A DNA stretch of 64,000 nucleotides from Planctomycetota bacterium (GTDB lineage: Bacteria; Planctomycetota; SZUA-567; H5-PLA8). The notes beneath the pieces were generated by a model that searched no databases, was not told where the DNA came from, and saw only the letters and a program-made list of their open reading frames with translations. The stretch's first letter is position 1. Each line of letters opens with the position of its first letter. The position numbers were made by a program, and so were the translations under genes. The stretch lies in contig JBBRPR010000012.1 in NCBI GenBank assembly GCA_038227875.1, positions 125,619-189,618 on the forward strand, given 5' to 3'. This document shows positions 1 to 64,000 of the stretch, piece after piece.

Positions 1-1296
1 TGGCTCCACCGCGTGCCGGCGAACATCGAATACATCCTGTCTGCGCTGATCGTACTGCTGGCGCTGCGCCTGCTTAAACGCCCGGGCGCCGGACGCGGCA
101 TTGCGTTGAGCTCCGTTCTCGCGCTTTCCGTCTACGTGCGCATCTTTGTCGCCGTGGCGTGGGCACCAGTGATCGCGTGCGTTGTGCTGTGGCTCGTGGC
201 GGGACGGCGGCAGCGATTCTCCGCCGGCGCGGCGATGTTCGCCGTCTTCGCGCTGCTGGTCACGCCCTGGGTGCTTGACGTGCAGGCCAATCGCGCATCG
301 CCGGTGTTCACAGAATTCGTGGCGCGCTGCTTCGTGGATCTGCCGTACCAGATCATGCCAATGATGGGACTGTACGTTGGCGCGGCTGTACTCCTTTTCG
401 TTCTGGGTTTGTTCGTCGCGGATCGCTTTCGACCACTGATTACGATGGGCGCGCTCGTCCTGCTGGCGTTGCCATTTGTCGGCGGGCTGCTGCCATACTC
501 CAGCGAAGTGCTGAAATCCGATCGTTTCGGCCAGTTTTATTGGATCGCCCTGGCCGCAGCGGCAATCGTGAGCGTTGGTGCGTACGCCGTGAACACGCGC
601 TGCGAAGTCAAAGTGCTCGCGTGGCCGCTTTGCGCGCTGGCCATCATCGCGTCGACGGCGCTGACGCTTCACAATTACCATTACGATTTCATGCTTGAAG
701 TGGAGAGCCCGTACCGCAACGTGGCGACCGATCAGAATTACCTCACCGCGTACCACTGGATCCGCGATCACGTCAGTGACGATGCGCTGTTTCTGGTCGA
801 TGACGGTTACGATTGGGCGCTGGCTTTCGACGGCTCAACGGAGCTCGACGAAACCGCGCCGGACAACACGCAGATGCTGACCAAGGCCGATCTGTTCCAG
901 TTGGTTGCGCGCCGCAAGCGCGTCTACAACGAGCACGTGAAGTACAGCGGACTGTCATACGATCAGTACATGAAGCTGATGATCGCCCACCGCGGCACTC
1001 TGGGATTTCCATTCAAGATCGGTCTCTACGACAGCACGCTGATGAACGTCTGGCCCACGCACATTCTCTGGCGCAAACTGCCGCTCAACCCCATCTCCGC
1101 GGCTGAAGTTCCGCGCGGCTTCGGTGTGCAGTTGAAGAAATTCCGGCATGTCGTGTACCAGGATGAATTTTGCGAAGTCTGGGAATTGAATTTCGCGATG
1201 ACGCGCCCGATTTACCGCGGCCCCACGCACCCGCTGCCCGACGTGGGCAAACCGGTGACCCGTGCGCCGTTCGATCCGTTCTATATGCAGCGGTAA
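1..1296 (+). CDS. Polytopic membrane protein with C-terminal soluble domain, 5'-truncated by window edge (possible GT-C-like glycosyltransferase)
   Basis: Frame is open from base 1; about 7 hydrophobic segments followed by a YHWIRDH..DDALFL soluble domain typical of membrane glycosyltransferase-like proteins. Confidence 0.55.
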   Translation, partial: WLHRVPANIEYILSALIVLLALRLLKRPGAGRGIALSSVLALSVYVRIFVAVAWAPVIACVVLWLVAGRRQRFSAGAAMFAVFALLVTPWVLDVQANRASPVFTEFVARCFVDLPYQIMPMMGLYVGAAVLLFVLGLFVADRFRPLITMGALVLLALPFVGGLLPYSSEVLKSDRFGQFYWIALAAAAIVSVGAYAVNTRCEVKVLAWPLCALAIIASTALTLHNYHYDFMLEVESPYRNVATDQNYLTAYHWIRDHVSDDALFLVDDGYDWALAFDGSTELDETAPDNTQMLTKADLFQLVARRKRVYNEHVKYSGLSYDQYMKLMIAHRGTLGFPFKIGLYDSTLMNVWPTHILWRKLPLNPISAAEVPRGFGVQLKKFRHVVYQDEFCEVWELNFAMTRPIYRGPTHPLPDVGKPVTRAPFDPFYMQR

Positions 1297-1372
1297 GGTG
1301 TTGTCGTGCTTTGACTTTCCCAGCCGTTGGAACTACAAGCGAGTCACGTTCATCCGGTCTGCGAGGCGGCTT

Positions 1373-2368
1373 ATGCGGTTGCTGCGACTCTTCCTTTTAG
1401 TGCTTCCCTTTACGCTCGCGTTTGATGCCGCATGCGCGGCCGACGCTCCGGGCCCGACGCCGCCCAAGGAAATTCCCAAAGACGAACCGATCGATCCGGA
1501 CGTGCTCCATAAAGTTCATAAGCTGATCCGCGGCACGCTCTCCTCCGATGACAAGGAACGCGAGAAGGCGTGGAACGACATCCGCGACATGGGCAACCTC
1601 GCAGTGCCGGGACTGATCGGCGTCTACCGCCAGAAAACCACGACGCCGGAAGAAGTGCGCTCGATCCTGCTGGCGCTGGGCGATTCGAAAGATCCGCGCG
1701 CCGGTCCGGCTCTGGCCGAGCTGCTGACGTCGACGGACAAAAGCGTCCGCCGCGACGCCGCGCGCGCGATGGGCGACAGCGGTTACAAGGGCGGTATTCC
1801 GGCGCTGGAAAAAGTGGCAAAGGATGTGAAGGAAGACGAAGATGTGCGCCTCTTCGCAGCCTCGGCGGCGGCGAAGCTGGGGAGCACGGACGCGCTGAAG
1901 GTGTTGTCCGATCTGGCCAAGTCGACGCGTCCGGAAATCCGCTCGCGCGCGATTTTTGCCATCGGGAAAAATGGCGGGGTCGCGCACGTCGCGGAAATCG
2001 AGAAGGCGCTGGAAGACACTGACGCCAGCGTGCGCGAAGATGCCGTCGAAGCCTTGCGGCTGCTGGGCAAGGAGCCGGTCTGGCCCGGCTTGATCAAGGC
2101 GACGTCGGACACCGACTACAAAATCCGCGGCGCCGCGATGGATGCGCTGCGGCAATTGACCAGGCAGAAATTCGACAACGATCCAAAGAAGTGGCAGGAG
2201 TGGTTCAAAAACGGCGCCAAGCCGCCGGAAACTCCGAAAGCCGACGACGAAAAAAGTGATGACACAGTGAAACCACTGAAAGAAAAAGCCAAGTCGCGCG
2301 ACAAGACGGATGAGCCCAAAAGCGACGATGGCATGGACAGCACTGAAAAAGATGGCAAGGACGACTAA
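1373..2368 (+). CDS. Exported HEAT-repeat protein
   Basis: ATG 1373 gives a signal peptide (MRLLRLFLLVLPF..AACAA); repeated VRRDAARAMG / VREDAVEAL / IRGAAMDAL HEAT motifs; acidic/lysine tail. Confidence 0.8.
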   Translation: MRLLRLFLLVLPFTLAFDAACAADAPGPTPPKEIPKDEPIDPDVLHKVHKLIRGTLSSDDKEREKAWNDIRDMGNLAVPGLIGVYRQKTTTPEEVRSILLALGDSKDPRAGPALAELLTSTDKSVRRDAARAMGDSGYKGGIPALEKVAKDVKEDEDVRLFAASAAAKLGSTDALKVLSDLAKSTRPEIRSRAIFAIGKNGGVAHVAEIEKALEDTDASVREDAVEALRLLGKEPVWPGLIKATSDTDYKIRGAAMDALRQLTRQKFDNDPKKWQEWFKNGAKPPETPKADDEKSDDTVKPLKEKAKSRDKTDEPKSDDGMDSTEKDGKDD

Positions 2369-2389
2369 ATGAGCTCAAGGATTCACACA

Positions 2390-3571
2390 ATGAATAGCCG
2401 GATCGTCGCTGCGTTATGCGTGGCGCTGTTTCTCGCCAGCGGCCTGCGTGCGGCGGACATCAACGTCACCGTTGTGAGCGTGGAGGGCGAAGAGAAGGCG
2501 GCGGTGCTGCAGGGCATCGCAGAGGGCGGCTTCAAGCTCGCTTCCGGTGTCGTCGCGGCCAAGGATGTCGCGGAGATCCGCTTCGCGGCGACGTCGGGCG
2601 CGGACAGCGCGAAGCCAACTCTTTTTCTGCGCAACGGCGATCAACTGCGTGTTGCGGTGCTCACGGGAAATGACGCGAGCGTGAAAGTGAAGAGCGAAGC
2701 GCTGGGCGAATTGACGGTCGACAACAAGTTTGTCGACGGCTTTATCTTTCCGCAGAAGGATGCGCTTTCCACTGACACGATCGACGGATTTCTGAAATCG
2801 CCGCTGACCGAAGATTTGCTGCTGATGCCCAAGGGCGAAATCACCAAGGGAGCGTACGAAAAGCTGACCGAGAAGGATTTGAATTTCAACGTCGAGAAAC
2901 AGTCGAAGACGTACACGTTCGATCAGGTTGCCGGTCTGCGGCTGGTGCCGCTGGATGAATACAAAGCGCCGTCGGATCTGCGCGCGACGATCAACCTCGC
3001 GGAAGGTTCGCGGCTGACCGGCAAGCTGCAGAGCTTGGACGCCGGTGTGCTGGCGTTTGAGGGCATCGACGGCAAGCCGTGGAAAGTTCCGGCCGCGGCG
3101 ATTAAAAGCATCGCGTTCAAGGGCGGCAATCTCGCGTACGTGTCGGACCTGACGCCGAAAGCCATCGAAGAGAAACCCTATGTCGGTGGCGTGCCGCTGC
3201 TCTACCACTGGCGGCGCGATCAGTCGGTGGCCGGCCGGCCGCTCTCAATCGGCGGCAAGACGTTCGACAAGGGCGTTGGCGTCCACAGCTACACCAAACT
3301 GACCTACGAACTTGGTGGCCAGTACGCAAAGTTCCTCGCTTCGGTCGGCATCGATTCGAGCGCACCACAGACGGGATTCTGCGCGTGGAAAGTGTCCGTC
3401 GATGGCAAGGAAGCGGCCGCCGGCGTCTGCAAAGCCAACGAAGCCGCGAAGCTCGTCAAGCTGGACGTGAAAGACGCGAAGGAATTGGAACTGGTCTGCG
3501 ATTACGGCCCCGATGAAGACGACGCCGGCGATCACCTCGATTGGGGTAACGCGCGGCTGATCAAGCCGTGA
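2390..3571 (+). CDS. Exported protein with C-terminal NPCBM/NEW2 domain
   Basis: AAGGA upstream of ATG 2390; signal peptide; C-terminal GRPLSIGGKTFDKGVGVHS..LTYEL..FLASVGID..GDHLDWGNARL is an NPCBM signature. Confidence 0.8.
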   Translation: MNSRIVAALCVALFLASGLRAADINVTVVSVEGEEKAAVLQGIAEGGFKLASGVVAAKDVAEIRFAATSGADSAKPTLFLRNGDQLRVAVLTGNDASVKVKSEALGELTVDNKFVDGFIFPQKDALSTDTIDGFLKSPLTEDLLLMPKGEITKGAYEKLTEKDLNFNVEKQSKTYTFDQVAGLRLVPLDEYKAPSDLRATINLAEGSRLTGKLQSLDAGVLAFEGIDGKPWKVPAAAIKSIAFKGGNLAYVSDLTPKAIEEKPYVGGVPLLYHWRRDQSVAGRPLSIGGKTFDKGVGVHSYTKLTYELGGQYAKFLASVGIDSSAPQTGFCAWKVSVDGKEAAAGVCKANEAAKLVKLDVKDAKELELVCDYGPDEDDAGDHLDWGNARLIKP

Positions 3572-4563
3572 CCGACCTGAAGCACACCCTCGTCATCCGC
3601 CCCGGCGCGCTGGGCGACTCCGTGCTCACGCTGCCGGCGCTCCACGCCTTGCGGCTGGCCGGCGCGGAAAATCTGCTGGTACTCGGCACGCCGGCGAGCT
3701 GGGGTTTCGTCCGCCAGGACCACAACGGCCTGCGCGTCCGCGATTTTGCCTCGAGCGAGTGGCTGGGCCTGTTTTCGGAGAGCGCGCTGTTCGGCGAATG
3801 CGCCCGCGCCGCGCTGAGCAAGATTCATTCGGCCATCGTGTATCTGTCCGGCGACACCACTTCCGCCGAGCGCGCGCTCAAAGCGCATGGCGTCCAGAAC
3901 GTGATCACGATTCCGCCGCCGCTGGCGGCTGGACACGAGAACGCGCCGCATGCGTCGCGGCAATTGACGAATGGATTGTCGCCCTGGATTTCGGCGGAGA
4001 GCATCGAGCAGTGTCACGCAGTTCACGACGCCGCGCACGATTGCTTCCTCATACTCGATGAGATGGAGAAGCACCGCGCGATGTACGGCATCGGCCTGGA
4101 TGCCGCTCCCGCTGGCGGATTCGTGGCGATGCATCCCGGAAGCGGCGGGATGAAAAAATGCTGGTCGCCGCAGCGCTTCGCGCGCATGGCCGTCGAACTG
4201 TCCTGCCATGATGGCGTCGTACCGCTGGTATTTTTCGGACCGGCTGATGAGTCGACGCGCGACGCCTTCGAAGCCGCGATGCCGCCGGGCGTCGAGTGGC
4301 AGCCCGTCGAATCGCGGCCGTTGCGGGAAGTGCTGGCGCTGCTGAGCCTCTCTCGGGGCTTCATCGGCAACGATTCCGGCGTAAGCCACCTCGCCGCGCG
4401 CGTCTGTCCAACGCTGACGATTTTCGGCCCAAGCAACCGCGACGTCTGGAGTCCAATCGGCGCGCGCGTGAGGATCGTGCAGGCACCCGACGGCCGCCTG
4501 GACAGTTTGAGCGTCGACGCCGTGCAGGAAGCGTGGGCGGAGCTCGCCGCGCTGAACGCGTAG
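3568..4563 (+). CDS. Glycosyltransferase family 9 (ADP-heptose:LPS heptosyltransferase-like)
   Basis: IRPGALGDSVLTLP, HPGSGG..KCW, FIGNDSGVSHLAA, TIFGPS motifs; GTGA overlap with the upstream stop. Confidence 0.9.
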   Translation: MTDLKHTLVIRPGALGDSVLTLPALHALRLAGAENLLVLGTPASWGFVRQDHNGLRVRDFASSEWLGLFSESALFGECARAALSKIHSAIVYLSGDTTSAERALKAHGVQNVITIPPPLAAGHENAPHASRQLTNGLSPWISAESIEQCHAVHDAAHDCFLILDEMEKHRAMYGIGLDAAPAGGFVAMHPGSGGMKKCWSPQRFARMAVELSCHDGVVPLVFFGPADESTRDAFEAAMPPGVEWQPVESRPLREVLALLSLSRGFIGNDSGVSHLAARVCPTLTIFGPSNRDVWSPIGARVRIVQAPDGRLDSLSVDAVQEAWAELAALNA

Positions 4564-4570
4564 CGCGCCG

Positions 4571-4736
4571 TTTGTAGTCCGGGCGGCTCGCCCGGAATCA
4601 CAGATTCAGTGACAAAAACTGAATTCGTTCGATGGACGTTGTCGCTCGCGAAGCCACTCATTTTGCTATCGCGATAGATGGCGAAATGGTTTTTGACTCT
4701 CGTTAATTTCTCCGGGCGGGCCGACCGGACTACAAA
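4571..4736. repeat. REP doublet (REPIN-like inverted pair), GTAG-type
   Basis: TTTGTAGTCCGGGCGGCTCGCCCGGA (4571-4596) and an inverted copy at 4711-4736 with 2 mismatches in 26; each arm is a GTAG tetranucleotide plus hairpin. Confidence 0.8.
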
Positions 4737-4780
4737 GGCCACGTCTTCCCAGCACCATTCAAAACAACTATACTGCGTCC

Positions 4781-7108
4781 GTGAACACAGTTGAAGATTC
4801 CGCCAGTACGCATCCGCATCCCGACTACCCTTTCTTGCGCGGGCTGGTCTGCCTGTCGTTCGTGAGCGTGGTGATCGGCTGCCTCGTCGGCGCGGAGTCG
4901 AACACAGGCCGCTGGATCGTGTTGATTTCGCTGGGCGCGGGAGTTCTCGCGACGCTCGCGCATCTGCTGGAAATGCTGACGCGCCGGCTGCGTACGCGGA
5001 CGGCGGAGTTCCTCGGCCTGCTCGCCGCGTTTTCGATTCTCCTGGTTCTCTTTTCGAATTCCGGAGCGCTTTTCGGCGGCGTTCCGGCGGAGGGCGCGGC
5101 GCGTTCGCACACGATTGTTCCGCTCGCGGCGACGCTGTTGGTGTTGCTACTCCGCGCGACGGTACTGGCGCGCTGCTCGGCACCGTTTCTGCCGCTCGGA
5201 CTGGCGCGCACGATCACGCTCAAAGGACGCGGCGTGTTGTTGAAGGACGAGATCGTCGTTCCGCCACGCTGGATCTACGCGCTCTACTGGTTCTCGCCGG
5301 TCGGCTGGTGGCTGCTGGGCACGCTGCTGATCGTGAGCCACACGCTCGCCGTGGAATCGTGGCTGATGCTGGCGGCGATCGGCGTTCTCGCCTGCGCGCT
5401 GGCCGTGCGCACGCTGCTGGGTCTGGCGGCGTGGATCAAGGCCTACAAAGCGTGGCGCGAAGCGAAGTCCGGCGACGACCACGCGCTCGCGCGGGAGGCG
5501 CGGTGGAATTTGGGATTCAATGGATTGACGTTGGGCGGGTTGGTGGTGTTTTATGCGTTCGCGGTGGCGGGGAATCGATTTTTAGATGAGGCGATGGATA
5601 AATTGGAGGATTCGAGATTCGAGCAGGTTGTTATGGAGCTTGTCCGCCTCAACCCACCACCCAAATTAACGGGGCTATCACCAGGACATCTTTATAGCCA
5701 GGCAATTCCTTATGACCCCAAACCAGGAAACGAACATATCTTTGATCGAGCATGGGCGACCCCCGGCGCTGCCATTCACAATCGATGGTGCAGCGGTGTG
5801 CTAAGGAACTTGCCGAGTGATAGTTCCGGACCTACAGAATATTTTGCAACACCTGATTATGGTCTTCCTTACAGCGAAGATTACAGGCAAACAGTTGCCA
5901 GTGATCTGATCCTGCTAGAGCGTTTTGCCGCAGAAGTTGGAAACTGGGACGGAATGACTAAGGACACGCGTGTGGCGCTGACAATGGCTCGCCATACGCG
6001 TGAATGTCCTTTGCTTCATCGGTGGGAACTTGGATGCGCGATTGCTCATCAATCCTTGATGGGCTTGGTGGCGACCATCTTCTGGACCGAAAATTTTTCT
6101 CCACCTGATACGACACTTGAAATTGCGCAAAAAATAATTCGAGAGCACTTGGAAGATCGCGGATGTTCCTTGATCTGGCATGCCCAAGTGAACGCACTGC
6201 AACGTCTGGAATCAATGCACTGGTCGCGAATATTACGGGATAAGCCAAGCGGAGATCTCTCGTTTTCAGAATTGATTAAGTGCCGGCCGATTTCGACCTG
6301 GCGTAAACAAAATAATTTTTACCGGTTCACACACGAAGTACTTCCTGACTACGAACACGGCTATCTCGAAGTCCAACGTTACGACCTGCTCGAACGCGCG
6401 CGCAAGTTTGGGGATTGCGATGCGTATTGCGATATTCCGCAGGAGCTCCCGGAGTACGTCGATCTCGAACTGAAAACGATCTGCGAATTCCGCATGACCG
6501 ACGCGGCTATTGCCGTCGCGCGGTACAAGAATAAGTATCATTACTGGCCGCAGACGCTCCAGGATTGCGTGCCGGAATTTCTGCCGCTCGTGCCGGCGGA
6601 TCCGTTCAATCCGAAAGATACTCTGAAGTTCGCGGTGGAACCGGCGCGCATCTACAGCCTCGGGCATGCGACGGGGTATCATCCGGAAAATCACGGCGGC
6701 TATCCGTTCACTTCGCGCGTGTTGATGAACGACGTCTTTGAGCGCGACAATCTCGTGCTGTTTCTCGGCAACCCCGGCGTTTTCCGCGCGCTGCCGGATG
6801 GTGCGCCGGAACTGCCGGGCGTCGACATTCCCGGTGAGATTGCCAATCTCAAGAGTGCCGTCGTCGAAGACCGCCGCGCGGCGTTGCGGCGCTTGTCGCG
6901 CGTCGGCGCGAAGGCCGCGCCGGGCGTCGACGCGCTACTTCCGCTGCTCACCGACGCGGATGTCGAGCAGCGGATGTACGCGGCGTACATTCTTGGGCGC
7001 TGCGGCGTGAAGTCGGACGCGGTGCTCTCGGCGCTCCGCGCGGCGCGGCTGGACGCGGAAGCGGACGTGCGGTTTTTTGCAAGACAGGCGCTGCGTAAGC
7101 TGGAGTAG
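4781..7108 (+). CDS. Membrane protein with periplasmic domain, pseudopilin/GspG-like motif and C-terminal HEAT repeats
   Basis: About 7 N-terminal TM segments; AVARYKNKYHYWPQTLQDCVPEFLPLVPADPF..RIYSLG motif; terminal HEAT repeats (RRAALRRL, RMYAAYILG, VRFFARQAL). Confidence 0.65.
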   Translation: MNTVEDSASTHPHPDYPFLRGLVCLSFVSVVIGCLVGAESNTGRWIVLISLGAGVLATLAHLLEMLTRRLRTRTAEFLGLLAAFSILLVLFSNSGALFGGVPAEGAARSHTIVPLAATLLVLLLRATVLARCSAPFLPLGLARTITLKGRGVLLKDEIVVPPRWIYALYWFSPVGWWLLGTLLIVSHTLAVESWLMLAAIGVLACALAVRTLLGLAAWIKAYKAWREAKSGDDHALAREARWNLGFNGLTLGGLVVFYAFAVAGNRFLDEAMDKLEDSRFEQVVMELVRLNPPPKLTGLSPGHLYSQAIPYDPKPGNEHIFDRAWATPGAAIHNRWCSGVLRNLPSDSSGPTEYFATPDYGLPYSEDYRQTVASDLILLERFAAEVGNWDGMTKDTRVALTMARHTRECPLLHRWELGCAIAHQSLMGLVATIFWTENFSPPDTTLEIAQKIIREHLEDRGCSLIWHAQVNALQRLESMHWSRILRDKPSGDLSFSELIKCRPISTWRKQNNFYRFTHEVLPDYEHGYLEVQRYDLLERARKFGDCDAYCDIPQELPEYVDLELKTICEFRMTDAAIAVARYKNKYHYWPQTLQDCVPEFLPLVPADPFNPKDTLKFAVEPARIYSLGHATGYHPENHGGYPFTSRVLMNDVFERDNLVLFLGNPGVFRALPDGAPELPGVDIPGEIANLKSAVVEDRRAALRRLSRVGAKAAPGVDALLPLLTDADVEQRMYAAYILGRCGVKSDAVLSALRAARLDAEADVRFFARQALRKLE

Positions 7109-7112
7109 TTTA

Positions 7113-7226
7113 GTGGTCCGGGCGTCCCGCCCGGTCAGCGAAGGACTCGCACGTCTTTCAAGATTAGTATGGTCGGGATGAAGGATTGCACATTTCCAAG
7201 ATGACCGGGCGGGACGCCCGGACCAC
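7113..7226. repeat. REP doublet (REPIN-like inverted pair)
   Basis: GTGGTCCGGGCGTCCCGCCCGGTCA (7113-7137) and its perfect reverse complement at 7202-7226; related to the 4571-4736 pair. Confidence 0.85.
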
Positions 7227-7273
7227 GAAAACGCCTCGCAAAAAACGGCGCGGGAAATCATAATCGAAAAGCG

Positions 7274-8791
7274 ATGAAAGACTTTTACTTCAGCTCTGCC
7301 GTCAATCCGCTGGCCGCGCGCCGGTCGCTCATTTCGCTCCAGGGGCATCGCGTGCCGCTGCCGGGCGCGTCGTCGTACGAGCCGATGCTGCGCGGCTGCA
7401 ATCAGGTCGAGTGGCTCGAGCAACTCGTCCGTATGGGACTGCGCCACCTGATCGTGCCGCTCAACGGACCAGAAGAGGACACCTGCCTCTTCGCGCGCCG
7501 GCATCCCGGCTGGGCCATTCGGTCCGGCGAGAGCACGATCATGCCGAAGATCGAAATTCCCGATGCGACTGGGCCGACTGCCGCGCCCGCCGCAACAGTC
7601 GATCCGGCAGCGCCAAAACCTGTCGCTCGTCCGGCGAAGAAAAAGGCCACGACGGAAGTGCTCTACGATCTGCAGCACCGCGACGAGGGCGCGTTCACGC
7701 GCATCCAGTTCCTGCTCAGCGCGGCGCAGAGCGCCGGGGTGATGGTCGGCTTTACCCTCTTCAACGTCTGGCCGGCGAACAATCCAGGTCCGCTCCACCG
7801 CGGCGCAAATGTGCAGGGCATCGCGCTCGAGGATCTGCTCCGCCCGCAGAAAAAGCAACAGGCGGCCGATCAGCTCGCGGCGCTGGAAGCGGCGATGGCG
7901 CCGTGCATCGACTGGATCGCGGCGGAGATCCGCGGCCGCGCGGCGGTCTGGGTGCAAGCCTTCCGCGGACTGCCCGATATCGATCCGACGCCCGAGGAAA
8001 GTTTCGAGCCCCTGCGGCAGATCGAATTCAATCTCACGAAGAAACTGGCGACCGGATTGACGCGTCCTGCCGAAGACGCCGCGAAAGCGCGCTCCGGGCC
8101 GTGGGTAGTCACCCGCGCGGATTTCAACTGGAGCGGCATGGACACCGCGCACCGCGCGCCGTTCGATATGTGTCGCGAATTGCTCGTCGACAATCAGAAC
8201 GTGGGGCGCGTCTGCAGCGCCGACGACTTTTTACTTCCTGAATCGCCGCTGATTGAACTACCAGCAATTGAGCAGCGGCGGCCGGCGTTGTGCAGTTACG
8301 TCATGTCGGATCGCGACGAGTACAAATCGATGCGCCGGTTTGCGCAGTCGCGGTTGTGGCGTTCGGCAGTGAGCGGGAAGTGGCCGATCGTGCCCGGCGG
8401 ATTTGAGAAGGGGAACAAGCGCCATTGGTTTTTCAGCGCGAAGATGGCGGAATTTTTCAAGCAGTGGGCAGGGAAGGGGTACTTCCGCCCCGCGCCGGAA
8501 ATTCTTGAAGCGGCGACGACGCGCAACCGTATGACGCCGGCGGCGGGTACCGACGGCTGCGGACGCTACTTCGTGTTTTTCGAAGAGACTCCGAAGCGCG
8601 GCGTCGAAGTTTCAATTCCGCCCGGCTGCTACCGCTTTTACTGGCTCGACCCCACCAACGGCCGCGCGATGGATATCGGCGAAGGGCTTCCCGGCGGCCC
8701 GCACTGCCGCGTGCCGGAAGTCGCGACGGAAATGCCGGCACTGCTGGTCGTCGAGCAGGAAGAACTGCCGGACCCCTTGTCCGTCTGGTAA
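7274..8791 (+). CDS. Hypothetical protein, degenerate glycoside-hydrolase-like barrel with C-terminal beta-sandwich (collagen-binding-like) domain
   Basis: YDL..RDEGAFTRIQFLLSAAQSAGVMVGFTLFN resembles DUF4038/DUF6298-type GH-like proteins; C-terminal PGCYRFYWLDPTNG motif. Confidence 0.5.
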   Translation: MKDFYFSSAVNPLAARRSLISLQGHRVPLPGASSYEPMLRGCNQVEWLEQLVRMGLRHLIVPLNGPEEDTCLFARRHPGWAIRSGESTIMPKIEIPDATGPTAAPAATVDPAAPKPVARPAKKKATTEVLYDLQHRDEGAFTRIQFLLSAAQSAGVMVGFTLFNVWPANNPGPLHRGANVQGIALEDLLRPQKKQQAADQLAALEAAMAPCIDWIAAEIRGRAAVWVQAFRGLPDIDPTPEESFEPLRQIEFNLTKKLATGLTRPAEDAAKARSGPWVVTRADFNWSGMDTAHRAPFDMCRELLVDNQNVGRVCSADDFLLPESPLIELPAIEQRRPALCSYVMSDRDEYKSMRRFAQSRLWRSAVSGKWPIVPGGFEKGNKRHWFFSAKMAEFFKQWAGKGYFRPAPEILEAATTRNRMTPAAGTDGCGRYFVFFEETPKRGVEVSIPPGCYRFYWLDPTNGRAMDIGEGLPGGPHCRVPEVATEMPALLVVEQEELPDPLSVW

Positions 8792-8831
8792 CCCTGTAAC
8801 GAATTCGTGACAGGGTGACTACTTTTAACCA

Positions 8832-8848
8832 GGTATTAATTTAATACC
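8832..8848. terminator. Short AT-rich hairpin between convergent genes
   Basis: GGTATTAA-T-TTAATACC between stops at 8791 (+) and 8851 (-). Confidence 0.3.
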
Positions 8849-8850
8849 GG

Positions 8851-9666
8851 TCAGCTTCCCGTCGAACGGTAATGCCGCACGCCGAGCTTCCAAATCTGCA
8901 GCGCGACAATCAGGAAGATCACGCCGATCAGCGGAGATGCGGCTTGGAAGGCGACGCTGGTGCCGAGTTCTTCGTGACGTTCCAGAATTACGTGCGCAGG
9001 GAAATAGTTGATGCAGGCCAGCGGCACGACGTACGTAAAAATCGCGCGGAACCACGGTTGATAAAACGTCAGCGGAAATTGCGTGGTCTCGACGCCGCCG
9101 TAAGTGACAGTGTTGAAAAGCTCCAAGGATTCCGTCGTCCAGAACGAGACAGTGGCGTAGAGCACAAACAATCCCGTGAAGAGGCAGACGCCGCCGAAAA
9201 TCGCCGCGAGCAGCAGCAGAATTTTGGCGGCGCTCCACGCGATGCTCAGGTTCGCAATCGACCAGATAAGCACGAGCAGTCCCTGCGCGAGTTTGCCGAC
9301 GCGCATGAGTTGAAATTCGAGACCGAAAATCTGCAGGATCGTGCTGCGGGGCCGCAGGAGCAGCGTGTCGAATTGGCCGCCCTTGACCATCGGCGGAAAA
9401 ATGTCGAAGCCGCGGCCGAACATCTCGGCGATGGCGAAGGCCGTGTTGACGATGCCATAAAATAAGCCCACCTCAGCGAGCGTCCAGCCGCGCACATTTC
9501 CAAAGCGATTAAAGAGCGCCCAGATGCTGACGAAGGTGATGACGTTGAGCAAGAAATGCCCGAGCGTGGTCATCGCGAACGAGGCGCGGTACTGCAGCTG
9601 GCTGCGGATCGAGACGCCGGCGTAGCGAAAATAGAGTTTCAGTGCGTTTAGCATGTATTCAGCCAC
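8851..9666 (-). CDS. ABC-2 family transporter permease
   Basis: SQLQYRASF, GQFDTLLLRP, QFPLTFY..YFP motifs; 6 TM segments; operon with ATPase. Confidence 0.9.
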   Translation of the reverse strand: MAEYMLNALKLYFRYAGVSIRSQLQYRASFAMTTLGHFLLNVITFVSIWALFNRFGNVRGWTLAEVGLFYGIVNTAFAIAEMFGRGFDIFPPMVKGGQFDTLLLRPRSTILQIFGLEFQLMRVGKLAQGLLVLIWSIANLSIAWSAAKILLLLAAIFGGVCLFTGLFVLYATVSFWTTESLELFNTVTYGGVETTQFPLTFYQPWFRAIFTYVVPLACINYFPAHVILERHEELGTSVAFQAASPLIGVIFLIVALQIWKLGVRHYRSTGS

Positions 9667-10453
9667 CTTGGATGGTCAGTTTTCGTGTGCCGAGCGCCAG
9701 CAGCCAGCGACTGAGCAGAATCAGCGCGGCGGTCCAGAGCAACTGGTGCCCGATCGCGCCGGCGAATTCGTTCAGCGGAATATTTCCCGTGTAGATGCGG
9801 AAGGGAATGTCGAGCAGTCCGCGGAAAGGCAGGAAGTTGATCAGCGACTGCATCCACTCCGGGAAGAGCGGCAGAGGCAGCATGATGCCGCTGAAAATCC
9901 AGACGCACGGCCCGGTCAGATCGGTGATGCCGCGCCCGGAGACCGTCCAGAGCGTGGTGATCAGCACGAACGTCGAAATGGCGCAGCTGAGCAGCAGCGC
10001 GCTGAACATCGAGAGGATCCAGCCAGCGGCGGCGGCCAGCGAGGCCGGAAATTGAAGTCCGAAAAATAATCCGGCCACGATCACCAGCGGAACTGAGCGC
10101 AGCAGCGTCGGCGCGGTGCGGCTGGCAACGGAGCGTGCGAACCAGAGCGAGTAGAGGTCCAGCGGCCGCGCCAGTTCGTAGCCGACGGAGCCGTCGCGGA
10201 CCATGTTGCGCACTTCGGCGTCCTGCCACATCGGCAGCAGCATCAGCGTCGCCTGGCCCAGCCAGATGTAGCTGACGACCTGCGGCCAGCTCATCGGCGC
10301 TGACTTGGCGCTGGGCATCGCGTAGAATGCGCCGAAGATCATCAGGCGGATGAGTCCCCAGAAAACCTGCGTGCCCAGTCCGGCCAGCGCGGCGGCGCGG
10401 TATTGCAGAAGCATGCGAAATCGCGCGCTGATGATGGCGAGATATGCTTTCAC
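9659..10453 (-). CDS. ABC-2 family transporter permease
   Basis: LQYRAAALAG, VRDGSVGYELARP, FSGIMLPLPLFP, C-terminal IQGG. Confidence 0.9.
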   Translation of the reverse strand: MKAYLAIISARFRMLLQYRAAALAGLGTQVFWGLIRLMIFGAFYAMPSAKSAPMSWPQVVSYIWLGQATLMLLPMWQDAEVRNMVRDGSVGYELARPLDLYSLWFARSVASRTAPTLLRSVPLVIVAGLFFGLQFPASLAAAAGWILSMFSALLLSCAISTFVLITTLWTVSGRGITDLTGPCVWIFSGIMLPLPLFPEWMQSLINFLPFRGLLDIPFRIYTGNIPLNEFAGAIGHQLLWTAALILLSRWLLALGTRKLTIQGG

Positions 10454-11442
10454 GCGCGCGCCTCCGTGTAGTAACGCGCGATGATTTCTTCGATCGGTGG
10501 ATTCTGCACGAACAGGTCGCGCACCGGATAGGCGGCGGCGAGGCGGCCGATCAAGGCCGCGGGCGAAACTTGCGCCGGGTCAAAGCGCAGGCAGACGCGC
10601 GCGCCCTCGCGGCGGATCACGGTGGCCTGCGGGTCCTGAATCTGCGCGCCTTCGTTTTCAAGATCGATGATCAGCCAGCGTTCGGTGGTGACGTTGGCGC
10701 GGAGCTGCGCGAGGCCGCCGTCGGAGAGGATGCGGCCATGATTGATCACGATCACTCGGGAGCAGAGTGCTTCGATGTCGTCCATGTCGTGCGTGGTGAG
10801 AATGACGGTGACGCCGCGCTTGCGGTTGAGTTCCTTGATGAAATCCCGCACCGCGAGTTTGGCGGGCGCGTCGAGGCCGATCGTGGGTTCATCGAGGAAG
10901 AGCAGTTCGGGCGCGTGCAACAACGCCGCGGCCAGTTCGCAGCGCATGCGCTGTCCCAGGCTGAGCTGGCGCACGGGCGTGTCGAGAATTTTATCGAGCG
11001 AGAGCAGCGCAATCAGCTCGTCGCGCGATTTTGCGTAATCGCTTTCCTTTACTTTGTAGATGTCGCGGAGCAGCTCGAAGGATTCGATGACGGGCAAGTC
11101 CCACCACAACTGGCTGCGCTGGCCGAAGACGACGCCGATCTGGCGGACGTGCGCGATGCGGCTTTGCCAGGGAACGCGCCCGGAGATTTCACAGCGCCCG
11201 GAATCGGGAACGAGAATGCCGGCGAGGATTTTGATGGTGGTCGATTTGCCTGCTCCGTTGGGGCCAACGTAGCCGACGATTTCTCCGGCATTGAGCGAAA
11301 AACTGATCGCGTCCAGTGCGTTGACGGTGCGATGCCGCCGCCGGATCAGTCCGCGCACGGCGCCCCAGATTCCCGGATCGCGTTCGGCGACCTGAAACGT
11401 CTTGGTCAAATTTTCGACGATGATGTGCGGCGAAGTGGGCAT
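10450..11442 (-). CDS. ABC transporter ATP-binding protein
   Basis: Walker A GPNGAGKST, signature LSLGQ, Walker B LFLDEPT, H-loop TTHD. Confidence 0.95.
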   Translation of the reverse strand: MPTSPHIIVENLTKTFQVAERDPGIWGAVRGLIRRRHRTVNALDAISFSLNAGEIVGYVGPNGAGKSTTIKILAGILVPDSGRCEISGRVPWQSRIAHVRQIGVVFGQRSQLWWDLPVIESFELLRDIYKVKESDYAKSRDELIALLSLDKILDTPVRQLSLGQRMRCELAAALLHAPELLFLDEPTIGLDAPAKLAVRDFIKELNRKRGVTVILTTHDMDDIEALCSRVIVINHGRILSDGGLAQLRANVTTERWLIIDLENEGAQIQDPQATVIRREGARVCLRFDPAQVSPAALIGRLAAAYPVRDLFVQNPPIEEIIARYYTEARA

Positions 11443-11739
11443 CGCGATAGTCCTCGGTTATTTTTGAGACGAAGGGGATGAAAGATACCACATGGATTCT
11501 CGCGGCTCGCATCGCCGCCGGATTTTTCTTTTGGGGGACCTTTTGGACTGTAGTTCATAAGTAAAAACTACAACAATCACTGCACTGATGTGCAAAATAA
11601 ATCGCTTGTTGCACTAGGTGCGTCTTGGCGGAAGGGACTTCCGTATGGTTTTCTGCGGCGAGGATGATAAGATGGTGATGTCAGAAGTGTTGCCATCGCT
11701 TCATTTGGTGATTCAGCTTGCACAAAGGGCTCGGCGCGC

Positions 11740-14655
11740 ATGGACAATCAGGCCGCAAGCGCAGCCAAAACGCCACCCAACGGCACGCCTGCCGAAACGG
11801 GGAAGTCTGCGGCCTTCGATCCGAAAACCAAAACATTATGTATTCACGCGTTGCAGAGTCTCCGCGCGGGATTTTCGCAGGCGCTGTTGTATTCACAGGA
11901 AACCCGGCAATACGAAAAAGTAGTAGAGACCACATTTGAAGCGTTGAACGCGGCCGTGGAAGCGTTGAACGGATTTCATCTCAGCATTTCCCGCTCCGAA
12001 GCGATCATCAACGCGCAGCGACTGGACACGCCGCTGGCGGCGCGCTCGTCGATCGATCAGATCGACCGCTTCATCTACAACGCCGGCTTAAGCAGCGTGA
12101 AATTCGACAAGGGCCTGACTCGGCAGGAGATTGGGCCGTTTCTGCAGGTGGTCGCGCGGAAGAAGTTTGTCTCTTCCGACGGCGCGGCCATCAACAATCA
12201 GCTGCGCGAAATGGGCGTCAGCCACATTCTCGTGGGCGAATTGCGCTACGTCGGATTGACCGAAGGTGAGCAGGTTGTTACGCGCACGCAATCGCCAAGC
12301 TCCGCCAACCACTCCGGCGTGCAGGATGCCGTCAGCGAGATGGCCGACAGTTTCCAATCGCGGATGGACCTGATCCAGGACGTCGAAGCGCGCAAGCAGC
12401 TCCAGGTGGAGATGACCGGCCAGCTGATCGAGAAAGACGATGCGATGCTGGCGAGCCTGCTGATGGTCGGCGCGGAACATCTGCGCGAGATTGCGTCCGA
12501 GGAGATCGTGGCGCTGGCGGCTCTGCCTCGGCGCGATGGTGAACTGCTGAACTCTATCCTGCGCTTGGGCCGGCAGGTGCTGCTTAAAGGCATCGACCAG
12601 GACGACCAGATTTTCGTCAGCCTCCGCGATTTCATCCAGAAGTTGACGGAGCCCTATCGCCGGCGCGCGGAAGACATTCTCAACCTGCTCGAATACGACG
12701 AGATGACGGCGTTCCTGTTGCCCGAGTGGCTGAGGCGCGCGGCGGCGTCGCTGAAGGGCGGTTCGGCGGAAGAACGCCTTGAGGGCATTCTCGTCCAGTC
12801 GCCCAATGCGCTGCTGGACGAGCGCATGTTCCCACAGATTCTGGACGTGCTCGACGAACTCTCCGTCGCGCGGTTGGACGAACACGCCGAACGGCTGACG
12901 ACGCACGTCGCCGGCGCGGTCAAAGCGCCGACGAAGAAGATGCGCATCAAGGCGGTGCAGCGGCTCTCGAAGCTGCTGGAACGCTCGATGGAACAGACCT
13001 CCAACGCGGTCAAGATCATCGAAGACGCGCTGCTCGATGCGTGTCTCCACGAGACCTGCGACGAGGTGATGGTACTGCTGCTGGAGCATCTCGCGCACCG
13101 TAGCGAGCACCATTATACGCTTGAGAACTACGAGCGGAGCCTGGAGCACATCGAATTCATCGCGAGCCTGGAGCTGGCCTCGCGCTCGGCAATGCGGGCC
13201 GAAGCCGTCAACATGGCGCGCAAGACGCGCGAAAAGCTGCTCAAGTCGGAATTCGCCAAGGGGCTGCTTAAGGACATCCTCGCGCCGGAGCCCAAGGGGC
13301 ACGTTGCGGTCCGGATGATTCAACTGCTCGGCAAGGAATTGTGGCTGAAATTGATCGACCTGATCGTCACCACGCCGGACATCGCCACGGCGCGCACGCT
13401 GACGACGCACTTCGCTTCGTTTGGCAAAGACGCGCACGTCTTGTTCTTCTCGCTCTTTGAACGCGCCGACAACCGGCCGGCGATGGTGCGGCTGCTGGAC
13501 GTGGCGCCGCTGATCAGCGTGCATCCGGCGCTGTGGAAGCCGGCATTCAATTTACTGATGAATCCCGATTCGATTGTGCGCGACCACGCGGTGGACGCGG
13601 TGCTGAAGCTGGATCCGGACATCTCGTACAAGACCATCTTCGAAGCACTGCGCGAAGACCGCGACCCCGCGCACCGCAGCGGGTTGCTCGCGGCTGTGGC
13701 GCGGACGTCGGATCCGAAGGCGCTGGCGATGTTGATCGAGGAGTTGAACAGCGCGCTGAGCAGTGAAAGTTATGACGAGATGCGCGTGGTGCTGGCGCTG
13801 GATGCATTGAGCGGCTTCGAGCATGAAGATCTGATCGAACCGGTGGCATCGTTGATCTGCCCGAAACACCGCACCCATTTGAACGTCGACCGCGCGCTCT
13901 CGAAAACGGTAACGATTGCGGCGATCAAGTCGCTGGCCAAGATGTACAAACATCCGAACGCGATCGAAGCGCTGGAACGCGCGCGCACGCACAAGGATCC
14001 GGAGATCTCGCGCCTGGCGCTGGCGGCGCAGCGCGGGTTGGTCGCGGCCAAGCATCAGTATGAGGAAGTGCCGCCGACGATTCCGCCGTCGTCTGCCTCC
14101 GCGCCTGCGGTGACCGTGGTGAATGCAGTGGCGGCCAAGAGCGGCGGAGCCACGGCGATCCGTCGCCGCAGCTTCGAAGACGCGCCCGATTCGAGTGGAG
14201 CGACGGGCAGTTCGATTTTACGCGGAACACCAAAACAAGCGGGAGGATCGACGACGATCACGCGCGCGATTCCGCGCGAGGGAAGCGGGACCACGGCGGC
14301 TGTTCCGCCCACGCCGGACGCGAAGCCGATTCTCGAAGGCCGATTGGAAGACGTCGGATTGATCAACACGGTCCGCATGATTGGCGGACGCGATGGAACG
14401 CTGGTGATCGGCGCCGCGAACACGGATGTGCGGATGACAATTCGCGGCCGCAAGATCATTCATTGCATCTATGGCGATAAATACGGCGTCGAAGCGCTGA
14501 CGAAGATCTACGAAATTCAGGAAGCGCCCTTCGCGTACTTCAGCACGCTCCCCGCACCGCCGGCGAATATGGAAATCGAGATCAACAACATCGACCAGGC
14601 GATCCGCGAGTTCTTCCGCACGGGCGCCGCGCCGGATGAGACGGCGTTTTATTGA
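11740..14655 (+). CDS. Large HEAT-repeat protein with C-terminal DUF4388-like domain
   Basis: Long helical repeats (IVRDHAVDAV, RVVLALDAL); Ser/Thr/Ala linker; terminal LEGRLEDVGLINTVRMI..GTLVI..GVEALTKI..FAY typical of DUF4388. Confidence 0.7.
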   Translation: MDNQAASAAKTPPNGTPAETGKSAAFDPKTKTLCIHALQSLRAGFSQALLYSQETRQYEKVVETTFEALNAAVEALNGFHLSISRSEAIINAQRLDTPLAARSSIDQIDRFIYNAGLSSVKFDKGLTRQEIGPFLQVVARKKFVSSDGAAINNQLREMGVSHILVGELRYVGLTEGEQVVTRTQSPSSANHSGVQDAVSEMADSFQSRMDLIQDVEARKQLQVEMTGQLIEKDDAMLASLLMVGAEHLREIASEEIVALAALPRRDGELLNSILRLGRQVLLKGIDQDDQIFVSLRDFIQKLTEPYRRRAEDILNLLEYDEMTAFLLPEWLRRAAASLKGGSAEERLEGILVQSPNALLDERMFPQILDVLDELSVARLDEHAERLTTHVAGAVKAPTKKMRIKAVQRLSKLLERSMEQTSNAVKIIEDALLDACLHETCDEVMVLLLEHLAHRSEHHYTLENYERSLEHIEFIASLELASRSAMRAEAVNMARKTREKLLKSEFAKGLLKDILAPEPKGHVAVRMIQLLGKELWLKLIDLIVTTPDIATARTLTTHFASFGKDAHVLFFSLFERADNRPAMVRLLDVAPLISVHPALWKPAFNLLMNPDSIVRDHAVDAVLKLDPDISYKTIFEALREDRDPAHRSGLLAAVARTSDPKALAMLIEELNSALSSESYDEMRVVLALDALSGFEHEDLIEPVASLICPKHRTHLNVDRALSKTVTIAAIKSLAKMYKHPNAIEALERARTHKDPEISRLALAAQRGLVAAKHQYEEVPPTIPPSSASAPAVTVVNAVAAKSGGATAIRRRSFEDAPDSSGATGSSILRGTPKQAGGSTTITRAIPREGSGTTAAVPPTPDAKPILEGRLEDVGLINTVRMIGGRDGTLVIGAANTDVRMTIRGRKIIHCIYGDKYGVEALTKIYEIQEAPFAYFSTLPAPPANMEIEINNIDQAIREFFRTGAAPDETAFY

Positions 14656-15912
14656 ATGGTGCGAATGTCGAATCGAACGGAAACGACAAAGCGAATGACG
14701 AAATGGCGACTGGCATTTGCAGCCCCACTGGTATGGGTGGGAATGTCTTTTGCGATTGCGGGGGAAGCCTCGGCTGATCGTGAAGGCAAGGCTCAAGAAT
14801 TGGAATTGCGAATTTTTCGCATCGCTTACATTTCGCCCAATCTTCCGTGCCCGAGCTTGTCGGATGAGTCGCTCTTAGACGTTTTGAAAATGATGAAGAG
14901 CCCGGGCGGGTCGATCGATTTCGAAAAGCGCGTGAACGCGCTTATTGTTCACGATGAATTGGACAATCTGAATGCGATGCAGCAGGTCGTTGAGCGAGCT
15001 GATTTGCCGCCGAAAGCCATTGACGATCCGGATGCTGTAAATCGCAAAAGTCGCCGTGATCCGGATTCGATCTTCTCGGCGAACTTTACCGAACGTCCGC
15101 TCAAGCAGGTGTTGGATTATTTGAGCGAAGTTAGCGGCAAGGAAATTACGACTGCAAAGGCCAAAGACCAGAAGATGCTCGTCTCCATCAATCTTAAGAA
15201 TACGACCTACCGGGCGGCGCTCGCTGTCATTGCGCTGAAGTACAACATGGATATCGACTGTTCTCAGACGAAGGACAACACGGTTGTGATCTCCTCGCCG
15301 GAGAAAGTTTCGATGGTCGTTAGGCACGCCGACATCCGCGACGTGATCAATCTCATCGCGATCCAATCCGACGCCAAAATCGTGATGGGACCCGAAGTAA
15401 CCGGCGACGTATCGGCGCGATTTGAGGGTACGAGGTGGCGGGAAGCGCTCGACGCTGTCACCAGGCAGCTCGATTTCGTCGTCGTCAACGAAATCGACGG
15501 CACTGTTCGCGTGACGAGTCCTTATAAAATCACTTCTTATCATGGCGCTGCGGATAAAATTCCGATTACAGACGAACTCCGCAAATCCGCCGCAGCAGCA
15601 ATCGCAGCCTACGGAAAAGAAATTGTCATCAGCCACACGCTGGAAATTGGGCAGCGTATAGAAGGTACAGTTCTGCTGCGAAACAACGGCGATAAGCATG
15701 TGGTCAAGTTGGAACTGACGCTGGTCATTCCAATCAAAGATCAGGAAGAGCCCTTCGAACAGAGATTGGTGTTCTCGGAGAAAGACTGGAACTTCCCCAT
15801 CCTCACAACAGAAAAAGATGTGCCGGTGGTGTTACGCCGGATCGACATGCCCTCGCCGACATTGAATGCCGAACCCGAATTCCGCATCACCTACCTGCAA
15901 TTCGCACAGTAG
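14656..15912 (+). CDS. Secretin N-terminal-domain (PilQ/GspD N0/STN-like) protein lacking the secretin barrel
   Basis: GGSIDFEKRVNALIVHD..LNAMQQVVERAD (Secretin_N-like); ANFTERPLKQVL and HADIRDVINLIA..VTGDVS..WREALD (N0/STN-like); signal-like N-terminus; start codon uncertain. Confidence 0.65.
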   Translation: MVRMSNRTETTKRMTKWRLAFAAPLVWVGMSFAIAGEASADREGKAQELELRIFRIAYISPNLPCPSLSDESLLDVLKMMKSPGGSIDFEKRVNALIVHDELDNLNAMQQVVERADLPPKAIDDPDAVNRKSRRDPDSIFSANFTERPLKQVLDYLSEVSGKEITTAKAKDQKMLVSINLKNTTYRAALAVIALKYNMDIDCSQTKDNTVVISSPEKVSMVVRHADIRDVINLIAIQSDAKIVMGPEVTGDVSARFEGTRWREALDAVTRQLDFVVVNEIDGTVRVTSPYKITSYHGAADKIPITDELRKSAAAAIAAYGKEIVISHTLEIGQRIEGTVLLRNNGDKHVVKLELTLVIPIKDQEEPFEQRLVFSEKDWNFPILTTEKDVPVVLRRIDMPSPTLNAEPEFRITYLQFAQ

Positions 15913-15937
15913 ATAGCACCCCTTTTTAGAGCCGTTC

Positions 15938-15963
15938 TATGCGCCTTTGCGTCCTTGCGCGAG
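15938..15963. repeat. Short degenerate 8-9-mer tandem repeat
   Basis: tatgcgcc-tttgcgtcc-ttgcgcgag just after the stop at 15912. Confidence 0.35.
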
Positions 15964-16138
15964 ATAAAAACTCCGCTCGACCTCGCCATTTTTGCTGAAA
16001 TCTGAAAGAATTTTTAGAAATTCAAAAGAAGGCAGTTTCTTCTCACTGGTGCAAACCACAACTAATTGTGTTTTTGAAAATCTCCGACCACATTCTGTAG
16101 TCGCGTCTGTAAATGCTGAATTTCGTTGGAGTTACCTC

Positions 16139-16167
16139 TTGACGCTCTCAGTAGGGCGAGGTATCTT
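16139..16167 (+). promoter_or_regulatory. Sigma70-type promoter of the dcw operon
   Basis: TTGACG (16139-16144), 17-bp spacer, TATCTT (16162-16167), upstream of mraZ. Confidence 0.7.
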
Positions 16168-16181
16168 TCCCGTGCATGAAG

Positions 16182-16206
16182 TAGTGAAGATTAGTGAGCT
16201 TTAGTG
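16182..16206 (+). promoter_or_regulatory. Putative MraZ-binding repeats
   Basis: TAGTG at 16182, 16192 and 16202 (exact 10-bp period) between the promoter and mraZ, like known GTG-containing 10-bp-periodic MraZ boxes. Confidence 0.7.
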
Positions 16207-16207
16207 G

Positions 16208-16717
16208 ATGATGAAGGCCATGAGTGACTTTGGACCCGTAACCGAGACTGTCAGCGCGCCGCTCAAGGGCGGTCGTGCGACGTTCTACGGCACGGCGTAC
16301 CACAAGATCTCGGGCCGCAACCAAGTCGCGATTCCCAAGCACTTGAAGCGCGCGATCGATGAAGCTCAAGAAGGTCAGCTCCTGCTGCTGCGGCTGCCGA
16401 ACGAAAATTTCGTCCGCCTGTACACCAAGAAGCAGTTCGACGCGAAGTTGGATGAACTGAAGCAGAAAGCCGCGACGCAGCCGGTCGTCGATCAGCTGGC
16501 GCGGCTGGCCGAACCGATTGAACCGGACAGCCAGGGACGTTTCGTGCTGCCGGCCAAGTGGACCGATGCGCTGAATATTCGCGAAGAGGTCGCCTTCTGC
16601 GGCGCGTTTACGTTCATCAAGATCTGGCCGGCGGAACTGCAGCGCGAACAGGAACGCAAGGAAGCAGAACAGCTGGCGCAGGTCGGCGATCAGGTCAGTC
16701 AGATTCTGAATATGTAG
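16208..16717 (+). CDS. mraZ: Division/cell wall cluster transcriptional repressor MraZ
   Basis: FYGTAYHKISGRNQVAIPK and DSQGRFVLP duplicated SpoVT-AbrB motifs, IKIW; first gene before rsmH; start may be 16220. Confidence 0.85.
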   Translation: MMKAMSDFGPVTETVSAPLKGGRATFYGTAYHKISGRNQVAIPKHLKRAIDEAQEGQLLLLRLPNENFVRLYTKKQFDAKLDELKQKAATQPVVDQLARLAEPIEPDSQGRFVLPAKWTDALNIREEVAFCGAFTFIKIWPAELQREQERKEAEQLAQVGDQVSQILNM

Positions 16718-16763
16718 TGAGTTGAGTGGACCGGGGCGAAGTAAAGAAGAGGGGCGGTGCAAC

Positions 16764-17015
16764 ATGGCTACAAAGAAGAGCTCGTTCGATCGAATCAAAA
16801 CGCATCTGGATACGAAGGGCTGCGCGGCGCCGATCGCCGACGATTTGTCCCGCGATCTGGAGATGCTGGTGCGGCGCTGCGACGAAGTGCGCAGCCTGAG
16901 CCGCGAGTACGGCGCGGTGGAGCTGTCACCGTACATGGTCAGCTTGTTGCACGTCTCGAGCGGCCTGCCGCGCGAAGAAGTGCGCTCGAATGCACAGGCC
17001 GTCGCGAGCGTCTAA
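16764..17015 (+). CDS. Small protein, degenerate STAS-like C-terminal half
   Basis: GAGGGG upstream of ATG 16764; LEMLVRRCDEVRSL....VELSPYMVSLLHVS resembles STAS helix-strand-LSP-helix. Confidence 0.5.
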   Translation: MATKKSSFDRIKTHLDTKGCAAPIADDLSRDLEMLVRRCDEVRSLSREYGAVELSPYMVSLLHVSSGLPREEVRSNAQAVASV

Positions 17016-17155
17016 AACGCAGCGCAGTCGTTGTGCTTTCCAACAGTACGCGGGACCTTGCGTAACCCGCGGCTGCGTGCCTCTCGCACCCGTTCGCATA
17101 TTTTGAAAAACCACGGCTCAGACCAGCCCCGGTGCTGAGCCCTTGGCGCCTGACT

Positions 17156-18082
17156 ATGGCGGCTCACCAGAGCGTCCTGCTTCACGAATCCATTGAACTG
17201 CTTCAGCCGCAGCCTGGCCGCATCATCGTCGACTGCACGCTCGGCGCGGGCGGTCACAGCGCAGCAATCATCCCCAAACTTGGTCCAGGCGGACGGATGA
17301 TCGGCTTCGACGTCGATCCTGAAGCGCAGGCCCTCGCTCGCGAGCGCCTGGAGCCTCTGGCTCGCGACGCCAACGTCACGCTCAACCTTGTCTCTGCGAA
17401 TTTTCGCCGCATCGCTGCTGCCCTGCAAGAACTGGGCGTCTCCCAAGTGGATGGCATTCTCGCGGACTTAGGGGTCAGCTCGATGCAATTCGACCGCCCC
17501 GAGCGCGGTTTCAGCTTCCGCTTCGATCACCCGCTCGACATGCGCATGGATCCCACGCTGCCGGAGACGGCGGCCGATCTGCTCTACACGCGTAGCGAGG
17601 AGGAGATCGCCGACATCCTGTTCCACCTCGGAGAAGAGCATAAATCGCGGCGCATCGCGCGGGCGATCGTGCGGCAGCGGGAGTTGGAGCCCATTGCCAC
17701 GACCGGGCAGCTCGAAGAGCTGGTGCGTCGCGCGCTGCGGGTGCATGGGCACCGGCGCATTCACCCAGCCACGAAGACGTTTCAGGCGCTGCGGCTGGCG
17801 GTCAATCAGGAAATCGACGCGCTAACCGAATTTCTCGACGCCGCGCCGGAGCTGCTGTCCCCCGGTGGAACGCTGGCGCTGATCACATTTCATTCATTGG
17901 AAGACCGTCCTGTTAAACAACGGTTTAAAGCTTTGGACCAATCCGGACGATTCCAACAGATAGGGAAGTTTGTCGCGCCGACGGATGCCGAGGTGGAAGT
18001 CAACCCGCGGAGCCGGAGCGCCAAAGTGCGCGCAATTCGCGCAATAGAAGCGACTGAAAGTCCTGGAGCGGAAAGCCCATAA
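17156..18082 (+). CDS. rsmH: 16S rRNA m4C1402 methyltransferase RsmH
   Basis: HQSVLL, DCTLGAGGHS, DLGVSSMQFD, LDMRMD, TFQALRLAVN, FHSLEDR, NPRSRSAK. Confidence 0.97.
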   Translation: MAAHQSVLLHESIELLQPQPGRIIVDCTLGAGGHSAAIIPKLGPGGRMIGFDVDPEAQALARERLEPLARDANVTLNLVSANFRRIAAALQELGVSQVDGILADLGVSSMQFDRPERGFSFRFDHPLDMRMDPTLPETAADLLYTRSEEEIADILFHLGEEHKSRRIARAIVRQRELEPIATTGQLEELVRRALRVHGHRRIHPATKTFQALRLAVNQEIDALTEFLDAAPELLSPGGTLALITFHSLEDRPVKQRFKALDQSGRFQQIGKFVAPTDAEVEVNPRSRSAKVRAIRAIEATESPGAESP

Positions 18083-18438
18083 TGTTGAGCGGCCGGCACT
18101 TCATTCTTCTCGGAATCCTCGCCTGCGCGGGCCTGATTTCCGTCCACGATGGTCAGCAACAGATTGAAATCTGCTACAAGCTCGGTTCGATGGAAAAAGA
18201 GATCCGCGACGTCCGCACCGATATTCAGCTCTGCAAGATCAAGCACCGCGCACTCCAGTCGCCCAAGGCCGTCATTGACCGCGCCAACGAATTGCACCTG
18301 ACCGTGCGCCCGGCGAGCTCCGAAACGGAAGCCGTGACACCGCAAGCTCCCACGATTCCGCATCTGCCCGCCAAGTCTGTCCAGATTCCCAGTTTGCCGG
18401 TGATGAATGTCGCGGTCCGTCCGCCACAGGGGCACTAA
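18082..18438 (+). CDS. ftsL: FtsL-like cell division protein
   Basis: Short N-terminus, one TM, coiled coil ending LQSPKAVIDRANELHL; lies between rsmH and the PBP; TAATG coupling. Confidence 0.65.
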   Translation: MLSGRHFILLGILACAGLISVHDGQQQIEICYKLGSMEKEIRDVRTDIQLCKIKHRALQSPKAVIDRANELHLTVRPASSETEAVTPQAPTIPHLPAKSVQIPSLPVMNVAVRPPQGH

Positions 18439-18440
18439 GT

Positions 18441-20384
18441 ATGAGCGACGACGCGAAGATCACCGATCTGCCCAAGGCCAACACCTATTCCGGCGGCTGC
18501 GATCACGATCACGGCCCCAGCGCCAGTTGGATGAAGACGCAGGGCGCCGGTTCCGCGCCTCGCGTGCGGACGGGCGTGATTCTCTCTGTGATTCTGCTGA
18601 TGTACGCCGGACTCTCCGCGCGACTGTTTCAAATTCAGGTCGGCCAGCATAAGGTCTGGGACAAACGCCAGGGTGACCAGGAAGTAACCCGTGAATTGAT
18701 AGACGCGCAGCGCGGTCCGATTTGCGATCGCAATTGGCTGCCGCTGGCCTTCTGCGTTCCGCGCGACACGGTCATCGCGGACTTGCTGTTGATGAAGGAT
18801 CAGGCCGATCGCGACAGTGCTGCGGCCAAGATTGCGCCGCTGCTGAATATGCCGGTCGCGGAGCTCGAACAGAAACTCAACCGCTACAGCACGACCTCGA
18901 CGCCAGCTCCGGCCTCGATTGAGTCTTCGCCTGCGGGAGCCGCTCCGCCGAAAACGCAGGAGAAGCACCGCATCGTTTACCTCGCGCGCAACATCGATAC
19001 CGACGTCGCCGACAAGATTCGCGCGCTAAAGATCAAGGGCATCGGTTTTGAGGATACCTTCCGGCGCACGTATCCGCAGGGCAATCTGGCCTGCCATGTC
19101 ATCGGCTGGGCCGGGTTGGACGGCGGCATGGAAGGCCTCGAGATGGAGCTCGACCCGCTGCTGAAGGGTACGCCGGGTTATCTGCGGTATTATCGCGACG
19201 CAGCCAAGCGGCTGATCGCACTCAACGACGGCAGCGTCTCGCCCACGACCGGCACACCGCCGCGCGACGGACTGTCGATCTGCCTGACCATCGACGCGCG
19301 CATTCAGCAGACGGCCGAAGAAGAGCTGAACAAGATCCAGGAAGAGTTCCAGCCAAAGGCCGCGACCTGCATCGTCATGGACGTGAGCACCGGCGCGATT
19401 CTGGCGATGGCGGTGACGCCGAATTTCGATCCGAACTCGCCGTCGAAATCGGCCAATGAAAACCGCCGCAACCGCACGATCACCGACTTCTACGAACCGG
19501 GCTCGACGTTCAAGTCGTTCGTCGCATCCGTCGCGCTGGAACGGAAGCTCTGGCGCCGCACCGAAATGCTCGACTGCGAAAACGGCGCCTGGCACCTGGG
19601 CTGGCGCACGCTCCATGACGCGCACGCCTATGGCATTTTGAGCTTCGATGACGTCATCGCCAAATCGAGCAACATCGGCGCGGCGAAAATCGCGTCGCGA
19701 CTGGGACTCAACGGCCTGTGGGATGTCGTGAATCTCTACGGATTCGGACATCCCACGGGCATCAAGTTTCCCGGCGAACGCGCGTACGGCGTGCGCCCGC
19801 GCAAGAAGTGGTCGAACGACAGTTTGTACTCCGTCGGCATGGGCCAGGAAATCTGCGTGACGCCGCTGCAACTGGCGACGGCCTATTCGGCGGTAGTCAA
19901 CGGCGGGATCCTCTACCGCCCGAAAATCGTGCAGCGCATCACCAATGAAGGCGGCGACGAACTGTACGCGCTTCATCCGCAGTCCGTGCGCCGGGTGATC
20001 AGCGAACAGACCAGCGCGCAGATGCGCCAGGTTCTGGCCCGCGTCGTTCAGCCCGGCGGCACCGGCATGCGCGCGTTCTGCGCGGAATGGCAGATCGGCG
20101 GCAAGACCGGCACGGCGCAGAAAGTCGATCCCGTCACCCACAAATACAGCAACAGTATGTACGTCGGTTCGTTCTGCGGCTTCGCCCCGGTCGACAACCC
20201 GCGGCTGGTCTGCCTGATCACCGTCGATGAGCCCCACAAGGGTATCGGCTACTACGGTGGCACGGTGGCCTGCCCGGGCGTGCGGGAAGTGCTCCGAAAA
20301 GGCATGACAGTGCTCAATGTTCCGCCCCGTTCTGCCGATGAACAGAAGAAGGCAATTGCGGACGCAAAGGTAAGCGGGCACTAG
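18441..20384 (+). CDS. ftsI: Class B penicillin-binding protein (FtsI-like)
   Basis: RGPICDRN, RTYPQG, EPGSTFK (SxxK), KSSN (SxN), GKTGTAQK. Confidence 0.9.
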   Translation: MSDDAKITDLPKANTYSGGCDHDHGPSASWMKTQGAGSAPRVRTGVILSVILLMYAGLSARLFQIQVGQHKVWDKRQGDQEVTRELIDAQRGPICDRNWLPLAFCVPRDTVIADLLLMKDQADRDSAAAKIAPLLNMPVAELEQKLNRYSTTSTPAPASIESSPAGAAPPKTQEKHRIVYLARNIDTDVADKIRALKIKGIGFEDTFRRTYPQGNLACHVIGWAGLDGGMEGLEMELDPLLKGTPGYLRYYRDAAKRLIALNDGSVSPTTGTPPRDGLSICLTIDARIQQTAEEELNKIQEEFQPKAATCIVMDVSTGAILAMAVTPNFDPNSPSKSANENRRNRTITDFYEPGSTFKSFVASVALERKLWRRTEMLDCENGAWHLGWRTLHDAHAYGILSFDDVIAKSSNIGAAKIASRLGLNGLWDVVNLYGFGHPTGIKFPGERAYGVRPRKKWSNDSLYSVGMGQEICVTPLQLATAYSAVVNGGILYRPKIVQRITNEGGDELYALHPQSVRRVISEQTSAQMRQVLARVVQPGGTGMRAFCAEWQIGGKTGTAQKVDPVTHKYSNSMYVGSFCGFAPVDNPRLVCLITVDEPHKGIGYYGGTVACPGVREVLRKGMTVLNVPPRSADEQKKAIADAKVSGH

Positions 20385-20387
20385 AAA

Positions 20388-20418
20388 TGGCTCTTGGCTG
20401 TTAGCTCTTGGCTCTTGG
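20388..20418. repeat. Heptanucleotide tandem repeat
   Basis: TGGCTCT-TGGCTGT-TAGCTCT-TGGCTCT-TGG between ftsI and murE. Confidence 0.75.
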
Positions 20419-20488
20419 GGGTGTGATCGCGACTGCGCCCAGCAGGATTCTTGAACTTCAGCAATGGCGAACTTTTCGGAGAGCTTCG

Positions 20489-21952
20489 ATGAAACTTGAG
20501 ACACTGGCGACCTACGCGACGGCCCAACTTCTGACACCCGCCGAACAGAAAGTGGAAATCACGGGCATCACCTGCGATTCGCGCAGCGTGAAGGCCGGCG
20601 ACCTGTTTGCAGCGCTGCCGGGCTCAAAAATCGACGGTTCGGTCTTCGCCAAACAGGCGGCCGAACGCGGTGCGGCGGCGATTCTCACGGAAACTCCCGA
20701 ACTCCTGACTGGTCTGCCGCAACTCGTCTGCAAAAATGCGCGCTTGAGCCTCTCGCAGGCCGCGCGCGCGTTCTACGGCTACGCGGACAAGGAATTGAAG
20801 CTGGGCGCGGTGACGGGAACGAATGGCAAGTCGACCACGGCGTATCTCGTCCGCCACCTGCTGAACAAAGCCAACCTGCGCTGCGGAATGCTCGGCACCA
20901 TTGAATACGATCTCGGTTCGGAAAGCATCGAAGCGCCATTGACGACGCCTGAGTCGCTCGATCTGCACCGCTACCTGCGCACGATGGCCGATGCCGGCTG
21001 CAAAGCGGCGATGATGGAGACCTCGAGCCATTCGCTCTGCCAGCACCGCGTCGCGGGATTGGATTTCGCAGTCGGTGTCTTCACCAATTTGACGCAGGAT
21101 CATCTCGACTACCACCGCACGATGGAAGAGTACCGCGCGGCCAAGGGCATTCTGTTTCGCAATCTGTCGAGCGACGCGGTGGCGGTGTTGAACCTCGACG
21201 ACGCCGCGAGCGCCATTTATGCCAAAGAGACAAAGGCGAAAGTCCTGGGCTTCTCGACGAAGAATACCGGAGACATCTGCGGCCGGATTCGCAGCATGGA
21301 TATTCACGGCACGCGCTTCCAGCTCGATACGCCGTGGGGCAAGCGGCAGATCATCTGGCGGCTGGTCGGCCTGCATAACGTTGAGAATTGCATGGGCGCC
21401 GTCGCCGCGGCCGTTTCGCTTGGTGCGAAGTTCGACGATGTCGTCGAAGCGCTCGGCTCGTTCGCCGGCGTTCCCGGACGGCTCGAGTCGGTCGGCGATC
21501 ACGACAAGGTCCCGTTCCGCGTCTTCGTCGATTACGCGCATACCGACGACGCCTTGAAGAGTGTGATGCGCGCGCTTCGTGAACTGAAACCCTCGCGCCT
21601 GATCACCGTGTTTGGTTGTGGCGGCGACCGCGACCGAACTAAGCGGCCGAAGATGGCCAAAGCCGTCGAAGAGATGGCCGACCTGGGCGTGATCACCAGC
21701 GATAACCCGCGTACGGAAGATCCCGAAGCGATCATCGCCGACATTTGGAAGGGCATTCAAAACGAACGCCGCTTTATTGTGGAAATCGACCGCGCGCGGG
21801 CCATCGGCATGGCGATCCGCGAAGCGCGGCCCGGCGATGTAGTGCTGATCGCCGGTAAAGGTCATGAGAACTACCAGATCTTCGGCAAGGAGAAGCGTCA
21901 CTTTTCCGACGTCGAAGCGGCCACGGAAGCGCTGGCCAAGCTGCAGTCCTGA
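20489..21952 (+). CDS. murE: UDP-MurNAc-L-Ala-D-Glu:meso-DAP ligase MurE
   Basis: DSRSV, VTGTNGKST, TTPES, NLTQDHLDYH, VDYAHT, GCGGDRD, SDNPR (DAP-specific), AGKGHE; GGAG upstream of ATG 20489. Confidence 0.96.
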   Translation: MKLETLATYATAQLLTPAEQKVEITGITCDSRSVKAGDLFAALPGSKIDGSVFAKQAAERGAAAILTETPELLTGLPQLVCKNARLSLSQAARAFYGYADKELKLGAVTGTNGKSTTAYLVRHLLNKANLRCGMLGTIEYDLGSESIEAPLTTPESLDLHRYLRTMADAGCKAAMMETSSHSLCQHRVAGLDFAVGVFTNLTQDHLDYHRTMEEYRAAKGILFRNLSSDAVAVLNLDDAASAIYAKETKAKVLGFSTKNTGDICGRIRSMDIHGTRFQLDTPWGKRQIIWRLVGLHNVENCMGAVAAAVSLGAKFDDVVEALGSFAGVPGRLESVGDHDKVPFRVFVDYAHTDDALKSVMRALRELKPSRLITVFGCGGDRDRTKRPKMAKAVEEMADLGVITSDNPRTEDPEAIIADIWKGIQNERRFIVEIDRARAIGMAIREARPGDVVLIAGKGHENYQIFGKEKRHFSDVEAATEALAKLQS

Positions 21953-21996
21953 GTGTTCGAGTGGAGTTTTTAAGTGGAGCCGCGGGAGCGACATTC

Positions 21997-23493
21997 ATGG
22001 GCGTGACATTATCTTCGGCTGCGACAGGCCTCCAGACGTCCGCGCAGAAGCTCGGCGACCTTGCCGTTGCCGCGGGTGGTTATCTGGCTCGCGGACGAGC
22101 GGACATGACGGTGCGCGGTATTTTCACGGACACGCGTACGCCGCTCAAGGGCGGGCTGTTTGTCGCCCTGCGAGGGGACAATTTCGACGGCAATCACTTC
22201 GCCGCCGATGCAATCACAAAGCTCGGCGCGGCGGCGGTGCTCATCGACCGACCTGAAGCGCTGGACACGCTGCCGCCCAACGCCGCGGCGATTCTCGTCG
22301 AAGATTCGCGCGAAGGATACCTGGGCATCGCTGCGCACCATCGCCGTCAGCTCAACCAGGTGCTCTGGATCGGCGTGACCGGCTCCGTGGGCAAGAGCAC
22401 CACCAAGGAGATGCTCGGCTACATTCTCGAACACGCGTCGGGCTGGCGCGATCAGGCGGCGTGCTGGAGCGTGCACCGCGCCAAGGAAAGTTTCAACAAT
22501 GCCGTCGGCCTTTCGCACACAATTCTCGCTGCGAACCGGCAGCACCAGGCGTCGGTGCTCGAACTGGGCACCAATCATCCCGGTGAGATCAAGCAGCTTG
22601 CCGCCGTAGCGCGGCCGCAGATTGCCGTGATCACCTGCGCGGCCGAGTCGCATCTTGAAGCGTTCGGCAGCATCGCCAATGTCGCGCGCGAGAAGGCGGC
22701 GATCCTCGCGTTTCAGACCGAGCGCGAAATCGCAGTACTGAACGCCGACGATCCGCATTTCGAACTCTTTCGCCAGGCCGCTCGCGGCCGCGTGGTTACG
22801 TTCGGCACTTACGCACATGCCGATTACTGCGTGCGACAGTTGACGCTGACGCAGGGCATGGCGCGATTCCTGATCCGCCACGGCGACAACATTGCCGAAT
22901 GTGCGCTGCGCGTTCCGGGCGTGCATCAGGCCATGAACGCCGCCGCCGCGATTGCGGCCGCCTGCAGCGCGGGGCGTGACCTGCAGGACTGCGCTGCCGC
23001 GGTGAGTCACTTCGACGGCGTCGCGCGCCGTTTTGCCGTGCGCACGGTTCGCGGCGTGACGGTGATCGACGACGCGTACAACGCCAATCCGGCCAGCTTC
23101 CGCTCTGCGCTGGCGACGTTGAAGTCAATGTCGGCGCTGCGCAAATTCGTGGTGGCTGGCGACATGCTGGAACTCGGTGACGCCACACACACTCTCCACC
23201 AGATGCTCGGCTCGCAGCTGGCGGAATGCGGCCTCCATCGTCTCATCACGGTCGGCGCGCTGGCGGGAGAAGCCGGTGAAGCGGCGATCGCATCCGGAAT
23301 GAAACCATCGCAGTGGCTGGAGTGCAAGACGCCCGAGCAGGCCGCGCAGCAGCTTACGCCGCTGCTGGAGCATGGCGATGTCGTACTGGTGAAGGGTTCG
23401 CACGGCATCCATCTCGAACGCTGCATTGAACGGCTTTGCGGAGACTTCCGGCCCGCTGCCAACAGCTCGCGACTGGAAGTGCGCACGGCTTAA
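21997..23493 (+). CDS. murF: UDP-MurNAc-tripeptide:D-Ala-D-Ala ligase MurF
   Basis: TDTR, GDNFDG, GVTGSVGKSTTKEM, SFNN, ELGTNHPGEI, DDAYNANP, GDMLELG, VKGS; start uncertain (21961 or 21997). Confidence 0.95.
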   Translation: MGVTLSSAATGLQTSAQKLGDLAVAAGGYLARGRADMTVRGIFTDTRTPLKGGLFVALRGDNFDGNHFAADAITKLGAAAVLIDRPEALDTLPPNAAAILVEDSREGYLGIAAHHRRQLNQVLWIGVTGSVGKSTTKEMLGYILEHASGWRDQAACWSVHRAKESFNNAVGLSHTILAANRQHQASVLELGTNHPGEIKQLAAVARPQIAVITCAAESHLEAFGSIANVAREKAAILAFQTEREIAVLNADDPHFELFRQAARGRVVTFGTYAHADYCVRQLTLTQGMARFLIRHGDNIAECALRVPGVHQAMNAAAAIAAACSAGRDLQDCAAAVSHFDGVARRFAVRTVRGVTVIDDAYNANPASFRSALATLKSMSALRKFVVAGDMLELGDATHTLHQMLGSQLAECGLHRLITVGALAGEAGEAAIASGMKPSQWLECKTPEQAAQQLTPLLEHGDVVLVKGSHGIHLERCIERLCGDFRPAANSSRLEVRTA

Positions 23494-24398
23494 CGGTCTT
23501 TGATCGCGAGTCCTTCGAGTTTCTTGAGATCGTCCGAGCGCCTGTAGTGGAACGCCCAGAGGAAGATCTGGTTGCGTTCGGGGAAGTGTTGCACGCCGAT
23601 CTTGTAGCGGAAGCAGACGCGGAAAATCTGGTCGGCGTGGCCCAGCGCCCAGATTGCGCGGCGTTGGTAGGCGACTCCGCCGTCCTCGCTTGGAATGAAT
23701 TTCGGGCCGCGCAGACCCGCGATTCCGTTCAGGAATTCCGCGGCGAAGACATTCAGCGGCCGGCCGCTCAGCGCCATATCCGCCAGTGAAATCAAAAAGA
23801 CATACAGTCGGCGGCTGCGCCACTCAAAGACCATCTGCTTGCGTCCCGAGAGGAAAATCGTTTCGGCGAGCTTAAAATCGCTGCTCAGCCGGAACGCAAA
23901 ATCGAACGTTTCCCAGGGAACAATGGGGCTGTCGTGGATTTTCAGCGAATCGGCAATGCTACGCAGCAGCTCCGTCTCCTTCGTGCCGCTGGTGTTGTGG
24001 ATTTCTTCTTTGTAGAAGTAGATCAGGAACGAGAAGAAGCGTCGTTGTTCGGTGGCCAGGCACGACGCGGCGAGCAGGTGGTTGCCGTCGGCCATCACGT
24101 ACAGCGTGGCGAACCAGCCCTTGGGCAGTTCCGACAATTCCTTGCTGCTGAGCGCCTGCTTTTTGAATGCGCGCCCGGCCTTGGCGTAACGCTGTTGGAT
24201 GCGCAGTGCGTTGAAGCGCGGCGGGAGGCGGGTCCATTCGGCGACCAGGCGCCGCACGGAGCCGTCGTCCATTTCAACATGCGAGCGGGTGGTGTTGGTT
24301 TCGTACGACGACATCTCCCACTCGTCGGGGACGCTGAACGAAATGCCGTCCCATGAAAAGGTGTGGAGTTTCGTTGCGGGAGTGGGCTTGCTTGGCAT
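23490..24398 (-). CDS. Hypothetical soluble protein, last gene of the ABC/RRE cluster
   Basis: 302-aa ORF with two apparently related halves (FSWDGISFSVPDEWE / WETFDFAFRLSSDFK); co-oriented with the cluster. Confidence 0.7.
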   Translation of the reverse strand: MPSKPTPATKLHTFSWDGISFSVPDEWEMSSYETNTTRSHVEMDDGSVRRLVAEWTRLPPRFNALRIQQRYAKAGRAFKKQALSSKELSELPKGWFATLYVMADGNHLLAASCLATEQRRFFSFLIYFYKEEIHNTSGTKETELLRSIADSLKIHDSPIVPWETFDFAFRLSSDFKLAETIFLSGRKQMVFEWRSRRLYVFLISLADMALSGRPLNVFAAEFLNGIAGLRGPKFIPSEDGGVAYQRRAIWALGHADQIFRVCFRYKIGVQHFPERNQIFLWAFHYRRSDDLKKLEGLAIKDR

Positions 24399-24409
24399 CG
24401 GAGCATTAG

Positions 24410-24440
24410 AAATTAAAAATTCAAAATTAAAAATTCAAAA
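24410..24440. repeat. Heptanucleotide tandem repeat
   Basis: AAATTAA-AAATTCA-AAATTAA-AAATTCA-AAA directly upstream of the start at 24398. Confidence 0.75.
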
Positions 24441-24475
24441 ACGCACGCGGGAGAATGTTGTTTTGGTTTAAAGTC

Positions 24476-24630
24476 GACTGTCGCGATTTCGGATTCCGCA
24501 GTCACCCTGTTGCAAATTTGCAACAGGGTTCCAGTAAATACCTTCTGGCCAATTGGCCAGAAGCACAACTAATGGTGGTGTTGTACCTGTAGAACACCTT
24601 GGGGACTGTAGTCCCTAAGGTCAGTTTGAC
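24476..24630. repeat. Chain of back-to-back, non-identical palindromes
   Basis: Perfect 26-bp (24504-24529) and 22-bp (24542-24563) palindromes; 1-mismatch palindromes at 24577-24598 and 24597-24620; weaker ones at 24476-24503, 24564-24577 and 24620-24630. Confidence 0.9.
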
Positions 24631-25371
24631 TCAGTGCGAGCCCACGCCTTCGATGCCGCCGATTTCGATGTTCACCTCGCCCTTCTTGGCGATGCGTTCG
24701 ATCTGGCCGTCTTTGATCCAGATCACGCGGTCGGAGGCGTTGAGCATTTTCAAGTCGTGCGTGGCGGTGATGATCGTGATGTTGCGGTCGTTCTTGAGGC
24801 CGTTGAGCAGCTTGATAATCTCTTCACCGGTCTTGAGGTCGAGATTTCCGGTCGGTTCGTCGGCGAGAATGATCGCGGGCTTGTTGACCAGCGCGCGAGC
24901 GATGGCGATGCGCTGCTGCTGGCCACCGGAGACTTGATGGGGGAGGTGGTCGAGGCGATGGCCGAGGCCGACCTGCTCGAGGACCTTCGCCGCGTCCTTG
25001 CGTGCGGTTTCCGGATCGATGCCGGCGAAGATGCGCGGAATGGCAACGTTTTCCAGCGCGGTCATTGTCGCGATCAGATTGAAGGACTGAAAAATGTAGC
25101 CGAGTTTGTGGCAGCGGACGAGCGCGAGTTGATTTTTGGAAATCGACGCGAGCTTGTAGCCTTCGACGGTGACGTTGCCGGACGTCGGCGTGTCCAAGCC
25201 GCCGATCATGTTAAAGAACGTCGACTTTCCCGAACCCGACGGGCCCATGATCGAGAGGTATTCGCCGCGAATGATGTCCAGCGTGATCCCGCGCAGGGCG
25301 TGCACTTCCTCGTGGCCCATGCGGTAGACCTTGGTGACGTTCTCGGCGCGGACGATGATGTTGTCGCTCAT
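24631..25371 (-). CDS. MacB/LolD-family ABC ATP-binding protein
   Basis: GPSGSGKST, GYIFQSFNL, VSGGQQQR, LADEPTGNLD, ATHD; ATGA coupling to the upstream permease fixes the start at 25371. Confidence 0.95.
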   Translation of the reverse strand: MSDNIIVRAENVTKVYRMGHEEVHALRGITLDIIRGEYLSIMGPSGSGKSTFFNMIGGLDTPTSGNVTVEGYKLASISKNQLALVRCHKLGYIFQSFNLIATMTALENVAIPRIFAGIDPETARKDAAKVLEQVGLGHRLDHLPHQVSGGQQQRIAIARALVNKPAIILADEPTGNLDLKTGEEIIKLLNGLKNDRNITIITATHDLKMLNASDRVIWIKDGQIERIAKKGEVNIEIGGIEGVGSH

Positions 25372-26051
25372 TCTTCCACCCTGAGCGCTTCGACGGGCTG
25401 CTTGGTGGCGGCCCAGTACGCCGGCGCGATTGAGGCAGCGACGGAAATCACCGTGCCGATGCCAAACGAAGCGGCAATGACGCCCATGATTTTCAGCCAT
25501 GGGCAGTAGGTCCAGGCAAAACCGTGGAAGCTGAACGTCGAAGCGGCGAACCCGAAAATCAGCCCGATGAGGATGCCGACGATAGTCGCCGCGACGCCCT
25601 GCAGCAGCGATTCGATGAAATATGTCTTCACGATGAACGAGTCAAGCGCGCCGACGCACTTCAGTGTGCCGATTTCCTTCACGCGTTCGGTCACGGACAT
25701 CAACATCGCGTTGACGATGCCGACCAGGCAGGTGATCAGCGATAAGGTGATGAGGATGAACATGCGGGTGTCGGTGCCGGCCATGCGCATCTTGTCGATT
25801 CCGGCATCCTGGAGCAGCGCATTGATCGCGTCGCGGTCGGTGGTGCTGACGTCGATCAGGGCGTGGACCATGACGTGGTTGACCAGCATGTAGCAGAGAA
25901 AGGCGATGGCCAGAATCACGCCGATCATGGCGACGAACGCGCGCATGCGGCGGCGCTTCAAGCTGCCCATGCTGACGGAAAAAACCACGGACCACGGCAC
26001 CGTGTAGCTTTCAGGCACATCCGTCGAAGTTGTCACGGCATTTTCAGCCAC
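25368..26051 (-). CDS. Small FtsX-like permease
   Basis: GIVNAMLMSVTERVKEIGTLKCVGA and PAYWAATKQPVEALRVE FtsX motifs; 4 TM with a very short periplasmic loop. Confidence 0.9.
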   Translation of the reverse strand: MAENAVTTSTDVPESYTVPWSVVFSVSMGSLKRRRMRAFVAMIGVILAIAFLCYMLVNHVMVHALIDVSTTDRDAINALLQDAGIDKMRMAGTDTRMFILITLSLITCLVGIVNAMLMSVTERVKEIGTLKCVGALDSFIVKTYFIESLLQGVAATIVGILIGLIFGFAASTFSFHGFAWTYCPWLKIMGVIAASFGIGTVISVAASIAPAYWAATKQPVEALRVEE

Positions 26052-26065
26052 ACCACACCCGTTTC

Positions 26066-29032
26066 TTACGCCGCGCGATCCAGATCGATACGCGAATTGG
26101 GCAGATTGAACCAGTACCCCAGCACAAGCACGAGGGTTACCACGATCAATTCGCCGACAATCAAACCAATGAAGAACGCGCGCACGCGCGTGTATGTATC
26201 ACGGCTGCCGTAGCGCGTCACCAGCGCCTTGGCCAGCCAGCCGAGGAAAATCGGGAACCAGTAGAAACGCATCAGCGGGTTGATCAGCATGATCATCCCG
26301 ATCGGATGCGGCAGCCAGAAGAGCGACTGGCGGAAGAAGAGCAGCGCCGCCATGGCCGTGGCGCCGGCGATCATCCACATGCCCAGCGAGAACGAGGCGG
26401 CCGGCGGATTCTGATTGACGCTCTTGAGCTGCGAATACAGATCCGGCGGCATGCCGGAGTAGAACCAGCCTTCCAGGCCGTTGGCGCCGTGCGCGTAGGC
26501 CATCATCAATGACGTGCCGATGGAGACGATCGCCGCCAGCGAAACGGCGACGACGATGGCCACGTGGTAGCGGCCGCGTTCGAGGCGCAGTTCATCGCGC
26601 ATTTTCAAACTGTTGGCGATCATTGGGGCGATGAACGATTTGATGTCGAGGAAAAAGACGGAGTAGTAAACCATGAGCGGGGTGAACATTGCCGGCGAAC
26701 TGTAGGACTGATCGAAGCCCAGGAACGTGCGGATAAAATGGAACGGACCGGCGAAGGCCTGGAAGCCCATGATGCCGCCCTCGGCGACCGCGCGGACCAG
26801 GCCGATGGTCAGCAGCAGAATTCCACCGAGGATCACCAGCGTGAAGCCGAGGTTCGCGCCCATGCCCTGCCACAGCATGAGAATCAGCCCGAGGGTGCAG
26901 CCGACGAAAAGACCCGAGGACCAGCGCAATTCGCGCTGTTCATCGAATTCCAATTCCTTCACGACGCTGGGTGCAAACGCGCAGAGGAGATATTTGCGAC
27001 ACGTGTACAGCGCGACGCTGGCGAACACGATCATCGCACCTTCACCCTGGGCGGTGGCGAAATTGAGCGTGTACCACCAATTGCTGGGGAACGAGTCCAT
27101 GTTCTCGCCGTAACCCAGTCCGCAAAGGATCAGCACCTGCAACAGGAAGAACAGGTAGAAGAACCAGAGCGAGAACGAGGTCTTCGCCGGCGTAAAGAAC
27201 GAGAGCCCGATCACGGTGAAGAAAATTTGCGACTGCGCGCGGGGGATCAGCGCTTTCAGGAACGTATCTTTGATGTACTCGGCCCAGCCACCGTCAAGAT
27301 TCAACGGCGCGATACCCTCAATCAGTCCGGCTTTGCTTAAAAAATTCCAACCCAGGATGCTGGCGGAAACGAAGAAGCCCAGCCAGAAGAGCCCGCTCTT
27401 AAACAGGTCGGGTACGCCACCCGGCTTCTCGTCGGAGTTTCCACCGATGATCATGGGCAGTTCGGCCAGTGGGTAGATCAGCTTTTCGTTGTGCGCCCAT
27501 TGGCGGAAGATCAGCACGTTGAACGTCATCAGGATCACGTAGGTCAGAATCGCCAGCAGTCCCCAGCGCCAGAGCACCGGCCACCACTGCGCCCATGGGG
27601 TGTCGCCGAAGAGGTAGCGCTTGGTCGAGACGTCGAACGACGGAAACTGCGCCACGATGGCACTCAACTGCGTGCGAGCCGCAGCGGCGGTCAGTTTGCC
27701 GGCAGTGATCTGCGTCGAAAATTGACGGAGATCGGCGACACAGGTCTTGATGCGGTTGGCGATTTCGAGTTGCTGATCCTTATTTGTCCGTTGCAGCGTG
27801 AGGCGGTCGCGCTCGGCCTGGGCGCTGGCCTTCTGCTTGTTCAGGTCCTTGATCTCGGCGGTCAGCTGCGCCATCTGTTCCATCGAAGCGCTCCGCTTGG
27901 CGGCGGTGCGTTTGGCCAGTTCCTGGTCGAGGCGTTCGATCTCCGCGCGGAGGTGTTCGACTTCGGCGATCAGATTTGACTGTGCAGCCGCGACGTCTTT
28001 GGCATCGCTGAGCGGTTCGAGCTTCGTGATCGCATTTTGCAGTGCACTGTCTTCGGACGATGCGACGAGGTCCTCGTCTTTGAGCGCTGCGAGTTTCGTG
28101 TTGAGTTCAGTCAGTCCGCTGAGCGCCGATGATCCGGTCGTCAGGCGATGCAGGCGGCCCCAGTAGCTTTGCGAATCGTCGCCGGGCACAGGGATGATGC
28201 CGGGATAGGCCTGCATCGTTTTTGGCAGGCCGCGCCGGAAGAGCTCAACCTTGGCGGCCGCTTTGTCGGTCAGTTGTTTCAGCGATTCCCTATGCGCCTC
28301 GACGAGCTTCTTCTGTTCGACAATTTGCGAGGGATACGTTTTGACGATCTCTTCGGGCGCGGGCGGGGGAGGGTTCTTGCTGGCGGCGTAGTTCTTCCAG
28401 AGCTTCTCCGCGTCGTCGGCGTAGCGTTGTGCGCGCGCGACGGCTGTTGCATGCGCGGGCTCCGGCAGGGCCTCTGCGGTTTTGACTTCGGCCTTGCGCG
28501 CCACGACGTCGTCGGCGAGTTTCTGGACCTTGCTCAGGTCTTCGTAGCGCACCAGGACTTCGCGGTACTCCTTCGCGGCGTCCTGGATGCCGGGCTCGGC
28601 CAGGAAATAATTTTCGCTGACGAACGGTTCGACGTAGCGGTTCCATTCGGCCTGCTCGGTGTTCCAATCCTTATAGAACATGCTGCCGACGATCGGCACC
28701 ATCTGCATCGTCAGTCCGTAGATCGAAATGCCCGACGAGACGGCGCCCATGATGAAGACGATCAGGATTTCGGGAATCGTAAACGGCTTGATGAAGCGAA
28801 TCAGCTTTAAGAAAGGATTGAGCAGCAGGACCATCGCCAGCAGCAGCGCGTAACACAATGGTGCGATCTGCGTCGACGCGATGTAGACCGGCGACGACGT
28901 GTTCATGCCGAGGATCGCGACGTAGGCGAAAAACGCGGAGAAGAACGCCCCCGCGAGCATCGCGCGGAAGGTGATCATGCGGGGTTTCTTCACGTTCGTT
29001 TCAGACACAATGGTTCCCAATTTCCCAAACAC
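26066..29032 (-). CDS. Polytopic membrane protein (DUF6785/DUF6784-like, OPT-related) with large helical insertion
   Basis: FRQWAHNEKLIYPLAELP and WLPHPIG..FFIGLIVGE motifs; many TM segments; about 320-aa charged helical insert. Confidence 0.7.
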   Translation of the reverse strand: MFGKLGTIVSETNVKKPRMITFRAMLAGAFFSAFFAYVAILGMNTSSPVYIASTQIAPLCYALLLAMVLLLNPFLKLIRFIKPFTIPEILIVFIMGAVSSGISIYGLTMQMVPIVGSMFYKDWNTEQAEWNRYVEPFVSENYFLAEPGIQDAAKEYREVLVRYEDLSKVQKLADDVVARKAEVKTAEALPEPAHATAVARAQRYADDAEKLWKNYAASKNPPPPAPEEIVKTYPSQIVEQKKLVEAHRESLKQLTDKAAAKVELFRRGLPKTMQAYPGIIPVPGDDSQSYWGRLHRLTTGSSALSGLTELNTKLAALKDEDLVASSEDSALQNAITKLEPLSDAKDVAAAQSNLIAEVEHLRAEIERLDQELAKRTAAKRSASMEQMAQLTAEIKDLNKQKASAQAERDRLTLQRTNKDQQLEIANRIKTCVADLRQFSTQITAGKLTAAAARTQLSAIVAQFPSFDVSTKRYLFGDTPWAQWWPVLWRWGLLAILTYVILMTFNVLIFRQWAHNEKLIYPLAELPMIIGGNSDEKPGGVPDLFKSGLFWLGFFVSASILGWNFLSKAGLIEGIAPLNLDGGWAEYIKDTFLKALIPRAQSQIFFTVIGLSFFTPAKTSFSLWFFYLFFLLQVLILCGLGYGENMDSFPSNWWYTLNFATAQGEGAMIVFASVALYTCRKYLLCAFAPSVVKELEFDEQRELRWSSGLFVGCTLGLILMLWQGMGANLGFTLVILGGILLLTIGLVRAVAEGGIMGFQAFAGPFHFIRTFLGFDQSYSSPAMFTPLMVYYSVFFLDIKSFIAPMIANSLKMRDELRLERGRYHVAIVVAVSLAAIVSIGTSLMMAYAHGANGLEGWFYSGMPPDLYSQLKSVNQNPPAASFSLGMWMIAGATAMAALLFFRQSLFWLPHPIGMIMLINPLMRFYWFPIFLGWLAKALVTRYGSRDTYTRVRAFFIGLIVGELIVVTLVLVLGYWFNLPNSRIDLDRAA

Positions 29033-29048
29033 TCTCTTTTTAGAAACG

Positions 29049-31046
29049 TCAGTACACCAGCGGCGACATCATCTTGATCAGGATCGTAATTGCCACGGAG
29101 ATCATCGCGATCAACCCCGTCCCGCACGCGAATCCCGCAGCCAGCACTGGAGCGTAGCGGTACCACATTTCGCCGAACTTCTTGTGAAAGTAATAGCGCC
29201 CCAGGAACGCGCCGGTCAGTTCCAGAAGCGCGGAGCAGGGCATGTTCTGCCCCAGGCCGCGGACAACGCCGAAGACCAGGAGCGTCGGCATGCCGAAGAA
29301 GGAGAGAACGAAGAACGAGCCCAATCCCGTGCCCAGTCCCCAGAGAAAATTCGGCCACTTCCACGCTTCGAGGAACGGCGAGGTTCCGCCGGTGGTTGCG
29401 CTGAAGGTCAGCGCAGTCTGCTTGGCTTTCAAGTCCCACATCTGCTGTGCGTAGGGATAGGCACCGGACGGGATGTCGGCCATCTGCCAGAGCAATTGCG
29501 AGAAGATCAACGATGAGATGACGACAATCGGCAGCACGACGATCGTGGCCTTGATCACGCTTTTAAGTTTGGTGCCGGTGAGTTCCATGACGCGGAACGA
29601 GACGGTGGCTTCGCCGTAATTGGGAATCGGCGCCGGCGCGAACCAGATCTTTACTCCTTGATAGCCGCTGAGAATAAACGTCGCTTCTTTAATCAGCGGG
29701 ATGCTGACCGCCTGGCCGGCGAGGCCTTCGAGCTTCGCTGTCGCGTAGGAAATCAGCGGCGTGTAGACCGTCGCGTAGAACGCGAAGAATTGCCACGGGA
29801 AACCTTCGATCAGGTAGCATGAGAGGACAATCCAGAATGTGCTGGTGAAAACGTAGATGCCCAGCGCGGCGTAGATCGAAAAGTCGCCGCGCCGCGGGTC
29901 GTTGGTGACCAACCGTTGCCAGGCGCTGGGCTCCGACGCATCGACGCTCTTGTCTTTGGCCACGCCGGCCCTGGCGAGCCTCCGCAGCGCGATCATTGGC
30001 GCGATGATTTGAATCATGCTGATGATGACGATGGCGATGGTCTGCCCCACGCCGAACGACAGGTAGAAGTCGACGGTGTTGCTGTAGAGCGTATCGGTCA
30101 CCCGCATCTGCGGATTCCAAGTGGTGAGAATGCCCCACTTATAGAGCAGCGGATTGAGGATGAACGTGGAGAGCACCCCGATCGCGCTGCCGATCACCGC
30201 CCAGAACGGCAGCACCATACCCCAGATGATCGAGCCGATATCGAAGGAAAAGTTGACCGGCGTCGCGGGAAGCACGGAGGATGTTTGCGGCGTGAAGTCG
30301 ACCCAGGGAATGGGCAGCAGTTCGATCTTCTTGCTGAGAATCTGTGAGGTAATCGCCGGGATTCCGATATAGATCGAGGCGAAAATGATTCCCACCACGC
30401 CGCCGATCGAGAAGCAGCGCCAGCGCCACGGTTCCTTCGAGCCCTTCGGATCCGTCAGTGCCGTGATGCCCGACGCGCTGACCGGCGCCATGGGAAACGG
30501 CAGCTTTTCGACGTCGTTGGTGATGCGGTAAAGAACGTAGCCCAGTCCATATTGATCGAGCTTGCCGATCACCAGCCCCAGCGAACAGAGCATAATCGGC
30601 GTGAACCAGCCAGCGGTGAAGAAGGTGCGCCCGCTCGCACGGATCGTCGCCGCCGAGGGCGCGAACCAGGTGGGAATATCCTGCGCCATGCCCATGGAGC
30701 GCATCGCGTCGGACTGGACGAGGTACTGATTCCAGAGCAGGCCTTCAAAGGGGGAACTCAGCGCCATGCCGGACATGAAGAAGAGGATGTAGACTTCCTG
30801 CACTTTCAATTCTTTGAGCGAGCGGCGGGCAATTTCGGCGAAGAGAATGACCGTGACCCACTTTGCCGCGTCGCTGACGCCGCCGGATCCACCGACGAAG
30901 AGATTCAGGTACATCGACGCCGGGAGCATGAAGAAGCCCACGAACGCCGCGCCGGCCGCCGCACGCCAGTTGAAACCATCCTCGAAGTGCTCGGGCGGTT
31001 TCATCAGATCGCGGTAGCGATTGAGTTCTGCGTCCTGTTTGAACAT
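29049..31046 (-). CDS. OPT/YSL-superfamily-like membrane transporter
   Basis: FEDGFNWRAAAGA at the N-terminus; DVEKLPFPMAPVSASG matches the EKLxF/YP-type OPT motif; about 14-16 TM segments. Confidence 0.65.
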   Translation of the reverse strand: MFKQDAELNRYRDLMKPPEHFEDGFNWRAAAGAAFVGFFMLPASMYLNLFVGGSGGVSDAAKWVTVILFAEIARRSLKELKVQEVYILFFMSGMALSSPFEGLLWNQYLVQSDAMRSMGMAQDIPTWFAPSAATIRASGRTFFTAGWFTPIMLCSLGLVIGKLDQYGLGYVLYRITNDVEKLPFPMAPVSASGITALTDPKGSKEPWRWRCFSIGGVVGIIFASIYIGIPAITSQILSKKIELLPIPWVDFTPQTSSVLPATPVNFSFDIGSIIWGMVLPFWAVIGSAIGVLSTFILNPLLYKWGILTTWNPQMRVTDTLYSNTVDFYLSFGVGQTIAIVIISMIQIIAPMIALRRLARAGVAKDKSVDASEPSAWQRLVTNDPRRGDFSIYAALGIYVFTSTFWIVLSCYLIEGFPWQFFAFYATVYTPLISYATAKLEGLAGQAVSIPLIKEATFILSGYQGVKIWFAPAPIPNYGEATVSFRVMELTGTKLKSVIKATIVVLPIVVISSLIFSQLLWQMADIPSGAYPYAQQMWDLKAKQTALTFSATTGGTSPFLEAWKWPNFLWGLGTGLGSFFVLSFFGMPTLLVFGVVRGLGQNMPCSALLELTGAFLGRYYFHKKFGEMWYRYAPVLAAGFACGTGLIAMISVAITILIKMMSPLVY

Positions 31047-31099
31047 CAGCGGTTCGTTTTCACTCCGTCGACTTCAACACATCATGAACGTCAACAACG

Positions 31100-34000
31100 T
31101 CAGGCCACGGGCCCGGCACTCACGACTTTCATCGATTCTTCCGCCGCCAGCGCGTAGGCGGACTGCTCCTGCTTGCTCAGGCTGCGCCAATGCATCAGGT
31201 ACGTGCGCAGTTTTTCGAGGAACGGTTTGTTGGTCGTGACCCAGTTGGTGTCCTGACCCGAAACTCGAACCGTCGTGAGCATGATGCCATAGGATTGTAC
31301 GCGCTCATCGTACGCAGCGGTGAAGGTCACCCGTTGCGTTACGCCAAGATCAAAAGGAGCGAGTGCCAGGTCGTACGAGAGCGAGTACGTGTCGCGGCCC
31401 TTGTCGTCCTTGCCTTTGTTGCGCGAGGGATGCGACGCGATCAGATCGCCCATCGACGCTTCGGTAAAGCGCGCGAAGTATTCTTCCAGGTAGCCGACGA
31501 CACCGCTGACGACTTCCGGGTGATAGATGAAGGGGAACGTGGTCTTCATGGTGTGGCCATCGTGTTCGGGGAACGACCATTTGCGTTTTCCTGACGGCAC
31601 TGCCGCACGGGTCGCCACGATGGCGGGATAGAGCGTCGAAACCAGAACCATCGAAATGGTGAAGAGGATCACGTAGATGACCTTCAGCGACGCGAAGTTG
31701 AGGTCGATGCCGGTGATGCCCAGATGAATCAGCAGGATGCTTAAGAACTGCCCGATCAGATACCCGCCCACCGAACCGACAATGCCATACACAAATGCTT
31801 CGGAAAGAAAGAACATGCCGATGTGATTGGGATTGAGTCCGATCGCGTTGTAGATCGCGATCTCCCGTTTGCGTTCGAAGACGGAGCCGAGCATGGTGTT
31901 GAGAATGATCGTGCCGGAGATCAGCAGCGGAATGATCAGCGAGGCGAGATTGCCGACGGCGGTTTTGAATCCCGAGCCGATGTAGTATACGCCGGAGCTC
32001 ATCGTCTGGGCGTCGTTGCCTTTTGTGGTTTGGTCTTCCGAGCCGCTGGCTTTAAACGGAGCCTGGCTGGCGATATAGAAATTCGCCTGCGTCTCTGTGA
32101 GCAGGTGGAGCACGTTCTTCCAGACGTCCTGGTTTTCGGCGTTGAAGCGGATTGAAATGCTGTACGGTGTCGCGCCCATGCGCTCGGCGCGTTCGACCGG
32201 CAGGATCAACATGGTCGACGTGTCGTTGTACAACCCGGTCTGATCCTTAGCCGCGCCGGCTTCGCCGCCAGCACCGGGGACAGCCGCCGGATCCGCAGCG
32301 CCTTCCTTCTGCGGCACGAGCAGGTATCCATCGATGTCCTTCATGCGACGGAAAGATTCGTCGTCGACGATGCCGGCGACCGTGAAATCGACGTCGCGGA
32401 AATGAATTTTTGCCGTGGCGATGTTCTCTTTGGTGATGCCGAGCACTTCGGCGATGCTGTTGGGGATGAGCACTTCGTCGGCGCGGTCGGACGTGAAGTA
32501 ATGTCCCGCCAGCAGCGGCATGCGGCCGAGGAATCCGTCTTCGAGCATGGACAGACCGAGCACCGATTCGATGCGCACCGTTTTGCCGCTCGGCGCTTCG
32601 GCAACAAAGGGCTGAACCATGCGGTCGTACTGCGCCTGTAGCATCCAGCGCCGGACATTGATGTCGCCCTTGCCGTAGAACATTTCGCGGAAGGCGGTGA
32701 GCGATGCTTCGTCCATGCGCTTGCCGGGCCAATGGTACATCAACCCGGTGTACGGCGGAATATCTTTAGAGACCGAAACGGTGGTGGGGCTCATCGTCTG
32801 CGAAATGCTGGTGAACGAAAGCATGGTGAACGTGATCAGGACAATCGTTGCCGTGGTCAGCGCCGTGCGCACACGGCGGCGGCGCATGTTGTTGACGCCG
32901 ATCAGCATCGCTTTCTGCCCGACGGTGCCGTAGCCGACGTCCGCGCCGTCGTGGCCGGCGAAATTCTGGAAGAGCAACGTCATCTCGCCTTCAAAACGGC
33001 CGTGCAGAATCTTGACGACAAAGGTGGCCAGGCCCCCCATTACAAAGGCGATAAGAATCCCTTCCGGTGCCTTGGCGATGGCGAACGCGGGATGGATTTC
33101 GCGGAAGAGCACGTATGCGAGCACGAACAGACCGAAGAACGCGCCGATCTGCGCTTCGATCTTGACCACGTTGAAGAGCAGTTTCTGCATGAAGAAACAG
33201 AAGGGTAGAATCAGCGCCATGTAGAAAATCACGCCGCGGAGCATGTCGTTTGTGGTGCCGGCCAGTTGCAGATAGGCCTGGCGTTCGGCGCCCATCGCCG
33301 TGTGCTGTGCCTGCAGGTAGGCGGTGTAATCGTTGGCCTTGCGCTTAGCGGCGGCTTCGTCCAGATGCGCTTTGCCCTGTTTCATGAAATCGCTGGCCAG
33401 CTCAATCGAGACGCCGTGCAGACGGCCCAGGCGGAAACGGTTGAGCGCATCGAGATCGCGGGCGGCCGCGGCGAAGTAATCGGGACCAAGTTGTTGCGGC
33501 GAATCGTAGCCGATGCCTTCGGGCTGTTCGGTCGTGGAATTCAGTGCAGGGACTTGCGTCAGAATCTTTACGCTGGCGGCGGTCGGATCGATATAGAGGG
33601 AGCCTGGAAAGGAGGACGTCGGGATCGCGGTGGTGTAACGTTTGCCGGAACCGCCGAGCACCAATCCGCTCGCCCCCATTTTCTGAGGCGGAGATTCGCG
33701 CTTGCCGTCGAGAGGCCTGAAGTCGGTCACGGCAATCGGAGAAACGGCGATCAGCGCCGGATTATCACGCGTCAGAATTGGAAACTCGCGGCACTGGAAC
33801 ATCACGAACGACTGACTGGTCAAATTCATCGCGAAGTTCGAGGTCAGCGTCGCTTCCTTTTCACCGCCGTCGACAGTTTGCAGCACCTCGCGGTAGTCCT
33901 TGTCCATTTGAAAGGCGTTGTTGAGTACGTGAACTACGTAGTGATTGATGCAATAGAAGGTGACGGTGGCTCGTTCGTCGGTCAATTGGCTGTAGGCCTG

Positions 34001-36076
34001 CACGACATCGCCAACAACGGCTTGCGCGACACTGACGTTGCGCAGTTGGACAAACGCATTGGATACGAGAACTTCAGGTAGCACCGCCGAAGAAAATTTA
34101 TCGAACTGCAGCGTCTTAATCTGCAACGGCCAGGCTGTGCGCCCGTTCGGATTGGGTTTGCCCAGTCCGGAAACATCCGTGGCGAGCATGCTGCGCAGCA
34201 ATTCCTGGACGTACGCCGACTGGCTTCCGACAATCTGCGCATCGAGGCGGCTAAACGTATCCTCAGGTGTGAAAATGCGGTCGCCAAAGGCGAAGACGTC
34301 GAGCAGCGCGAGCGCGGGCGTTTTCTGGCTGGTCTGGATGTACATGAGATCGCCGGGCGCCGCGAAGTAGTAACTCTCCGGCAGCCCGCCGTTGAACGTC
34401 ATGGTATCGACGAGCGGATTTTTGCGGCCGGCCTTCACCCCGGGGAGTTCCGCGGACATCTCCATCAGCTTTGCGCCGTAGCGGTTTCGCCAATCGGGGT
34501 TTCCCCAGGAACTTCCCGAAGAAAATCCCAGCGATTTTCCATTCCACGACATTTGCAGCGACAGCGCCCACGTGACGTTGCGCCCCTGCAGCGCCACGCG
34601 AATGGCGTTGTTCGCTTCAATCTGATCCAGATCGGCCTGGTTAAGTTTGGCCTTGTTCACCTCCCCGTTCAGGACTTCGTCGACGTTCTTGCTTAAGATT
34701 TCCACTTCGTCGGCGGTCAAGTCGCTGAACTTTTTCGTGCGGCCATACTTGTTGAAGAGCATTTCAATGCTGAGCAGGCGCTGGTAGTCGATTTTCGCCT
34801 GCTGCGATTTTTCCGCGTCGACTTCCCGGCTCTTGGCGAGATTGGCGGCCGGCTCGATCTTGTTCAGCAGTGCTCGTTTGACCGGCAGCTGCTTGCCCGT
34901 CGACGTGTCGATCTGTTCGCGCAGGGTCACCAGCAGATCTTCCACCGCCTGCTTTGCGGCAGCGTCGTTGGGCGCGTCCTTGGCTTTATTCACGAGCTCC
35001 GACAGGTTGCGGTAGTGCGACGCGTACATCTCCTCCAGGCGCATGTCCTGCAGGATCATGTCGCGGACGGTGTCGAGGTCCTTCATCGGCGCGCAGAGAT
35101 GCGTGGCGAGCATGCGTTCGCCGAGGTAGTTCTGGGTGTGCGCGTTGACGGCGACGAGAATCACCGAGCGCGCCGGCGGCATGGCCTTGTAGGCTTTCAG
35201 CAGCTGCGTCAGCAGAAACAGATTCGCGCCGGCCTGCGCGCCCGCAGCGCGTTCCGGGATGATCGCGTTGGAATCCAGCGGCGCGTAAATCACGCAGACG
35301 TCGTTTTTCAGCGTCGCGTCGGCACCGGGGACGAGCACCCAGGGATCGCGGAGGTACGTGTTCTTCCAGATCGACGGCTCGCAGTTGAAATCGGCGTCAA
35401 TAGTGCCCGTCTTCAATGCTGCGATGAGTTTCTTGCCGTCGTCTTCAGAGACCGCGAAGCGCGGCACGGCCGTTTCGGTGTCGTACACTTTGGAGTAGGC
35501 GTCGACGCCTTCAATGTGCCCCGATGGCAAAAAGATAAAACCTTTGACGCCAAAACGCAGCAACCGGACCCAATTGATGCCACAGTTAAAGTCCAGCACG
35601 ACGACCGAGCCGCTGAGCTCCGTGCCCTTGATCGCGGCGAGGTCTTCGAGCTGGCCACGGCCGAGGTAAATCAGCGGCGCTTTGAAAGCCGTTTCCTTGA
35701 AGTTGCCCGGCCGCATCAGCGACGGATGCAGTGGCTGCAAGGCGTAGGTCGTCCCGCCGACAGCCACGGAGCTCTTGCCGGGGACGAACACGGGCGTCTG
35801 GAAACGGATCGCGCCGTGATCGAAACCGCTGGCCGCGAACAACTGCGCGACTTTTTCTTCCGTTTTCGTATTTCCGTCGCTGCCCGGAAAACGGACCTCC
35901 GCGCCCTTGAAGAATTCCTGGAGCTCTGTGAAATACTGTGCGCTGGCTTCCGGAGTCGCCCAAGGCCCCGTCGACGGGCTCACGCCGGGATCTTCGGCCC
36001 GTGCGTCCCCGTGTCCCGCCAACAGGCCGACGAGCGTCAGGGCAGCGATCAATGTAAGTGAGCGGCTAAAGGTCAT
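31100..36076 (-). CDS. Giant FtsX-family permease with N-terminal M28-peptidase/PA-like ectodomain
   Basis: ATG 36076 (ATGA overlap) plus signal peptide; PA-like APLIYLGRG; M28-like APLDS; NMRRRRVRTALT and LNTMLGSVFERKREIAIYNAIG FtsX motifs. Confidence 0.8.
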   Translation of the reverse strand: MTFSRSLTLIAALTLVGLLAGHGDARAEDPGVSPSTGPWATPEASAQYFTELQEFFKGAEVRFPGSDGNTKTEEKVAQLFAASGFDHGAIRFQTPVFVPGKSSVAVGGTTYALQPLHPSLMRPGNFKETAFKAPLIYLGRGQLEDLAAIKGTELSGSVVVLDFNCGINWVRLLRFGVKGFIFLPSGHIEGVDAYSKVYDTETAVPRFAVSEDDGKKLIAALKTGTIDADFNCEPSIWKNTYLRDPWVLVPGADATLKNDVCVIYAPLDSNAIIPERAAGAQAGANLFLLTQLLKAYKAMPPARSVILVAVNAHTQNYLGERMLATHLCAPMKDLDTVRDMILQDMRLEEMYASHYRNLSELVNKAKDAPNDAAAKQAVEDLLVTLREQIDTSTGKQLPVKRALLNKIEPAANLAKSREVDAEKSQQAKIDYQRLLSIEMLFNKYGRTKKFSDLTADEVEILSKNVDEVLNGEVNKAKLNQADLDQIEANNAIRVALQGRNVTWALSLQMSWNGKSLGFSSGSSWGNPDWRNRYGAKLMEMSAELPGVKAGRKNPLVDTMTFNGGLPESYYFAAPGDLMYIQTSQKTPALALLDVFAFGDRIFTPEDTFSRLDAQIVGSQSAYVQELLRSMLATDVSGLGKPNPNGRTAWPLQIKTLQFDKFSSAVLPEVLVSNAFVQLRNVSVAQAVVGDVVQAYSQLTDERATVTFYCINHYVVHVLNNAFQMDKDYREVLQTVDGGEKEATLTSNFAMNLTSQSFVMFQCREFPILTRDNPALIAVSPIAVTDFRPLDGKRESPPQKMGASGLVLGGSGKRYTTAIPTSSFPGSLYIDPTAASVKILTQVPALNSTTEQPEGIGYDSPQQLGPDYFAAAARDLDALNRFRLGRLHGVSIELASDFMKQGKAHLDEAAAKRKANDYTAYLQAQHTAMGAERQAYLQLAGTTNDMLRGVIFYMALILPFCFFMQKLLFNVVKIEAQIGAFFGLFVLAYVLFREIHPAFAIAKAPEGILIAFVMGGLATFVVKILHGRFEGEMTLLFQNFAGHDGADVGYGTVGQKAMLIGVNNMRRRRVRTALTTATIVLITFTMLSFTSISQTMSPTTVSVSKDIPPYTGLMYHWPGKRMDEASLTAFREMFYGKGDINVRRWMLQAQYDRMVQPFVAEAPSGKTVRIESVLGLSMLEDGFLGRMPLLAGHYFTSDRADEVLIPNSIAEVLGITKENIATAKIHFRDVDFTVAGIVDDESFRRMKDIDGYLLVPQKEGAADPAAVPGAGGEAGAAKDQTGLYNDTSTMLILPVERAERMGATPYSISIRFNAENQDVWKNVLHLLTETQANFYIASQAPFKASGSEDQTTKGNDAQTMSSGVYYIGSGFKTAVGNLASLIIPLLISGTIILNTMLGSVFERKREIAIYNAIGLNPNHIGMFFLSEAFVYGIVGSVGGYLIGQFLSILLIHLGITGIDLNFASLKVIYVILFTISMVLVSTLYPAIVATRAAVPSGKRKWSFPEHDGHTMKTTFPFIYHPEVVSGVVGYLEEYFARFTEASMGDLIASHPSRNKGKDDKGRDTYSLSYDLALAPFDLGVTQRVTFTAAYDERVQSYGIMLTTVRVSGQDTNWVTTNKPFLEKLRTYLMHWRSLSKQEQSAYALAAEESMKVVSAGPVA

Positions 36077-36432
36077 CGGATGGCGATGGAGATGATGCAC
36101 CGTTGAAGGAGGGTCTTCAGAAACGACACAATGCACATCTCCGCTTCCCTCGGGTGAACTTTGAAACGGGCCACGAATTCATCTTTCAATTGCAGTGCGG
36201 TCTTCTTGCCGTCGATCTGCGTCAGCACGAACGCGCCGAGCGCATCGAGCTCAAAGCGGCGATCGAATTCCTTGGGACGCAGCATTCCCAGCAATCCGGG
36301 CGCGCGTTTCACGCGCACTGAAACGACGAGGACGCCGCCGGACTTCTCCTTCCAGGAGACTTCCGGATTCACCACCGGCACTCCCATCAGCGAGTGCTTG
36401 CGATCAATGCGTTCCAGTGTTGCCTTCGCCAT
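36073..36432 (-). CDS. PqqD-family / RiPP recognition element (RRE)-like protein
   Basis: FELDALGAFVLTQIDGKKTALQLKDEFVARF....AEMCIVSFLKTLLQRCII is the PqqD winged-helix pattern; GGAAAAGG upstream. Confidence 0.85.
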   Translation of the reverse strand: MAKATLERIDRKHSLMGVPVVNPEVSWKEKSGGVLVVSVRVKRAPGLLGMLRPKEFDRRFELDALGAFVLTQIDGKKTALQLKDEFVARFKVHPREAEMCIVSFLKTLLQRCIISIAIR

Positions 36433-36470
36433 TTCCCTTTTCCAAGCCGGACGTCACAGCAGTCCTTCTG

Positions 36471-37211
36471 TTAAACAACTTCGTTTCCAATCCGTCCAAT
36501 TTTGATGTTCAAATTCTTTCGTTCTTCCAGCCGGTCGACCTTGCCATCGCGGATCCAGAGGATGCGGTCGGAGACGTCGAGCATTTTCATGTCGTGGGTC
36601 GCGGAGATGATCGTGATTCCTTCAGTCTGCTTTAATTCGAGCAGCAGCTTGATCATTTCCTCGCCGGTCTTCACGTCCAGATTCGCGGTCGGTTCGTCGG
36701 CCAGGATGATCACCGGATCGTTGGCGATGGCGCGGGCGACGGCGACGCGCTGCTGCTGTCCGCCGGACATTTCGTACGGCCGGTGAAAGATGCGTTCACC
36801 CAGTCCGACGCGGGTGAGAATCTTCGCCGCCTTTTCGCGCGCGTCGTCGGCAGCGGTGCCGGCGAAAATCATCGGCAACATTACATTTTCCAAGGCCGTG
36901 AGCACCGGCAAAATATTGTACGATTGAAAGATGTAGCCGATCTTGTGGCAGCGCATCCACGCCAACTCGTACGAATCGAGCTGTGCCACGTCGATTTCAT
37001 CGATGAACACCATTCCCGATGTCGGCGAATCGATGCCGCCGATCATGTTGAACAACGTCGACTTCCCCGAGCCCGACGGCCCCATGATCGAGAGATACTC
37101 GCCGCGGTACACGTCGAGAGAAACGCCGTCGAGCGCCTTGATGACTTCGTCACCTTGCGCATAGACGCGTTTCACGTCGAGAGCTCGAATGACGATGTCC
37201 CGTGTGTCCAT
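36471..37211 (-). CDS. MacB/LolD-family ABC ATP-binding protein
   Basis: GPSGSGKST, GYIFQSYNI, MSGGQQQR, LADEPTANLD, ATHD; close paralog of 24631-25371. Confidence 0.95.
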   Translation of the reverse strand: MDTRDIVIRALDVKRVYAQGDEVIKALDGVSLDVYRGEYLSIMGPSGSGKSTLFNMIGGIDSPTSGMVFIDEIDVAQLDSYELAWMRCHKIGYIFQSYNILPVLTALENVMLPMIFAGTAADDAREKAAKILTRVGLGERIFHRPYEMSGGQQQRVAVARAIANDPVIILADEPTANLDVKTGEEMIKLLLELKQTEGITIISATHDMKMLDVSDRILWIRDGKVDRLEERKNLNIKIGRIGNEVV

Positions 37212-37377
37212 GCAGTGAGCAGCCCGTTGAAAGTCTATTCCGCCAGATTTTTCCGAGAAACGCCTGGCAGTAAAGGCGTTTCGCGGCGGGTCAGGGTTTA
37301 TCAACGGGCTGTTACGCCCGGCCTGAAAATGAGGATTGCTATGAATACACCGAGCTGCGCCTGTGCGCTACCACAGG

Positions 37378-37402
37378 TGGGACAATTTCTTTGGGACAAT
37401 TT
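37378..37402. promoter_or_regulatory. 11-bp direct repeat upstream of the ABC/RRE cluster
   Basis: TGGGACAATTT at 37378-37388 and 37392-37402. Confidence 0.45.
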
Positions 37403-37440
37403 AAGGAGTGCCGCGAACGAGACGGCCTGTCAGGCTTGGA

Positions 37441-37833
37441 CTATTCCACCGCCGGTTCGCCAGAGAGCGCGTTTGCGGGTACGGGAACGGGCCGGGACTG
37501 CGTCATCCGCCGGGCTTCGATGGCCTTTCGTCCGTAGCTGGAATCCAGATACAAATTGTAGGCGGAGACGATGAACGGGAAGAGATTCTGAATAACGCCG
37601 ACCATGTCCTGCTTGGTGCTGAAGACGAAATACGCCAGCGTTGTGATGCTGCCCACGAGGCTCATGACCCAGAACAGGCGCGGAGTAATCGGCTTTCCGG
37701 CTTTGCGGGAGTAATAGGCCTGCACGAACCAGCGCGACGCAAAGAACAGCGCGCCGATCATGCCGATAATTTTCCACGGAGTTACAACGACAGGCGAGCC
37801 GAAGAGCAGTCCTTCGTAGATATGCGAATTCAT
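37441..37833 (-). CDS. Lipid-A-disaccharide synthase N-terminal (LAB_N)-like membrane protein
   Basis: WKIIGMIGALFFASRWFVQAYYS....PRLFWVMSLVGS...LAYF....D.VG; follows a GT2 gene. Confidence 0.85.
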   Translation of the reverse strand: MNSHIYEGLLFGSPVVVTPWKIIGMIGALFFASRWFVQAYYSRKAGKPITPRLFWVMSLVGSITTLAYFVFSTKQDMVGVIQNLFPFIVSAYNLYLDSSYGRKAIEARRMTQSRPVPVPANALSGEPAVE

Positions 37834-37874
37834 CACCCCTCCGAGATGCTCCGGTTGTCCGGCGCAGGGTAGAT

Positions 37875-38615
37875 TTATAATTCTTCGCACTCATATTGCA
37901 AGCCACGACTTTGCATCCAGCGCACCGCAAATGCATCCCGCAAGGCCACAAACGTGCGCCCGAAACCGCTGCCGTATTTTGGCGTGCCTCCCGCACGGGG
38001 TCGGTGGTTGACGTCGACTTCGACCACTGTACCGCCCTGCATCCGCACCAGCGTGGTAAAAAAGCGATGCATCCCGCGGAAAAGCTTCATTCGCTTTGCG
38101 TACTCGCTGCGAAACGCTTTGAGGCTGCAGCCGGTATCTCGGACGGGATCGCCGGTGATCCAGATGCGCACGCGATTGGCAATGCGCGATTGAATGCGCC
38201 GGAAGAATGTGTCTTTCCGCCTGGCGCGCCGTCCGGCGGCGCAGGCGGGCTTATCTGGATTTTCCAGCGCGGAAATCAGCAGGCCGATGTCGGCGGGATC
38301 GTTTTGTAGGTCTGCATCGATCAAGACAATGTACGTTCCGCGCGCCGCGCGGATACCCGCTTCGAACGCGCCGGACTGGCCCTGATTTTTCAGCAAGCGG
38401 ACGATGCGCAGCGAAGGATACTGCTTCTTCAACTCCTGGAGGAGTTCGCGCGTGCCGTCGGTAGAACAATCATCCGCGCAAATAATTTCGAACGGTCGCT
38501 TGAGCTTGGTCAGTTCGCAGGCGGCTTCCTTAACGAATTCCGCGATGCATTCTTTCTCGTTGTAAACGGGCGCGATGAGCGAGATGTGGGGGTGTGTTGC
38601 GCTATCCAATGCCAT
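37875..38615 (-). CDS. Glycosyltransferase family 2 (polyprenol-phosphate glycosyltransferase, DPM1/ArnC-like)
   Basis: PVYNE, DDCSTDGT, NQGQSGA, DADLQNDP, DTGCSLK, GMHRF, HRPR. Confidence 0.93.
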   Translation of the reverse strand: MALDSATHPHISLIAPVYNEKECIAEFVKEAACELTKLKRPFEIICADDCSTDGTRELLQELKKQYPSLRIVRLLKNQGQSGAFEAGIRAARGTYIVLIDADLQNDPADIGLLISALENPDKPACAAGRRARRKDTFFRRIQSRIANRVRIWITGDPVRDTGCSLKAFRSEYAKRMKLFRGMHRFFTTLVRMQGGTVVEVDVNHRPRAGGTPKYGSGFGRTFVALRDAFAVRWMQSRGLQYECEEL

Positions 38616-38737
38616 CCACTTCCGCTTGGGAAATCTGAAACCTCGCGATGAACCGTGTTACAGACGCGGTTGTCGCGGCGGAAGAATAGTTTAAGCGAAT
38701 TGGATGGTCAAATTCAGATACAGGAACAGAGCGTTTT

Positions 38738-38944
38738 TTAATGGACCGGATGAGCCAGGACTTCGCGAATACGCGCTTCTTCGGCCAGGATCTCAGGAGT
38801 AATGTCCTGAGTGTCAGAGGCAAAGGAGGGTGGAATCATTTTGATGCCGAGCGCGACGAAGCCAAGACGCGCCGCATTTTGCCGTTCCTGCTCAGGCATT
38901 TTGGCCAGTACTTCCGCAGCCTTAAGTTCATGCTCGTTTAACAC
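38738..38944 (-). CDS. Small hypothetical protein (68 aa)
   Basis: Strong GAGGTGA Shine-Dalgarno just before the GTG; helical, protein-like composition. Confidence 0.5.
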   Translation of the reverse strand: MLNEHELKAAEVLAKMPEQERQNAARLGFVALGIKMIPPSFASDTQDITPEILAEEARIREVLAHPVH

Positions 38945-39176
38945 GGTTCACCTCACCCAGATGCAACTCACAAGTAATAATAAAGCGCATTGTGCAAAGA
39001 GCAATTCAAATCTGACACTCCCGGAAACTTATTCGGCTCACGTCGGAAAAAATTGAGCGTTTTCAGCACCAAACTTGCAACTTTCCGGAAATCTTAGGGT
39101 TCACATTCCCAACATCAAAAAGTTGAAACTTGACCATGCACATATGCAGTGCACACAGGTCAGCGCCCTGTGAAAT

Positions 39177-39191
39177 TGGTCTTCGATTTGC
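39177..39191 (+). promoter_or_regulatory. Candidate sigma54 (-24/-12) promoter of the pilin gene
   Basis: TGG-tcttcgat-TTGC with GG-N10-GC spacing, 72 bp upstream of the pilin ATG. Confidence 0.4.
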
Positions 39192-39262
39192 CATAAAATG
39201 CTTTTTATCGGCGGGAGGTAAAAAACTGTCAGTCTCCAATTTTTGGAGGGAAAGGAGTTCGG

Positions 39263-39823
39263 ATGAAAGCAAGAGGATTTACATTGATTGAGCTGATGAT
39301 TGTAGTCGCGATCATCGCCATCATCGCAGCCATCGCCATCCCCAGCTTGCTGAGGTCGCGCATGGCCGCCAACGAAACGGCAGCTGCTGCTGCGTGCAAG
39401 GCGTTCGCAGAAGCCGAGGAAATTTATCATCGAACAGATTATACAAAGTCTGCAGTCCTACAGTATTCGCAGAATCTGTCAGGTGTGAACAGTCTGCTCG
39501 GCGTCAGCGGTGAGTTGGCGTTGATCGACAAGACGTTCGCCACGGCAGAAGGCCCAGCCACCTCGGCGACTCCGAAGGCCGGCTATGTCTTCACCATTAT
39601 GACATCGCAGGGCCCTGCCGCCACCGGCGGTTCTCGCAACTATGTCGTAAATTCGTTCATGACGTTGGGCTATGCCTGCAATGCTGTTCCAGGCGCATGG
39701 GACAGCACGGGTCGCGACCAGTTCATCATCAACAACAACGGTACGATCTTCCAGCAGGACACGGGTAATTCCACGCTATTGTCACTGTTCAATCCCGATA
39801 CGAACTGGGTTCCGACGCAGTGA
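39263..39823 (+). CDS. Type IV pilin with prepilin N-methylation site (DUF2950-like C-terminus)
   Basis: G/FTLIELMIVVAIIAIIAAIAIP; PKAGYVF, GYACNAVP..WDSTGRDQFIINNNGTIFQQD; AAGGAG RBS. Confidence 0.92.
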   Translation: MKARGFTLIELMIVVAIIAIIAAIAIPSLLRSRMAANETAAAAACKAFAEAEEIYHRTDYTKSAVLQYSQNLSGVNSLLGVSGELALIDKTFATAEGPATSATPKAGYVFTIMTSQGPAATGGSRNYVVNSFMTLGYACNAVPGAWDSTGRDQFIINNNGTIFQQDTGNSTLLSLFNPDTNWVPTQ

Positions 39824-39852
39824 TTTCCAACACACTGTGGATCTAATCTACG

Positions 39853-39886
39853 AAAAGGGCGGGCCCTATGGGGGCCTGCCTTTTTT
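39853..39886 (+). terminator. Rho-independent terminator of the pilin gene
   Basis: AAAAGGGCGGGCCC-tatgg-GGGCCTGCC-TTTTTT. Confidence 0.85.
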
Positions 39887-40013
39887 ATGCCGTATAAAAT
39901 TTGTCAGAAAATTGCCAAAAAGTGGCAATAGTGTCCGATTAATAACGTGTGCAATTGGCTATGCTTTCCATGACGACGATTGAAAAATACCGACCGAATG
40001 AAAAGGGTTCTCG

Positions 40014-40655
40014 ATGAGCGGAATAGATCGCACAACCTGGGCACAAGTTCAAGCATTGCAAGAGATCGGGCGTTTATTCTATCAGCGCGGATGGTCGGTG
40101 GGCACCAGCAGCAACTACAGCATCGTTCTCGATCGCAATCCCTTGCGCTTGCTGCTTACGGCCAGTGGCAAGGACAAAGGGCGGCTCACACCCGCGGACT
40201 TTGTCGTGGTGGACGAATGGGGCCGCGCGGTGGAAAGCACAGACCCGAAGCCCTCCGCCGAAACGCTGCTGCATGTCGCCGCCGCGCAGCAGACGCAGGC
40301 CAATGCCATTTTGCATACGCATTCGATTTGGGCGACGTTGCTCTCGGATCTCTACATTAGCAACGGCGCCGTGGAATTCGAAGGCTACGAGATGCTCAAA
40401 GGCCTCAGCGGCATCACCACTCACGAAACGCATTACCGTCTTGAGATTGTCGAGAACACCCAGGACATCGCTGCGATGGCCCGCGAAATTGTGCCGCGCT
40501 TCAATGCCGCCGAACGGCCGCTCCGCCACGGTTTCCTGATTCGCCGTCATGGGCTGTACACGTGGGGCCGCGACATCGACGAAGCCCGCCGGCACATCGA
40601 AATTCTGGAGTTCTTGCTTGAAGTCAAGGGCCGGGCTCTAAGCTTATCCAAGTAA
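40014..40655 (+). CDS. mtnB: Methylthioribulose-1-phosphate dehydratase
   Basis: GWSVGTSSNYS, TASGKDKG, PSAETLLH, LHTHS, GYEMLKGL, HGLYTWG. Confidence 0.93.
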   Translation: MSGIDRTTWAQVQALQEIGRLFYQRGWSVGTSSNYSIVLDRNPLRLLLTASGKDKGRLTPADFVVVDEWGRAVESTDPKPSAETLLHVAAAQQTQANAILHTHSIWATLLSDLYISNGAVEFEGYEMLKGLSGITTHETHYRLEIVENTQDIAAMAREIVPRFNAAERPLRHGFLIRRHGLYTWGRDIDEARRHIEILEFLLEVKGRALSLSK

Positions 40656-40675
40656 ACGATGGAGAGGATTCGCGT

Positions 40676-41257
40676 ATGGCCTGCGTGACGATTCCCGAAA
40701 AAAAATGGCGCATCGATGGCGCCGGTGAAATCGAGGCGTTCCTGAAGCCGTTCGGCATCTGGTACGAACGCTGGAATGTGGAGCGCGGCGTGGGCCCGAA
40801 CGCTCCGCGGAATGCGATTCTCGCCGCGTACGCTCCGGAGATCGAAGTACTCAAAAAGCGCGGTGGCTATGTCACCGCGGATGTCATTGATGTTACGCCC
40901 GAACTGCCGGGTATCGAAGCGATGCTCAATAAATTCAACAAAGAACACACGCATGCCGAAGACGAAGTTCGCTTTATCGTGAAGGGCAGCGGCATCTTTC
41001 ACATTCATCCGCAGAGCGGCCCGGTCTTTGGCATTCAGTTGGAAGCCGGCGACATGATTAACGTTCCCGCGGGTACGCGGCACTGGTTCGATCTGTGTGC
41101 AACGCGAACCATTCGCGCGATCCGGCTGTTTCGAGAGGCGTCCGGCTGGACGCCGGTTTACGTCGACGGCGGCGTGCACGGCCAATTTGAGCCGGTCTGT
41201 TTTGGTCCGCAGAACATAAACGGTGGCGGCGTAAAACTGGAGAGCGGACTGAAGTAG
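40676..41257 (+). CDS. mtnD: Acireductone dioxygenase
   Basis: EHTHAEDEVRF, VPAGTRHWF, AIRLF...GW. Confidence 0.92.
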   Translation: MACVTIPEKKWRIDGAGEIEAFLKPFGIWYERWNVERGVGPNAPRNAILAAYAPEIEVLKKRGGYVTADVIDVTPELPGIEAMLNKFNKEHTHAEDEVRFIVKGSGIFHIHPQSGPVFGIQLEAGDMINVPAGTRHWFDLCATRTIRAIRLFREASGWTPVYVDGGVHGQFEPVCFGPQNINGGGVKLESGLK

Positions 41258-41263
41258 TTTGCG

Positions 41264-42439
41264 TCAACCGTCCGCGCGTTTGGTGGCGTTGGCATCGGGG
41301 CTCAACAGGCCCTGCGTGCGGCTTTTCACGGGCGCGAGCGCAGGCAGATCGTTGCTCGGAGCGTTCAGATAGAAGTACGCCGCGCTCGACCAGTCGTCCT
41401 GCCGCCAGAAGTTCACCCAGCCATCGGCAAGGGTGTCGACACTCACTGGAACTTTGTTTTGGAGCAGACGCACGAACGGCTGTGTCTTGTCCACCGGATC
41501 GCTGCTGACCGGAATCAGTGGCAGACCTTTGGCGAGACATTCCTGCACTGACTTTTTGTTTGTGCCGCCGATGGTCTGAATGCCGACGGCGCACGCGTCG
41601 TCGAAATAGATCGGGTCGTCGAGATGATAACGATAAAACGCCCACTGGCCGTATTGCGTGTCTGAGATCGGGCAGCCCTGCGTCCGGTTGGCAAACTTGC
41701 CGAGCCCCCACGCAGTGCCGATGTAATCTTCCGCGCCGGTCCCGCAGAGCGTCGGGTGTTCATCGTTGCCGAACCACGCTTTGACTTCGCCTTCGCCCCA
41801 CCACGCCTCGCCGTAGACGGGATTGCGAATGATTCCGACATTCGTGCCGAGGAAACGGCCTTGTCCGGTCACCTTCGGCAGGATCATGTAGTCGCGACCG
41901 AGAACGTTCGGCGATTCCCGACGCCAGTGGGTGTGAAAATACAACGCGGCATCGCTGTGAGAGACGTCCATCAGCAGATTGATGTCGTAGAAAAGATGCG
42001 GCAGAAGTTTCGACGATTCGTTGGTGAGCGTCATGCGCGCGCTTGTCCGAAACGGCATCGGAATGAAGCAATTGAAACTGCGACCTTCGGGATCCGAAAA
42101 CAATTGGCATTCAAAAACCGTCCGCTGGCCGAGACCGATGCCGAAAAAATCGCCCAGCGGACAGGAGACGGCGGGTGTGGCGGCGCCGTCCCAGTATATA
42201 TCCAATCGCAAGCTCCGCAGCATTTCGGGACTGCGGTCGGTGACCGTCAGCCAAATACGCCGGATCTCGCCACTGCCGGCGATGTTCAGCAATTCTTTTG
42301 TTTCGCCAGCCTGAACGCGGTCGAAAGCGAAACCTTTCGCGCCCTGATTGGTCAGCCCTTCCACGGCGCGACCTCCGCAGCTGTTTTCAAAGCTGACCCA
42401 GCGTGTTTTTCCGTGCGCAGGTTTGTCGTAGAGGTTCAT
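41264..42439 (-). CDS. DUF2961 / glycoside hydrolase family 172 protein
   Basis: SFEN, GEIRRIWLT, YWDG, PLGDFFG, NCFIPMPF, WWGEGE, GTGAEDY, YRYHLDDPIYF; start at MNLYDKP. Confidence 0.9.
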   Translation of the reverse strand: MNLYDKPAHGKTRWVSFENSCGGRAVEGLTNQGAKGFAFDRVQAGETKELLNIAGSGEIRRIWLTVTDRSPEMLRSLRLDIYWDGAATPAVSCPLGDFFGIGLGQRTVFECQLFSDPEGRSFNCFIPMPFRTSARMTLTNESSKLLPHLFYDINLLMDVSHSDAALYFHTHWRRESPNVLGRDYMILPKVTGQGRFLGTNVGIIRNPVYGEAWWGEGEVKAWFGNDEHPTLCGTGAEDYIGTAWGLGKFANRTQGCPISDTQYGQWAFYRYHLDDPIYFDDACAVGIQTIGGTNKKSVQECLAKGLPLIPVSSDPVDKTQPFVRLLQNKVPVSVDTLADGWVNFWRQDDWSSAAYFYLNAPSNDLPALAPVKSRTQGLLSPDANATKRADG

Positions 42440-42630
42440 GGCGTGAATTCCAATCGAGTTCAACCCTAGCGGGCGTCGGTATAAATTTATCCGGAGGTCA
42501 AAATGACAAGTTGCAGTATTGAAAATTCGGGCCTGTATCACCGGTGTGAGCATATTGCAACTTTGCAGTATGCTACCCTGGAACGAATTCGTGACAGGGT
42601 CCGCCAAGAGCTACGAGCCGACAGCCGCCA

Positions 42631-44277
42631 CTACAGCCACTTCACAAAGAACTTCTCCGCCAGATCGACATGGAATTGATGGGCGAGCTCGAACACCTCC
42701 ACGTCGAGCCGCTCCGCCACGCCCGCCGCGACGTACGCTCGTTTCGCGTCCTCGGCGATGCTGCGGAAGCGGATGATGTTGAACGTGGAATCCAAGCGCC
42801 CCTGTCCAAGCAGCAGCGGTCGCGGTGCGATTAGGCTTAGGACTTCGCCCACATCTCCGGTTGGATAGAGTCCCGGCACGATCTGCAGTCCGCAGCCGTC
42901 CTCCAGCGCGTAGTCCTCGTAGCGGCACATGCCGCACATCACACAGATAGCCTTGAAGCGGTCGTCGAAAGCGCCGGCCAGGTACGAGAGCGTTCCGCCG
43001 CCCGAAAGTCCGCCGAGTCCCAAGCGCTTGGCGTCGACTTCCGGCAGCGAACTCACGTACGCGTGCATGCGGTGGAGATCGGCGAGGTGCAGGCGCGGCA
43101 GCGTGAAGCCCATCGAGAGCGCGCGCCAGCCGGCCACGTTGCAGGGATCTTCGCGCCCGTTGTAATCGCGGCGTTCGCAGAAGCCGCGTTCGCACATCAT
43201 TGATGTGACGAACCCGCGCTGCGCCAGAGCTTCGGCGTAATTTTCGAAATGTTGAGTCGGACCGACGTGTCGCGTCGGTCCCGTCGGCTTGTACGTGCCG
43301 GCGAGGACATCGAACTGGCGTTCGTGCCCGTGCGCGAGCACCACCGTGCGGCCGTTACGACGAGACTTTTCCGGAATCAGCACAAACAGCGGCAATACCG
43401 CATCGCCCTCGCACGGCAGATGGATGCGCCGCTTGACGTAGCCGTCGCATTGAACTTCCGCGACGATTTCCGGTGCGCCGCCAGTGGTGGGTGGATCGAC
43501 GCCGAGGCAGCGGTGGTAATGCGCCCCGAACGATTCCTGCCAGCGCGCGAGCTCCTCGCGCGTGGTCCCGGTGAAGGGCGCCTGGATCTTAAGTTGTTTG
43601 GCGTGTCGGCGCATTTGAGCGAACGTGGAAATTGCGAGTGTCTTGGGTACCGGACGTTGCGCGATGCTTTGGAGCGTTCGCACGGCGTCGGGATTCTTCG
43701 GCGTACTCAGGCGCGCGATCACGCCGTCGCGGTCGAGCTGGAAGAGGAAGCTGTTGACGCCTTTTTTCAGTGCGACGGGAACGCGCTCCATGTCGGCGAT
43801 GCAGTGATGAAAACTGTGCTCTTCAAAGCAGAATTCGCCGTTGATCCACAATCTGCAGCCGTCCCAGCCGGAAAAATGGAGCTCGGCATCCATGTCTGCC
43901 GGACTTTCGACCAGCGCGAGAGTGTAATAAAGCTTCGCCCACGGATCGGGATCGACATCTTTGAGTTGGGGCTGGAGCGAGGGAAATTCGTCGCGCGCGT
44001 TCCGTAGTGAAAAGCGCGGTGACCACTCCAGCGGCACCAACTCCCAATTACAAGCCAATGCAGGCGAATCGGGAACGCTGCGGATGCCCACGCAGCCGCC
44101 GAACGCCGCAAGATGATCTTCCGTCCAGCGCGTGGAAATCTTTTTGTCGAAGAGGTTGGGGGAGGGATCGCGCTGCAGTCCGGAATCGAAAAATCCGGCC
44201 AGGTGCCAGTCGCACAGAAATCCGGGCGTGCGATCCCAGGTCAGGAGCGGTCGGTGTATGGCGTCGGTGGTAGGCAT
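42631..44277 (-). CDS. Alpha/beta hydrolase (dienelactone hydrolase/esterase-like) with N-terminal beta-sandwich domain
   Basis: AHGH, nucleophile elbow GLSGGG, LIAPRPLL, terminal HQF; N-terminal DGCRLWING..VALKKGVN domain. Confidence 0.85.
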   Translation of the reverse strand: MPTTDAIHRPLLTWDRTPGFLCDWHLAGFFDSGLQRDPSPNLFDKKISTRWTEDHLAAFGGCVGIRSVPDSPALACNWELVPLEWSPRFSLRNARDEFPSLQPQLKDVDPDPWAKLYYTLALVESPADMDAELHFSGWDGCRLWINGEFCFEEHSFHHCIADMERVPVALKKGVNSFLFQLDRDGVIARLSTPKNPDAVRTLQSIAQRPVPKTLAISTFAQMRRHAKQLKIQAPFTGTTREELARWQESFGAHYHRCLGVDPPTTGGAPEIVAEVQCDGYVKRRIHLPCEGDAVLPLFVLIPEKSRRNGRTVVLAHGHERQFDVLAGTYKPTGPTRHVGPTQHFENYAEALAQRGFVTSMMCERGFCERRDYNGREDPCNVAGWRALSMGFTLPRLHLADLHRMHAYVSSLPEVDAKRLGLGGLSGGGTLSYLAGAFDDRFKAICVMCGMCRYEDYALEDGCGLQIVPGLYPTGDVGEVLSLIAPRPLLLGQGRLDSTFNIIRFRSIAEDAKRAYVAAGVAERLDVEVFELAHQFHVDLAEKFFVKWL

Positions 44278-44327
44278 GGCGCGGTCTTACTGGATTTGGC
44301 TAGCGGGATCAAGGCGAGGGAAATAGA

Positions 44328-44352
44328 CCGCGCCGGAGACTTACCGGCGCGG
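44328..44352 (-). terminator. Hairpin downstream of 44384-44938
   Basis: CCGCGCCGG-agactta-CCGGCGCGG, followed on the minus strand by TCTATTT. Confidence 0.5.
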
Positions 44353-44383
44353 AGTTGGAGAATCTATTTTTGGACAGCTGATT

Positions 44384-44938
44384 TCAGCCTGGGCGCTTGA
44401 CGGGCTGCTTGGCGTTCTTGTCGTCGGGGGTCTTCTTCGGGTCGGGCTTGGCGGCAGCCTGTTGACCGCTGGCCTTCACCGCAGATTCCATCGCCGTGAC
44501 GACATTCGCGGCCGTAATCGTATCCTTGTTGGCCTTGCTGAAGGACTGGATCACCTTCATGTCGCTGGAGAGCACCAGCAGCACCGCGCCGCCGTTGGCC
44601 TGCGAGACCCAGTCCTTGGGGAAGCCGTTGCCTTCGCCCATCTTGTCTTTCAGCAGGAGGAAGCCGCCTTCCTTGGCTTTGACGCTTGCATCTCCAAGGA
44701 CCTTATCGCCTTCAATGGTCTGCGCGGTGACGTTGCGCTTCTCTTCGGTGTCATAGATGTAGAGCAGAATCGGTTTGTGCGCGGCCGTCGCTTGTTCGTT
44801 GGTCTTGTCCGCCCATGTCTTGATGCTCGCGCCAACGCCGGCCTTGATCGGAGCTGCGGCCGCTGCGTGTGCGGAATTAAGGGAGGCAGCCATCGCGACG
44901 ACCAGCGTGATTCCCAATAATTTCTGTGTCACTTGCAT
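44384..44938 (-). CDS. Exported thioredoxin-like-fold protein without cysteines
   Basis: Signal peptide; A..AHKPILLYIY...VLGDASV...FLLLK thioredoxin-like pattern; GGAGA RBS. Confidence 0.6.
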   Translation of the reverse strand: MQVTQKLLGITLVVAMAASLNSAHAAAAAPIKAGVGASIKTWADKTNEQATAAHKPILLYIYDTEEKRNVTAQTIEGDKVLGDASVKAKEGGFLLLKDKMGEGNGFPKDWVSQANGGAVLLVLSSDMKVIQSFSKANKDTITAANVVTAMESAVKASGQQAAAKPDPKKTPDDKNAKQPVKRPG

Positions 44939-45149
44939 GGGTGAATCTCCATAGAGTGGTCAGTAATCGCCATGACAACCGGCGGATTACTTCGATGAAG
45001 GCGCGCGTCTTAAATAATGTTTGCACAAATGCAGGATTTTTTTCGTCTAACAGACAATTGCCGTGACCGGCAGAATCAGCTGCGGAACTGCACATCACGT
45101 GGTAAGCTATTAAGTCGCTAACTGGAAGTCTTTGTGAAAGGGACCTGCC

Positions 45150-46586
45150 ATGCCCTCCGCCCCAACGCTCGATCATCCATTTCTGCAGTGGTTCGGCATC
45201 GACGAAGCCATCATCCACCGCGTCATTGCGGAGGCCATGAGCCGCGGCGCCGATTTTTCCGAACTCTATTTTCAGCACGTTCGGCACAATTCCCTTTCCA
45301 TGGAGGACGGCATCGTCAGCCGTGCCTCAACTGGTGTCGACCAGGGCGTCGGCGTTCGTGCGGTGATGGGAGATCAAGTGGGCTATGCGTATAGCGAGAG
45401 TCTGGAACTCGCTTCCATGCTCCGCGCCGCCACTGCGGCCGCCACAATTGCGACGGGCAGCAACGCGCTGCCCCCCCAGGCCATTTCGCTGCGCGCCACG
45501 CCCAATCATTACAAACTCGGCCGCGATTGGGACAGCGTCAGCGTCACCGAACGACTGCCGCTGCTCCGCAAGGCCGAAGCGATGGTCCGCAGCATGGAAC
45601 CCGCGATCGAGAAGGTGTCGATCGGCTGGGGCGACAGCGATGAACGCGTCTTGGTCGCGACCAGTGACGGCACGCTCTGCGCCGACCGGCGCCCGATGGC
45701 GCGGCTCAACATTTCGCTCACGGCGTTGAAGGATGGCAAGCGCCAGAGCCAGGGCAGTTCGCTCTCCCGGCGCATCGAGATCGGCGCATTCAGCGACGAA
45801 CGGTTGCGCGAGTTGTGCAAAGAAGCGATTGACCGCACCATGATTCTGTTCGATGCCATTCGCCCGCCTGCCGGCGAGATGTCGGTCGTGCTGGCGGCTG
45901 GAGCCTCGGGGATTCTGCTCCACGAAGCCATCGGCCATGGTTTGGAAGCGGACTTCAATCGCAAAGGCACGTCGATCTACTCGAAGCTGCTCAACGAAAA
46001 AGTCGCGCCGGATTTCGTCACCGTCGTCGACGACGGCACACAGGAGAACGACCGCGGCGCGCTGAATGTCGACGACGAAGGCGTCGCCACCGAGCAGACT
46101 GTGCTGATCGACAAGGGCGTGTTGCGCGGCTACCTGCACGATCGCATCTCCGCGCGCCATTACGGCGTCAAGCCAACGGGATCGGGACGGCGCGAAAGTT
46201 TCCGCCACGTGCCAATGCCGCGCATGCGTTCCACGTACATGCTCGGGGGGCCGCACAGCTACGACGAGATCATCAAATCCGTCGACAAGGGTATCGTCGC
46301 GGAGACGTTCACCAACGGCCAGGTGCAGATTGGCGCCGGTGACTATACCTTTTATGTGAAGAGCGGCTGGCTGATCGAAGGCGGCAAGATCACTGCGCCG
46401 ATCCGCGACGTCAATATCATCGGCAACGGACCGGAGACGTTAAAGAACGTGGTCATGGCCGGTAACGACGCGCGCATCGATTACGGTCAGTGGACCTGCG
46501 GCAAAAATGGTCAAGGCGTTCCGGTCTCCACGGGGATGCCCTCCGTGCTGGTGAAGAAGCTGACTGTGGGAGGCGTCAATGGTTGA
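45150..46586 (+). CDS. tldD: Metalloprotease TldD
   Basis: GVGVRAV, HEAIGHGLEAD zinc motif, GSGRRES, PMPRMRST, CGKNGQ.VPV. Confidence 0.93.
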   Translation: MPSAPTLDHPFLQWFGIDEAIIHRVIAEAMSRGADFSELYFQHVRHNSLSMEDGIVSRASTGVDQGVGVRAVMGDQVGYAYSESLELASMLRAATAAATIATGSNALPPQAISLRATPNHYKLGRDWDSVSVTERLPLLRKAEAMVRSMEPAIEKVSIGWGDSDERVLVATSDGTLCADRRPMARLNISLTALKDGKRQSQGSSLSRRIEIGAFSDERLRELCKEAIDRTMILFDAIRPPAGEMSVVLAAGASGILLHEAIGHGLEADFNRKGTSIYSKLLNEKVAPDFVTVVDDGTQENDRGALNVDDEGVATEQTVLIDKGVLRGYLHDRISARHYGVKPTGSGRRESFRHVPMPRMRSTYMLGGPHSYDEIIKSVDKGIVAETFTNGQVQIGAGDYTFYVKSGWLIEGGKITAPIRDVNIIGNGPETLKNVVMAGNDARIDYGQWTCGKNGQGVPVSTGMPSVLVKKLTVGGVNG

Positions 46587-47895
46587 TGAATTGTTGAAGC
46601 AGGCCAAGCTGGCCCTGCAGTTGGCGCTCGACGCCGGCGCGAACGACGCGGTGGCCGGACTGAGCGACGGGTATTCGACGTCGTTCACCTACCGCGATGG
46701 AAAACTCGAAGAGGTCAAGCAGAGCGCCAGCCGCAGTCTCGGCGTCTCGCTGTACGTCGACGGCCGCTATTCCAATCACAGCACGACGGACTTGCGGCCC
46801 GCGGAACTGAAGCGTTTCATCCAGGACGCCGTGGAACTGACGAAACATCTGGAACGAGACCCGTTCCGCGTGATTCCCGATGCGAAACTTTTTGCCAATC
46901 GCGCGCAACTCGATCTGGACCAGGTGGACCGGAAGGCGTCGGAGCTCAACCGCGACCGCGGCCTGGAATGGCTTCGCGAAATGGACGCCGAGGCGCACGC
47001 CGACACGCGCGTGATCAGTGCGTCGAGCCATCTGGGGTATGGCTACACAGCGTCGGCGCGGGTGACATCGAACGGATTTTCCGGCACGCGCGAAAGTACC
47101 GGTGTCGGCTACGGCAGCAGCATCACGCTCGACGAACCCGGTGGCCGCCGCCCGGAAGCTGGACGCCACGTGGGACATTGCCACCGCGACGCACTGCCCG
47201 AACCCGTGACCACCGCGAAGGAAGCACTGCGCCGCGCCGTAGAACGACTTGGCAGCACCAAGGCGCCGAGCGCCAAGGCGATTCTGGTGATCGACCCGGA
47301 AGCTGGCTCGAACGTGGTTGGCCGCCTGATCGGCGCGATGTCGGCCGGCGCGATTCAGCAGAAGCGTTCGTTCCTCGCCAATAAGAAGGGCGAGCGTGTG
47401 GCCAGCGAACTGCTGACTTTGACCGACGATCCGCTGATTCCCGCTCGCCAGTCCTCGCGGCTCTTCGATGGTGAGGGCATCTCCGCGCGCGTGATGCCGC
47501 TGGTGGAAAACGGCGTCCTGCGCAATTATTACATTGATACGTACTACGGTAAGAAGCTCGGCTGGGATCCGACCACCGGAGGAACGTCGAACATTCGCTT
47601 CGGACTCGGTACGAAAAATCAGGAGCAGCTTCTGGCCGACGCGGGTTCAGGATTTTACGTCAACAGCTGGCTGGGCGGAAATTGCGACGGCACGACCGGC
47701 GACTTTTCTCTTGGCATCCGCGGCCATAAGATCGAGAACGGAAAGAAGACCGGAGCGATCGGCGAGATGAACATCACCGGCAACGTGCTGGAACTGTTCT
47801 CGAACCTGATTGCGATCGGCAACGATCCATACGAGTATTCCAGCTACGGCACGCCGACGCTGGTGTTCAAGGATGTGCAGTTCAGCGGACAATAG
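46579..47895 (+). CDS. tldE: TldE/PmbA partner protein
   Basis: DDPL....SRLFDGEG, GDFSLG, EMNITGN, TPTL; lacks HExxxH; overlaps tldD. Confidence 0.88.
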   Translation: MVDELLKQAKLALQLALDAGANDAVAGLSDGYSTSFTYRDGKLEEVKQSASRSLGVSLYVDGRYSNHSTTDLRPAELKRFIQDAVELTKHLERDPFRVIPDAKLFANRAQLDLDQVDRKASELNRDRGLEWLREMDAEAHADTRVISASSHLGYGYTASARVTSNGFSGTRESTGVGYGSSITLDEPGGRRPEAGRHVGHCHRDALPEPVTTAKEALRRAVERLGSTKAPSAKAILVIDPEAGSNVVGRLIGAMSAGAIQQKRSFLANKKGERVASELLTLTDDPLIPARQSSRLFDGEGISARVMPLVENGVLRNYYIDTYYGKKLGWDPTTGGTSNIRFGLGTKNQEQLLADAGSGFYVNSWLGGNCDGTTGDFSLGIRGHKIENGKKTGAIGEMNITGNVLELFSNLIAIGNDPYEYSSYGTPTLVFKDVQFSGQ

Positions 47896-47925
47896 ACACC
47901 TTCAAAGGAAGAGTAAATCCAAAAC

Positions 47926-49080
47926 ATGAGCGAGCAAACCTTCACCGCAACACTGGCCGAAACCGGGCGTGCTGTCATCGTCGAATGGAAGAATGGAGTC
48001 ATCACCGGCATTGATTCCGGCGGCGCTCCGGTGTCACGCTGGATCGCCCCGGCGCTGTGCGACATCCAGGTCAACGGTTTCGCCGGCGTGGATTTCCAGA
48101 GCGACACCACGACGGTCGACGACCTTCAAAAAGCCGCCGCGAAATTGCTGGAGGCCGGCTGCGCTCAGACGCTGCTGACGCTTTGTACCGACGAATGGGG
48201 CGCGTTGACCCATCGCTTCCGCCGCATCCGCGAATTGCGCGACAGCTCGCCGGCGCTCCGCGCGGCGTTTCCGGGATTCCACATTGAAGGGCCGTTCCTT
48301 TCGCCGGTGCCGGGATTCAAAGGCGCGCACGATGAAAGCGTGATGACTGACCCGACACCGGAGAAGATCCGCGAGCTGGTCGCGATCGCCGGCGGCGATC
48401 CGCTGATGTTGACCGTTGCGCCCGAACGGACCGGCGCGATTGAGGCGATCAAGCTGGCTGTGTCGCTGGGCGCCAAGATTAGTTGCGGGCATTCCGACGC
48501 GTCGGCCGAAACGCTGGCGGCGGCGGTGCGGGCCGGAGCGACGATGTTTACGCATCTGGGCAATGGCTGTCCTCAGCAACTGGACCGGCACAACAATATC
48601 CTCTGGCGCGTCATGGAGACGCCGGGCCTGACCGCCGGGATCATTCCGGACACGATCCATGTCTCACCGATGCTCTTCCGAATTCTGAACCGTGCGTTGT
48701 CGCCGGAGCGCTTCTATTACACCACCGATTGCATGGCGGCGGCCGGCTGCCCGCCGGGGCGCTACCGCATCGGCAAGACGGAGATCGAAGTCGGCGCAGA
48801 CAAAGTGGTGCGCGAGCCGGGCAAGACGAATTTTGCCGGCTCGGCGCTGACGCCAATCGAAGGCGTCTTCCGTTCTGCGCGCATGCTGCGCCGCCCGTGG
48901 CAGCACACCTGGCATGGATTTTCAACACGGCCGCGCGAATTGATGGGCCTGGGCGGCGACCTTGCCGTCGGCGCGGATGCGACCTTCTGCATCCTCGAGC
49001 AGAAGGGCACCGCGGTGACGATGGACGTGTACGTTCGCGGCGATAAGAAGGCCACGTCAACGGTAAACGTAGACATTTAA
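47926..49080 (+). CDS. nagA: N-acetylglucosamine-6-phosphate deacetylase
   Basis: DIQVNG, HIEGPFL, GAH, TVAPE, GHS, THLGN, DTIHV, TD, AGSALT. Confidence 0.88.
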   Translation: MSEQTFTATLAETGRAVIVEWKNGVITGIDSGGAPVSRWIAPALCDIQVNGFAGVDFQSDTTTVDDLQKAAAKLLEAGCAQTLLTLCTDEWGALTHRFRRIRELRDSSPALRAAFPGFHIEGPFLSPVPGFKGAHDESVMTDPTPEKIRELVAIAGGDPLMLTVAPERTGAIEAIKLAVSLGAKISCGHSDASAETLAAAVRAGATMFTHLGNGCPQQLDRHNNILWRVMETPGLTAGIIPDTIHVSPMLFRILNRALSPERFYYTTDCMAAAGCPPGRYRIGKTEIEVGADKVVREPGKTNFAGSALTPIEGVFRSARMLRRPWQHTWHGFSTRPRELMGLGGDLAVGADATFCILEQKGTAVTMDVYVRGDKKATSTVNVDI

Positions 49081-49137
49081 CGTTAACCGTTAATCGTCTT
49101 GGTTTACCTATGGGATCAGGCTGTGCTGGGCTTGGGC

Positions 49138-50262
49138 TTAAAGCGCCAGTTCCTGGAAGATCTTCAGCGCTTCGCTGAGCGTCGCGTCGCTGGCGGCGTA
49201 GCTGATGCGGAAATGCGTGTCGCGCGTCGAGAATACGTTGCCCGGGACCAGCAGCAGTCGGCGCGCGATGGCGCTCTCGACAAAAGTTTGCCCGTTGGCG
49301 AACTTCGCCGGTACGCGCGGAAATAAGTAGAACGCGCCGCCGGGTTCTTCGCATTCGTAGCCGGCCTTGCGCAGTCCGCTGACCAGAAAATCGCGCTTCT
49401 TTTTATAGCTGCTGACGTAACCGGAGAGATCCAGCTTGAACGCCTGAAGCGCCGCGCGCTGCGCGGGACTGGGCGCCGCCACGAACGTGAACTGCTGCAG
49501 CTTGATCAGCTCATTGACCAACTCGCGCGGCCCGGTGACCCAGCCTAACCGCCAACCGGTGACGGCCACCGTCTTCGAAAGCCCGCCGACGGCCAGCGTG
49601 CCTTCCGGGTAATACGCGCCGATGCTCCGCTGGGCCTTGCCGGAGTAGCTGAACAGTTCGTAAATCTCGTCGCTGATCACCACGATGCCCTTGGCGCGCG
49701 CGAGATCGGCGAGGTCCTGCTTCTCCTGTTCCGACAGACAGGCGCCAGTCGGATTGCCCGGCGACATCGCCACGATCACTTTCGTTTTCGGCGTGATCTG
49801 CTTTTCCAACTGAGCGGCAGAGACGCGGAAATTCGGGTACGTATCGTAGAAGACAGCTGTCCCGCCGCACATCGTCGTGAGGTGCCGGTAGCTGACGAAA
49901 TACGGATCCGGCAGCAGTACTTCGTCGCCGGGATCGACCAGCGCCAGCAGCGCCAGCGTCAGCCCGCCGGACGTGCCGCTGGTAACGATGCAGTCTTCCG
50001 GCCGAGTGCCGTGCAGACCGGCGTAATGGTTGAGGATCAGTTCGCGCAGTTCGGGAAATCCGGCGCTGGGCGGATAACGGTTGAAGCCGCCGCGGATCGC
50101 GTCGATCGCCGCCTGCTGGATCGGCTCCGGCACATCGAAGTCCGGCTGGCCGATGGAAAGGTTGACGGCGTCCTTGACCGTCGCCGCGAGATCGAAAATC
50201 TTGCGGATACCGGAGGCTTCAATACTGGTAACGCGCTTGGCAAGCAACTTCGAAGGGTTCAT
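49138..50262 (-). CDS. PLP-dependent class I/II aminotransferase (aspartate aminotransferase-like)
   Basis: LSIGQPDF, SPGNPTG, SDEIY, GLSKTVAVTGWRLG, PGGAFYLF, RISYA. Confidence 0.93.
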   Translation of the reverse strand: MNPSKLLAKRVTSIEASGIRKIFDLAATVKDAVNLSIGQPDFDVPEPIQQAAIDAIRGGFNRYPPSAGFPELRELILNHYAGLHGTRPEDCIVTSGTSGGLTLALLALVDPGDEVLLPDPYFVSYRHLTTMCGGTAVFYDTYPNFRVSAAQLEKQITPKTKVIVAMSPGNPTGACLSEQEKQDLADLARAKGIVVISDEIYELFSYSGKAQRSIGAYYPEGTLAVGGLSKTVAVTGWRLGWVTGPRELVNELIKLQQFTFVAAPSPAQRAALQAFKLDLSGYVSSYKKKRDFLVSGLRKAGYECEEPGGAFYLFPRVPAKFANGQTFVESAIARRLLLVPGNVFSTRDTHFRISYAASDATLSEALKIFQELAL

Positions 50263-50300
50263 GGGTGTTCCAAAATGGGTTCCGGACGAGCATGCTACGC

Positions 50301-51527
50301 TTACTTTAAATCGTAGCACGCCAGCTTGACCTTGTTGCGGATGTACAGCTTGCCGTCGGAGATGATCGGCGCCGTCCAGCTCTGCCCGCCCAGCGGCTTG
50401 AAGCGGCCGAGCTCCTTGTAAGCCGCCGGGTCCGCGGCGACCATCACTACGTCGCCTTCGGCCCCGTTGACCGCGAGAATCACGCCGTCGATGCCGCAGA
50501 CGCCGCCCTTTTCAAAGCCGCCGTGCTTCCACGCCGCGGTTCCGGTGCGGGGATCCAGGCAGACCAGCCCTTCGCCGTCGCCGATGCCGTAGATCTTCTC
50601 GCCCATCAGCACCGGCGTGTTGAAGTGTGATTTGATTTCCTTGTTGGTCCAGGCGGCCTTGGCGCCTTCGCCCTGGACGCTGATCAGACCGCAGCCGTAA
50701 CCATAGTTACTGGTGACAAACACGGTGTCGCCGATGACGATGGGCGTCGCGGCGTTGACGCCGTAGTTGGTCGTCCACGGGACGCTCCAGAGCGGCGGGC
50801 CGCCCTTGTCGGCGTTGATGCCGATGAGCGACGCGCCCATGAAAATCACATACTGCTTCTTGCCGCCGATGGTCGCCGCGACCGCCGTGGCGTAGCCGCA
50901 GGTGTCCGCGCCGCCGCCGCCGACCCAGATGTCCTTACCCGTGTCCTTGTCCAGCGCCACGACGCTCTTGGCGCCGCCGGGCTGAATGATCAGTTTCTGT
51001 CCGTCGACCAGCGGCGACCAGCCGTACTCCCAGCCGCCGGGTTTGCCGGCGAAATCGTTGCGGATGTTGCGCGCCCAGATTTTCGTGCCCTTTTCCGCAT
51101 CCAGGCAGTGCAGATTGCCCGTGCGGCTGATGGTGTAAAGCTTGCCATTGTCGAAGACGGGCGTTGAGTGCGCGAAACCGTAGTTGTTGTTGTTCGCGTC
51201 GGCGTATTTGAACGTCCAGGCATCCTTGCCCGTAGCGATGTCGACAGCGCGTACGATATCTTCGGCGCCCGCGTGATCGATGATGAACATCTTGCCCTTG
51301 GCCACCGACGGCCCGGCATAGCCGTCATCACCCAGGGAGATATTCCACAGTTCCTTCGGCGGCTTGGCCTTCCAGTCCTTGTTGATGCCCTTTTCCGGCG
51401 AAACGCCGTTAGCCTCCGGCCCGCGGAATTGCGGCCAGTCCGCCGCGCGGGCGGTTCCCGCAAAGGTCGTCAGCGCCGCCGAAAGCGCGACCGTGAGCAT
51501 CGGTTTCAATATCTTAAGCATGAGCAC
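50301..51527 (-). CDS. Exported PQQ-binding-like beta-propeller protein
   Basis: Signal peptide then DWPQFRGP; repeated LHCLDAEKG..W and SP/TP blades; WTAPIISDGKLYIRN..LACYDL. Confidence 0.9.
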   Translation of the reverse strand: MLMLKILKPMLTVALSAALTTFAGTARAADWPQFRGPEANGVSPEKGINKDWKAKPPKELWNISLGDDGYAGPSVAKGKMFIIDHAGAEDIVRAVDIATGKDAWTFKYADANNNNYGFAHSTPVFDNGKLYTISRTGNLHCLDAEKGTKIWARNIRNDFAGKPGGWEYGWSPLVDGQKLIIQPGGAKSVVALDKDTGKDIWVGGGGADTCGYATAVAATIGGKKQYVIFMGASLIGINADKGGPPLWSVPWTTNYGVNAATPIVIGDTVFVTSNYGYGCGLISVQGEGAKAAWTNKEIKSHFNTPVLMGEKIYGIGDGEGLVCLDPRTGTAAWKHGGFEKGGVCGIDGVILAVNGAEGDVVMVAADPAAYKELGRFKPLGGQSWTAPIISDGKLYIRNKVKLACYDLK

Positions 51528-51649
51528 CTCGCCGTGAAGGTTAGATCAATGGAAGACGGAATGATACCGGAGAGGCGGGTGTTGCGCCAGCGATGGGGTG
51601 CGCGTCGATTCTGGAATGCGGCGCCGGCACACAAGGACGAGTGGGGAAG

Positions 51650-52138
51650 GATGTCCGTACGCCCATTCCGCGACGAGTTTCACGCCATCGAGTTTTTCCG
51701 CCTGCAGGTAGAGTGCATTGTTGCCCGGCACCAGGCGCGGAATAATGCTCATATTCAATTGATAACCAACCGTAATTTGCAGCCCGCGCATCCGCAGCGG
51801 AGAGTTGGCCGATTGCGTTGACATGTCATGCGCAGCCAGAATTCGCGCAGGCCGCGTACGCTGGGGCCTTCCGCCAAGCCGTTCTCGAGAACGGTGGGCG
51901 GCATCCCCGCCTGCCAGTAAATGGGATGGCGCGTATAGCCCGCATCTTCCGAGATGGAAAGGCCGACGAGATCGCCGCCGCCCACGTCCGCGGCAAGGTT
52001 CATGCGCAAGTACGTGGCGAGGTAAGGCAGCTTGATGTGCCACCACACTTCGCAATGCTTGCGCGCGCCGGTGGGCCGCACGGTTCCGTTCTCAAAGACC
52101 GCGTTGTCGGCGCGATAAGCTGTCTGCGCGCCAAGACG
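51650..52138 (-). pseudogene. 5'-truncated, frameshifted gene fragment
   Basis: Frame ..HCEVWWHIKLPY..REFWLR continues after a 1-nt shift near 51828 as DMSTQ..LQITVGYQLNMSIIPRLVPGNNALYL; no start or RBS; frame closed at 52139-52141. Confidence 0.6.
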
Positions 52139-52140
52139 TC

Positions 52141-52263
52141 ATGGCTTACGATCCGGAATTGAAACTGGTCCTTCTCAACAATAGCAGCGCCTACAAAGTC
52201 TGAGCACTGAAGCTCGATCGCGCCTCGCTGAAAATGAAGGAGATCACTGAATTAAAAACGTGA
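52141..52263 (+). pseudogene. C-terminal remnant of a beta-propeller-like gene with in-frame stop
   Basis: MAYDPELKLVLLNNSSAYKV*ALKLDRASLKMKEITELKT*; TGA at 52201 where a Trp codon (VWALK) would fit. Confidence 0.5.
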
Positions 52264-52370
52264 CGAGCTCTGGGCACGAGCACGGGTCTGAAGCTCTCTC
52301 GCAATGACATGTTGAAGGAGTCGCTCGCAGCCCGAAGTACGAGCGACATCGAACCACTGGCTACCAATTC

Positions 52371-52398
52371 AATCCCCCGCATTGAAGTGCGGGGGATT
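52371..52398. repeat. Strong hairpin (REP-like or terminator) downstream of the GH127 gene
   Basis: AATCCCCCGCA-ttgaag-TGCGGGGGATT; second hairpin GTCGCTCG..CGAGCGAC at 52320-52347. Confidence 0.6.
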
Positions 52399-52438
52399 AA
52401 ATCGAAGTATTGAATTTTAAAGAGGAACGTCAGGCCGT

Positions 52439-54346
52439 TCATTTCTCCACGGTCGGGAACTCCGTTACCCGCAGATGCGTGCAGCCGTAAGGAATTAACG
52501 TCAATTCCTCCAGTGGTTCGCTGCTCACGACCGGACTTACTGGCAAGTCGACCAGATCACCACCGCTGTCCTGCCACTGACGCAAGCGCCGGCCTTTCAC
52601 TTTGGCTGCGACAGGGGCGCCGTCCGGCGAGAAAGGGTACTCTCCCAGCGGATGCTCGGAGAACTGCAGGTCCTTTTCCAGACTCAATTCTGAGGTCGCC
52701 AGAGCGTAATTCCACGGAGTCGTCGGATGAACCGTGTAGTCGGAGTGCGGCGGTTCGCGGTGCGGTTTGTCGCAGTGTAGATGCTTCCAATCCTCACCGA
52801 CCTTCAGCGCGTATACCAGCGGGCCGCGCGTAATGCTGAGTCCATTATTGAACCGGCGTTGCCCGCGGGGCCGCATTGGCAATGTCAGTTCGAGACTCTG
52901 CGTGCCCTGCCAGGTCTTCTCGATCCGATGGAAACTGCCCGCCACCGGTTTCACCTGCGAACAGTCGGGCTGTCGCAATACGGCCTCGGTGGCCCAGGCG
53001 GGAATTCGCAACAGCAGCGGAAATGAAACAGGCCGATCCACCGAAATCGTAATGCTGATCCGGTCTCGGAATGGATATTCCGTCTCGACCATCACTTCCA
53101 CCTTGGCGTCTCGAATGGAATGATTCAAGCGGCACGGTGCGTATGAAATTGCAGCCAGCCCGGAGTCCGCCGTGGCCATCCAAACGTGCGCTGCATACTT
53201 CGGCCAGCCCTGACTTAAATTGGCCGTGCAGCACCCGTAGTTGGGTTCGAGTCCAAACGTGTTCGAGTCGCCGCGATTGGTGGTGTAGATCGGCTTGGAG
53301 CGGACTGAGCAGCAGATCTGATTGGCCTGCTGCACGTATTGATGCGTCCACATGTCCGAGGAGAATGTCGCCGGCAGATTGTTAAACGTGATCATTTCCA
53401 GGCGGTCCGCAAACGAAGCCTCGCCGAGAATCGCCGTCAGTACTTCAAGCGAATACATTTCCTCGACCACGGCGCACAACTCGGTGCCTTGAACGGGATG
53501 GAGTCCAGCGAGGCACTCGTCGCCCGTGAACATGCCGGTCGCCTGTCCGTGATATTTGTCCAGCAGGCTCAGCATGTTCTGAGCGCCCTGCCGGTCGCGC
53601 TGCGCGGCGCTCAAGCGCCAGAGTAGGGCGGGGGCTTTGAGCGCCATGGCGACGTTGACCACATGCGCGGTGAACGTCCAACCCGTGCTGCGTTGTCGTG
53701 AAGCTTCCGGCCAGTTTTCAAAAAAGCTCACCCAGTCGAAACCCTGGCAATTCAAACTCGTCGCAATTTCCAGCAGCCGCGGATCTTTTGTGCGCTCGTA
53801 AAGCCAGCACAGCGGAATCAGCGCCTCAAAGCTGCGAAACATCGACCACTTCGAGAGGGACTCGCCTTGGATGTGCTTTTCCATGCAGAATAGCGATTTA
53901 CGGACCGCCGCTTCCGCGCGCGCATCGCCGGTGATGTCCCCGTACTGCGCGAGCACCTTCTGCATCAGAAACTGGCTCCAGACATCGGCCGTCGCGCGAT
54001 CTTTTGGCGCGCCGCCAGGTCCCAGCCAGCCATCTTCCAACTGGTGCCGCAGAATGTAGTCGATGTACGCGTTGACTTTGGCAATCATCGCTTCATCGCG
54101 AAGCAAATAGGCCAGTGGCAACACGCCATCCAGCCAATACGGCGCGCGTTCCCAACCCTCGGACCGCCCGCCGAACCATGCGCTGTCTTTGATGTCAGGC
54201 CAAAAATCTGCCAGGTGCCAGCTCAGTCCATCGGCCTGAATCCGCAATTGTCTCTGGAGCCACCCGCGCGGCTGAATCGCGGCGAGTGGTAGTGGTTGAA
54301 ACGCGCCAGGTTGCAAGCATTGCATTTTCTGAACATCCCTCGTCAC
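52439..54346 (-). CDS. Glycoside hydrolase family 127/146 (beta-L-arabinofuranosidase-like)
   Basis: GWERAPYWLDG, HVVN, GTELCAVVE, YGCCTAN, ETEYPF, LRIPAW, RGPLVY, LIPYG. Confidence 0.9.
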   Translation of the reverse strand: MTRDVQKMQCLQPGAFQPLPLAAIQPRGWLQRQLRIQADGLSWHLADFWPDIKDSAWFGGRSEGWERAPYWLDGVLPLAYLLRDEAMIAKVNAYIDYILRHQLEDGWLGPGGAPKDRATADVWSQFLMQKVLAQYGDITGDARAEAAVRKSLFCMEKHIQGESLSKWSMFRSFEALIPLCWLYERTKDPRLLEIATSLNCQGFDWVSFFENWPEASRQRSTGWTFTAHVVNVAMALKAPALLWRLSAAQRDRQGAQNMLSLLDKYHGQATGMFTGDECLAGLHPVQGTELCAVVEEMYSLEVLTAILGEASFADRLEMITFNNLPATFSSDMWTHQYVQQANQICCSVRSKPIYTTNRGDSNTFGLEPNYGCCTANLSQGWPKYAAHVWMATADSGLAAISYAPCRLNHSIRDAKVEVMVETEYPFRDRISITISVDRPVSFPLLLRIPAWATEAVLRQPDCSQVKPVAGSFHRIEKTWQGTQSLELTLPMRPRGQRRFNNGLSITRGPLVYALKVGEDWKHLHCDKPHREPPHSDYTVHPTTPWNYALATSELSLEKDLQFSEHPLGEYPFSPDGAPVAAKVKGRRLRQWQDSGGDLVDLPVSPVVSSEPLEELTLIPYGCTHLRVTEFPTVEK

Positions 54347-54601
54347 TTAGTTTAAGTACGATTCCGACTCAACGCCTGGATTATCATTCAATATTACCAA
54401 TGAACAAGAGGACGAACGTGTATAATACGGGGATGATTCCGACTAAAATGCGAGAGCTTTGTCGGTTTCGTCCGACTTCGAAATCATGTCCGAGCCACCG
54501 CGAATGGCGAAACAAAGCGCGAACGAACCCACGAGACTGTCCGAACGATGGTCCTACCTCCGCCGCTCTTTAAAGGAGATCGCGATGAAACGGAACGCCA
54601 T

Positions 54602-54630
54602 TTGACAAAGCGAGTTGGCATCGCTAACGT
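54602..54630 (+). promoter_or_regulatory. Sigma70 promoter of tRNA-Leu
   Basis: TTGACA (54602-54607), 17-bp spacer, TAACGT (54625-54630). Confidence 0.7.
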
Positions 54631-54661
54631 GCCCTTTCGAGTTTGCCGTAAAACGTCCCGT

Positions 54662-54748
54662 GCGCGCGTGGCGGAATTGGCAGACGCGCCAGCTTGAGGG
54701 GCTGGTGCCCGCAAGGGCGTGCTGGTTCGACCCCAGTCGCGCGCACCA
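54662..54748 (+). tRNA. tRNA-Leu (anticodon GAG)
   Basis: GCGCGCG acceptor stem, D-loop GGAATTGGCAGAC, stem CCAGC/GCTGG with loop TT-GAG-GG, long variable arm GCCC-GCAA-GGGC, TTCGA loop, discriminator A plus encoded CCA. Confidence 0.97.
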
Positions 54749-54763
54749 ATACGAGTCCGATGA

Positions 54764-54789
54764 AAGAGGCCAGCGGAAGCTGGCCTCTT
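54764..54789. terminator. Terminator hairpin after the tRNA (possibly bidirectional)
   Basis: AAGAGGCCAGC-GGAA-GCTGGCCTCTT followed by GCTTTT. Confidence 0.8.
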
Positions 54790-54803
54790 GCTTTTGGATT
54801 GAA

Positions 54804-55106
54804 CTATTCGTGATGCTTTCGGTTGAACTGCAATCGCTCAAAGCAAAACCAGATTAAAACTAAAATTGAAATATTAACAGCCAAATTAAAGAATCCTCGA
54901 TCAGGCTCAACAAATTCACCCAATGAAGACCGGTGAACATATTTTAATGGCCAGCCGTACGATTCTCCTGAAATGGAGCCGTTTACTTCCATCTTCCCAC
55001 GCTCCGCCGTCAGATTCGTGCCAAGGAGCATTCCGGCTGCTATTACGGCCGCGATTAGTGTTAAGGGGTGCAATCGAAACCAGGGGCGGCGCGTCGGCTT
55101 AATCAT
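54804..55106 (-). CDS. Small two-TM protein, paralog family copy 1
   Basis: RRPWFRLHPLT..TM..N, YGWP, TM, ERLQFNRK. Confidence 0.75.
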   Translation of the reverse strand: MIKPTRRPWFRLHPLTLIAAVIAAGMLLGTNLTAERGKMEVNGSISGESYGWPLKYVHRSSLGEFVEPDRGFFNLAVNISILVLIWFCFERLQFNRKHHE

Positions 55107-55434
55107 GCCGTTTACCCTCGCGACGACGGATCAGCCATTCACTCCCACACATTACAATTAAGATGGCGGCAACGCCGGTACTTCCATTCACTAAAAGCGC
55201 GATCCACGAAGGTGACTTGCCGAGGCGATAATATCGGCCCGTTAAAGTACATTCCTCCCAAGGTGCGGGCCAGCCGGGTACATTATGTACAATCGTCCAA
55301 TTGGGATCATTGTAATAAAAGTTCCCATCTGTTCCGTAACGATTTTCAAGCATTAAGAGTCCCGCGACAAGCATCAGCAATAATGCGGTACTTAAATGGA
55401 TCTGATAGAACCGCCGCTTTGCCATTTCGCTCAT
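55099..55434 (-). CDS. Small two-TM protein, paralog family copy 2
   Basis: KRRFYQIHLSTA..TM..N, PGWP, TM, EWLIRRR. Confidence 0.8.
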   Translation of the reverse strand: MSEMAKRRFYQIHLSTALLLMLVAGLLMLENRYGTDGNFYYNDPNWTIVHNVPGWPAPWEECTLTGRYYRLGKSPSWIALLVNGSTGVAAILIVMCGSEWLIRRREGKRHD

Positions 55435-55437
55435 AGA

Positions 55438-56007
55438 CTAATCTCGCGCAATCACTCGTCGCCTGTGCTTCTTTGCCGGCGCCGCCCGTTGCCGCGCATT
55501 CTTTCGTGCAGCGGCTTGGGCCGCTGACACCTTCTTATGGCAGACAAAGCAAAGCGTACGGTAGTTTTCCAGACCGCATTGGCCGCCGCCTTTGTGGACG
55601 GCGTGGATGTGGTCGGCTTCCCAGCAGGAGGTGTATTCCAAGCAATCGGCGTACGATCCGTGGCCACGCAGGCACACGTTCGACCAGCCTTCGGATCGAA
55701 GCGTCGTAACGACCAGCGGGTGGATCGTCATCAGCAGGGGATGGAGCACGTCTTCCTTCATACGCGCCAGCGCGTCGTTCATTTGCGCGCCGTCGACGCC
55801 ACATTCGGCGCAGATGCCGCGGTCGCGCTTGAAGAGTTCAGCCCGAACAAACTCGCCGCTGGACATGAGCAGGAAACGTTCGAGGCACGCCGGCGAGCAC
55901 CACTGGCGCGAGTCGTCGGCGCACGGCGCCTTGCAGAGCCGGCACAGATAAGCGCCGTGCTCATCGCGGCGGAACGGAGGCAGGTTCTTCCAGCGGAAGA
56001 CGTTCAT
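55438..56007 (-). CDS. HNH endonuclease with zinc-binding motifs
   Basis: CRLC..WCSPAC, RDRGICAECG, WEADHIHAVHKGGGQCGLENYRTLCFVCH. Confidence 0.9.
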   Translation of the reverse strand: MNVFRWKNLPPFRRDEHGAYLCRLCKAPCADDSRQWCSPACLERFLLMSSGEFVRAELFKRDRGICAECGVDGAQMNDALARMKEDVLHPLLMTIHPLVVTTLRSEGWSNVCLRGHGSYADCLEYTSCWEADHIHAVHKGGGQCGLENYRTLCFVCHKKVSAAQAAARKNARQRAAPAKKHRRRVIARD

Positions 56008-56377
56008 GGGGATAGTCTAATCCGCTTGGGCGGAGTGCAAGTGTTTGACGTTTGTTCCGGCGACAAATTCTCCATTCGCTCAGAATGCCCGCAGTCAGGA
56101 TGGAGCTCAAAGCAATTGAAATATTATATACCATATGAGGCCAGTAAATCCCCACGCTGCCTATTATGAAACAATGGTTTCGCACACTGCTTTCTTGCGC
56201 TTTAATCAATTCGATCGAAGTGGTCCCCGCGCGATAGGGCCAGCCGAAAATAAACTCGTCTGCTCTGAAGACAGGTAATGTATTCAAATATAGAAAACCT
56301 CCGGCGACGAGCATAACGATCACGGCGGTGCTCAAATGTATCTGCCAGAAGCGCCGCTTGTGTTGATCATAAGTCAT
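55961..56377 (-). CDS. Small two-TM protein, paralog family copy 3
   Basis: KRRFWQIHLSTA..TM..N, FGWP, TM, EWRICRR; C-terminal tail runs 47 bp into the HNH gene. Confidence 0.75.
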   Translation of the reverse strand: MTYDQHKRRFWQIHLSTAVIVMLVAGGFLYLNTLPVFRADEFIFGWPYRAGTTSIELIKAQESSVRNHCFIIGSVGIYWPHMVYNISIALSSILTAGILSEWRICRRNKRQTLALRPSGLDYPHERLPLEEPASVPPR

Positions 56378-56514
56378 AAGAGTCGTCCGAAGGTCATCAG
56401 AAATAGAACGCAGCCGAATGGAAATGCTTGCCTTGATTCTCGCTACGTGTTTCGCAACCTGTGCAAATTCCTTGCGCTAGCCTCATCTCGGCGCTAATTC
56501 TAATGCGTATCACG

Positions 56515-58104
56515 ATGAGCCAACCTGATCCCAATCCCGCTTCGACTGAAACTGTAAAGCCTGCGTCGTCCGGCGACGCGCCGACGATCCGGCCGTCTTC
56601 CAGCGGCGAGGCGCCGACGTTGCGCTCCGGACCTGCGGATCCCAACGCGACGGTACTCGGGCCGCCCAGCGGTGGCGGCAGCGGCGATTCCGCGCGCGCT
56701 GCGCCGCTGATTCCCGGCTATGAAATTCTGGGGGAGCTTGGGCGCGGCGGGATGGGCGTCGTCTATAAGGCGCGGCACGTCGGGCTCAACCGCGTTGTTG
56801 CGTTGAAGATGATCCTGAGCGGCGCGCACGCCGGCGCGGAGGAACTGCAGCGCTTCCGCATGGAAGGCGAAGCGGTCGCGCAACTGGCGCATCCGGGCAT
56901 CGTCCAGGTTTTCGAAATCGGCGAGCACGACGGCCGGCCGTTCTTCACGCTGGAATTTGTCGACGGCGGCGCGCTCACGGACCGACTCAAGCAGGGGCCG
57001 CTCAGTGCCGGCGAAGCGGCGCGCACGATGGAGACGCTGGCGCGGACGATGCACGCGGCGCATCTGAAAAAGATCATTCATCGCGATTTGAAACCCGCCA
57101 ACGTGCTGCTCACGCGCGAGGGCGCGCCGAAGATCACCGACTTCGGGCTGGCCAAGCGCCTGGATGCGGCGGAAGGCCTCACCGCCAGCGGCGCGATCAT
57201 GGGCACGCCGGCGTACATGGCGCCAGAGCAAGCGCGCGGACAGATCCGCGAGATCGGCCCGCGCACCGATGTCTATGCGCTCGGCGCGATCCTCTACGAA
57301 CTGCTGACCGGCCGCGCTCCCTTTAAAGGTGCGACATCGATTGAGCTGCTGCAGCAGGTCGCCGACGTGGCGCCGCAGCGGCCGCGCAGTTTCACCAGTA
57401 ACGTCGATCCAGCGCTGGAAGCGATCTGCTTGAAGTGCCTCGAGAAAAATCCCGACGATCGTTATCCCAGCGCCGAGCTGCTGGCGGCCGATCTCGCCGC
57501 GTTTCTGCGCGGCGACCGCGTGCTGGCCGAACAGAACCGCAACCTGCGCGTGCTGCAGTTGCTCACGCGCGACACGCGCCACATGGAAGTGATGGCGCGC
57601 TTCCGTCGCGTCAACATGGCCAATGCCTCGACGATTTTTGTCTTCTCGATCCTGACCGAAATACTGCAGCGCACGGGCATGACCAATACGCTCACGTTTG
57701 CCGCCGTGTGGGGCCTTGGCGCGCTGATTATTCTGTTCAACGTCTGGTGGTTCCGCTACCGCGACCCACTCCCGGCGGCGCTGATTGAGCGCCAGATCTC
57801 GCTGGTCTTTGCGCTGTTTCTGTTCGTGGCAGTGTTGTCGGGTGTGCTGCTCTACCATCAAGGCCTGACACCGCCGCAGATTCTCCCGGTGCTCTTTGTC
57901 GAAGCCGCGTTCGCGGTCGGCGCGATGGCGATCATCATGGGCGGCACGTTTTACATCGCGTCGGTGCTGACGGCGCTGCTGGGCCTGGCGATGGGTTTCG
58001 TGCCGGCGCTCGGAATTGGAGCTTCAGGCGCGCTGCTGGCGTTGATTATTTTTGGTTCGGTATGGAGGTTCAGCCCGGCGGCGGTGGCGGCGGAAAACGG
58101 GTGA
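56515..58104 (+). CDS. Hanks-type Ser/Thr protein kinase with C-terminal TM bundle
   Basis: LGRGGMGVVY, VALK, HRDLKPAN, DFG, GTPAYMAPE, DVYALG; about 6 C-terminal TM segments. Confidence 0.95.
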   Translation: MSQPDPNPASTETVKPASSGDAPTIRPSSSGEAPTLRSGPADPNATVLGPPSGGGSGDSARAAPLIPGYEILGELGRGGMGVVYKARHVGLNRVVALKMILSGAHAGAEELQRFRMEGEAVAQLAHPGIVQVFEIGEHDGRPFFTLEFVDGGALTDRLKQGPLSAGEAARTMETLARTMHAAHLKKIIHRDLKPANVLLTREGAPKITDFGLAKRLDAAEGLTASGAIMGTPAYMAPEQARGQIREIGPRTDVYALGAILYELLTGRAPFKGATSIELLQQVADVAPQRPRSFTSNVDPALEAICLKCLEKNPDDRYPSAELLAADLAAFLRGDRVLAEQNRNLRVLQLLTRDTRHMEVMARFRRVNMANASTIFVFSILTEILQRTGMTNTLTFAAVWGLGALIILFNVWWFRYRDPLPAALIERQISLVFALFLFVAVLSGVLLYHQGLTPPQILPVLFVEAAFAVGAMAIIMGGTFYIASVLTALLGLAMGFVPALGIGASGALLALIIFGSVWRFSPAAVAAENG

Positions 58105-58120
58105 GGGCAGACACTATTAA

Positions 58121-58158
58121 CGAAAACACGCGCGACCTTTCAGTCGCACGTGTTTTCG
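58121..58158. terminator. Bidirectional terminator between convergent genes
   Basis: CGAAAACACG-c-GCGAC-ctttca-GTCGC-a-CGTGTTTTCG. Confidence 0.75.
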
Positions 58159-58185
58159 ATTTGTCAATCCGCTTCGGTAGCGCGC

Positions 58186-59046
58186 TTAACGCGGCACTTC
58201 TGCAAACAAGGCGTGGTCCCGGCTGTGCCACCCGACGTAGGATCCGGTAAACGCGAGTGCCAGGCCCAGGAACGCGGCGGCACTCAAGGTCCAGGCGAGC
58301 GCGGCAGCGGCCCGGCGCTGGCGATCCGCAATGGCCAGATCGACGGCGTGCTGCTCTTCCCAGCGCTTCTGCGCATTCGCTTGTGCGACGGTAATGGTGT
58401 TCTTTTCCTGCTCGAGAAAATCTTCCGTCTGTGGCTTGGTCAACGTGGTATTGGCTTCAATGAAGCGTTTGAGTTCTTTATTGTTGGCTACTTTATTTGG
58501 ATTAGTAGTAACGGCCGGATTTGCGGGCGTGCTGTCGACGCTGACATTGATCGGCTGTTCCGGATTGCCGGGTTTCCAATTGCGCGCGTGATCGATGATG
58601 AAGCTCGAAAACTCCCTGTCGTTCAAACTACTGTAGCCAAACGATAGATTTTTCGCTTCGGTAGAGGCGCGCCCGCTCAGGAAATCAAAATGTCCAATCG
58701 CGAAAGCTACCAGCGTAATGCTCAGGCCCCAGAGCACCGCGCCTTGCATCATGGCCGACTCCTTGCCGAGTTTGGAAATGTGGCCCGAGAACCACGCTCC
58801 GAAAAAGAGTGACGCGAGCGACGAAATGACCAGCCATGAAACGGTAGCCACGCTCAGAACGGGCGCGTTCTCATTCCTGGCCACTTGATAGGGATCCACA
58901 ATGGACAGCCCCAAGGCGGATCCGAACAGCAGAAACAGAATGAAAAATCCCAGTGCAACAGCAGTTCCACCTAGAACTGCCGACCAACTGATTTCCCAAC
59001 GCGATCCGGGAATTAAAACCCGCTGTTCATTCACTATCGGTTCCAT
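58186..59046 (-). CDS. Conserved-type hypothetical membrane protein (3 TM + soluble loop + TM)
   Basis: ISWSAVLGG..LGLS, GAWFSG, QGAVLWGL, terminal AAALAW TM; AGGAG RBS. Confidence 0.8.
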   Translation of the reverse strand: MEPIVNEQRVLIPGSRWEISWSAVLGGTAVALGFFILFLLFGSALGLSIVDPYQVARNENAPVLSVATVSWLVISSLASLFFGAWFSGHISKLGKESAMMQGAVLWGLSITLVAFAIGHFDFLSGRASTEAKNLSFGYSSLNDREFSSFIIDHARNWKPGNPEQPINVSVDSTPANPAVTTNPNKVANNKELKRFIEANTTLTKPQTEDFLEQEKNTITVAQANAQKRWEEQHAVDLAIADRQRRAAAALAWTLSAAAFLGLALAFTGSYVGWHSRDHALFAEVPR

Positions 59047-59384
59047 TTTTACGCTCCTATTGAAATGTTTGATTTAGACCGAAGCTGCTCCGATGGTGAG
59101 CAGATTTTGGTTTGGGCTTTCACGAACGGCTAAAAAATTCGGGAGACAATATATATCAGCACGAGAATGCTCGTAGGAACTCCAAGCATCCATGCAATCA
59201 AGTATCTCATCGAGCCTCCAAGGTAAGAAGTGGTGTCAGCACAAGTACAAGTTGTAGATAAGGCAAAACATGGGCCACAGGCTGCAAAATTCACAACCTA
59301 TGGCCATGCGCAATATATAGAAAAGTTTCAATCGATATTCATTCTGGTACGTACGAGTTTCGATCGGGAGTCGGGGAGGGCGTG

Positions 59385-59680
59385 ACATCGTGTTTGCGGC
59401 GGCGGGAGAGCCATTCAAAGGAGATGCAAACAAAAAGGCAGATGGCTTTCGCGACGGCGCACCCAGATCCATGTCTTCTCGATGCCACAACACTCCGCTG
59501 TCGTATAAACGTAAGCTGGAATCGGCCAGCCATAGACTTGAGTTTTTTCATAGTGTAATTCTGGAACGAAAGATTGCTGCCGATGAGCGCAGCCACTGAC
59601 ATCACCAACTCGATCGCCGTGGATAAATGCCATAAGTTTGAAACACGGCTTTTGATGTTTAAGTTCCCCTCGAAACACCA
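59385..59680 (-). pseudogene. Frameshifted copy 4 of the small two-TM paralog family
   Basis: HLSTAIELVMSVAALIGSN and FEWLSRRRKHD are in one frame, YGWP is in another. Confidence 0.7.
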
Positions 59681-59862
59681 CAAATGGCAAGTGATAAAAT
59701 CACCAGCCTTTTCAGGCACCGCCCTATTCAATCGGGGATCCGTCAACTGTATTTCGGGTAGCGCGGAGAATCTTAGCGCCTAGCATGCGCTCCTACGGCG
59801 AACTCGCGGGAGCCGTGTTGAAATGACTTTGCGTGCCACGAAGTTGCGGACATCATCCAATC

Positions 59863-62229
59863 ATGCGGCGTCAGAAAAAAAATCGTTCAGACCACCAACG
59901 TGGAGGATCGAGTGTACTCCGCCTACGCATAGTCTGCATTGGGGCGGTGCTTGGGCTAGTGGTGCTTGTGCTCGGATCAGCATGGATGGTTTCAAGGCAC
60001 AGTGCATCGCAACAAAACGGGTCTGCCCCAAGGGCGATTTCCGATGTAACCAGCAATTTTGTTGCGTATGCCGGCTCGGTCAGTTGTATGGAATGCCATA
60101 AGGAAGCCTATAGTCAATGGAAGGCTTCCCACCACGCATTGGCGGAACGGTCTCCAGCCGCAGCGTTGGATGAGTCTGCATTCCGACCTTCACGAACCTT
60201 TTTACACGGTTCGCAACACACAACCGTAGACGCGGAGACCGGTCAGTATCAAGTGGTCGCACTTGCGCCGACGATGCATTATGATCCGTTTACTGTAAAA
60301 CGCGTTATTGGACACGAACCACTGCGTCAATTCCTCGTTCAATTTCCAGGCGGGCGCTACCAGACGCTGGAGGCCTCCTATAATCCACGCTCAAACGAAT
60401 GGTTTAACGTTTACGGCAACGAAAATCGTCAACCCGGCGAATGGGGTCATTGGACCGGCCGAGGAATGAACTGGAACGACATGTGCGCCACTTGCCACAA
60501 TACGCGCGTGCATAAGAACTACGTCGAGGCCACGGACAGTTACGACACAACTATGGCGGAGGTGTCAGTTGGCTGCGAAGCGTGCCACGGACCTCTTAAA
60601 GCGCATGACGAATGGCAGAGGCAATTCGGCAAGTCCGGAAAATCTGATCCGAACGTACAACGATTGACTCGTCACCAAACCGTGGAGAATTGTGCATTCT
60701 GTCACGCCCGTCGGAGTGACCTGACCGGCGATTTCAAACCGGGAGATGATTTCTTTGATCATATGCAGCTTTCGATTGTTGACGGAACTGGAATGTTCTA
60801 TCCCGACGGTCAAGTGCATGAGGAGGATTATGAATTCACCGCGTTCCTGGGCAGTCGTATGCATTTCAAAGGCGTCGCATGCAATGATTGCCATAATCCC
60901 CATTCCGGGAAGACTATCCTGCCCGGAAACTGGCTATGTATGCGCTGCCATAGTTCGGAGAAAACTGCCCCGGTCATCGATCCCGTAGCGCACAGTCACC
61001 ATAAAGTATTTGGTTATAACTCTAACGGCGAAGTCACGACCAACGATCTAATGACTTATAAACCCAGTGAACTCAAAGAGACCGGGGGAGAGTGTGTAAA
61101 CTGCCATATGCCACAGACCGTCTATATGCAACACGACCGGCGGCATGACCACGGATTCACCATTCCCGATCCGTTACTTACGAAACAGGACGGTACTCCG
61201 AACGCTTGTAACCGGTGCCATCAAAACAAGGATGCCGACTGGTCATTAGCCTGGACCGAAAAGTGGTATGGCCAGAAAATGGATCGACCCACTCGCCGCC
61301 GTGCCCAAGTGATCGCGGCTGCTCGCCGAGGGGAAGTCGGCGCACGCGTCGGATTGCTCAATATGTTGGCGACAGAGGAGATTTCTTATTGGCGGGCCGC
61401 CGCAGCGGGACTTTTGGGGGCATGGTCTCGCGAACCCGTGGTCCGAGACGCCCTATTGCACGGCTTGGATGATTCGAACGCTCTCATACGAAGAGAATGT
61501 GTGCGCGCGTTGGAGCCACTAGCGAATGACACTCCAAGCGTAGGCAAAGCTATTCGTCAACGGCTTGGAGATCCGGTGCGCAGTGTGCGCATCGCTGCCG
61601 CATGGTCCTTGCGCTCAAACGTAGATCCAACATCGAAGGCAGGCATTGAGTTATTGAGCTCAATCCAGTTCCATGCCGACCAGCCGATCGGCCAAATGCA
61701 ACAAGGCGGTTATTCCCTTTCTCGCAACAACCCACGGGATGCGCTTGCGCATTATCAAAAAGCTGTCGACTGGGATCCCAACTCAGCGCCAATCCGTCAT
61801 GAGCTTGCGGTGGTGCTCTCGGTACTCAATCGCAATGCCGAGGCAGCGGCGGAGCTGGAGACCGCTATTAAGCTTGATCCACGCAATGCGGAATACCCCT
61901 ATAAGCTTGCGTTGGCCTGGAACGAACTTGGTGATACCCAAAAAACGATTGCTGCCCTGGAAACTGCCGTGCGACTGAATCCTGGACATGCAAGAGCATG
62001 GTATAATTTGGGCCTGGCGCTGAATGCAGTTGGTCGGAGCGAGGAAGCCTTGTCCTCGCTGATCCGTGCCGAAGCAGCTGCTCCGTCGGACCCGCGCAAT
62101 TCATACGCACGCGCTACCATTCTGGCGCAATTGGGGCGGATCGATGAGGCACGACAGGCAGCGAAGAGTTCGCTCGAGAAGCAGCCGGAATATGCCCCTG
62201 CCGTCGATTTATTAAAATCATTACCCTGA
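59863..62229 (+). CDS. Octaheme c-type cytochrome with HEAT and TPR repeats
   Basis: N-terminal TM; 8 CxxCH motifs (CMECH, CATCH, CEACH, CAFCH, CNDCH, CMRCH, CVNCH, CNRCH); HEAT repeats then about 5 TPRs. Confidence 0.92.
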   Translation: MRRQKKNRSDHQRGGSSVLRLRIVCIGAVLGLVVLVLGSAWMVSRHSASQQNGSAPRAISDVTSNFVAYAGSVSCMECHKEAYSQWKASHHALAERSPAAALDESAFRPSRTFLHGSQHTTVDAETGQYQVVALAPTMHYDPFTVKRVIGHEPLRQFLVQFPGGRYQTLEASYNPRSNEWFNVYGNENRQPGEWGHWTGRGMNWNDMCATCHNTRVHKNYVEATDSYDTTMAEVSVGCEACHGPLKAHDEWQRQFGKSGKSDPNVQRLTRHQTVENCAFCHARRSDLTGDFKPGDDFFDHMQLSIVDGTGMFYPDGQVHEEDYEFTAFLGSRMHFKGVACNDCHNPHSGKTILPGNWLCMRCHSSEKTAPVIDPVAHSHHKVFGYNSNGEVTTNDLMTYKPSELKETGGECVNCHMPQTVYMQHDRRHDHGFTIPDPLLTKQDGTPNACNRCHQNKDADWSLAWTEKWYGQKMDRPTRRRAQVIAAARRGEVGARVGLLNMLATEEISYWRAAAAGLLGAWSREPVVRDALLHGLDDSNALIRRECVRALEPLANDTPSVGKAIRQRLGDPVRSVRIAAAWSLRSNVDPTSKAGIELLSSIQFHADQPIGQMQQGGYSLSRNNPRDALAHYQKAVDWDPNSAPIRHELAVVLSVLNRNAEAAAELETAIKLDPRNAEYPYKLALAWNELGDTQKTIAALETAVRLNPGHARAWYNLGLALNAVGRSEEALSSLIRAEAAAPSDPRNSYARATILAQLGRIDEARQAAKSSLEKQPEYAPAVDLLKSLP

Positions 62230-62310
62230 CCGTCTGCCTTCGGCTAGGGCAGAAAAGCGGGCGAGTGCCGATGACTATGATTCGCGCGGTAGCGCAATGA
62301 TTCCATACAT

Positions 62311-63906
62311 CTAAATACTTGGAGTTTTACGGCGCATAACGTAATAAATTCCACCAGCGATACAAGCGAGGCCCGTCAGTACGAGCGCAGACGGCTTGGG
62401 AAAAAAGTAATCTGTGATTGAAAAAATCCAGTGAATGATGGTCGCAAGTGTGTTGACGACGGGTATTCCGCCGCTTGCAAAAATGGTAATTCGACCCGTT
62501 GCACCAACTCTCAGGGGCTCATTTTGACGGTCATCCTCCACGCGAATCAATACAATAAAATCACTTTGATCGTCTGGAGTATCTGTTTGGCGGACAAATC
62601 TGGAATCAGGATCTGGCATGTTTCCGTTGGGGACTGACTGTCCATGAACGACACCCCGTCCAATGCTCTGGACTTCGGCTTCTCGAACTTGGCCGGGGTA
62701 ATTTCGCAAGCTATATAATACTCGATCATTAGGCCGAACGAGTTCCAACCAATTCTCCGGAACGGGCGCTTTAAGTCTCCATTGAGAGAAGTCTGTAACT
62801 GCCATAATCGGAGTTCCAGTTCTAACGTAGGAGCCCACGGTAAGATTCATGGAACTGATCATGCCATCACAGGGGGAAAATATGGTCGTATGTGCCAAAT
62901 TGTAGCGTGACAGATTTAACGCCTGTTCAGCCTGGATCACCCCAGCATCGCGTCCATTAAGAAAGGCCGTTGCCTGCTTGTATCTCTCCAGACTTTGAGT
63001 TACCCGATCGATCAGGTATTTTTGATCGGGACGAATTGAATCCTTATTCGCAAGAACACCTTGAACCGCAGCTTCAGGATCGATCTGAACTTCTGCTTTT
63101 CGCCGGGTCGCCTTGGCCTGCGCGACCACCGCTTCGTTGGCATTGACCTGCGCAGAAGCTGCCAGAACTGCAGCACCTGCCGTCAAGACTTGCGCTTCGG
63201 CGGAACTTACGGCCGCTTGGGCTCTAATCTCATCCTGACGGGCTGCATCAAAGTTTCCGCGCGCAACTTCTGCATTTTTGACCGCATCGTCCAAGTTCGC
63301 TCGTGTCTCTGCTCCAGCCTTTACCAATTCCGCATACCGTTGCCGATTGGTATCTGCCAGTGCCAGTTGTGCCTTAGTGTTTGACGTATTCGCCCTTGCC
63401 GCTTCCAAACTTGCTTTTGCACCCGTGACGTTTTGCCCTGCCGATTCCGCATTTGCTTTGGTTCCCGTTAAATTCTCTTTTGACGCAGCAAGGCTCGCCT
63501 CGGCTTGAAGAATTCCTTCTTGAGCGGAGGCGAGCGTGGCTAATTGTCCGGCTGCATTCTGCTCCGCCGCTACGATCTGGGCTTCAGCCTGCGTGCATGC
63601 ATACTGGAAGGTGGATTTATCAATTTCAAAAAGGGGATCTCCCCTTCTTACTCTTAAATTCTCAACGACGAAAACCTTTGTCACTGGTCCGGACACTTCA
63701 GGCGAGATTTGAACCACGTCAGCTTGCGCATATACGTTTTGCGCCATGGGTGTGTAGCGCCCGAATGCAAACCATAGGAAAGTAAATGCAACGATGGGCG
63801 GAATGGCAACCGCAATTTTTGCGAGCAAATTAAATGGCAGGACCTTAAATCTAATGAATACAAGATAGACGGGTATTGCATAGATCAGGAGCAGAAATGC
63901 CAGCAT
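62311..63906 (-). CDS. HlyD-family membrane fusion protein
   Basis: N-terminal TM; ISPEVSGPVTKVFV..GDPLFEID; long Ala-rich hairpin; TTIFSPCDG; extra C-terminal TM. Confidence 0.9.
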   Translation of the reverse strand: MLAFLLLIYAIPVYLVFIRFKVLPFNLLAKIAVAIPPIVAFTFLWFAFGRYTPMAQNVYAQADVVQISPEVSGPVTKVFVVENLRVRRGDPLFEIDKSTFQYACTQAEAQIVAAEQNAAGQLATLASAQEGILQAEASLAASKENLTGTKANAESAGQNVTGAKASLEAARANTSNTKAQLALADTNRQRYAELVKAGAETRANLDDAVKNAEVARGNFDAARQDEIRAQAAVSSAEAQVLTAGAAVLAASAQVNANEAVVAQAKATRRKAEVQIDPEAAVQGVLANKDSIRPDQKYLIDRVTQSLERYKQATAFLNGRDAGVIQAEQALNLSRYNLAHTTIFSPCDGMISSMNLTVGSYVRTGTPIMAVTDFSQWRLKAPVPENWLELVRPNDRVLYSLRNYPGQVREAEVQSIGRGVVHGQSVPNGNMPDPDSRFVRQTDTPDDQSDFIVLIRVEDDRQNEPLRVGATGRITIFASGGIPVVNTLATIIHWIFSITDYFFPKPSALVLTGLACIAGGIYYVMRRKTPSI

Positions 63907-64000
63907 GTAATCACCTGTTTTGACAATTACTTAACTTTAAATCCCGACTCGCGAACTAATGCATTTCCAACCAAGGAAGGATCAGGCCATAGAGTCCGAG

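Follow-up and report, generated by a model that had tools for sequence, protein, structure and literature searches.

What purpose is served by the eight co-oriented open reading frames (ORFs) that occupy positions 23490-37211, on the minus strand like every feature given below, of the window analysed here (the whole 64,000-nucleotide stretch of planctomycetotal DNA)? The original prediction had described eight co-oriented genes with 4-bp overlaps or short gaps except before the last one, and all ORFs were found where it had placed them. Genes A1 and B were separated by 38 nt, C and D by 53 nt, D and E by 16 nt, and E and F by 14 nt. B/C and F/G displayed 4-bp ATGA overlaps, which suggest translational coupling, the former provided that C begins at ATG 36076; the longest ORF of C begins at GTG 36136. 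The last gene, H, was set apart from G by 232 nt. This gap contained a terminator-like hairpin (24542..24563), which is weak evidence since 20 such sites were found in the region vs 17 +/- 5 expected. As had been predicted, no substrate-binding protein, TolC, membrane fusion protein or modifying enzyme was found within 23490-37211.

Genes A1 (36471..37211) and G (24631..25371) each encode a MacB/LolD-type ABC ATPase of 246 aa. Both matched ABC_tran (8.8e-34 for A1, 1.1e-33 for G) and retained Walker A and B, the signature motif and the H-loop. They were paralogous, as anticipated, with 59% identity over 237 aa, and formed separate clades in a tree. Their best NCBIfam match was LolD (224 and 244 bits, cut-off 307.75), accompanied by MacB for A1. 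A1, whose gene adjoins the giant-permease part of the cluster, carried a conserved C-terminal tail of ~20 aa past the end of the LolD model; its orthologues at loci where D precedes E were 54-86% identical (median 83%). Gene G adjoins F (25368..26051), which encodes a minimal FtsX permease of 227 aa (PF02687, 4.1e-16) with four TM helices and, according to hydropathy, a TM1-TM2 spacer of only ~40 aa. The second FtsX-type permease, C, is far larger (1658 or 1678 aa), and the predicted pair of FtsX permeases of very different size was thereby recovered. From their sequences, C, F, A1 and G are assigned to an asymmetric type VII (MacB/Lol-like) ABC motor. In E. coli, the lipoprotein-releasing LolCDE likewise combines two different FtsX-type permeases of comparable asymmetry with MacB/LolD-type ATPases, but all Lol cut-offs were missed here (LolC scored 27.8 vs 473, in addition to the LolD values above), F is almost devoid of a periplasmic domain, and C adds a 920-aa ectodomain, three TM helices and a cytoplasmic tail domain.

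Gene C (31100..36076) encodes 1658 aa if it starts at the ATG and 1678 aa if it starts at the GTG, from which residues are counted here. Hydropathy indicated a signal or anchor (23-41), an ectodomain (42-960), three TM helices (965-1041), FtsX TM1 (1093-1111), a 280-aa periplasmic domain, TM2-4 (1394-1507) and a cytoplasmic domain (1508-1678). The FtsX module (31616..32860), with its four TM helices and the 280-aa domain between TM1 and TM2, has the architecture of MacB and FtsX, and ATP-driven mechanotransmission to an outer partner would be expected by analogy with MacAB-TolC and FtsEX-EnvC. However, the Pfam FtsX match was limited to residues 1400-1510 (PF02687, 3.9e-14), PF12704 (MacB_PCD) was not matched in C, MacA and TolC were absent, and FtsE and FtsX scores remained under their cut-offs. 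The cytoplasmic C-terminal domain (31103..31615, ~170 aa) belongs to no known family; it displayed 15 invariant columns among 26 aligned sequences and no relatives in Pfam, PDB or Atlas.

The core of the ectodomain (34172..35947) was modelled with AF2 at a pLDDT of 88.3 and a pTM of 0.89. Foldseek matched the model to 2ek8 (2.6e-17), BSAP, TfR1 and GCPII, and VIA to 1rtq_A (Z 23.0, rmsd 3.0, 253 aa) and TfR1 (Z 22.8); profiles matched 2ek8 (1.8e-15), nicalin (2.2e-5) and nicastrin (0.05). The modelled outer domain is thus a complete M28 aminopeptidase fold with a PA domain and a helical insert of ~170 aa. At the positions of what we take to be the M28 enzyme consensus, HxD / DDxSG / EE, C displayed APLDS / AQAGAN / AHT, so that the metal and catalytic residues (His, Asp, Glu-Glu) are lost and the domain is predicted to be catalytically dead. 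The giant permease with a pseudo-peptidase had been announced by the original prediction. Transferrin receptor 1, nicastrin and nicalin, which are membrane-anchored binding or gatekeeper domains, also combine an M28 core and a PA (apical) domain with loss of catalytic residues; unlike them, C is bacterial, fused to an FtsX permease and extended by the helical insert and beta-rich domains. The outer partner of FtsEX, EnvC, is similarly an inactive hydrolase-like domain with coiled-coil elements, but in C the inactive domain is part of the permease chain itself and resembles M28 rather than LytM. Orthologues of C were found at 72 of 80 related loci.

D (29049..31046, 665 aa) and E (26066..29032, 988 aa) are the two long polytopic proteins. 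For D, an OPT/Yellow-Stripe fold is indicated by its structure model, which is of low confidence (pLDDT 55.6): barley YS1 was the top Foldseek match (7wst_A, 4.7e-8, TM 0.58/0.62; also 7wsr_A), while the next-best match fell to E 0.017 and TM 0.10. Although the D of the window itself matched no Pfam family, PF03169 (OPT) included, 24 of 60 members of its family, which gathered 936 representative clusters at E<=1e-3, did match PF03169. E belongs to DUF6785/DUF6784 (PF20581, 5.3e-66; PF20580, 1.6e-21). Comparison of the two families by hhalign yielded a probability of 94.2% (E 1.1e-7, 465 columns), and the predicted EKLx(F/Y)P motif was present in both (EKLPFP at 180-185 in D, EKLIYP at 516-521 in E), with copies that align in the profile-profile comparison. 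By sequence profiles, E is thus a remote homologue of D and both fall in the OPT superfamily (TC 2.A.67), in agreement with the two OPT-like transporters predicted. The OPT proteins known to us are proton symporters that act on their own, and their genes, unlike D and E, are not accompanied by those of an ABC motor. Many DUF6785 relatives were nevertheless solitary, without ABC genes close by, which fits an autonomous permease fold. The DUF6785 match of E was split (profile positions 1-123 and 138-498) by an insert of ~370 aa (27593..28711, roughly residues 108-480) that follows the third TM helix and precedes the fourth, and that displayed weak coiled-coil matches only. By the positive-inside rule this coiled coil is probably periplasmic, and it could reach out in a manner comparable to a membrane fusion protein. 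The insert was present at D-then-E loci and missing from the Desulfobacterota orthologues (656-690 aa).

The two remaining genes encode proteins assigned by sequence to the cytoplasm. B (36073..36432, 119 aa) is the predicted PqqD-like protein with an RRE-type winged helix: it matched PF05402 (2e-6, 28.5 bits, cut-off 23.4), and its family profile matched a lasso-peptide PqqD chaperone (9x90_B, 1.4e-6), TbiB1 (5v1u, 1.3e-4) and PqqD (3g2b, 2.8e-3). It was read as soluble, its sole hydrophobic segment (100-118, 1.76) lying at the extreme C-terminus within the PqqD-matched helix. RiPP pathways are the best-known setting of PqqD/RRE domains, and some peptides are exported by MacB-type ABC transporters; B might accordingly deliver a leader peptide to the membrane complex, which would export it, the more so as bacteriocin and darobactin exporter ATPases of NCBIfam were matched at 185-208 bits (below their cut-offs). 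Such RiPP-like maturation and secretion is very improbable. Neither a gene for a precursor peptide nor one for a radical-SAM enzyme, YcaO, protease or other modifying enzyme was present in the cluster, no RiPP-type precursor or modifying enzyme was a conserved neighbour among 39 related loci, no small ORF of the G-H gap recurred at other loci, and the wide and uniform conservation is atypical of natural-product clusters. H (23490..24398, 302 aa) displayed no known Pfam family and no TM helix by hydropathy. It had been called an orphan, which did not hold: homologues were detected at 23 of 80 loci by tblastn and at 24 of 39 long loci by BLASTP clustering, in PVC-type and Desulfobacterota loci alike, as well as in a second copy of the system in the same genome. 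Its nearest Atlas clusters were unnamed families from Lentisphaerota and Thermodesulfobacteriota, and B adjoins H in two of three gene orders. By its distribution, H qualifies as a conserved component of the system.

The locus survey comprised 80 related loci, 39 of them long (>=18 kb) and divided into 13 D-then-E (PVC-type) and 26 E-then-D loci. Beside D, the long loci harboured E in 39 cases, C in 38, an ATPase in 36, and F and B in 33 each, an arrangement far beyond chance. Three gene orders were encountered: A1-B-C-D-E-F-G-(H) at D-then-E loci, F-A-C-E-D-(I)-H-B with a single ATPase in Desulfobacterota, and E-H-B-F-A-C-D-G in the second full copy, on contig C6 of the genome studied here. 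Two ATPases were present at 12 of 13 D-then-E loci; exactly one was found at 24 of 26 E-then-D loci and two at none. Of 301 genomes of the phylum, 45 contained families C, D and E together, two contained two of the three and 254 none (C ectodomain in 47, best E<=1.7e-23; DUF6785 over cut-off in 46; D family at E<=1e-30 in 46). The genes thus co-occur elsewhere, as the original prediction required, and its statement that no characterised counterpart was known also stood, a full-text literature search having found no paper describing the system. The eight genes very probably form one conserved functional unit, composed, as judged from sequence, of the ABC motor, the OPT-superfamily permeases D and E and the cytoplasmic accessories B and H. 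At one locus (L090), the order was E-C-D and neither an ATPase gene nor a mini-FtsX gene lay within 20 kb; ABC coupling may therefore not be obligatory, and an ABC efflux pump might merely adjoin OPT importers that work independently of it. Such chance adjacency is hardly credible given a linkage that persists through three different gene orders and in at least two phyla, co-occurrence in 45 of 47 genomes, and the 4-bp overlaps of the gene pairs B/C and F/G.

At D-then-E loci, D was 54-62% identical and the PVC-type copy was single, highly conserved and surrounded by unrelated housekeeping genes, which is closer to what would be expected of a housekeeping role in the envelope than of nutrient uptake. 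In the window, the cluster is flanked on one side by a dcw cluster, at its murE-murF end, and on the other by a pair of LAB_N and GT2 glycosyltransferase genes; at 12 Desulfobacterota loci a GT28-type glycosyltransferase gene lies upstream. The motor could then extract or expel an outer-leaflet envelope component (a lipid-linked glycan, lipoprotein, exopolymer or peptide) as do LolCDE, MacB and HrtBA, with the OPT-fold proteins as flippase or exporter, the dead peptidase as acceptor or chaperone, and the coiled coil of E recalling the reach of a membrane fusion protein. To our knowledge, every characterised type VII ABC system acts outward or on periplasmic substrates. Export is nonetheless unlikely on balance. 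No outer-membrane or fusion partner was conserved alongside the cluster, and the characterised OPT proteins we know of are importers. Moreover, on one contig (L097) a C-like gene immediately precedes a D-like gene whose product is identical to a protein labelled Bathyarchaeia; the occurrence of this core pair on a contig labelled as archaeal, from a group that has no outer membrane, argues against an outer-membrane role and is a further difference from LolCDE, as is the link to OPT-fold permeases. The two system copies of this genome and the many DUF6785 paralogues of related genomes suggest substrate diversification, which was likewise counted against export.

Type VII ABC systems need not transport, as FtsEX and BceAB illustrate, and pseudo-enzyme ectodomains are commonly regulators. 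ATP hydrolysis might thus switch the pseudo-peptidase, which would in turn open or close the OPT permeases or signal their state, B and H relaying the signal in the cytoplasm; DUF6785 permeases without ABC partners are compatible with this. A partner-switching set (STAS, RsbW-like kinase, SpoIIE phosphatase) adjoined the cluster at 12-15 of the 26 long Desulfobacterota loci, but on the opposite strand, and it was absent from D-then-E loci with scanned flanks. With neither a kinase nor a transcription factor conserved within the cluster, and a near-perfect co-occurrence of C with D and E that points to a core constituent more than to a dispensable regulator, a purely regulatory device is improbable.

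Gene linkage and domain content led us to favour, tentatively and with a probability of roughly 0.4, an ATP-assisted machine that captures and imports periplasmic oligomers, peptides being the favoured candidate substrates. C and F would pair like LolC/LolE. Their drive would come from A1 and G joined as a heterodimer in the present system, and from two copies of the lone ATPase, as a homodimer, in Desulfobacterota. The inactive peptidase domain would serve as a built-in receptor in place of a substrate-binding protein, for which the lack of a separately encoded one was counted, and would bind a periplasmic or extracellular oligomer, most probably at a peptide terminus. Mechanotransmission by the FtsX module, powered by ATP, would shift or release the substrate into the adjacent OPT-fold permeases, which would take it through the cytoplasmic membrane. 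At PVC-type loci, the coiled coil of E may serve as the lever on which the motor takes hold. On the cytoplasmic side, B and H might take over the peptide as it enters or else contact the conserved ATPase tails. The match of the family of B to peptide-binding PqqD chaperones was counted for peptides, while some paralogous copies lay near sugar-related genes (AraC, CBM9-esterase, melibiase, RhaA, sulfatase), which favours glycans, even if genes of this kind are frequent in these genomes. We know of no characterised type VII ABC system that imports across the cytoplasmic membrane.

The OPT fold of D, the homology of D and E and the dead M28+PA ectodomain of C, as indicated by models and profiles, are new here, as is the inclusion of H. 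The operon thus represents a widely conserved and unstudied system that would join an ABC motor with a dead-peptidase outer domain to two OPT-like channels.

Eight open reading frames, all on the minus strand and following one another head to tail, made up the operon (window 23490-37211). In transcription order these encoded the MacB/LolD-type ATPase A1 (36471-37211, 246 aa), the PqqD-like protein B (36073-36432, 119 aa), the giant FtsX permease C (31100-36136, 1678 aa when read from a GTG and 1658 aa from the ATG at 36076), the OPT-fold permease D (29049-31046, 665 aa), the DUF6785/DUF6784 permease E (26066-29032, 988 aa), the mini-FtsX protein F (25368-26051, 227 aa), the second ATPase G (24631-25371, 246 aa) and the protein H (23490-24398, 302 aa). 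ATGA overlaps were present at the B/C and F/G junctions; the remaining gaps were 38, 53, 16 and 14 nt long, and 232 nt separated G from H. This last gap contained a terminator-like hairpin, of a type not more frequent in the region than in shuffled sequence, and a promoter and terminator scan of the region remained at chance level. ORF, identity and Pfam checks agreed with the original prediction in its description of the spacing, the paralogous ATPases, the two FtsX proteins of unequal size and the PqqD-like protein.

The operon was located between the end of a dcw cluster and a LAB_N-GT2 gene pair. The plus-strand part of the dcw cluster (17132-23493) consisted of MraW, a small ORF, a PBP transpeptidase and MurE-like and MurF-like ligases, the convergent murF overlapping the end of H by 4 bp at the stop regions. 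Upstream, on the minus strand (37441-38615), the genes for a small LAB_N membrane protein and a GT2 glycosyltransferase overlapped each other. Elsewhere, the window harbored a TldD/PmbA metallopeptidase pair and a DUF2961 protein (45150-47895 and 41264-42607), a GH127-like gene (52439-54346), a multihaem cytochrome fused to TPR and HEAT repeats (59833-62229) and two neighbouring minus-strand genes for ABC-2 family (ABC2_membrane_6) permeases (8851-10453), unrelated to the FtsX system. Sequencing runs listed for the organism were all of sediment-metagenome DNA, none of RNA.

A scan with one genome per species gathered 577 stretches encoding a D relative. The best 80 of these, including 39 of at least 18 kb, were compared by tblastn with all eight window proteins. 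C was detected in 72 of the 80 loci (38 of the 39 long ones), E in 70 (all 39), an ATPase in 58 to 59 (36), F in 51 (33) and B in 46 (33). H was found in 23 of the 80 loci, and in 13 of the 39 long ones by tblastn or 24 by BLASTP clustering. Two gene orders prevailed. The order A1-B-C-D-E-F-G-(H), with D preceding E, was displayed by 29 of the best 80 loci, which were labelled as Lentisphaeria, Kiritimatiellia, Verrucomicrobiota, Victivallales, Oligosphaera ethanolica DSM 24202, Planctomycetota and FCPU426, taxon labels being taken from the record titles of MAGs. Thirteen of these loci were long, and 12 of the 13 encoded two ATPases. The order F-A-C-E-D-(I)-H-B, with E preceding D, was displayed by 41 loci labelled as Desulfobacterales, Desulfobacula, Desulfovibrio, Desulfocapsa and Syntrophobacterales; exactly one ATPase was encoded by 24 of the 26 long ones, and two by none. 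Gene I, situated between D and H in 15 Desulfobacterota loci (e.g. 12029-12637 in locus L037), encoded an exported, signal-peptide-bearing protein of some 205 aa; it matched no Pfam family and was not detected in D-then-E loci.

A third gene order was encountered in the 9.3-Mb genome of the window itself, where a second, full and divergent set (loci L083 and L084, contig C6, approximately 99390-113700) was arranged as E'-H'-B'-F'-ATPase-C'-D'-ATPase. Identities to the window proteins were 44 % for D', 27 % for C' and 24 % for E'; the F' ORF read 787 aa, with an uncertain start.

Among 301 genomes of the same phylum, DUF6785 exceeded its cut-off in 46 and the D family was present (E<=1e-30) in 46. 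The C ectodomain was present in 47 (best E <=1.7e-23), a threshold chosen after seeing the score gap to the next-best genomes, which reached 2.4e-16 or weaker and matched the generic M28 stretch only. All three were found in 45 genomes and none of them in 254, the exceptions being one genome without DUF6785 (G006) and one without D (G100); these genomes are related and hence non-independent, and the pattern is still clear. Many DUF6785 paralogues in related Planctomycetota stood alone, with no ABC genes nearby, and one locus (L090) displayed the order E-C-D with neither ATPase nor mini-FtsX within 20 kb. Chance adjacency of the eight genes is scarcely credible. Related loci kept them together, and C, D and E co-occurred among the 301 genomes, so that the refuting outcome named in the original prediction, a lack of co-occurrence in other genomes, did not arise and the operon is a real unit.

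The D family was rather widespread: at E<=1e-3, its members among 1.84 billion proteins fell into 936 representative clusters (50 % identity). Named relatives included proteins from Candidatus Poribacteria (39 % identity) and Candidatus Bathyarchaeia (30 % identity). On a 3.5-kb metagenome contig (L097, 76-3228), the last 450 residues of a C-like protein (E 1e-36 to 2e-52) were encoded immediately before, and co-oriented with, a D-like gene whose product is identical to a protein labelled Candidatus Bathyarchaeia. A second metagenome contig (L098, 6-4410) likewise carried a C-like followed by a D-like gene. The archaeal label came from MAG records, in which binning errors are possible; should it hold, the C-D core functions in cells without an outer membrane.

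The two ATPases were 59 % identical, and their best NCBIfam matches were LolD, MacB, YbbA, DevA and FtsE. Both retained the Walker A, Q-loop, signature, Walker B and H-loop motifs. In a FastTree phylogeny, one clade (support 0.98) united A1 orthologues with the ATPase beside C' and the single ATPases of Desulfobacterota, and G orthologues lay outside it. Such a topology fits an ancestral ATPase proximal to C and a second lineage pairing with the mini-FtsX protein. All 36 aligned ATPases of the system (A1, G, the single Desulfobacterota form and paralogues) shared a C-terminal tail of about 20 aa that extended past the end of the LolD model, with a pattern approximating (D/E)-hydrophobic-x-hydrophobic-x-hydrophobic-G-x-I (window positions 36471-36536 for A1 and 24631-24696 for G, both minus strand). 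To judge from its sequence, this tail resembles a beta-strand and might dock on the PqqD-like protein B. The FtsX domain PF02687 was matched by C (3.9e-14, residues 1400-1510) and F (4.1e-16, residues 99-219), both above the 25.5-bit cut-off. By hydropathy, F was an FtsX module in which TM1 and TM2 stood no more than about 40 aa apart.

An FtsX permease domain and MacB/LolD/FtsE-type ATPases with intact motifs are features of type VII ABC systems. The ATPases missed every NCBIfam equivalog cut-off, MacB included, and all scores remained below the equivalog cut-offs of LolCDE (LolD, 224.2 and 243.9 bits against 307.75; LolC, 27.8 against 473; lolCE, 20.5 and 35.7 against 362) and of FtsEX (FtsE, 191.6 and 208.7 bits against 264.85; FtsX_Gneg, 18.2 and 23.6 against 255). 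In contrast to MacAB-TolC, neither a membrane fusion protein nor an outer-membrane channel was encoded within 23490-37211 or conserved beside the 39 long loci; an HlyD-type gene was present in the window at 62311-63906, 25 kb from the operon. As the defining scores or partners of Lol, MacAB and FtsEX were looked for and not found, the system was placed among type VII ABC systems as a new variety, separate from all three.

Protein C was predicted from hydropathy to begin with a signal or anchor segment (residues 23-41) and to continue with an ectodomain of some 920 aa, three TM helices, a linker in the cytoplasm, the FtsX module and a C-terminal domain. The FtsX module displayed a 280-aa periplasmic domain between TM1 and TM2, where type VII ABC systems carry a large MacB_PCD (Porter/Sabre) domain, but Pfam gave no match to MacB_PCD (PF12704). 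For the cytoplasmic C-terminal domain (170 aa), no family emerged from Pfam or a PDB profile search, and the Atlas search gave no usable match.

The ectodomain was related to M28 peptidases. Since Pfam searches with sub-pieces of C returned no meaningful match at E<=10, this relationship was visible only by family profile and fold search; paralogue C' matched Pfam M28 directly (3.3e-12). A profile of 26 ectodomain sequences matched aminopeptidases combining M28 and PA domains (2ek8, 1.8e-15; YwaD 6hc6, 1.5e-10) and inactive relatives (nicalin, 2.2e-5; nicastrin, 0.05). The AF2 model of the ectodomain (pLDDT 88.3, pTM 0.89) retrieved 2ek8 (2.6e-17), BSAP, PaAP, transferrin receptor 1 and GCPII with Foldseek. 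Alignment with VIA, which bears on the model up to about residue 613, gave a Z of 23.0 with Aeromonas aminopeptidase (1rtq_A; rmsd 3.0 A over 253 of 291 residues), 22.8 with TfR1 and 22.6 with 2ek8. The M28 core corresponded to model residues 20-611, with a long helical insert within it, and was followed by beta-rich domains and terminal helices.

Active M28 enzymes carry the motifs HxD, DDxSG and EE, which supply co-catalytic zinc ligands and the catalytic Glu. The ectodomain shares their alpha/beta fold with PA domain but keeps none of the three motifs, APLDS, AQAGAN and AHT being found at these positions in the window protein. The first His of HxD was lost in 25 of the 26 family members, the sole exception being C' (HFD), and the Glu-Glu pair was lost in all 26; the aligned stretch behind this comparison excludes the last two metal ligands. 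The label of pseudo-peptidase initially given to C was thus supported by its M28 fold and by the loss of the HxD His and of EE at the motif positions.

Assignment of D and E to the OPT superfamily (TC 2.A.67), whose transporters import oligopeptides or metal chelates by proton coupling, rested on three lines of evidence. The window D protein matched no Pfam family, PF03169 (OPT) included, even at E<=10, and 24 of 60 aligned D relatives did match PF03169 (best E 5e-18). The AF2 model of D was of low confidence (pLDDT 55.6, pTM 0.54), and its significant PDB matches were restricted to barley Yellow-Stripe 1 (7wst_A, E 4.7e-8; 7wsr_A, 3e-7; TM 0.56-0.62), the next one having an E of 0.017 and a TM of 0.10. 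D-family profiles retrieved nothing useful from PDB sequences. BLASTP gave no significant match between D and E (best E 1.4), but the E-family profile (DUF6785 and DUF6784) aligned with that of D by hhalign over 465 columns (94.2 % probability, E 1.1e-7), a stretch including the EKLx(F/Y)P motif. Both proteins could therefore be retained as OPT-like transporters, as initially proposed, in the sense of distant superfamily members. E contained a coiled-coil insert of about 370 aa following the third TM helix, without meaningful Pfam match at E<=10 and absent from Desulfobacterota orthologues (656-690 aa); by the positive-inside rule this insert should be periplasmic. A search for fused D forms exceeding 1165 aa found none, which is weak evidence.

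The small proteins B and H both read as soluble. H displayed no TM helix by hydropathy, and the only segment flagged in B was its extreme C-terminus (residues 100-118, score 1.76), within the PqqD-matched helix. B matched PF05402 (PqqD) with 28.5 bits against a gathering score of 23.4, and its family profile matched solved PqqD proteins of lasso-peptide and PQQ pathways (9x90_B, 5v1u, 3g2b). RiPP export, which such matches could bring to mind, appears very improbable, neither a RiPP enzyme nor a precursor peptide being present in the cluster or among its conserved neighbours. H had no meaningful Pfam match at E<=10, its PDB profile search was empty and an Atlas search returned unnamed clusters only. 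Complex prediction for H and B, each entered as an alignment, gave a median score of 0.30 against a mark of 0.32, which speaks neither for nor against binding of the two.

The neighbourhoods of related loci were heterogeneous. Flanks of 11 D-then-E loci had no common theme, including an aminotransferase, ProRS, ribosomal protein S4, a T2SS ATPase, Wzm/Wzt and a melibiase, among others. The second copy on contig C6 was accompanied by an AraC regulator, a GFO/IDH/MocA oxidoreductase, a 1264-aa CBM9-acetyl-xylan-esterase protein and a BNR/sortilin protein. Several planctomycete DUF6785 paralogues were found near AraC, xylose-isomerase-like, RhaA, GH38/57-like, melibiase or sulfatase genes. Tandem triplets of DUF6785/DUF6784 genes (L086, contig C1 of genome G066, 7560-14137; and L089, contig C2 of G154) adjoined an AraC regulator and a xylose-isomerase-like TIM-barrel gene, with no ABC or giant gene nearby. 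Such contexts hint at nutrient uptake, perhaps of glycans, and were treated as a lead only; since sugar-related genes are very common in these genomes, glycan uptake was not adopted as the main reading. In 12 to 15 of the 26 long Desulfobacterota loci, the cluster was followed on the opposite strand by a convergent partner-switching set (e.g. L035, 14609-18189; L037, 13927-14259 and 17843-19312), composed of a STAS protein, an RsbW-like kinase, a cNMP-binding protein, an 861-aa fused ABC exporter and a MASE10-HAMP-SpoIIE phosphatase. The reading of the operon as a purely regulatory ABC module is judged improbable.

We propose, at a probability of roughly 0.4, that the operon encodes an import machine. 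C and F would form an asymmetric LolC/LolE-like pair driven by A1 and G, and the dead M28/PA domain would act as a receptor in place of a binding protein. This role has a parallel in transferrin receptor, nicastrin and nicalin, whose inactive M28-like domains serve binding or gatekeeping. ATP-driven movement would then deliver the ligand to D and E, the OPT-fold permeases, which would import it, with B, which has a peptide-binding fold, and H working in the cytoplasm. Peptides are the favoured substrate because of three independent hints, namely the OPT fold, the aminopeptidase-derived receptor and the PqqD-type peptide-binding protein. Two considerations speak against the import reading: no characterised type VII ABC system is known to act otherwise than outward or within the periplasm, and the PVC-type copy resembles a housekeeping gene set. 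An export or extraction machine would agree with the first of these and is still regarded as unlikely beside import.

Within the import reading, it may tentatively be suggested that the system represents a new hybrid class, in which OPT-fold secondary permeases are loaded by a type VII ABC mechanotransducer whose receptor, a dead peptidase, is built in. ATP hydrolysis would power capture and hand-over, the OPT channel would provide the path across the membrane, and B would take up the peptide after import or dock on the tails of the ATPases. In PVC bacteria, Desulfobacterota, Poribacteria and some archaea, this hybrid would, if true, do the work of classical binding-protein-dependent ABC importers.

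Within the full-text literature covered, which takes in only a minority of subscription journals, no description of the gene combination, DUF6785 or DUF6784 was found. Nothing was retrieved for FtsX with OPT and PqqD, for type VII ABC with oligopeptide transporter and M28, or for FtsX with peptidase M28. For OPT family with FtsX, only a general transporter census emerged, and in passages of PMC10880615 and PMC11535203 OPT transporters appeared just as annotations.

At least one host of the system was a cultured organism, Oligosphaera ethanolica DSM 24202 (locus L017), and Desulfovibrio sp. 7SRBS1 (locus L051) was a record with an isolate-style name. Type VII ABC systems are generally understood to act outward or in the periplasm, and OPT transporters to work alone as symporters. 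A conserved operon uniting both with a pseudo-enzyme receptor would constitute a new coupling of ATP to membrane transport. A function would follow for DUF6785, DUF6784, a large family of giant 'hypothetical' proteins and two unannotated families. As the hosts (Lentisphaerota, Kiritimatiellia, Planctomycetota and Desulfobacterota) are abundant anaerobic degraders in sediments and guts, the substrate of the system is probably relevant to carbon or nitrogen turnover.

Follow-up and report, generated by a model that had tools for sequence, protein, structure and literature searches.

A chain of palindromes behind an ABC transporter gene of a planctomycete as a probable REP/BIME-like mosaic of dispersed DNA repeats

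The locus and the units of the chain

The stretch of DNA analysed here (hereafter the window) comprises 64 kb and corresponds to G000:C12:125619-189618, i.e., to a part of contig C12 in an assembly of 9.34 Mb in 176 contigs with 59.6% G+C; positions are counted from the first letter of the window unless a contig is named. The source genome is a Planctomycetota MAG (88% complete, 4% contamination) and the sole member of its genus among the genomes compared. The nearest named relatives of its Mur ligase are two MAGs labelled 'Planctomycetota bacterium' with 57% and 53% identity, and in the nearest genomes, the counterpart of the ABC protein described below is only about 60% identical.

The palindrome chain (24476-24630) is situated in a gap of 232 bp between two genes on the minus strand. 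Its upstream neighbour is an ABC transporter ATPase gene (24631-25500, minus strand; PF00005, E 1.7e-33), the stop codon of which (24631-24633) touches the chain, such that the chain constitutes the 3' flank of this gene. The downstream neighbour (23490-24398, minus strand) is an ORF of 302 aa called from codon usage, which belongs to no known family and has no Pfam match; no relative of the protein was found in genome_contigs or metagenome_contigs, and 16 genomes from the family of the source organism yielded none with this query either. A paralogue of the ORF with 27% identity is found at C6:110746-111390. Outside the window, the region C6:99378-111390 unites this paralogue with two paralogues of the ABC ATPase (52-54% identity to the one in the window), so that the pairing of both genes may be functional. 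All gene calls stem from our own crude codon-usage caller, and the stop-codon distances and gap classes given below are approximate.

The sequence-only reading, from which this analysis started, wanted the segment confirmed from reads. Run X1, probably the source sample, provides a contig that agrees with 24421-25100 at every position, and run X2, from a different study, provides one of 161 nt that spans 24483-24643 and deviates at a single position (24534, in a spacer); as true DNA, the chain is thus supported by contigs of both runs. That the contigs of run X1 break within the A/T-rich repeat, one piece ending at 24440 and the next beginning at 24421, might be taken as a sign of an assembly artefact. 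Against the two contigs that cover the chain, and against the existence of a paralogous copy of it, such an artefact is, however, scarcely conceivable.

The seven abutting palindromes distinguished in the sequence-only reading, the quoted letters of which match the sequence, are of unequal quality: a repeat search recovered four robust inverted repeats (24504-24529, 24542-24563, 24577-24598, and 24596-24621), whereas the three other units are weak, with arms of 3 to 5 bp. The first of the weak units (24476-24503, GACTG-N18-CAGTC) has arms of 5 bp around a loop of 18 nt and lies in a poorly conserved linker; it was missed by the repeat search at a minimum length of 8, and its counterpart in the paralogous copy is non-palindromic. 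Palindrome A (24504-24529) follows as a perfect palindrome of 13+13 without spacer and belongs to the family ACC-N8-AATT-N8-GGT. Palindrome B (24540-24565), a 26-mer with a perfect 11+11 core (24542-24563), is the left hairpin of a three-part module; it begins with ACC and exhibits the family geometry, but ends with GCA instead of GGT, on account of which it was left out of the strict ACC..GGT count.

The middle part of the module is a conserved central block of 33 nt (CACAACTAATGG..GTACCTGTAGAACA, 24564-24596, plus strand). It contains the fourth unit of the sequence-only reading (CACAACTAATGGTG), the arms of which measure only 3 bp, and most of the fifth (24577-24598), an imperfect inverted repeat of 10+10 with one G-G mismatch and a spacer of 2 nt. 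Palindrome D (24596-24621), an ACC..GGT 26-mer of 12+12 with one G-T mismatch, a spacer of 2 nt, and the loop TGTA, is the right hairpin of the module and occupies a hypervariable slot. The chain ends with the junction GTCAGTTTGAC (24620-24630; GTCA-GTT-TGAC, the seventh unit), which has arms of 4 bp, abuts the stop codon of the ABC ATPase gene, and represents a joint of the type GGTC-AT-rich-GACC that is found elsewhere between successive units. At the opposite side, towards the 302-aa ORF, an A/T-rich block ending in CGCACGCG (24411-24454, plus strand; core TTCAAAAACGCACGCG at 24434-24449) represents a copy of a gene-end repeat.

That no two units are alike, as had been stated, holds for their letters but not for their design: A and D fit the frame ACC-N8-N4-N8-GGT and B shares its geometry, i.e., three of the four robust units (A, B, and D) share one 26-bp geometry. 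The whole window contains five distinct perfect palindromes with arms of at least 9, two of which fall in the chain. Further palindromes of the window are located at 42575-42600, 43259-43281, 52371-52398, and 54764-54789; among these are one ACC..GGT frame with two mismatches (C12:168193) and three GC-rich hairpins with loops of 4-6 nt, the one at 52371-52398 being flanked by AA and TT.

Repeat families in the genome

A scan of the whole genome yielded 839 perfect palindromes (arms of at least 9, loop of at most 4), and 995 when mismatches were allowed. A test of the palindrome density against chance, likewise called for in the sequence-only reading, gave a clear answer: 611 palindromes are found in intergenic DNA (1.32 Mb) compared to 37 in a first-order Markov simulation, far above chance, and coding DNA (3 Mb) is at the simulated level (119 versus 134), such that the excess is confined to intergenic DNA. 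At least one palindrome is present in 579 of the 6078 intergenic regions; 63 regions hold two, 15 hold three, and one holds four, which makes 79 with at least two, and the gap with the chain is among the 16 richest (at least three).

Aligned on their centres, the spacer-free intergenic palindromes exhibit A-C-C at -13 to -11, then variable positions, and G-C-(A/C)-A-A at the centre. The frame ACC-N8-N4-N8-GGT is realized 117 times perfectly and 78 times with one mismatch (195 units in total, about 0.04 being expected by chance), and of the 275 perfect 11-4-11 palindromes that all 64 possible clamps yield together, 117 bear the ACC clamp. An AATT loop is found in 112 of the 195 units, and 21 of the 195 lie inside crude gene calls. 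With up to two mismatches, the family comprises 246 members, the two-mismatch class including an estimated 8 or so chance frames; the class with three mismatches was dropped, as about 59 of its 83 frames are expected by chance. The perfect palindromes with arms of at least 11 amount to 379 distinct sequences, and copies of the ACC..GGT family are far more diverse than those of classical REPs, a difference that was counted against a REP/BIME reading. Identical copies also occur: palindrome A is found six times in the genome in unrelated flanks, and one imperfect 26-mer bears the identical three mismatches at three loci.

Concerning their position, the ACC..GGT members with up to two mismatches are situated at a median distance of 33.5 nt from the nearest upstream stop codon. 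Convergent gaps contain 52 of them, tandem gaps 132, and divergent gaps 29; with gap totals of 222 kb, 757 kb, and 345 kb, respectively, this corresponds to about 0.23, 0.17, and 0.08 members per kb, the divergent promoter gaps thus having the lowest density. In being palindromes within the range of 20-40 bp, high in copy number, and extragenic, the 26-bp units agree with REPs in the broad sense.

Among related genomes, the motif ACC-N6-CAAATTTG-N6-GGT has 54 matches in the source genome; three genomes of the same family contain 2, 1, and 2 matches, respectively, the 37 other relatives searched (G013 among them) contain none, and a reversed control gave none. The ACC..GGT family is heavily expanded in the source genome only. 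A motif of like design, ACC-N5-GCAAATTTGC-N5-GGT, was encountered in IMG/VR contigs, with 33 matches that include three perfect palindromes and seven with one mismatch, which is above chance. Perfectly or nearly palindromic 26-mers of the form ACCCT..GCAAATTTGC..AGGGT occur in viral contigs of varied G+C (L119, L122, L131, L144, L146, and others), several of them in frames that are open across the whole locus of 226 nt, and two translated by hand would read ..ANLPxG.

The part of the chain at 24540-24630 is one of 15 copies of a module of about 90 nt (nhmmer E below 1e-13), in which palindrome B, the conserved 33-nt block, and palindrome D follow each other in this order, often succeeded by GTCATTTTGAC. 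The latter stands behind the D hairpin in four other copies (C56, C12:96k, C2, and C1) and in a form shorter by one base in C35; joints of the type GGTC-ATTTT-GACC recur between units across the module copies. Module copies thus show what is characteristic of BIMEs, i.e., clusters of palindromes, recurrent linker motifs, and mosaic combinations. They occur in both orientations relative to the neighbouring genes. A pattern of the central block has 14 matches in the source genome and 0 in metagenome_contigs; in 400 other Planctomycetota genomes, only four single matches with three mismatches were found, compared to one for the control. The chain as a whole possesses a paralogous copy 53 kb apart and inverted: 24411-24630 and C12:96587-96804 are 82.4% identical over 222 columns, and at the end corresponding to the ABC stop codon, the paralogous copy contains an extra palindrome and a second A/T-rich block.

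The A/T-rich block (24411-24454) has more than 50 BLAST matches across the genome. Its 16-mer core TTCAAAAACGCACGCG, with up to two mismatches, is found 77 times, 59 times outside gene calls and mostly directly after stop codons, the block usually starting a few bases past the stop codon. Most of the blocks are single (61 of 77); in eight cases, two blocks form an inverted pair around 72-275 bp, and several of these pairs have palindromes between them. A duplication of the target site was not observed, and a reading of the pairs as MITEs was set aside because the blocks follow stop codons and occur mostly singly. On the minus strand of 24399-24440, TTGAAT and TAATTT are discernible by eye at a distance of 17 nt, ending about 12 nt before the ATG; they might act as a promoter facing outwards, in the direction of the 302-aa gene, which a consensus scan did not list. 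At more than ten gene-end positions outside the window (e.g., C19:29995, C4:42717, C8:66934, and C33:38279), the CGCACGCG block is followed by a further dispersed repeat of about 100-150 nt (GGTGCCATGGATGCGCGGAC...GTCCGTTCATCCGTGC...CACGGATGAA) with a long hairpin of its own.

In the simplest copies (e.g., C18:120879, C4:51733, and C70:37603), the block is the left half of a plain A-tract/stem/T-tract hairpin. From this it could be argued that the CGCACGCG blocks are the two halves of a bidirectional composite intrinsic terminator (A-tract, GC stem, T-tract), that the palindromes are passengers in its loop, as in several of the eight inverted pairs, and that the chain is the terminator or attenuator of the ABC gene, the more so as its minus strand ends with CGCGTGCG, behind which a long T-rich run leads up to the 302-aa gene. 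At the chain, however, only a single half of the block is present, its A/T end being about 12 nt from the start codon of the 302-aa gene (24398), so that the closing stem cannot form, and a simple scan listed no canonical terminator either at the T-rich run or in the chain itself, where there was one weak match at 24542-24563. Moreover, most of the palindromes are found outside such frames (246 members with up to two mismatches against 59 intergenic blocks), the ACC..GGT units are without T-tracts, unlike intrinsic terminators, and canonical hairpins with A-tract and T-tract form a separate class of about 130 in the genome. A composite terminator is a rather unlikely explanation.

Three repeat families, i.e., the 26-bp palindromes, the module of about 90 nt, and the A/T-rich CGCACGCG block, compose the chain, which is very probably a mosaic cluster of dispersed palindromic DNA repeats of REP/BIME-like kind.

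Conserved pairing and its possible causes

Covariation was counted on an alignment of 14 module copies (A1). Five of the seven stem pairs of hairpin B and eight of the 11 of hairpin D are changed on both sides, with 90.8% and 92.9% of the cells paired, respectively; none of 500 shuffles reached the observed score, and slid controls drop to 27-44% paired. For the hairpin proposed at 24577-24598, none of seven pairs covaries and one pair never forms; this unit is conserved as sequence, not as helix. The central block has a mean pairwise identity of 86% among the 14 copies and the ACC/GGT clamp one of 92%, compared to only 48-55% for the variable stem of D. As these stems are 48-55% identical and yet 92.9% paired, the variable paired stem of D reads as the mark of a structural constraint and not of a sequence-specific operator.

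This bears on the claim that the chain unites operators of several transcription factors in a kind of catalogue and serves as a decoy, a sponge, or a control element with multiple inputs. The palindromes with short or absent spacers are in keeping with it, as is the match of the unit at 24596-24621 to the DosR consensus (18/20), in the form in which that string, from Mycobacterium, is found in print. In 13 other module copies, however, the DosR-like slot holds palindromes of unrelated sequence with the same pairing, and an operator of DosR/NarL type finds no support, as a sequence-specific box would be conserved at functional sites. A recurrence of two units in promoters, which had also been put forward, proved real, and improbable as a product of chance, in one case: CACAACTAAT occurs seven times in 9.3 Mb, six times in module copies and once at 16057-16070, where it corresponds to the 13/14 match upstream of a gene. 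The other match (11/12, at 11545-11556) is at about the level of chance, an estimated 0.3 being expected per window. The match at 16057-16070 falls in the conserved central block of the module and, judged by its sequence, is probably a decayed fragment of it; the surrounding ACCACAACTAATTGTG (16040-16110), upstream of a gene at 16208, is the sole instance of CACAACTAAT outside module copies. As for the units being unique regulator sites, the genome-wide search placed each robust unit in a dispersed repeat family. With hundreds of copies, mostly after stop codons, and with the lowest density in divergent promoter gaps, these families leave an array of operators hardly tenable. A nucleoid-organising site, the remaining suggestion of this kind, would be possible by analogy with BIMEs.

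When the six module copies adjoining the A/T-rich block are aligned, five possess different 26-mers in the D slot, and the slot is empty in the copy on C17, both flanks of which nevertheless align. This empty slot, the 26-mer with shared mismatches at three loci, and the covariation of the stems lead us to conclude that a 26-mer is copied, inserted, or lost as a whole, and that complementarity, not sequence, is what is preserved in it. The idea of a chain built by sequential insertion is supported to this extent, since it fits the empty D slot as well as the identical 26-mers in unrelated flanks. The covariation itself could stem from replacement of cassettes instead of compensatory change.

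Three results point to a symmetry at the level of DNA. The centres are self-complementary in 143 of the 195 units, and among the 83 without AATT this is the case in 31, compared to an expectation of about 6% in random tetramers; on the sense strand, mismatches exhibit no bias for G-U over A-C (37 versus 30, p 0.46, a comparison of limited power); and the module is found in both orientations.

The same results weigh on the proposal that the module is a non-coding RNA or a 3'-UTR element selected as RNA, e.g., an mRNA stabiliser or a small RNA. The strong covariation in two hairpins around a conserved single-stranded block and the position after genes would suit such an element, as would the predicted RNA fold of the gap (minus strand, -76.6 kcal/mol, z -5.28), which ends in a long U-rich run. 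Copies in both orientations relative to the neighbouring genes, the lack of an excess of G-U over A-C, and self-complementary centres far commoner than an RNA loop requires speak against it. So do the lack of a match of the chain in Rfam 15 (best E 0.33, to an unrelated microRNA model and far below the gathering score) and the finding of the block as single three-mismatch matches only in the 400 other Planctomycetota genomes. We consider such a structured RNA improbable. An effect of the chain on transcripts may, by the modelled fold, nonetheless be compatible with the results on DNA-level symmetry.

Alternatively, the 26-28-bp units might be bound as duplex by a dimeric protein, namely a nucleoid-associated protein, gyrase, or a tyrosine recombinase. 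The arms of 11 bp around an A/T centre of 6 bp (20 bp lie between the clamps ACC and GGT) are comparable to the 11-6-11 layout of Xer sites. The two-fold symmetry through the centre, the invariant clamp, and the A/T-rich core would suit a dimeric protein, and E. coli BIMEs bind IHF and gyrase, as far as the sources cited describe them (PMC2817692, PMC3333891). A protein that binds the duplex, however, gives no reason for variable stems to stay complementary, no candidate protein was identified, and hundreds of active recombination sites would presumably destabilise the chromosome. Sites of this kind are very unlikely to account for the chain.

The units thus recur, are intergenic and biased to the 3' ends of genes, and retain their pairing, single 26-mers being present or absent as units. 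A mosaic of dispersed repeats, taken together with the following proposal for their spread and persistence, is the explanation that we regard as likely. The 26-mers would spread at the level of DNA, each unit being inserted or copied as a whole; their symmetry would be kept by correcting one arm against the other, and their persistence at gene ends would be explained by the little damage they cause in that position. Whether spread and symmetry are in fact governed at the DNA level is about as easy to believe as to doubt. Concerning the function of the ACC..GGT repeats, we infer what follows from their arrangement. Transcription from the ABC gene would turn the chain into a series of stable hairpins followed by a U-rich tract, and such hairpins could retard 3'-to-5' degradation or attenuate read-through to the 302-aa ORF; that such a function at the 3' end of the RNA has been selected is conceivable, though we rather doubt it. 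A protein might bind to the conserved central block of the module, by analogy with the IHF site in BIME-1 of E. coli.

If the symmetry is maintained at the DNA level, the family would lend itself as a natural system to the study of the origin, correction, and tolerance of palindromes in a bacterial chromosome, and the search for the responsible enzyme could start from it. When genomes of this lineage are annotated, it is advisable to mask ACC..GGT units ahead of any prediction of operators or small RNAs.

Comparison with known repeat systems

Titles among the matches listed for Planctomycetes palindromic repeats gave no published description of the ACC..GGT family, which is weak evidence of its absence from the literature. 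Two enzyme-associated systems were considered and rejected. The Ssn proteins, as described in the source cited (PMC11893778), are small GIY-YIG single-strand nucleases with NTS/SRM hairpin repeats, and these resemble the present family in being hairpin repeats with hundreds of copies around genes. Unlike in that system, the single small GIY-YIG gene of the source genome has no ACC..GGT unit beside it, the nearest being 1.5 kb away, and an Ssn/NTS-type repeat was rejected for this lack of adjoining units.

The second is mobilisation by a RAYT, as in a REPtron. The Y1 transposase family (PF01797) has eight matches at seven loci in the genome; no member of the ACC..GGT family is found within 3 kb of these seven loci, and mobilisation of this kind was rejected, as no Y1 gene is flanked by ACC..GGT units. 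A separate family of GTAG-type palindromes (CCCAGGGTAGCGC.., 27 matches of the motif) exists in the genome. Outside the window, at C43:7910-8525, a split or frameshifted Y1 (HUH) gene (PF01797 at 8018-8194 and 8179-8358) has inverted copies of a palindrome containing GTAG (CCCAGGGTTGCGCC..GGCGCTACCCTGGG) on either side; gene and palindromes resemble a classical REP/RAYT pair and are distinct from the ACC..GGT family.

The attC sites of integrons measure 57-141 bp, are imperfect with extrahelical bases, end in RYYYAAC/GTTRRRY, and flank gene cassettes next to an integrase. The planctomycete units share with them conserved short ends, a variable self-complementary middle, and the possibility of recognition by structure instead of sequence, but with 26 bp they exhibit neither the length nor the ends, extrahelical bases, or flanked cassettes of attC sites. 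On these lines, the 26-mers may be cassettes specified by structure: a putative enzyme or repair pathway would read the folded ACC-stem-AATT-stem-GGT hairpin, insert units in preferred slots (next to other units, or inside terminator-like frames), and copy arm to arm, such that the stems diversify and yet stay paired. We offer this as a long shot. If true, it would amount to a self-symmetrising, hypervariable, palindromic mobile unit that works without a RAYT, and such units would be closer in their logic to attC sites or to the hairpin substrates of IS200 type than to REPs.

In contrast to the operator catalogue from which the interpretation of the locus had started, the comparison with REPs and BIMEs assigns it to a known kind of arrangement, the REP/BIME-like mosaics. 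In BIME-1, an IHF-containing non-palindromic block lies between two palindromes; similarly, the planctomycete module possesses a conserved non-palindromic block between two palindromes. The general likeness concerns short extragenic palindromes with more than 100 copies, as described for E. coli and other Proteobacteria in the literature cited (PMC2817692, PMC3333891, PMC3733652), and mosaic clusters with specific linker motifs, mostly at the 3' ends of genes. There are also fundamental differences. Strict REP families carry the tetranucleotide GTAG or CGTC at one end of the palindrome, as the source states it (PMC3733652), whereas the planctomycete units bear ACC/GGT at both sides without either tag and have no flanking RAYT gene. 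Most of their copies are perfectly palindromic across the centre, where the core is AATT; their stems are hypervariable instead of near-identical, and their symmetry makes an orientation undefinable. The ACC..GGT family is very probably a lineage-specific REP/BIME-like mosaic repeat with unusual traits, and it is these traits that classical REPs lack: an AATT-centred perfect symmetry, an invariant clamp of 3 bp, hypervariable paired stems, and discrete units of 26 bp with no HUH transposase alongside.

Follow-up and report, generated by a model that had tools for sequence, protein, structure and literature searches.

A giant FtsX-type permease with a predicted M28 and PA pseudo-peptidase ectodomain in a conserved gene module of a Planctomycetota bacterium

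Our analysis of a 64,000-nucleotide stretch of DNA from a Planctomycetota bacterium (the window) revealed a giant membrane protein that joins an ectodomain, predicted to adopt the fold of an M28 peptidase with a PA insert and to have lost every ligand of the zinc site, to a probable FtsX/MacB-type ABC permease. We propose that this giant permease is the subunit that works on the periplasmic side in a so far undescribed ABC system of type VII (MacB/FtsX/LolCE-like), in which the dead M28 pocket would hold a ligand and oligopeptide transporter (OPT)-like proteins would serve as partners, and we give this reading about even odds (a probability near 0.5).

Results

Extent and layout of the giant permease

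The open frame on the minus strand reaches GTG 36136 and encodes 1678 residues (P0001, translation of 31100-36136), from which all residue numbers are counted. ATG 36076, corresponding to M21, is the likely true start; it shares ATGA with the stop of the upstream gene, and the database record of the protein (P0002) has the 1658 residues that this start would give. The gene is real and conserved across relatives, because 63 homologues were found at E≤1e-3 and the ectodomain profile matches 1903 representative clusters at the same threshold in a search of protein representatives. Its parts are as follows.

31100..36076, minus strand: giant permease gene, 1658 residues from ATG 36076 (open reading frame list and translation)
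36014..36064, minus strand: N-terminal hydrophobic helix, residues 25-41 (hydropathy scan)
34172..35959, minus strand: PA and M28-fold pseudo-peptidase domain, residues ~60-655 (AF2, Foldseek, VIA)
35219..35284, minus strand: motif APLDSNAIIPERAAGAQAGANL, residues 285-306, with P286 at the first zinc His, Q301 at the bridging Asp, and D288 kept
35114..35170, minus strand: motif RSVILVAVNAHTQNYLGER, residues 323-341, with H333 at the catalytic Glu and T334 at the zinc-ligand Glu
34589..35086, minus strand: all-helical insertion in the M28 fold, ~165 residues, 351-516 (DSSP on the AF2 model)
34271..34555, minus strand: second half of the M28 core, with Q528 and F622 (RIFTPEDT around F622)
33242..34132, minus strand: rest of the first ectodomain, beta-sandwich domains and then a stalk of three helices, residues 669-965 (AF2 model)
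33005..33238, minus strand: three transmembrane helices, residues 967-1044 (hydropathy)
31640..32860, minus strand: FtsX/MacB-type module with TM5, a second periplasmic domain (1112-1393) and TM6-8 (Pfam, PDB)
31103..31624, minus strand: conserved cytoplasmic C-terminal domain, residues 1505-1678 (conservation in alignment A8)

Hydropathy analysis predicts eight hydrophobic helices. The helix at residues 25-41 may anchor the protein in the membrane or act as a signal sequence, and on this ground the ectodomain is placed in the periplasm, where the first loop of about 920 residues carries the PA and M28 fold at its start. A sequence-only reading of the same DNA had put an inactive M28/PA ectodomain at 34250-35950, a span that corresponds to residues 63-629 and lies within the pseudo-peptidase domain. 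The region that follows, residues 669-965, is modeled with a pLDDT of 89.9 and leads through its stalk into the membrane; structure searches gave nothing more specific for it than Ig- or prealbumin-like folds and helical bundles (Z≤9.2). The C-terminal domain (1505-1678) has no Pfam match.

An M28 core with a PA insert

The AF2 model of the PA and M28 domain (pLDDT 91.1, pTM 0.89) gave 89 Foldseek matches in the PDB at E≤0.001, with PA-M28 aminopeptidases and the transferrin receptor on top and an E of 1.1e-17 for 2ek8. In structural comparisons with VIA, the best matches were BSAP (Z 25.2), the transferrin receptor TfR1 (Z 24.6) and the Aeromonas aminopeptidase (Z 23.3; 1amp, rmsd 2.9 Å, 254 of 291 residues aligned), and the S. 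griseus aminopeptidase and GCPII scored Z 22.7 and 19.6, respectively. The aligned length is about 375-390 residues for the PA-containing proteins BSAP, 3iib and TfR1 versus about 255 for M28-only enzymes. The longer alignment lends structural support to a PA insert in the M28 core, in agreement with the PA-like insert that had been noticed ahead of the motifs from the sequence; it occupies approximately residues 125-265, and the profile alignment to 2ek8 passes through the PA region of that enzyme. The all-helical insertion (311-476 in model numbering) falls in a gap of the distant relative P0064. Comparison with M28 structures, proposed in the sequence-only reading, thus supports an M28 and PA fold for the ectodomain, as predicted by the model.

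At the level of sequence, the giant permease alone gave neither a Pfam M28 (PF04389) nor a PA match, even at E≤10, and phmmer searches of the PDB returned no M28 protein; a profile limited to its clade (A2) reached 2ek8 at E 0.06. Since the protein itself has no significant M28 match, the link to M28 rests on bridging relatives together with the predicted structure, and a profile that includes the bridging relative P0064 (A1) or a wider set (A9) is needed to establish it from sequence. P0064 matches residues 63-341 of the giant permease at E 3e-23 and itself scores 47.2 bits against Pfam M28; of 28 giant permeases at a greater distance, 16 also match this model above its cut-off. The superfamily profile (A9) finds PA-M28 aminopeptidases with an E of 4.5e-22 for 2ek8 and a second figure of 2e-18, and TfR1 with an E of about 4e-6.

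The metal site is lost and pocket residues are conserved

Both strings that had been quoted in place of the M28 motifs AHxDS and xEExGLxGS are present in the translation of 31100-36136 (minus strand), with VIYAPLDSNAIIPERAAGAQAGANL holding APLDS at residues 285-289, and alignments uphold their equivalence, which we took from these alignments and not from inspection of the strings. The family profile places APxD on HHD of 2ek8. The distant member P0143 aligns with BSAP (E 5.7e-10) such that AHFDS falls on AHYDS and NAHY on GAEE, and through P0143 the NAH of the giant permease falls on AE of the BSAP GAEE; in a weak second aligned stretch, the TPxDT block falls on YHTPNDT of 2ek8. The roles of the ligand positions are presumably those of the Aeromonas enzyme, by whose numbering we assigned them.

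In these alignments, the five zinc-ligand positions (His, Asp, Glu, Asp, His) read P286, Q301, T334, Q528 and F622, and H333 replaces the general-base Glu, the first of the Glu-Glu pair, so that the earlier claim of a lost zinc His and Asp extends to all five ligands and the catalytic Glu. Among 42 relatives, His occurs in none at the P286 or the F622 column and Glu in none at either Glu position, and an acidic residue occupies the bridging-Asp position (Q301) in five; the Q528 column, Asp in the enzymes and Gln in the giant permease, holds Asp or Glu in 27. With all five zinc ligands gone and the catalytic Glu replaced, as judged from the alignments, the M28/PA domain in the clade of the giant permease cannot be a co-catalytic zinc peptidase.

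A different picture emerges for the surrounding residues (D288, N305, N331, H333, E340 and R341 are the conserved residues of the pocket). In a pool of 209 superfamily sequences, which comprises whatever the searches returned and is no random sample, and in which 70-75 sequences have gaps in the columns of the fourth and fifth ligands, D288 is found in 206, G299 in 199 and G339 in 200, while the H333 column holds His in 175 and Glu in one; the mean column identity of the alignment (A9) is 17%. Retention of D288 and H333 across the superfamily argues for a vestigial pocket that is under selection and may still be working. Some members keep three possible ligands, as in P0143 with AHFDS, PGAES and LDL, and the paralogue in the same genome, which matches Pfam M28 at 47 bits, retains one His and one Glu.

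An FtsX/MacB-type permease part

Residues 1400-1510 match Pfam FtsX (PF02687) at 53.2 bits, against a cut-off of 25.5, and profile A1 finds MacB (5lil, E 4.6e-11) and LolC (E 2.4e-10) in the PDB, bearing out the fusion to an ABC permease that had been read from the sequence. According to hydropathy, the first and second helices of the module are separated by a loop of 282 residues, the second periplasmic domain. MacB_PCD (PF12704) has no match in the giant permease itself and is above cut-off in 4 of the 12 homologues scanned; the MacB periplasmic domain 3ftj appeared in the profile search of the PDB at an E of only 0.7. Together, the matches support the assignment of the giant permease as a probable FtsX/MacB-type (type VII) ABC permease. 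We also considered two FtsX modules within the one protein and dropped the idea: hhalign could detect no resemblance between helices 967-1044 and the helices of the FtsX module (probability 0.6%). With no second internal module detectable, a pairing with the small FtsX protein described below is a guess.

A conserved module with OPT-like proteins

The neighboring genes, in the order of transcription, are the following.

36471..37304, minus strand: LolD/MacB-type ABC ATPase 1 (PF00005, 117 bits)
36073..36432, minus strand: PqqD-like small protein, 119 residues (Pfam PqqD, 28.5 bits)
29049..31046, minus strand: polytopic membrane protein of 665 residues, divergent OPT relative (Pfam OPT in orthologues)
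26066..29032, minus strand: OPT-like membrane protein of 988 residues with DUF6785 and DUF6784 (223.6 and 76.8 bits in Pfam) and an inserted long coiled coil
25368..26051, minus strand: small FtsX-type permease, 227 residues, without a large periplasmic domain (Pfam FtsX, 59.6 bits)
24631..25500, minus strand: ABC ATPase 2 (PF00005, 116.5 bits)
23490..24398, minus strand: protein of 302 residues, often last in the module (tblastn matches in 10 of 25 loci)

The conserved order is ATPase, PqqD-like protein, giant permease, two OPT-like proteins, small FtsX protein and second ATPase, and the same genome has, at another place, a paralogous module made up of the same components. ATPase 1, encoded two genes upstream of the giant permease and found in 18 of 25 related loci, has LolD and MacB as its best NCBIfam models (TIGR02211 LolD, 223.8 bits, under the cut-off). 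The PqqD-like gene adjoins the permease in 17 of the 25, and its ATGA overlap with the permease start indicates that the two are translationally coupled. Both genes are absent from six loci that extend 1.7-10 kb upstream (L003, L008, L009, L016, L024 and L025). The small FtsX gene is present in 15 of 25 loci, with the gene for ATPase 2 conserved beside it across related loci. The 302-residue protein has no Pfam match above threshold.

Downstream of the permease, the gene for the 665-residue protein is found in 18 of 25 loci. The protein itself has no Pfam match, and the profile of its family matched no solved structure; five of its 18 orthologues match Pfam OPT (best E 3.4e-7), and its look-alike cluster in the ESM Atlas bears the automatic name of peptide transporter. 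BLASTP detected no similarity between this protein and the DUF6785 protein, and their common OPT link is drawn solely from the Pfam matches of orthologues and the Atlas look-alikes. An OPT-like gene follows the permease in all 20 loci that extend beyond the gene, the remaining five of the 25 ending too early, and in P0176 (2120 residues), a member of a 56-member cluster from Latescibacterota, a giant permease is fused to a DUF6785/6784 OPT-like protein. We count the fusion and the 20 of 20 loci in favor of a shared module.

Discussion

What would a peptidase fold stripped of its metal site do in an ABC permease? In the reading that we prefer, the small FtsX protein and both ATPases would be the partners of the giant permease, in the manner of LolC with LolE, and ATP hydrolysis would shift the stalk helices and with them the dead-peptidase domain. 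A ligand may be bound in the vestigial pocket, with a peptide or the terminus of a protein as the likeliest candidates, and the domain could pass it to, or receive it from, the OPT-like permeases. A role of the dead M28 domain as a substrate receptor that gates a membrane machine, as put forward in the sequence-only reading, is a reasonable inference, and the peptide theme common to M28, OPT and PqqD is circumstantial.

The module shares much with type VII ABC systems such as MacAB-TolC, LolCDE, FtsEX-EnvC, YbbAP-TesA and BceAB, namely a four-helix FtsX module whose first two helices flank a periplasmic domain (predicted from hydropathy in the giant permease), a nearby gene for a LolD/MacB-type ATPase and, putatively, periplasmic work by mechanotransmission. 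Unlike these, the giant permease is longer by some 1000 residues at its N-terminus and has three additional helices, and the members described so far have neither a peptidase-fold ectodomain nor, as far as described, OPT-like partners. According to the 2018 review of the family, MacB-type systems are established to work by mechanotransmission, and neither 'peptidase' nor 'M28' occurs in its available text (PMC5985334); YbbAP-TesA appears in the available text of a further source as a hydrolase-coupled example (PMC12646458).

The strongest alternative, which we nevertheless consider somewhat unlikely, is that the M28/PA domain is a pure scaffold without pocket function, serving as a rigid spacer or as a surface for dimerization or contact, for example with the outer membrane, with peptidoglycan or with the loops that the OPT-like proteins extend into the periplasm, much as the protease-like domain of the transferrin receptor. 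Every metal ligand is indeed gone, the non-catalytic TfR1 is among the best structural matches (Z 24.6), and the large additions (helical insert, beta-sandwich domains and stalk) are typical of architectural ectodomains. TfR1 and GCPII (M28B) are also membrane-anchored PA and M28 ectodomains with an added helical domain, but they are eukaryotic, single-pass type II proteins with no coupling to an ABC motor, and their helical domain is C-terminal and not inserted as it is in the giant permease. Conservation of D288 in 206 and of H333 in 175 of 209 sequences, at a mean column identity of 17%, would not be expected of an idle pocket.

The domain had been called nicastrin-like. At the superfamily level, and as an analogy, this description holds: the superfamily profile matches nicalin at E 4.5e-9 and nicastrin at E 1.5e-3, the latter over nicastrin residues 273-351, the very block singled out in the sequence-only reading, which includes E333 and DYIGS (residues 336-340 in the available text of PMC2647162). 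These matches support the placement of nicalin and nicastrin in the same superfamily as the ectodomain, as far as profiles can tell. A specific kinship is not supported. The bacterial PA-M28 aminopeptidases (2ek8, E 4.5e-22) and the transferrin receptor are much closer; the narrower profile A1 finds nicalin at E 8.2e-4 and has no nicastrin match at E≤1, and neither protein is among the best 50 matches of each of two VIA lists, in which rank 50 has Z 22.3 and 16.0. By these measures, the giant permease ectodomain is not specifically nicastrin-like.

What the systems have in common is an M28-derived ectodomain that has no zinc site and serves a membrane-embedded machine, gamma-secretase in the case of nicastrin and the BOS complex of the ER translocon in that of nicalin, whose roles as receptors are debated. 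Nicastrin and nicalin, in contrast, are single-pass proteins with other partners (presenilin, APH-1 and PEN-2, or NOMO and TMEM147), whereas the domain described here is a loop of an eight-helix FtsX protein with ABC ATPases and OPT-like proteins as neighbors. We regard it as distinctly unlikely that giant permeases are the bacterial counterpart of nicalin and nicastrin, and possibly their kin, in the full sense of a dead M28/PA substrate receptor that supplies OPT-fold permeases and is set in motion by an ABC motor. As a separate observation, distant bacterial members of the superfamily carry PGAE[SQ], reminiscent of the nicastrin segment LDS..APGAES quoted in the earlier reading.

The PA-M28 aminopeptidases, among the closest matches in structure, share the M28 core with its inserted PA domain (Z 23-25 over 375-387 residues in VIA); they include B. 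subtilis BSAP/YwaD (6hc6/6hc7), the Aneurinibacillus AM-1 enzyme (2ek8), P. aeruginosa PaAP (8acr) and 3iib from Shewanella. These are soluble, secreted zinc enzymes with a full His/Asp/Glu/Asp/His site and Glu-Glu pair, whereas the giant permease has P/Q/T/Q/F at the ligands, His at the base position and a helical insert of ~165 residues, and its M28/PA domain is a loop of a polytopic ABC permease. It is conceivable that the domain is still an enzyme, performing other chemistry with H333 in the general-base position and D288, with the ABC motor as a switch comparable to FtsEX and its cell-wall hydrolases; a single metal might serve in clades that retain a His, an acidic residue and an Asp. 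Such a view would accommodate the His found at the catalytic-Glu position in 175 of the 209 superfamily sequences, the three possible ligands of P0143, the His and Glu of the paralogue in the same genome, and the fact that 2anp, titled in the PDB as a 'functional' Glu151-to-His mutant, is the Aeromonas aminopeptidase entry to which the superfamily profile gives its highest score. The giant permease itself has none of the five ligands, and we know of no M28 chemistry without a metal; we therefore hold an enzymatic role to be quite improbable. An adaptor that binds and regulates a separate periplasmic effector, as FtsX does with EnvC, PcsB and RipC, with the OPT-like genes as passengers, would fit the protein partners through which type VII systems commonly act according to the available texts of three sources (PMC7668044, PMC10694151, PMC12646458), but is very improbable in view of the 25 loci, which conserve no secreted partner gene in the module, and of the OPT-like gene in 20 of 20 informative loci and its fusion to the permease in Latescibacterota.

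Our literature searches found nothing on a giant M28-type permease family and nothing on DUF6785/DUF6784; the giant-permease superfamily is large, with its 1903 representative clusters, and unstudied in the literature found. Type VII ABC systems carry out efflux, lipoprotein release, activation of cell-wall hydrolases and lipid extraction. If our preferred reading of an ABC-driven, ligand-holding subunit is correct, a dead-peptidase working domain with constant OPT-fold partners would be a new job for this class, and the module would provide the first functional context for the OPT-like proteins with DUF6785/DUF6784, for which no function is known. Should the reading of giant permeases as counterparts of nicalin and nicastrin be true, they would represent a new class of ATP-assisted handling of peptides or protein termini in the cell envelope of several phyla. 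In the giant permease, bacteria offer a clear example of a peptidase fold that was co-opted into a membrane machine in a non-catalytic capacity, an evolutionary move comparable to those that in eukaryotes gave rise to nicastrin, nicalin, GPAA1 and the transferrin receptor.

The Permease and Its Gene Module

The giant permease is encoded by a single open frame whose true start is likely the ATG at 36076 (M21). This ATG and the stop codon of the preceding gene overlap in the sequence ATGA, and starting there gives 1658 residues, the length of the matching database record. Residues are numbered here from the GTG at 36136, so that ATG-based numbers are lower by 20. The sequence-only reading had described 34250–35950, corresponding to residues 63–629, as a nicastrin-like, inactive M28/PA ectodomain fused to an ABC permease and serving as a substrate receptor. 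The fusion is borne out by an FtsX domain (residues 1400–1510, 53.2 bits), the sole Pfam match in the protein; NCBIfam yields weak matches of the LolC/MacB/FtsX type and nothing else. Hydropathy predicts eight helices (25–41, three in 967–1044, 1093–1111, and three in 1394–1499).

Layout of the giant permease (hydropathy; tail in window positions)
Residues 25–41: N-terminal anchor
Residues 42–965: ectodomain 1
Residues 967–1044: three middle helices, then a cytoplasmic loop
Helices 1093–1111 and 1394–1499: FtsX module, enclosing the 282-residue second periplasmic loop
31103–31624, minus: conserved C-terminal cytoplasmic tail, ~170 residues

Since hhalign finds no resemblance between the middle helices and the FtsX helices of the same protein (probability 0.6%), we count one FtsX module, and the idea of two was dropped. 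The tail contains conserved stretches, such as ALAPFDLGVTQ and SGQDxNW, and matches no family.

The gene module, in order, with its upstream neighbor (window positions)
37441–38615, minus: family-2 glycosyltransferase and a small membrane protein of the LAB_N type (lipid A biosynthesis N-terminal), immediately upstream
36471–37304, minus: ABC ATPase (ATPase 1), first in the module
36073–36432, minus: PqqD-like protein, 119 aa, whose stop overlaps the permease start
31100–36136, minus: giant permease, single open frame of 1678 codons
29049–31046, minus: 665-aa membrane protein
26066–29032, minus: 988-aa DUF6785 + DUF6784 protein
25368–26051, minus: 227-aa FtsX protein
24631–25500, minus: second ABC ATPase (ATPase 2)
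23490–24398, minus: 302-aa protein, last in the module

The module was compared with 25 related loci in genome bins. Twenty of these run beyond the permease, and every one of the 20 has an OPT-like gene after it; the remaining five stop within about 5.1 kb of the permease gene start. Of the 25, 18 contain ATPase 1, 17 the PqqD-like gene, and 15 the small FtsX gene; the upstream glycosyltransferase and LAB_N genes occur in none. The 665-aa protein itself has no Pfam match; Pfam OPT is found in 5 of 18 orthologues (best E 3.4e-7), and its Atlas look-alikes bear the automatic names peptide transporter and DUF6785/DUF6784, a lead only. P0176, a database relative of 2120 aa, fuses a peptidase-like FtsX protein to DUF6785 + DUF6784 in one chain. 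It represents a cluster of 56 members, including several full-length Latescibacterota records on different contigs, and the fusion argues for a physical complex.

Several further features of the region were noted. The PqqD-like protein (peptide-chaperone fold) is without a signal sequence. In the DUF6785/DUF6784 protein, a long, coiled-coil-looking insert rich in Ala, Glu, and Lys (residues ~130–470) sits between the first helices and the DUF6785 core. The small FtsX and ATPase 2 frames, as listed, overlap by ~130 bases, and an internal Met of ATPase 2 (MSDNIIV...) would fall right at the FtsX stop, a position that suggests that the two may be translationally coupled. Part of a cell-wall (dcw-type) cluster lies at 18441–23493 (plus strand), where two Mur ligase genes come after one for a class B penicillin-binding protein, and an open frame at 39263–39823 (plus strand) has an N terminus resembling a type IV pilin or pseudopilin (FTLIELMIVVAII...).

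The same genome holds a second, paralogous module on another contig (L028, G000:C6:93000-112000; genes at 6388–17391, minus strand). Its 1734-aa giant permease (Pfam M28, 47 bits) retains both a His and a Glu in its motifs (CHFDT and DDECQYHLGSR); a 691-aa OPT-like protein that shares 44% identity with the 665-aa protein of the window, two ABC ATPases, and a 787-aa FtsX protein lie on the same strand. Across the phylum, 29 of 201 sampled genomes have matches at E≤1e-10, as do 15 of 128 high-quality ones. The distribution of the window's clade is patchy: in the 201-genome search, full-length orthologues (E<1e-200) come from four genomes of another family, while matches in the window's own family, represented by three genomes, cover part of the profile and are far weaker (E 1e-23 to 6e-28).

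A PA–M28 Fold in the Ectodomain

The N-terminal 659 residues have no Pfam match, even at E≤10, and no meaningful phmmer match in the PDB; the M28 reading is therefore not confirmable from this protein alone, and relatives supplied the bridge. With residues 40–1000 as the query, 63 proteins scored E≤1e-3; almost all have 1600–1850 residues, and the named ones come from metagenome bins of Lentisphaerae, Kiritimatiellae, Victivallales, and Planctomycetota. The most distant, P0064 (residues 63–341, 26% identity, E 3e-23), was the one of 12 homologues scanned with Pfam Peptidase_M28 (47.2 bits). With P0064 included, a profile of 42 sequences (A1) matched the PA-containing Aneurinibacillus aminopeptidase 2ek8 (E 1e-6) and nicalin (8.2e-4); the window clade alone (A2, 25 sequences) reached 2ek8 only at E 0.06.

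When 1.84 billion representatives were searched with a profile, 1903 scored E≤1e-3 (1290 at ≤1e-10, 679 at ≤1e-30), and most of the 150 matches listed are of 1500–1900 residues. In 28 of these scanned with Pfam, FtsX was found in all and M28 above cut-off in 16. One of the 28, P0143 from Armatimonadota, is named "M28 family peptidase" at NCBI, and its N-terminal part matches 2ek8 and the B. subtilis PA–M28 aminopeptidase (BSAP) at E 5.7e-10. Run against the PDB, a profile of the whole superfamily (A9, 37 sequences) matched 2ek8 (E 4.5e-22), BSAP (2e-18), the Aeromonas aminopeptidase Glu151His mutant 2anp (5.5e-10), nicalin (4.5e-9), the Aeromonas aminopeptidase (1.3e-8), transferrin receptor 1 (about 4e-6), and nicastrin (1.5e-3).

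The predicted structure agrees with the M28 fold proposed from sequence. An AlphaFold2 model of residues 41–679, built with A1 (mean pLDDT 91.1, pTM 0.89), gave 89 Foldseek matches in the PDB at E≤0.001, led by 2ek8 (1.1e-17) and followed by BSAP, transferrin receptor 1, PaAP, and GCPII. Structure comparison with VIA-align gave Z 25.2 for BSAP (375 aligned), 24.6 for transferrin receptor 1 (390), 23.8 for the Shewanella M28 protein 3iib (387), and 23.3 for the Aeromonas aminopeptidase (254 aligned, rmsd 2.9 Å); the proposed PA-like insert is confirmed, because 120–130 more residues align to PA-containing proteins. In a search independent of Foldseek, the top ranks were all M28 proteins (Z 21–24), followed by M42, M20, and M18 (Z 16–20); a GPI-transamidase chain (7wld_G) scored 16.3, and neither nicastrin nor nicalin was in the best 50 (rank 50, Z 16.0). 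An all-helical insertion in the model (residues 351–516) is absent from P0064. The model of residues 640–965 (pLDDT 89.9) consists of beta-sandwich domains plus a stalk of three helices, and its structure matches are generic only (Z≤9.2).

A Lost Metal Site and Conserved Residues

Metal-site positions were mapped through the profile alignment to 2ek8 and the alignment of P0143 to BSAP, and we take their roles to be those of the Aeromonas enzyme numbering.

Metal-site positions in the window protein and in 42 relatives
First zinc His: P286; His in 0/42
Bridging Asp: Q301; acidic in 5/42
Catalytic Glu: H333; Glu in 0/42
Ligand Glu: T334; Glu in 0/42
Second Asp: Q528; Asp or Glu in 27/42
Last His: F622; His in 0/42

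None of the five zinc ligands is therefore kept, in accord with the loss of the zinc His and Asp already read from the sequence; both strings quoted there stand in the translation (APLDS...GANL, residues 285–306; RSVILVAVNAHTQNYLGER, residues 323–341). We also aligned 209 superfamily sequences, taken as the searches returned them and not as a random sample, to the clade profile; about a third (70–75) have gaps at the last two ligand positions. The first His position holds P in 81, Y in 73, H in 14, and F in 14, and the bridging position Q in 69, E in 62, and D in 23. At the catalytic position, His is found in 175 and Glu in one, and 206 sequences keep the Asp that belongs to the H-x-D motif (Asp288). 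This pattern indicates that the Glu-Glu pair was given up by the whole fused superfamily, with a partial site in some clades, and that D288 and H333 are under selection. The same two residues would be the basis of new chemistry in a rival reading that makes the domain an enzyme. We consider it very probable that, in the window protein's clade, the domain is an M28 pseudo-peptidase.

Discussion

Our analyses revealed a type VII ABC permease that carries a dead PA–M28 domain and whose gene lies in a conserved module together with those of two OPT-like proteins. In MacB-type systems, ATP hydrolysis leads to movements of periplasmic domains (PMC5985334), and one such system has a hydrolase partner (PMC12646458). 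We propose that the small FtsX protein and the two ATPases are the partners of the giant permease, and that this motor would move the pseudo-peptidase domain, whose conserved pocket may hold a ligand, most likely a peptide or protein end, which the OPT-like permeases would receive or supply. We give this model as a whole a probability of about 0.5; that the ligand is a peptide is a tentative suggestion. Alternatively, the domain could be an adaptor for a separate effector, or a pure scaffold.

How does the domain compare with known systems? Its nearest relatives are the bacterial PA–M28 aminopeptidases and the transferrin receptor/GCPII group. The sequence-only reading is confirmed in its observation and partly supported in its interpretation: the likeness to nicastrin holds at the superfamily level, where A9 aligns to nicastrin residues 273–351, a block that includes E333 and DYIGS at 336–340 (PMC2647162), but the domain is closer to the PA–M28 aminopeptidases. 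It shares superfamily and functional theme with nicalin and nicastrin and is a member of neither family. A 2018 review of the type VII ABC family makes no mention of a peptidase-like ectodomain ("peptidase" and "M28," 0 occurrences), and our literature searches found nothing on the giant-permease family. The giant permease system is genuine and conserved, an as yet unstudied form of a known class, the type VII ABC systems.
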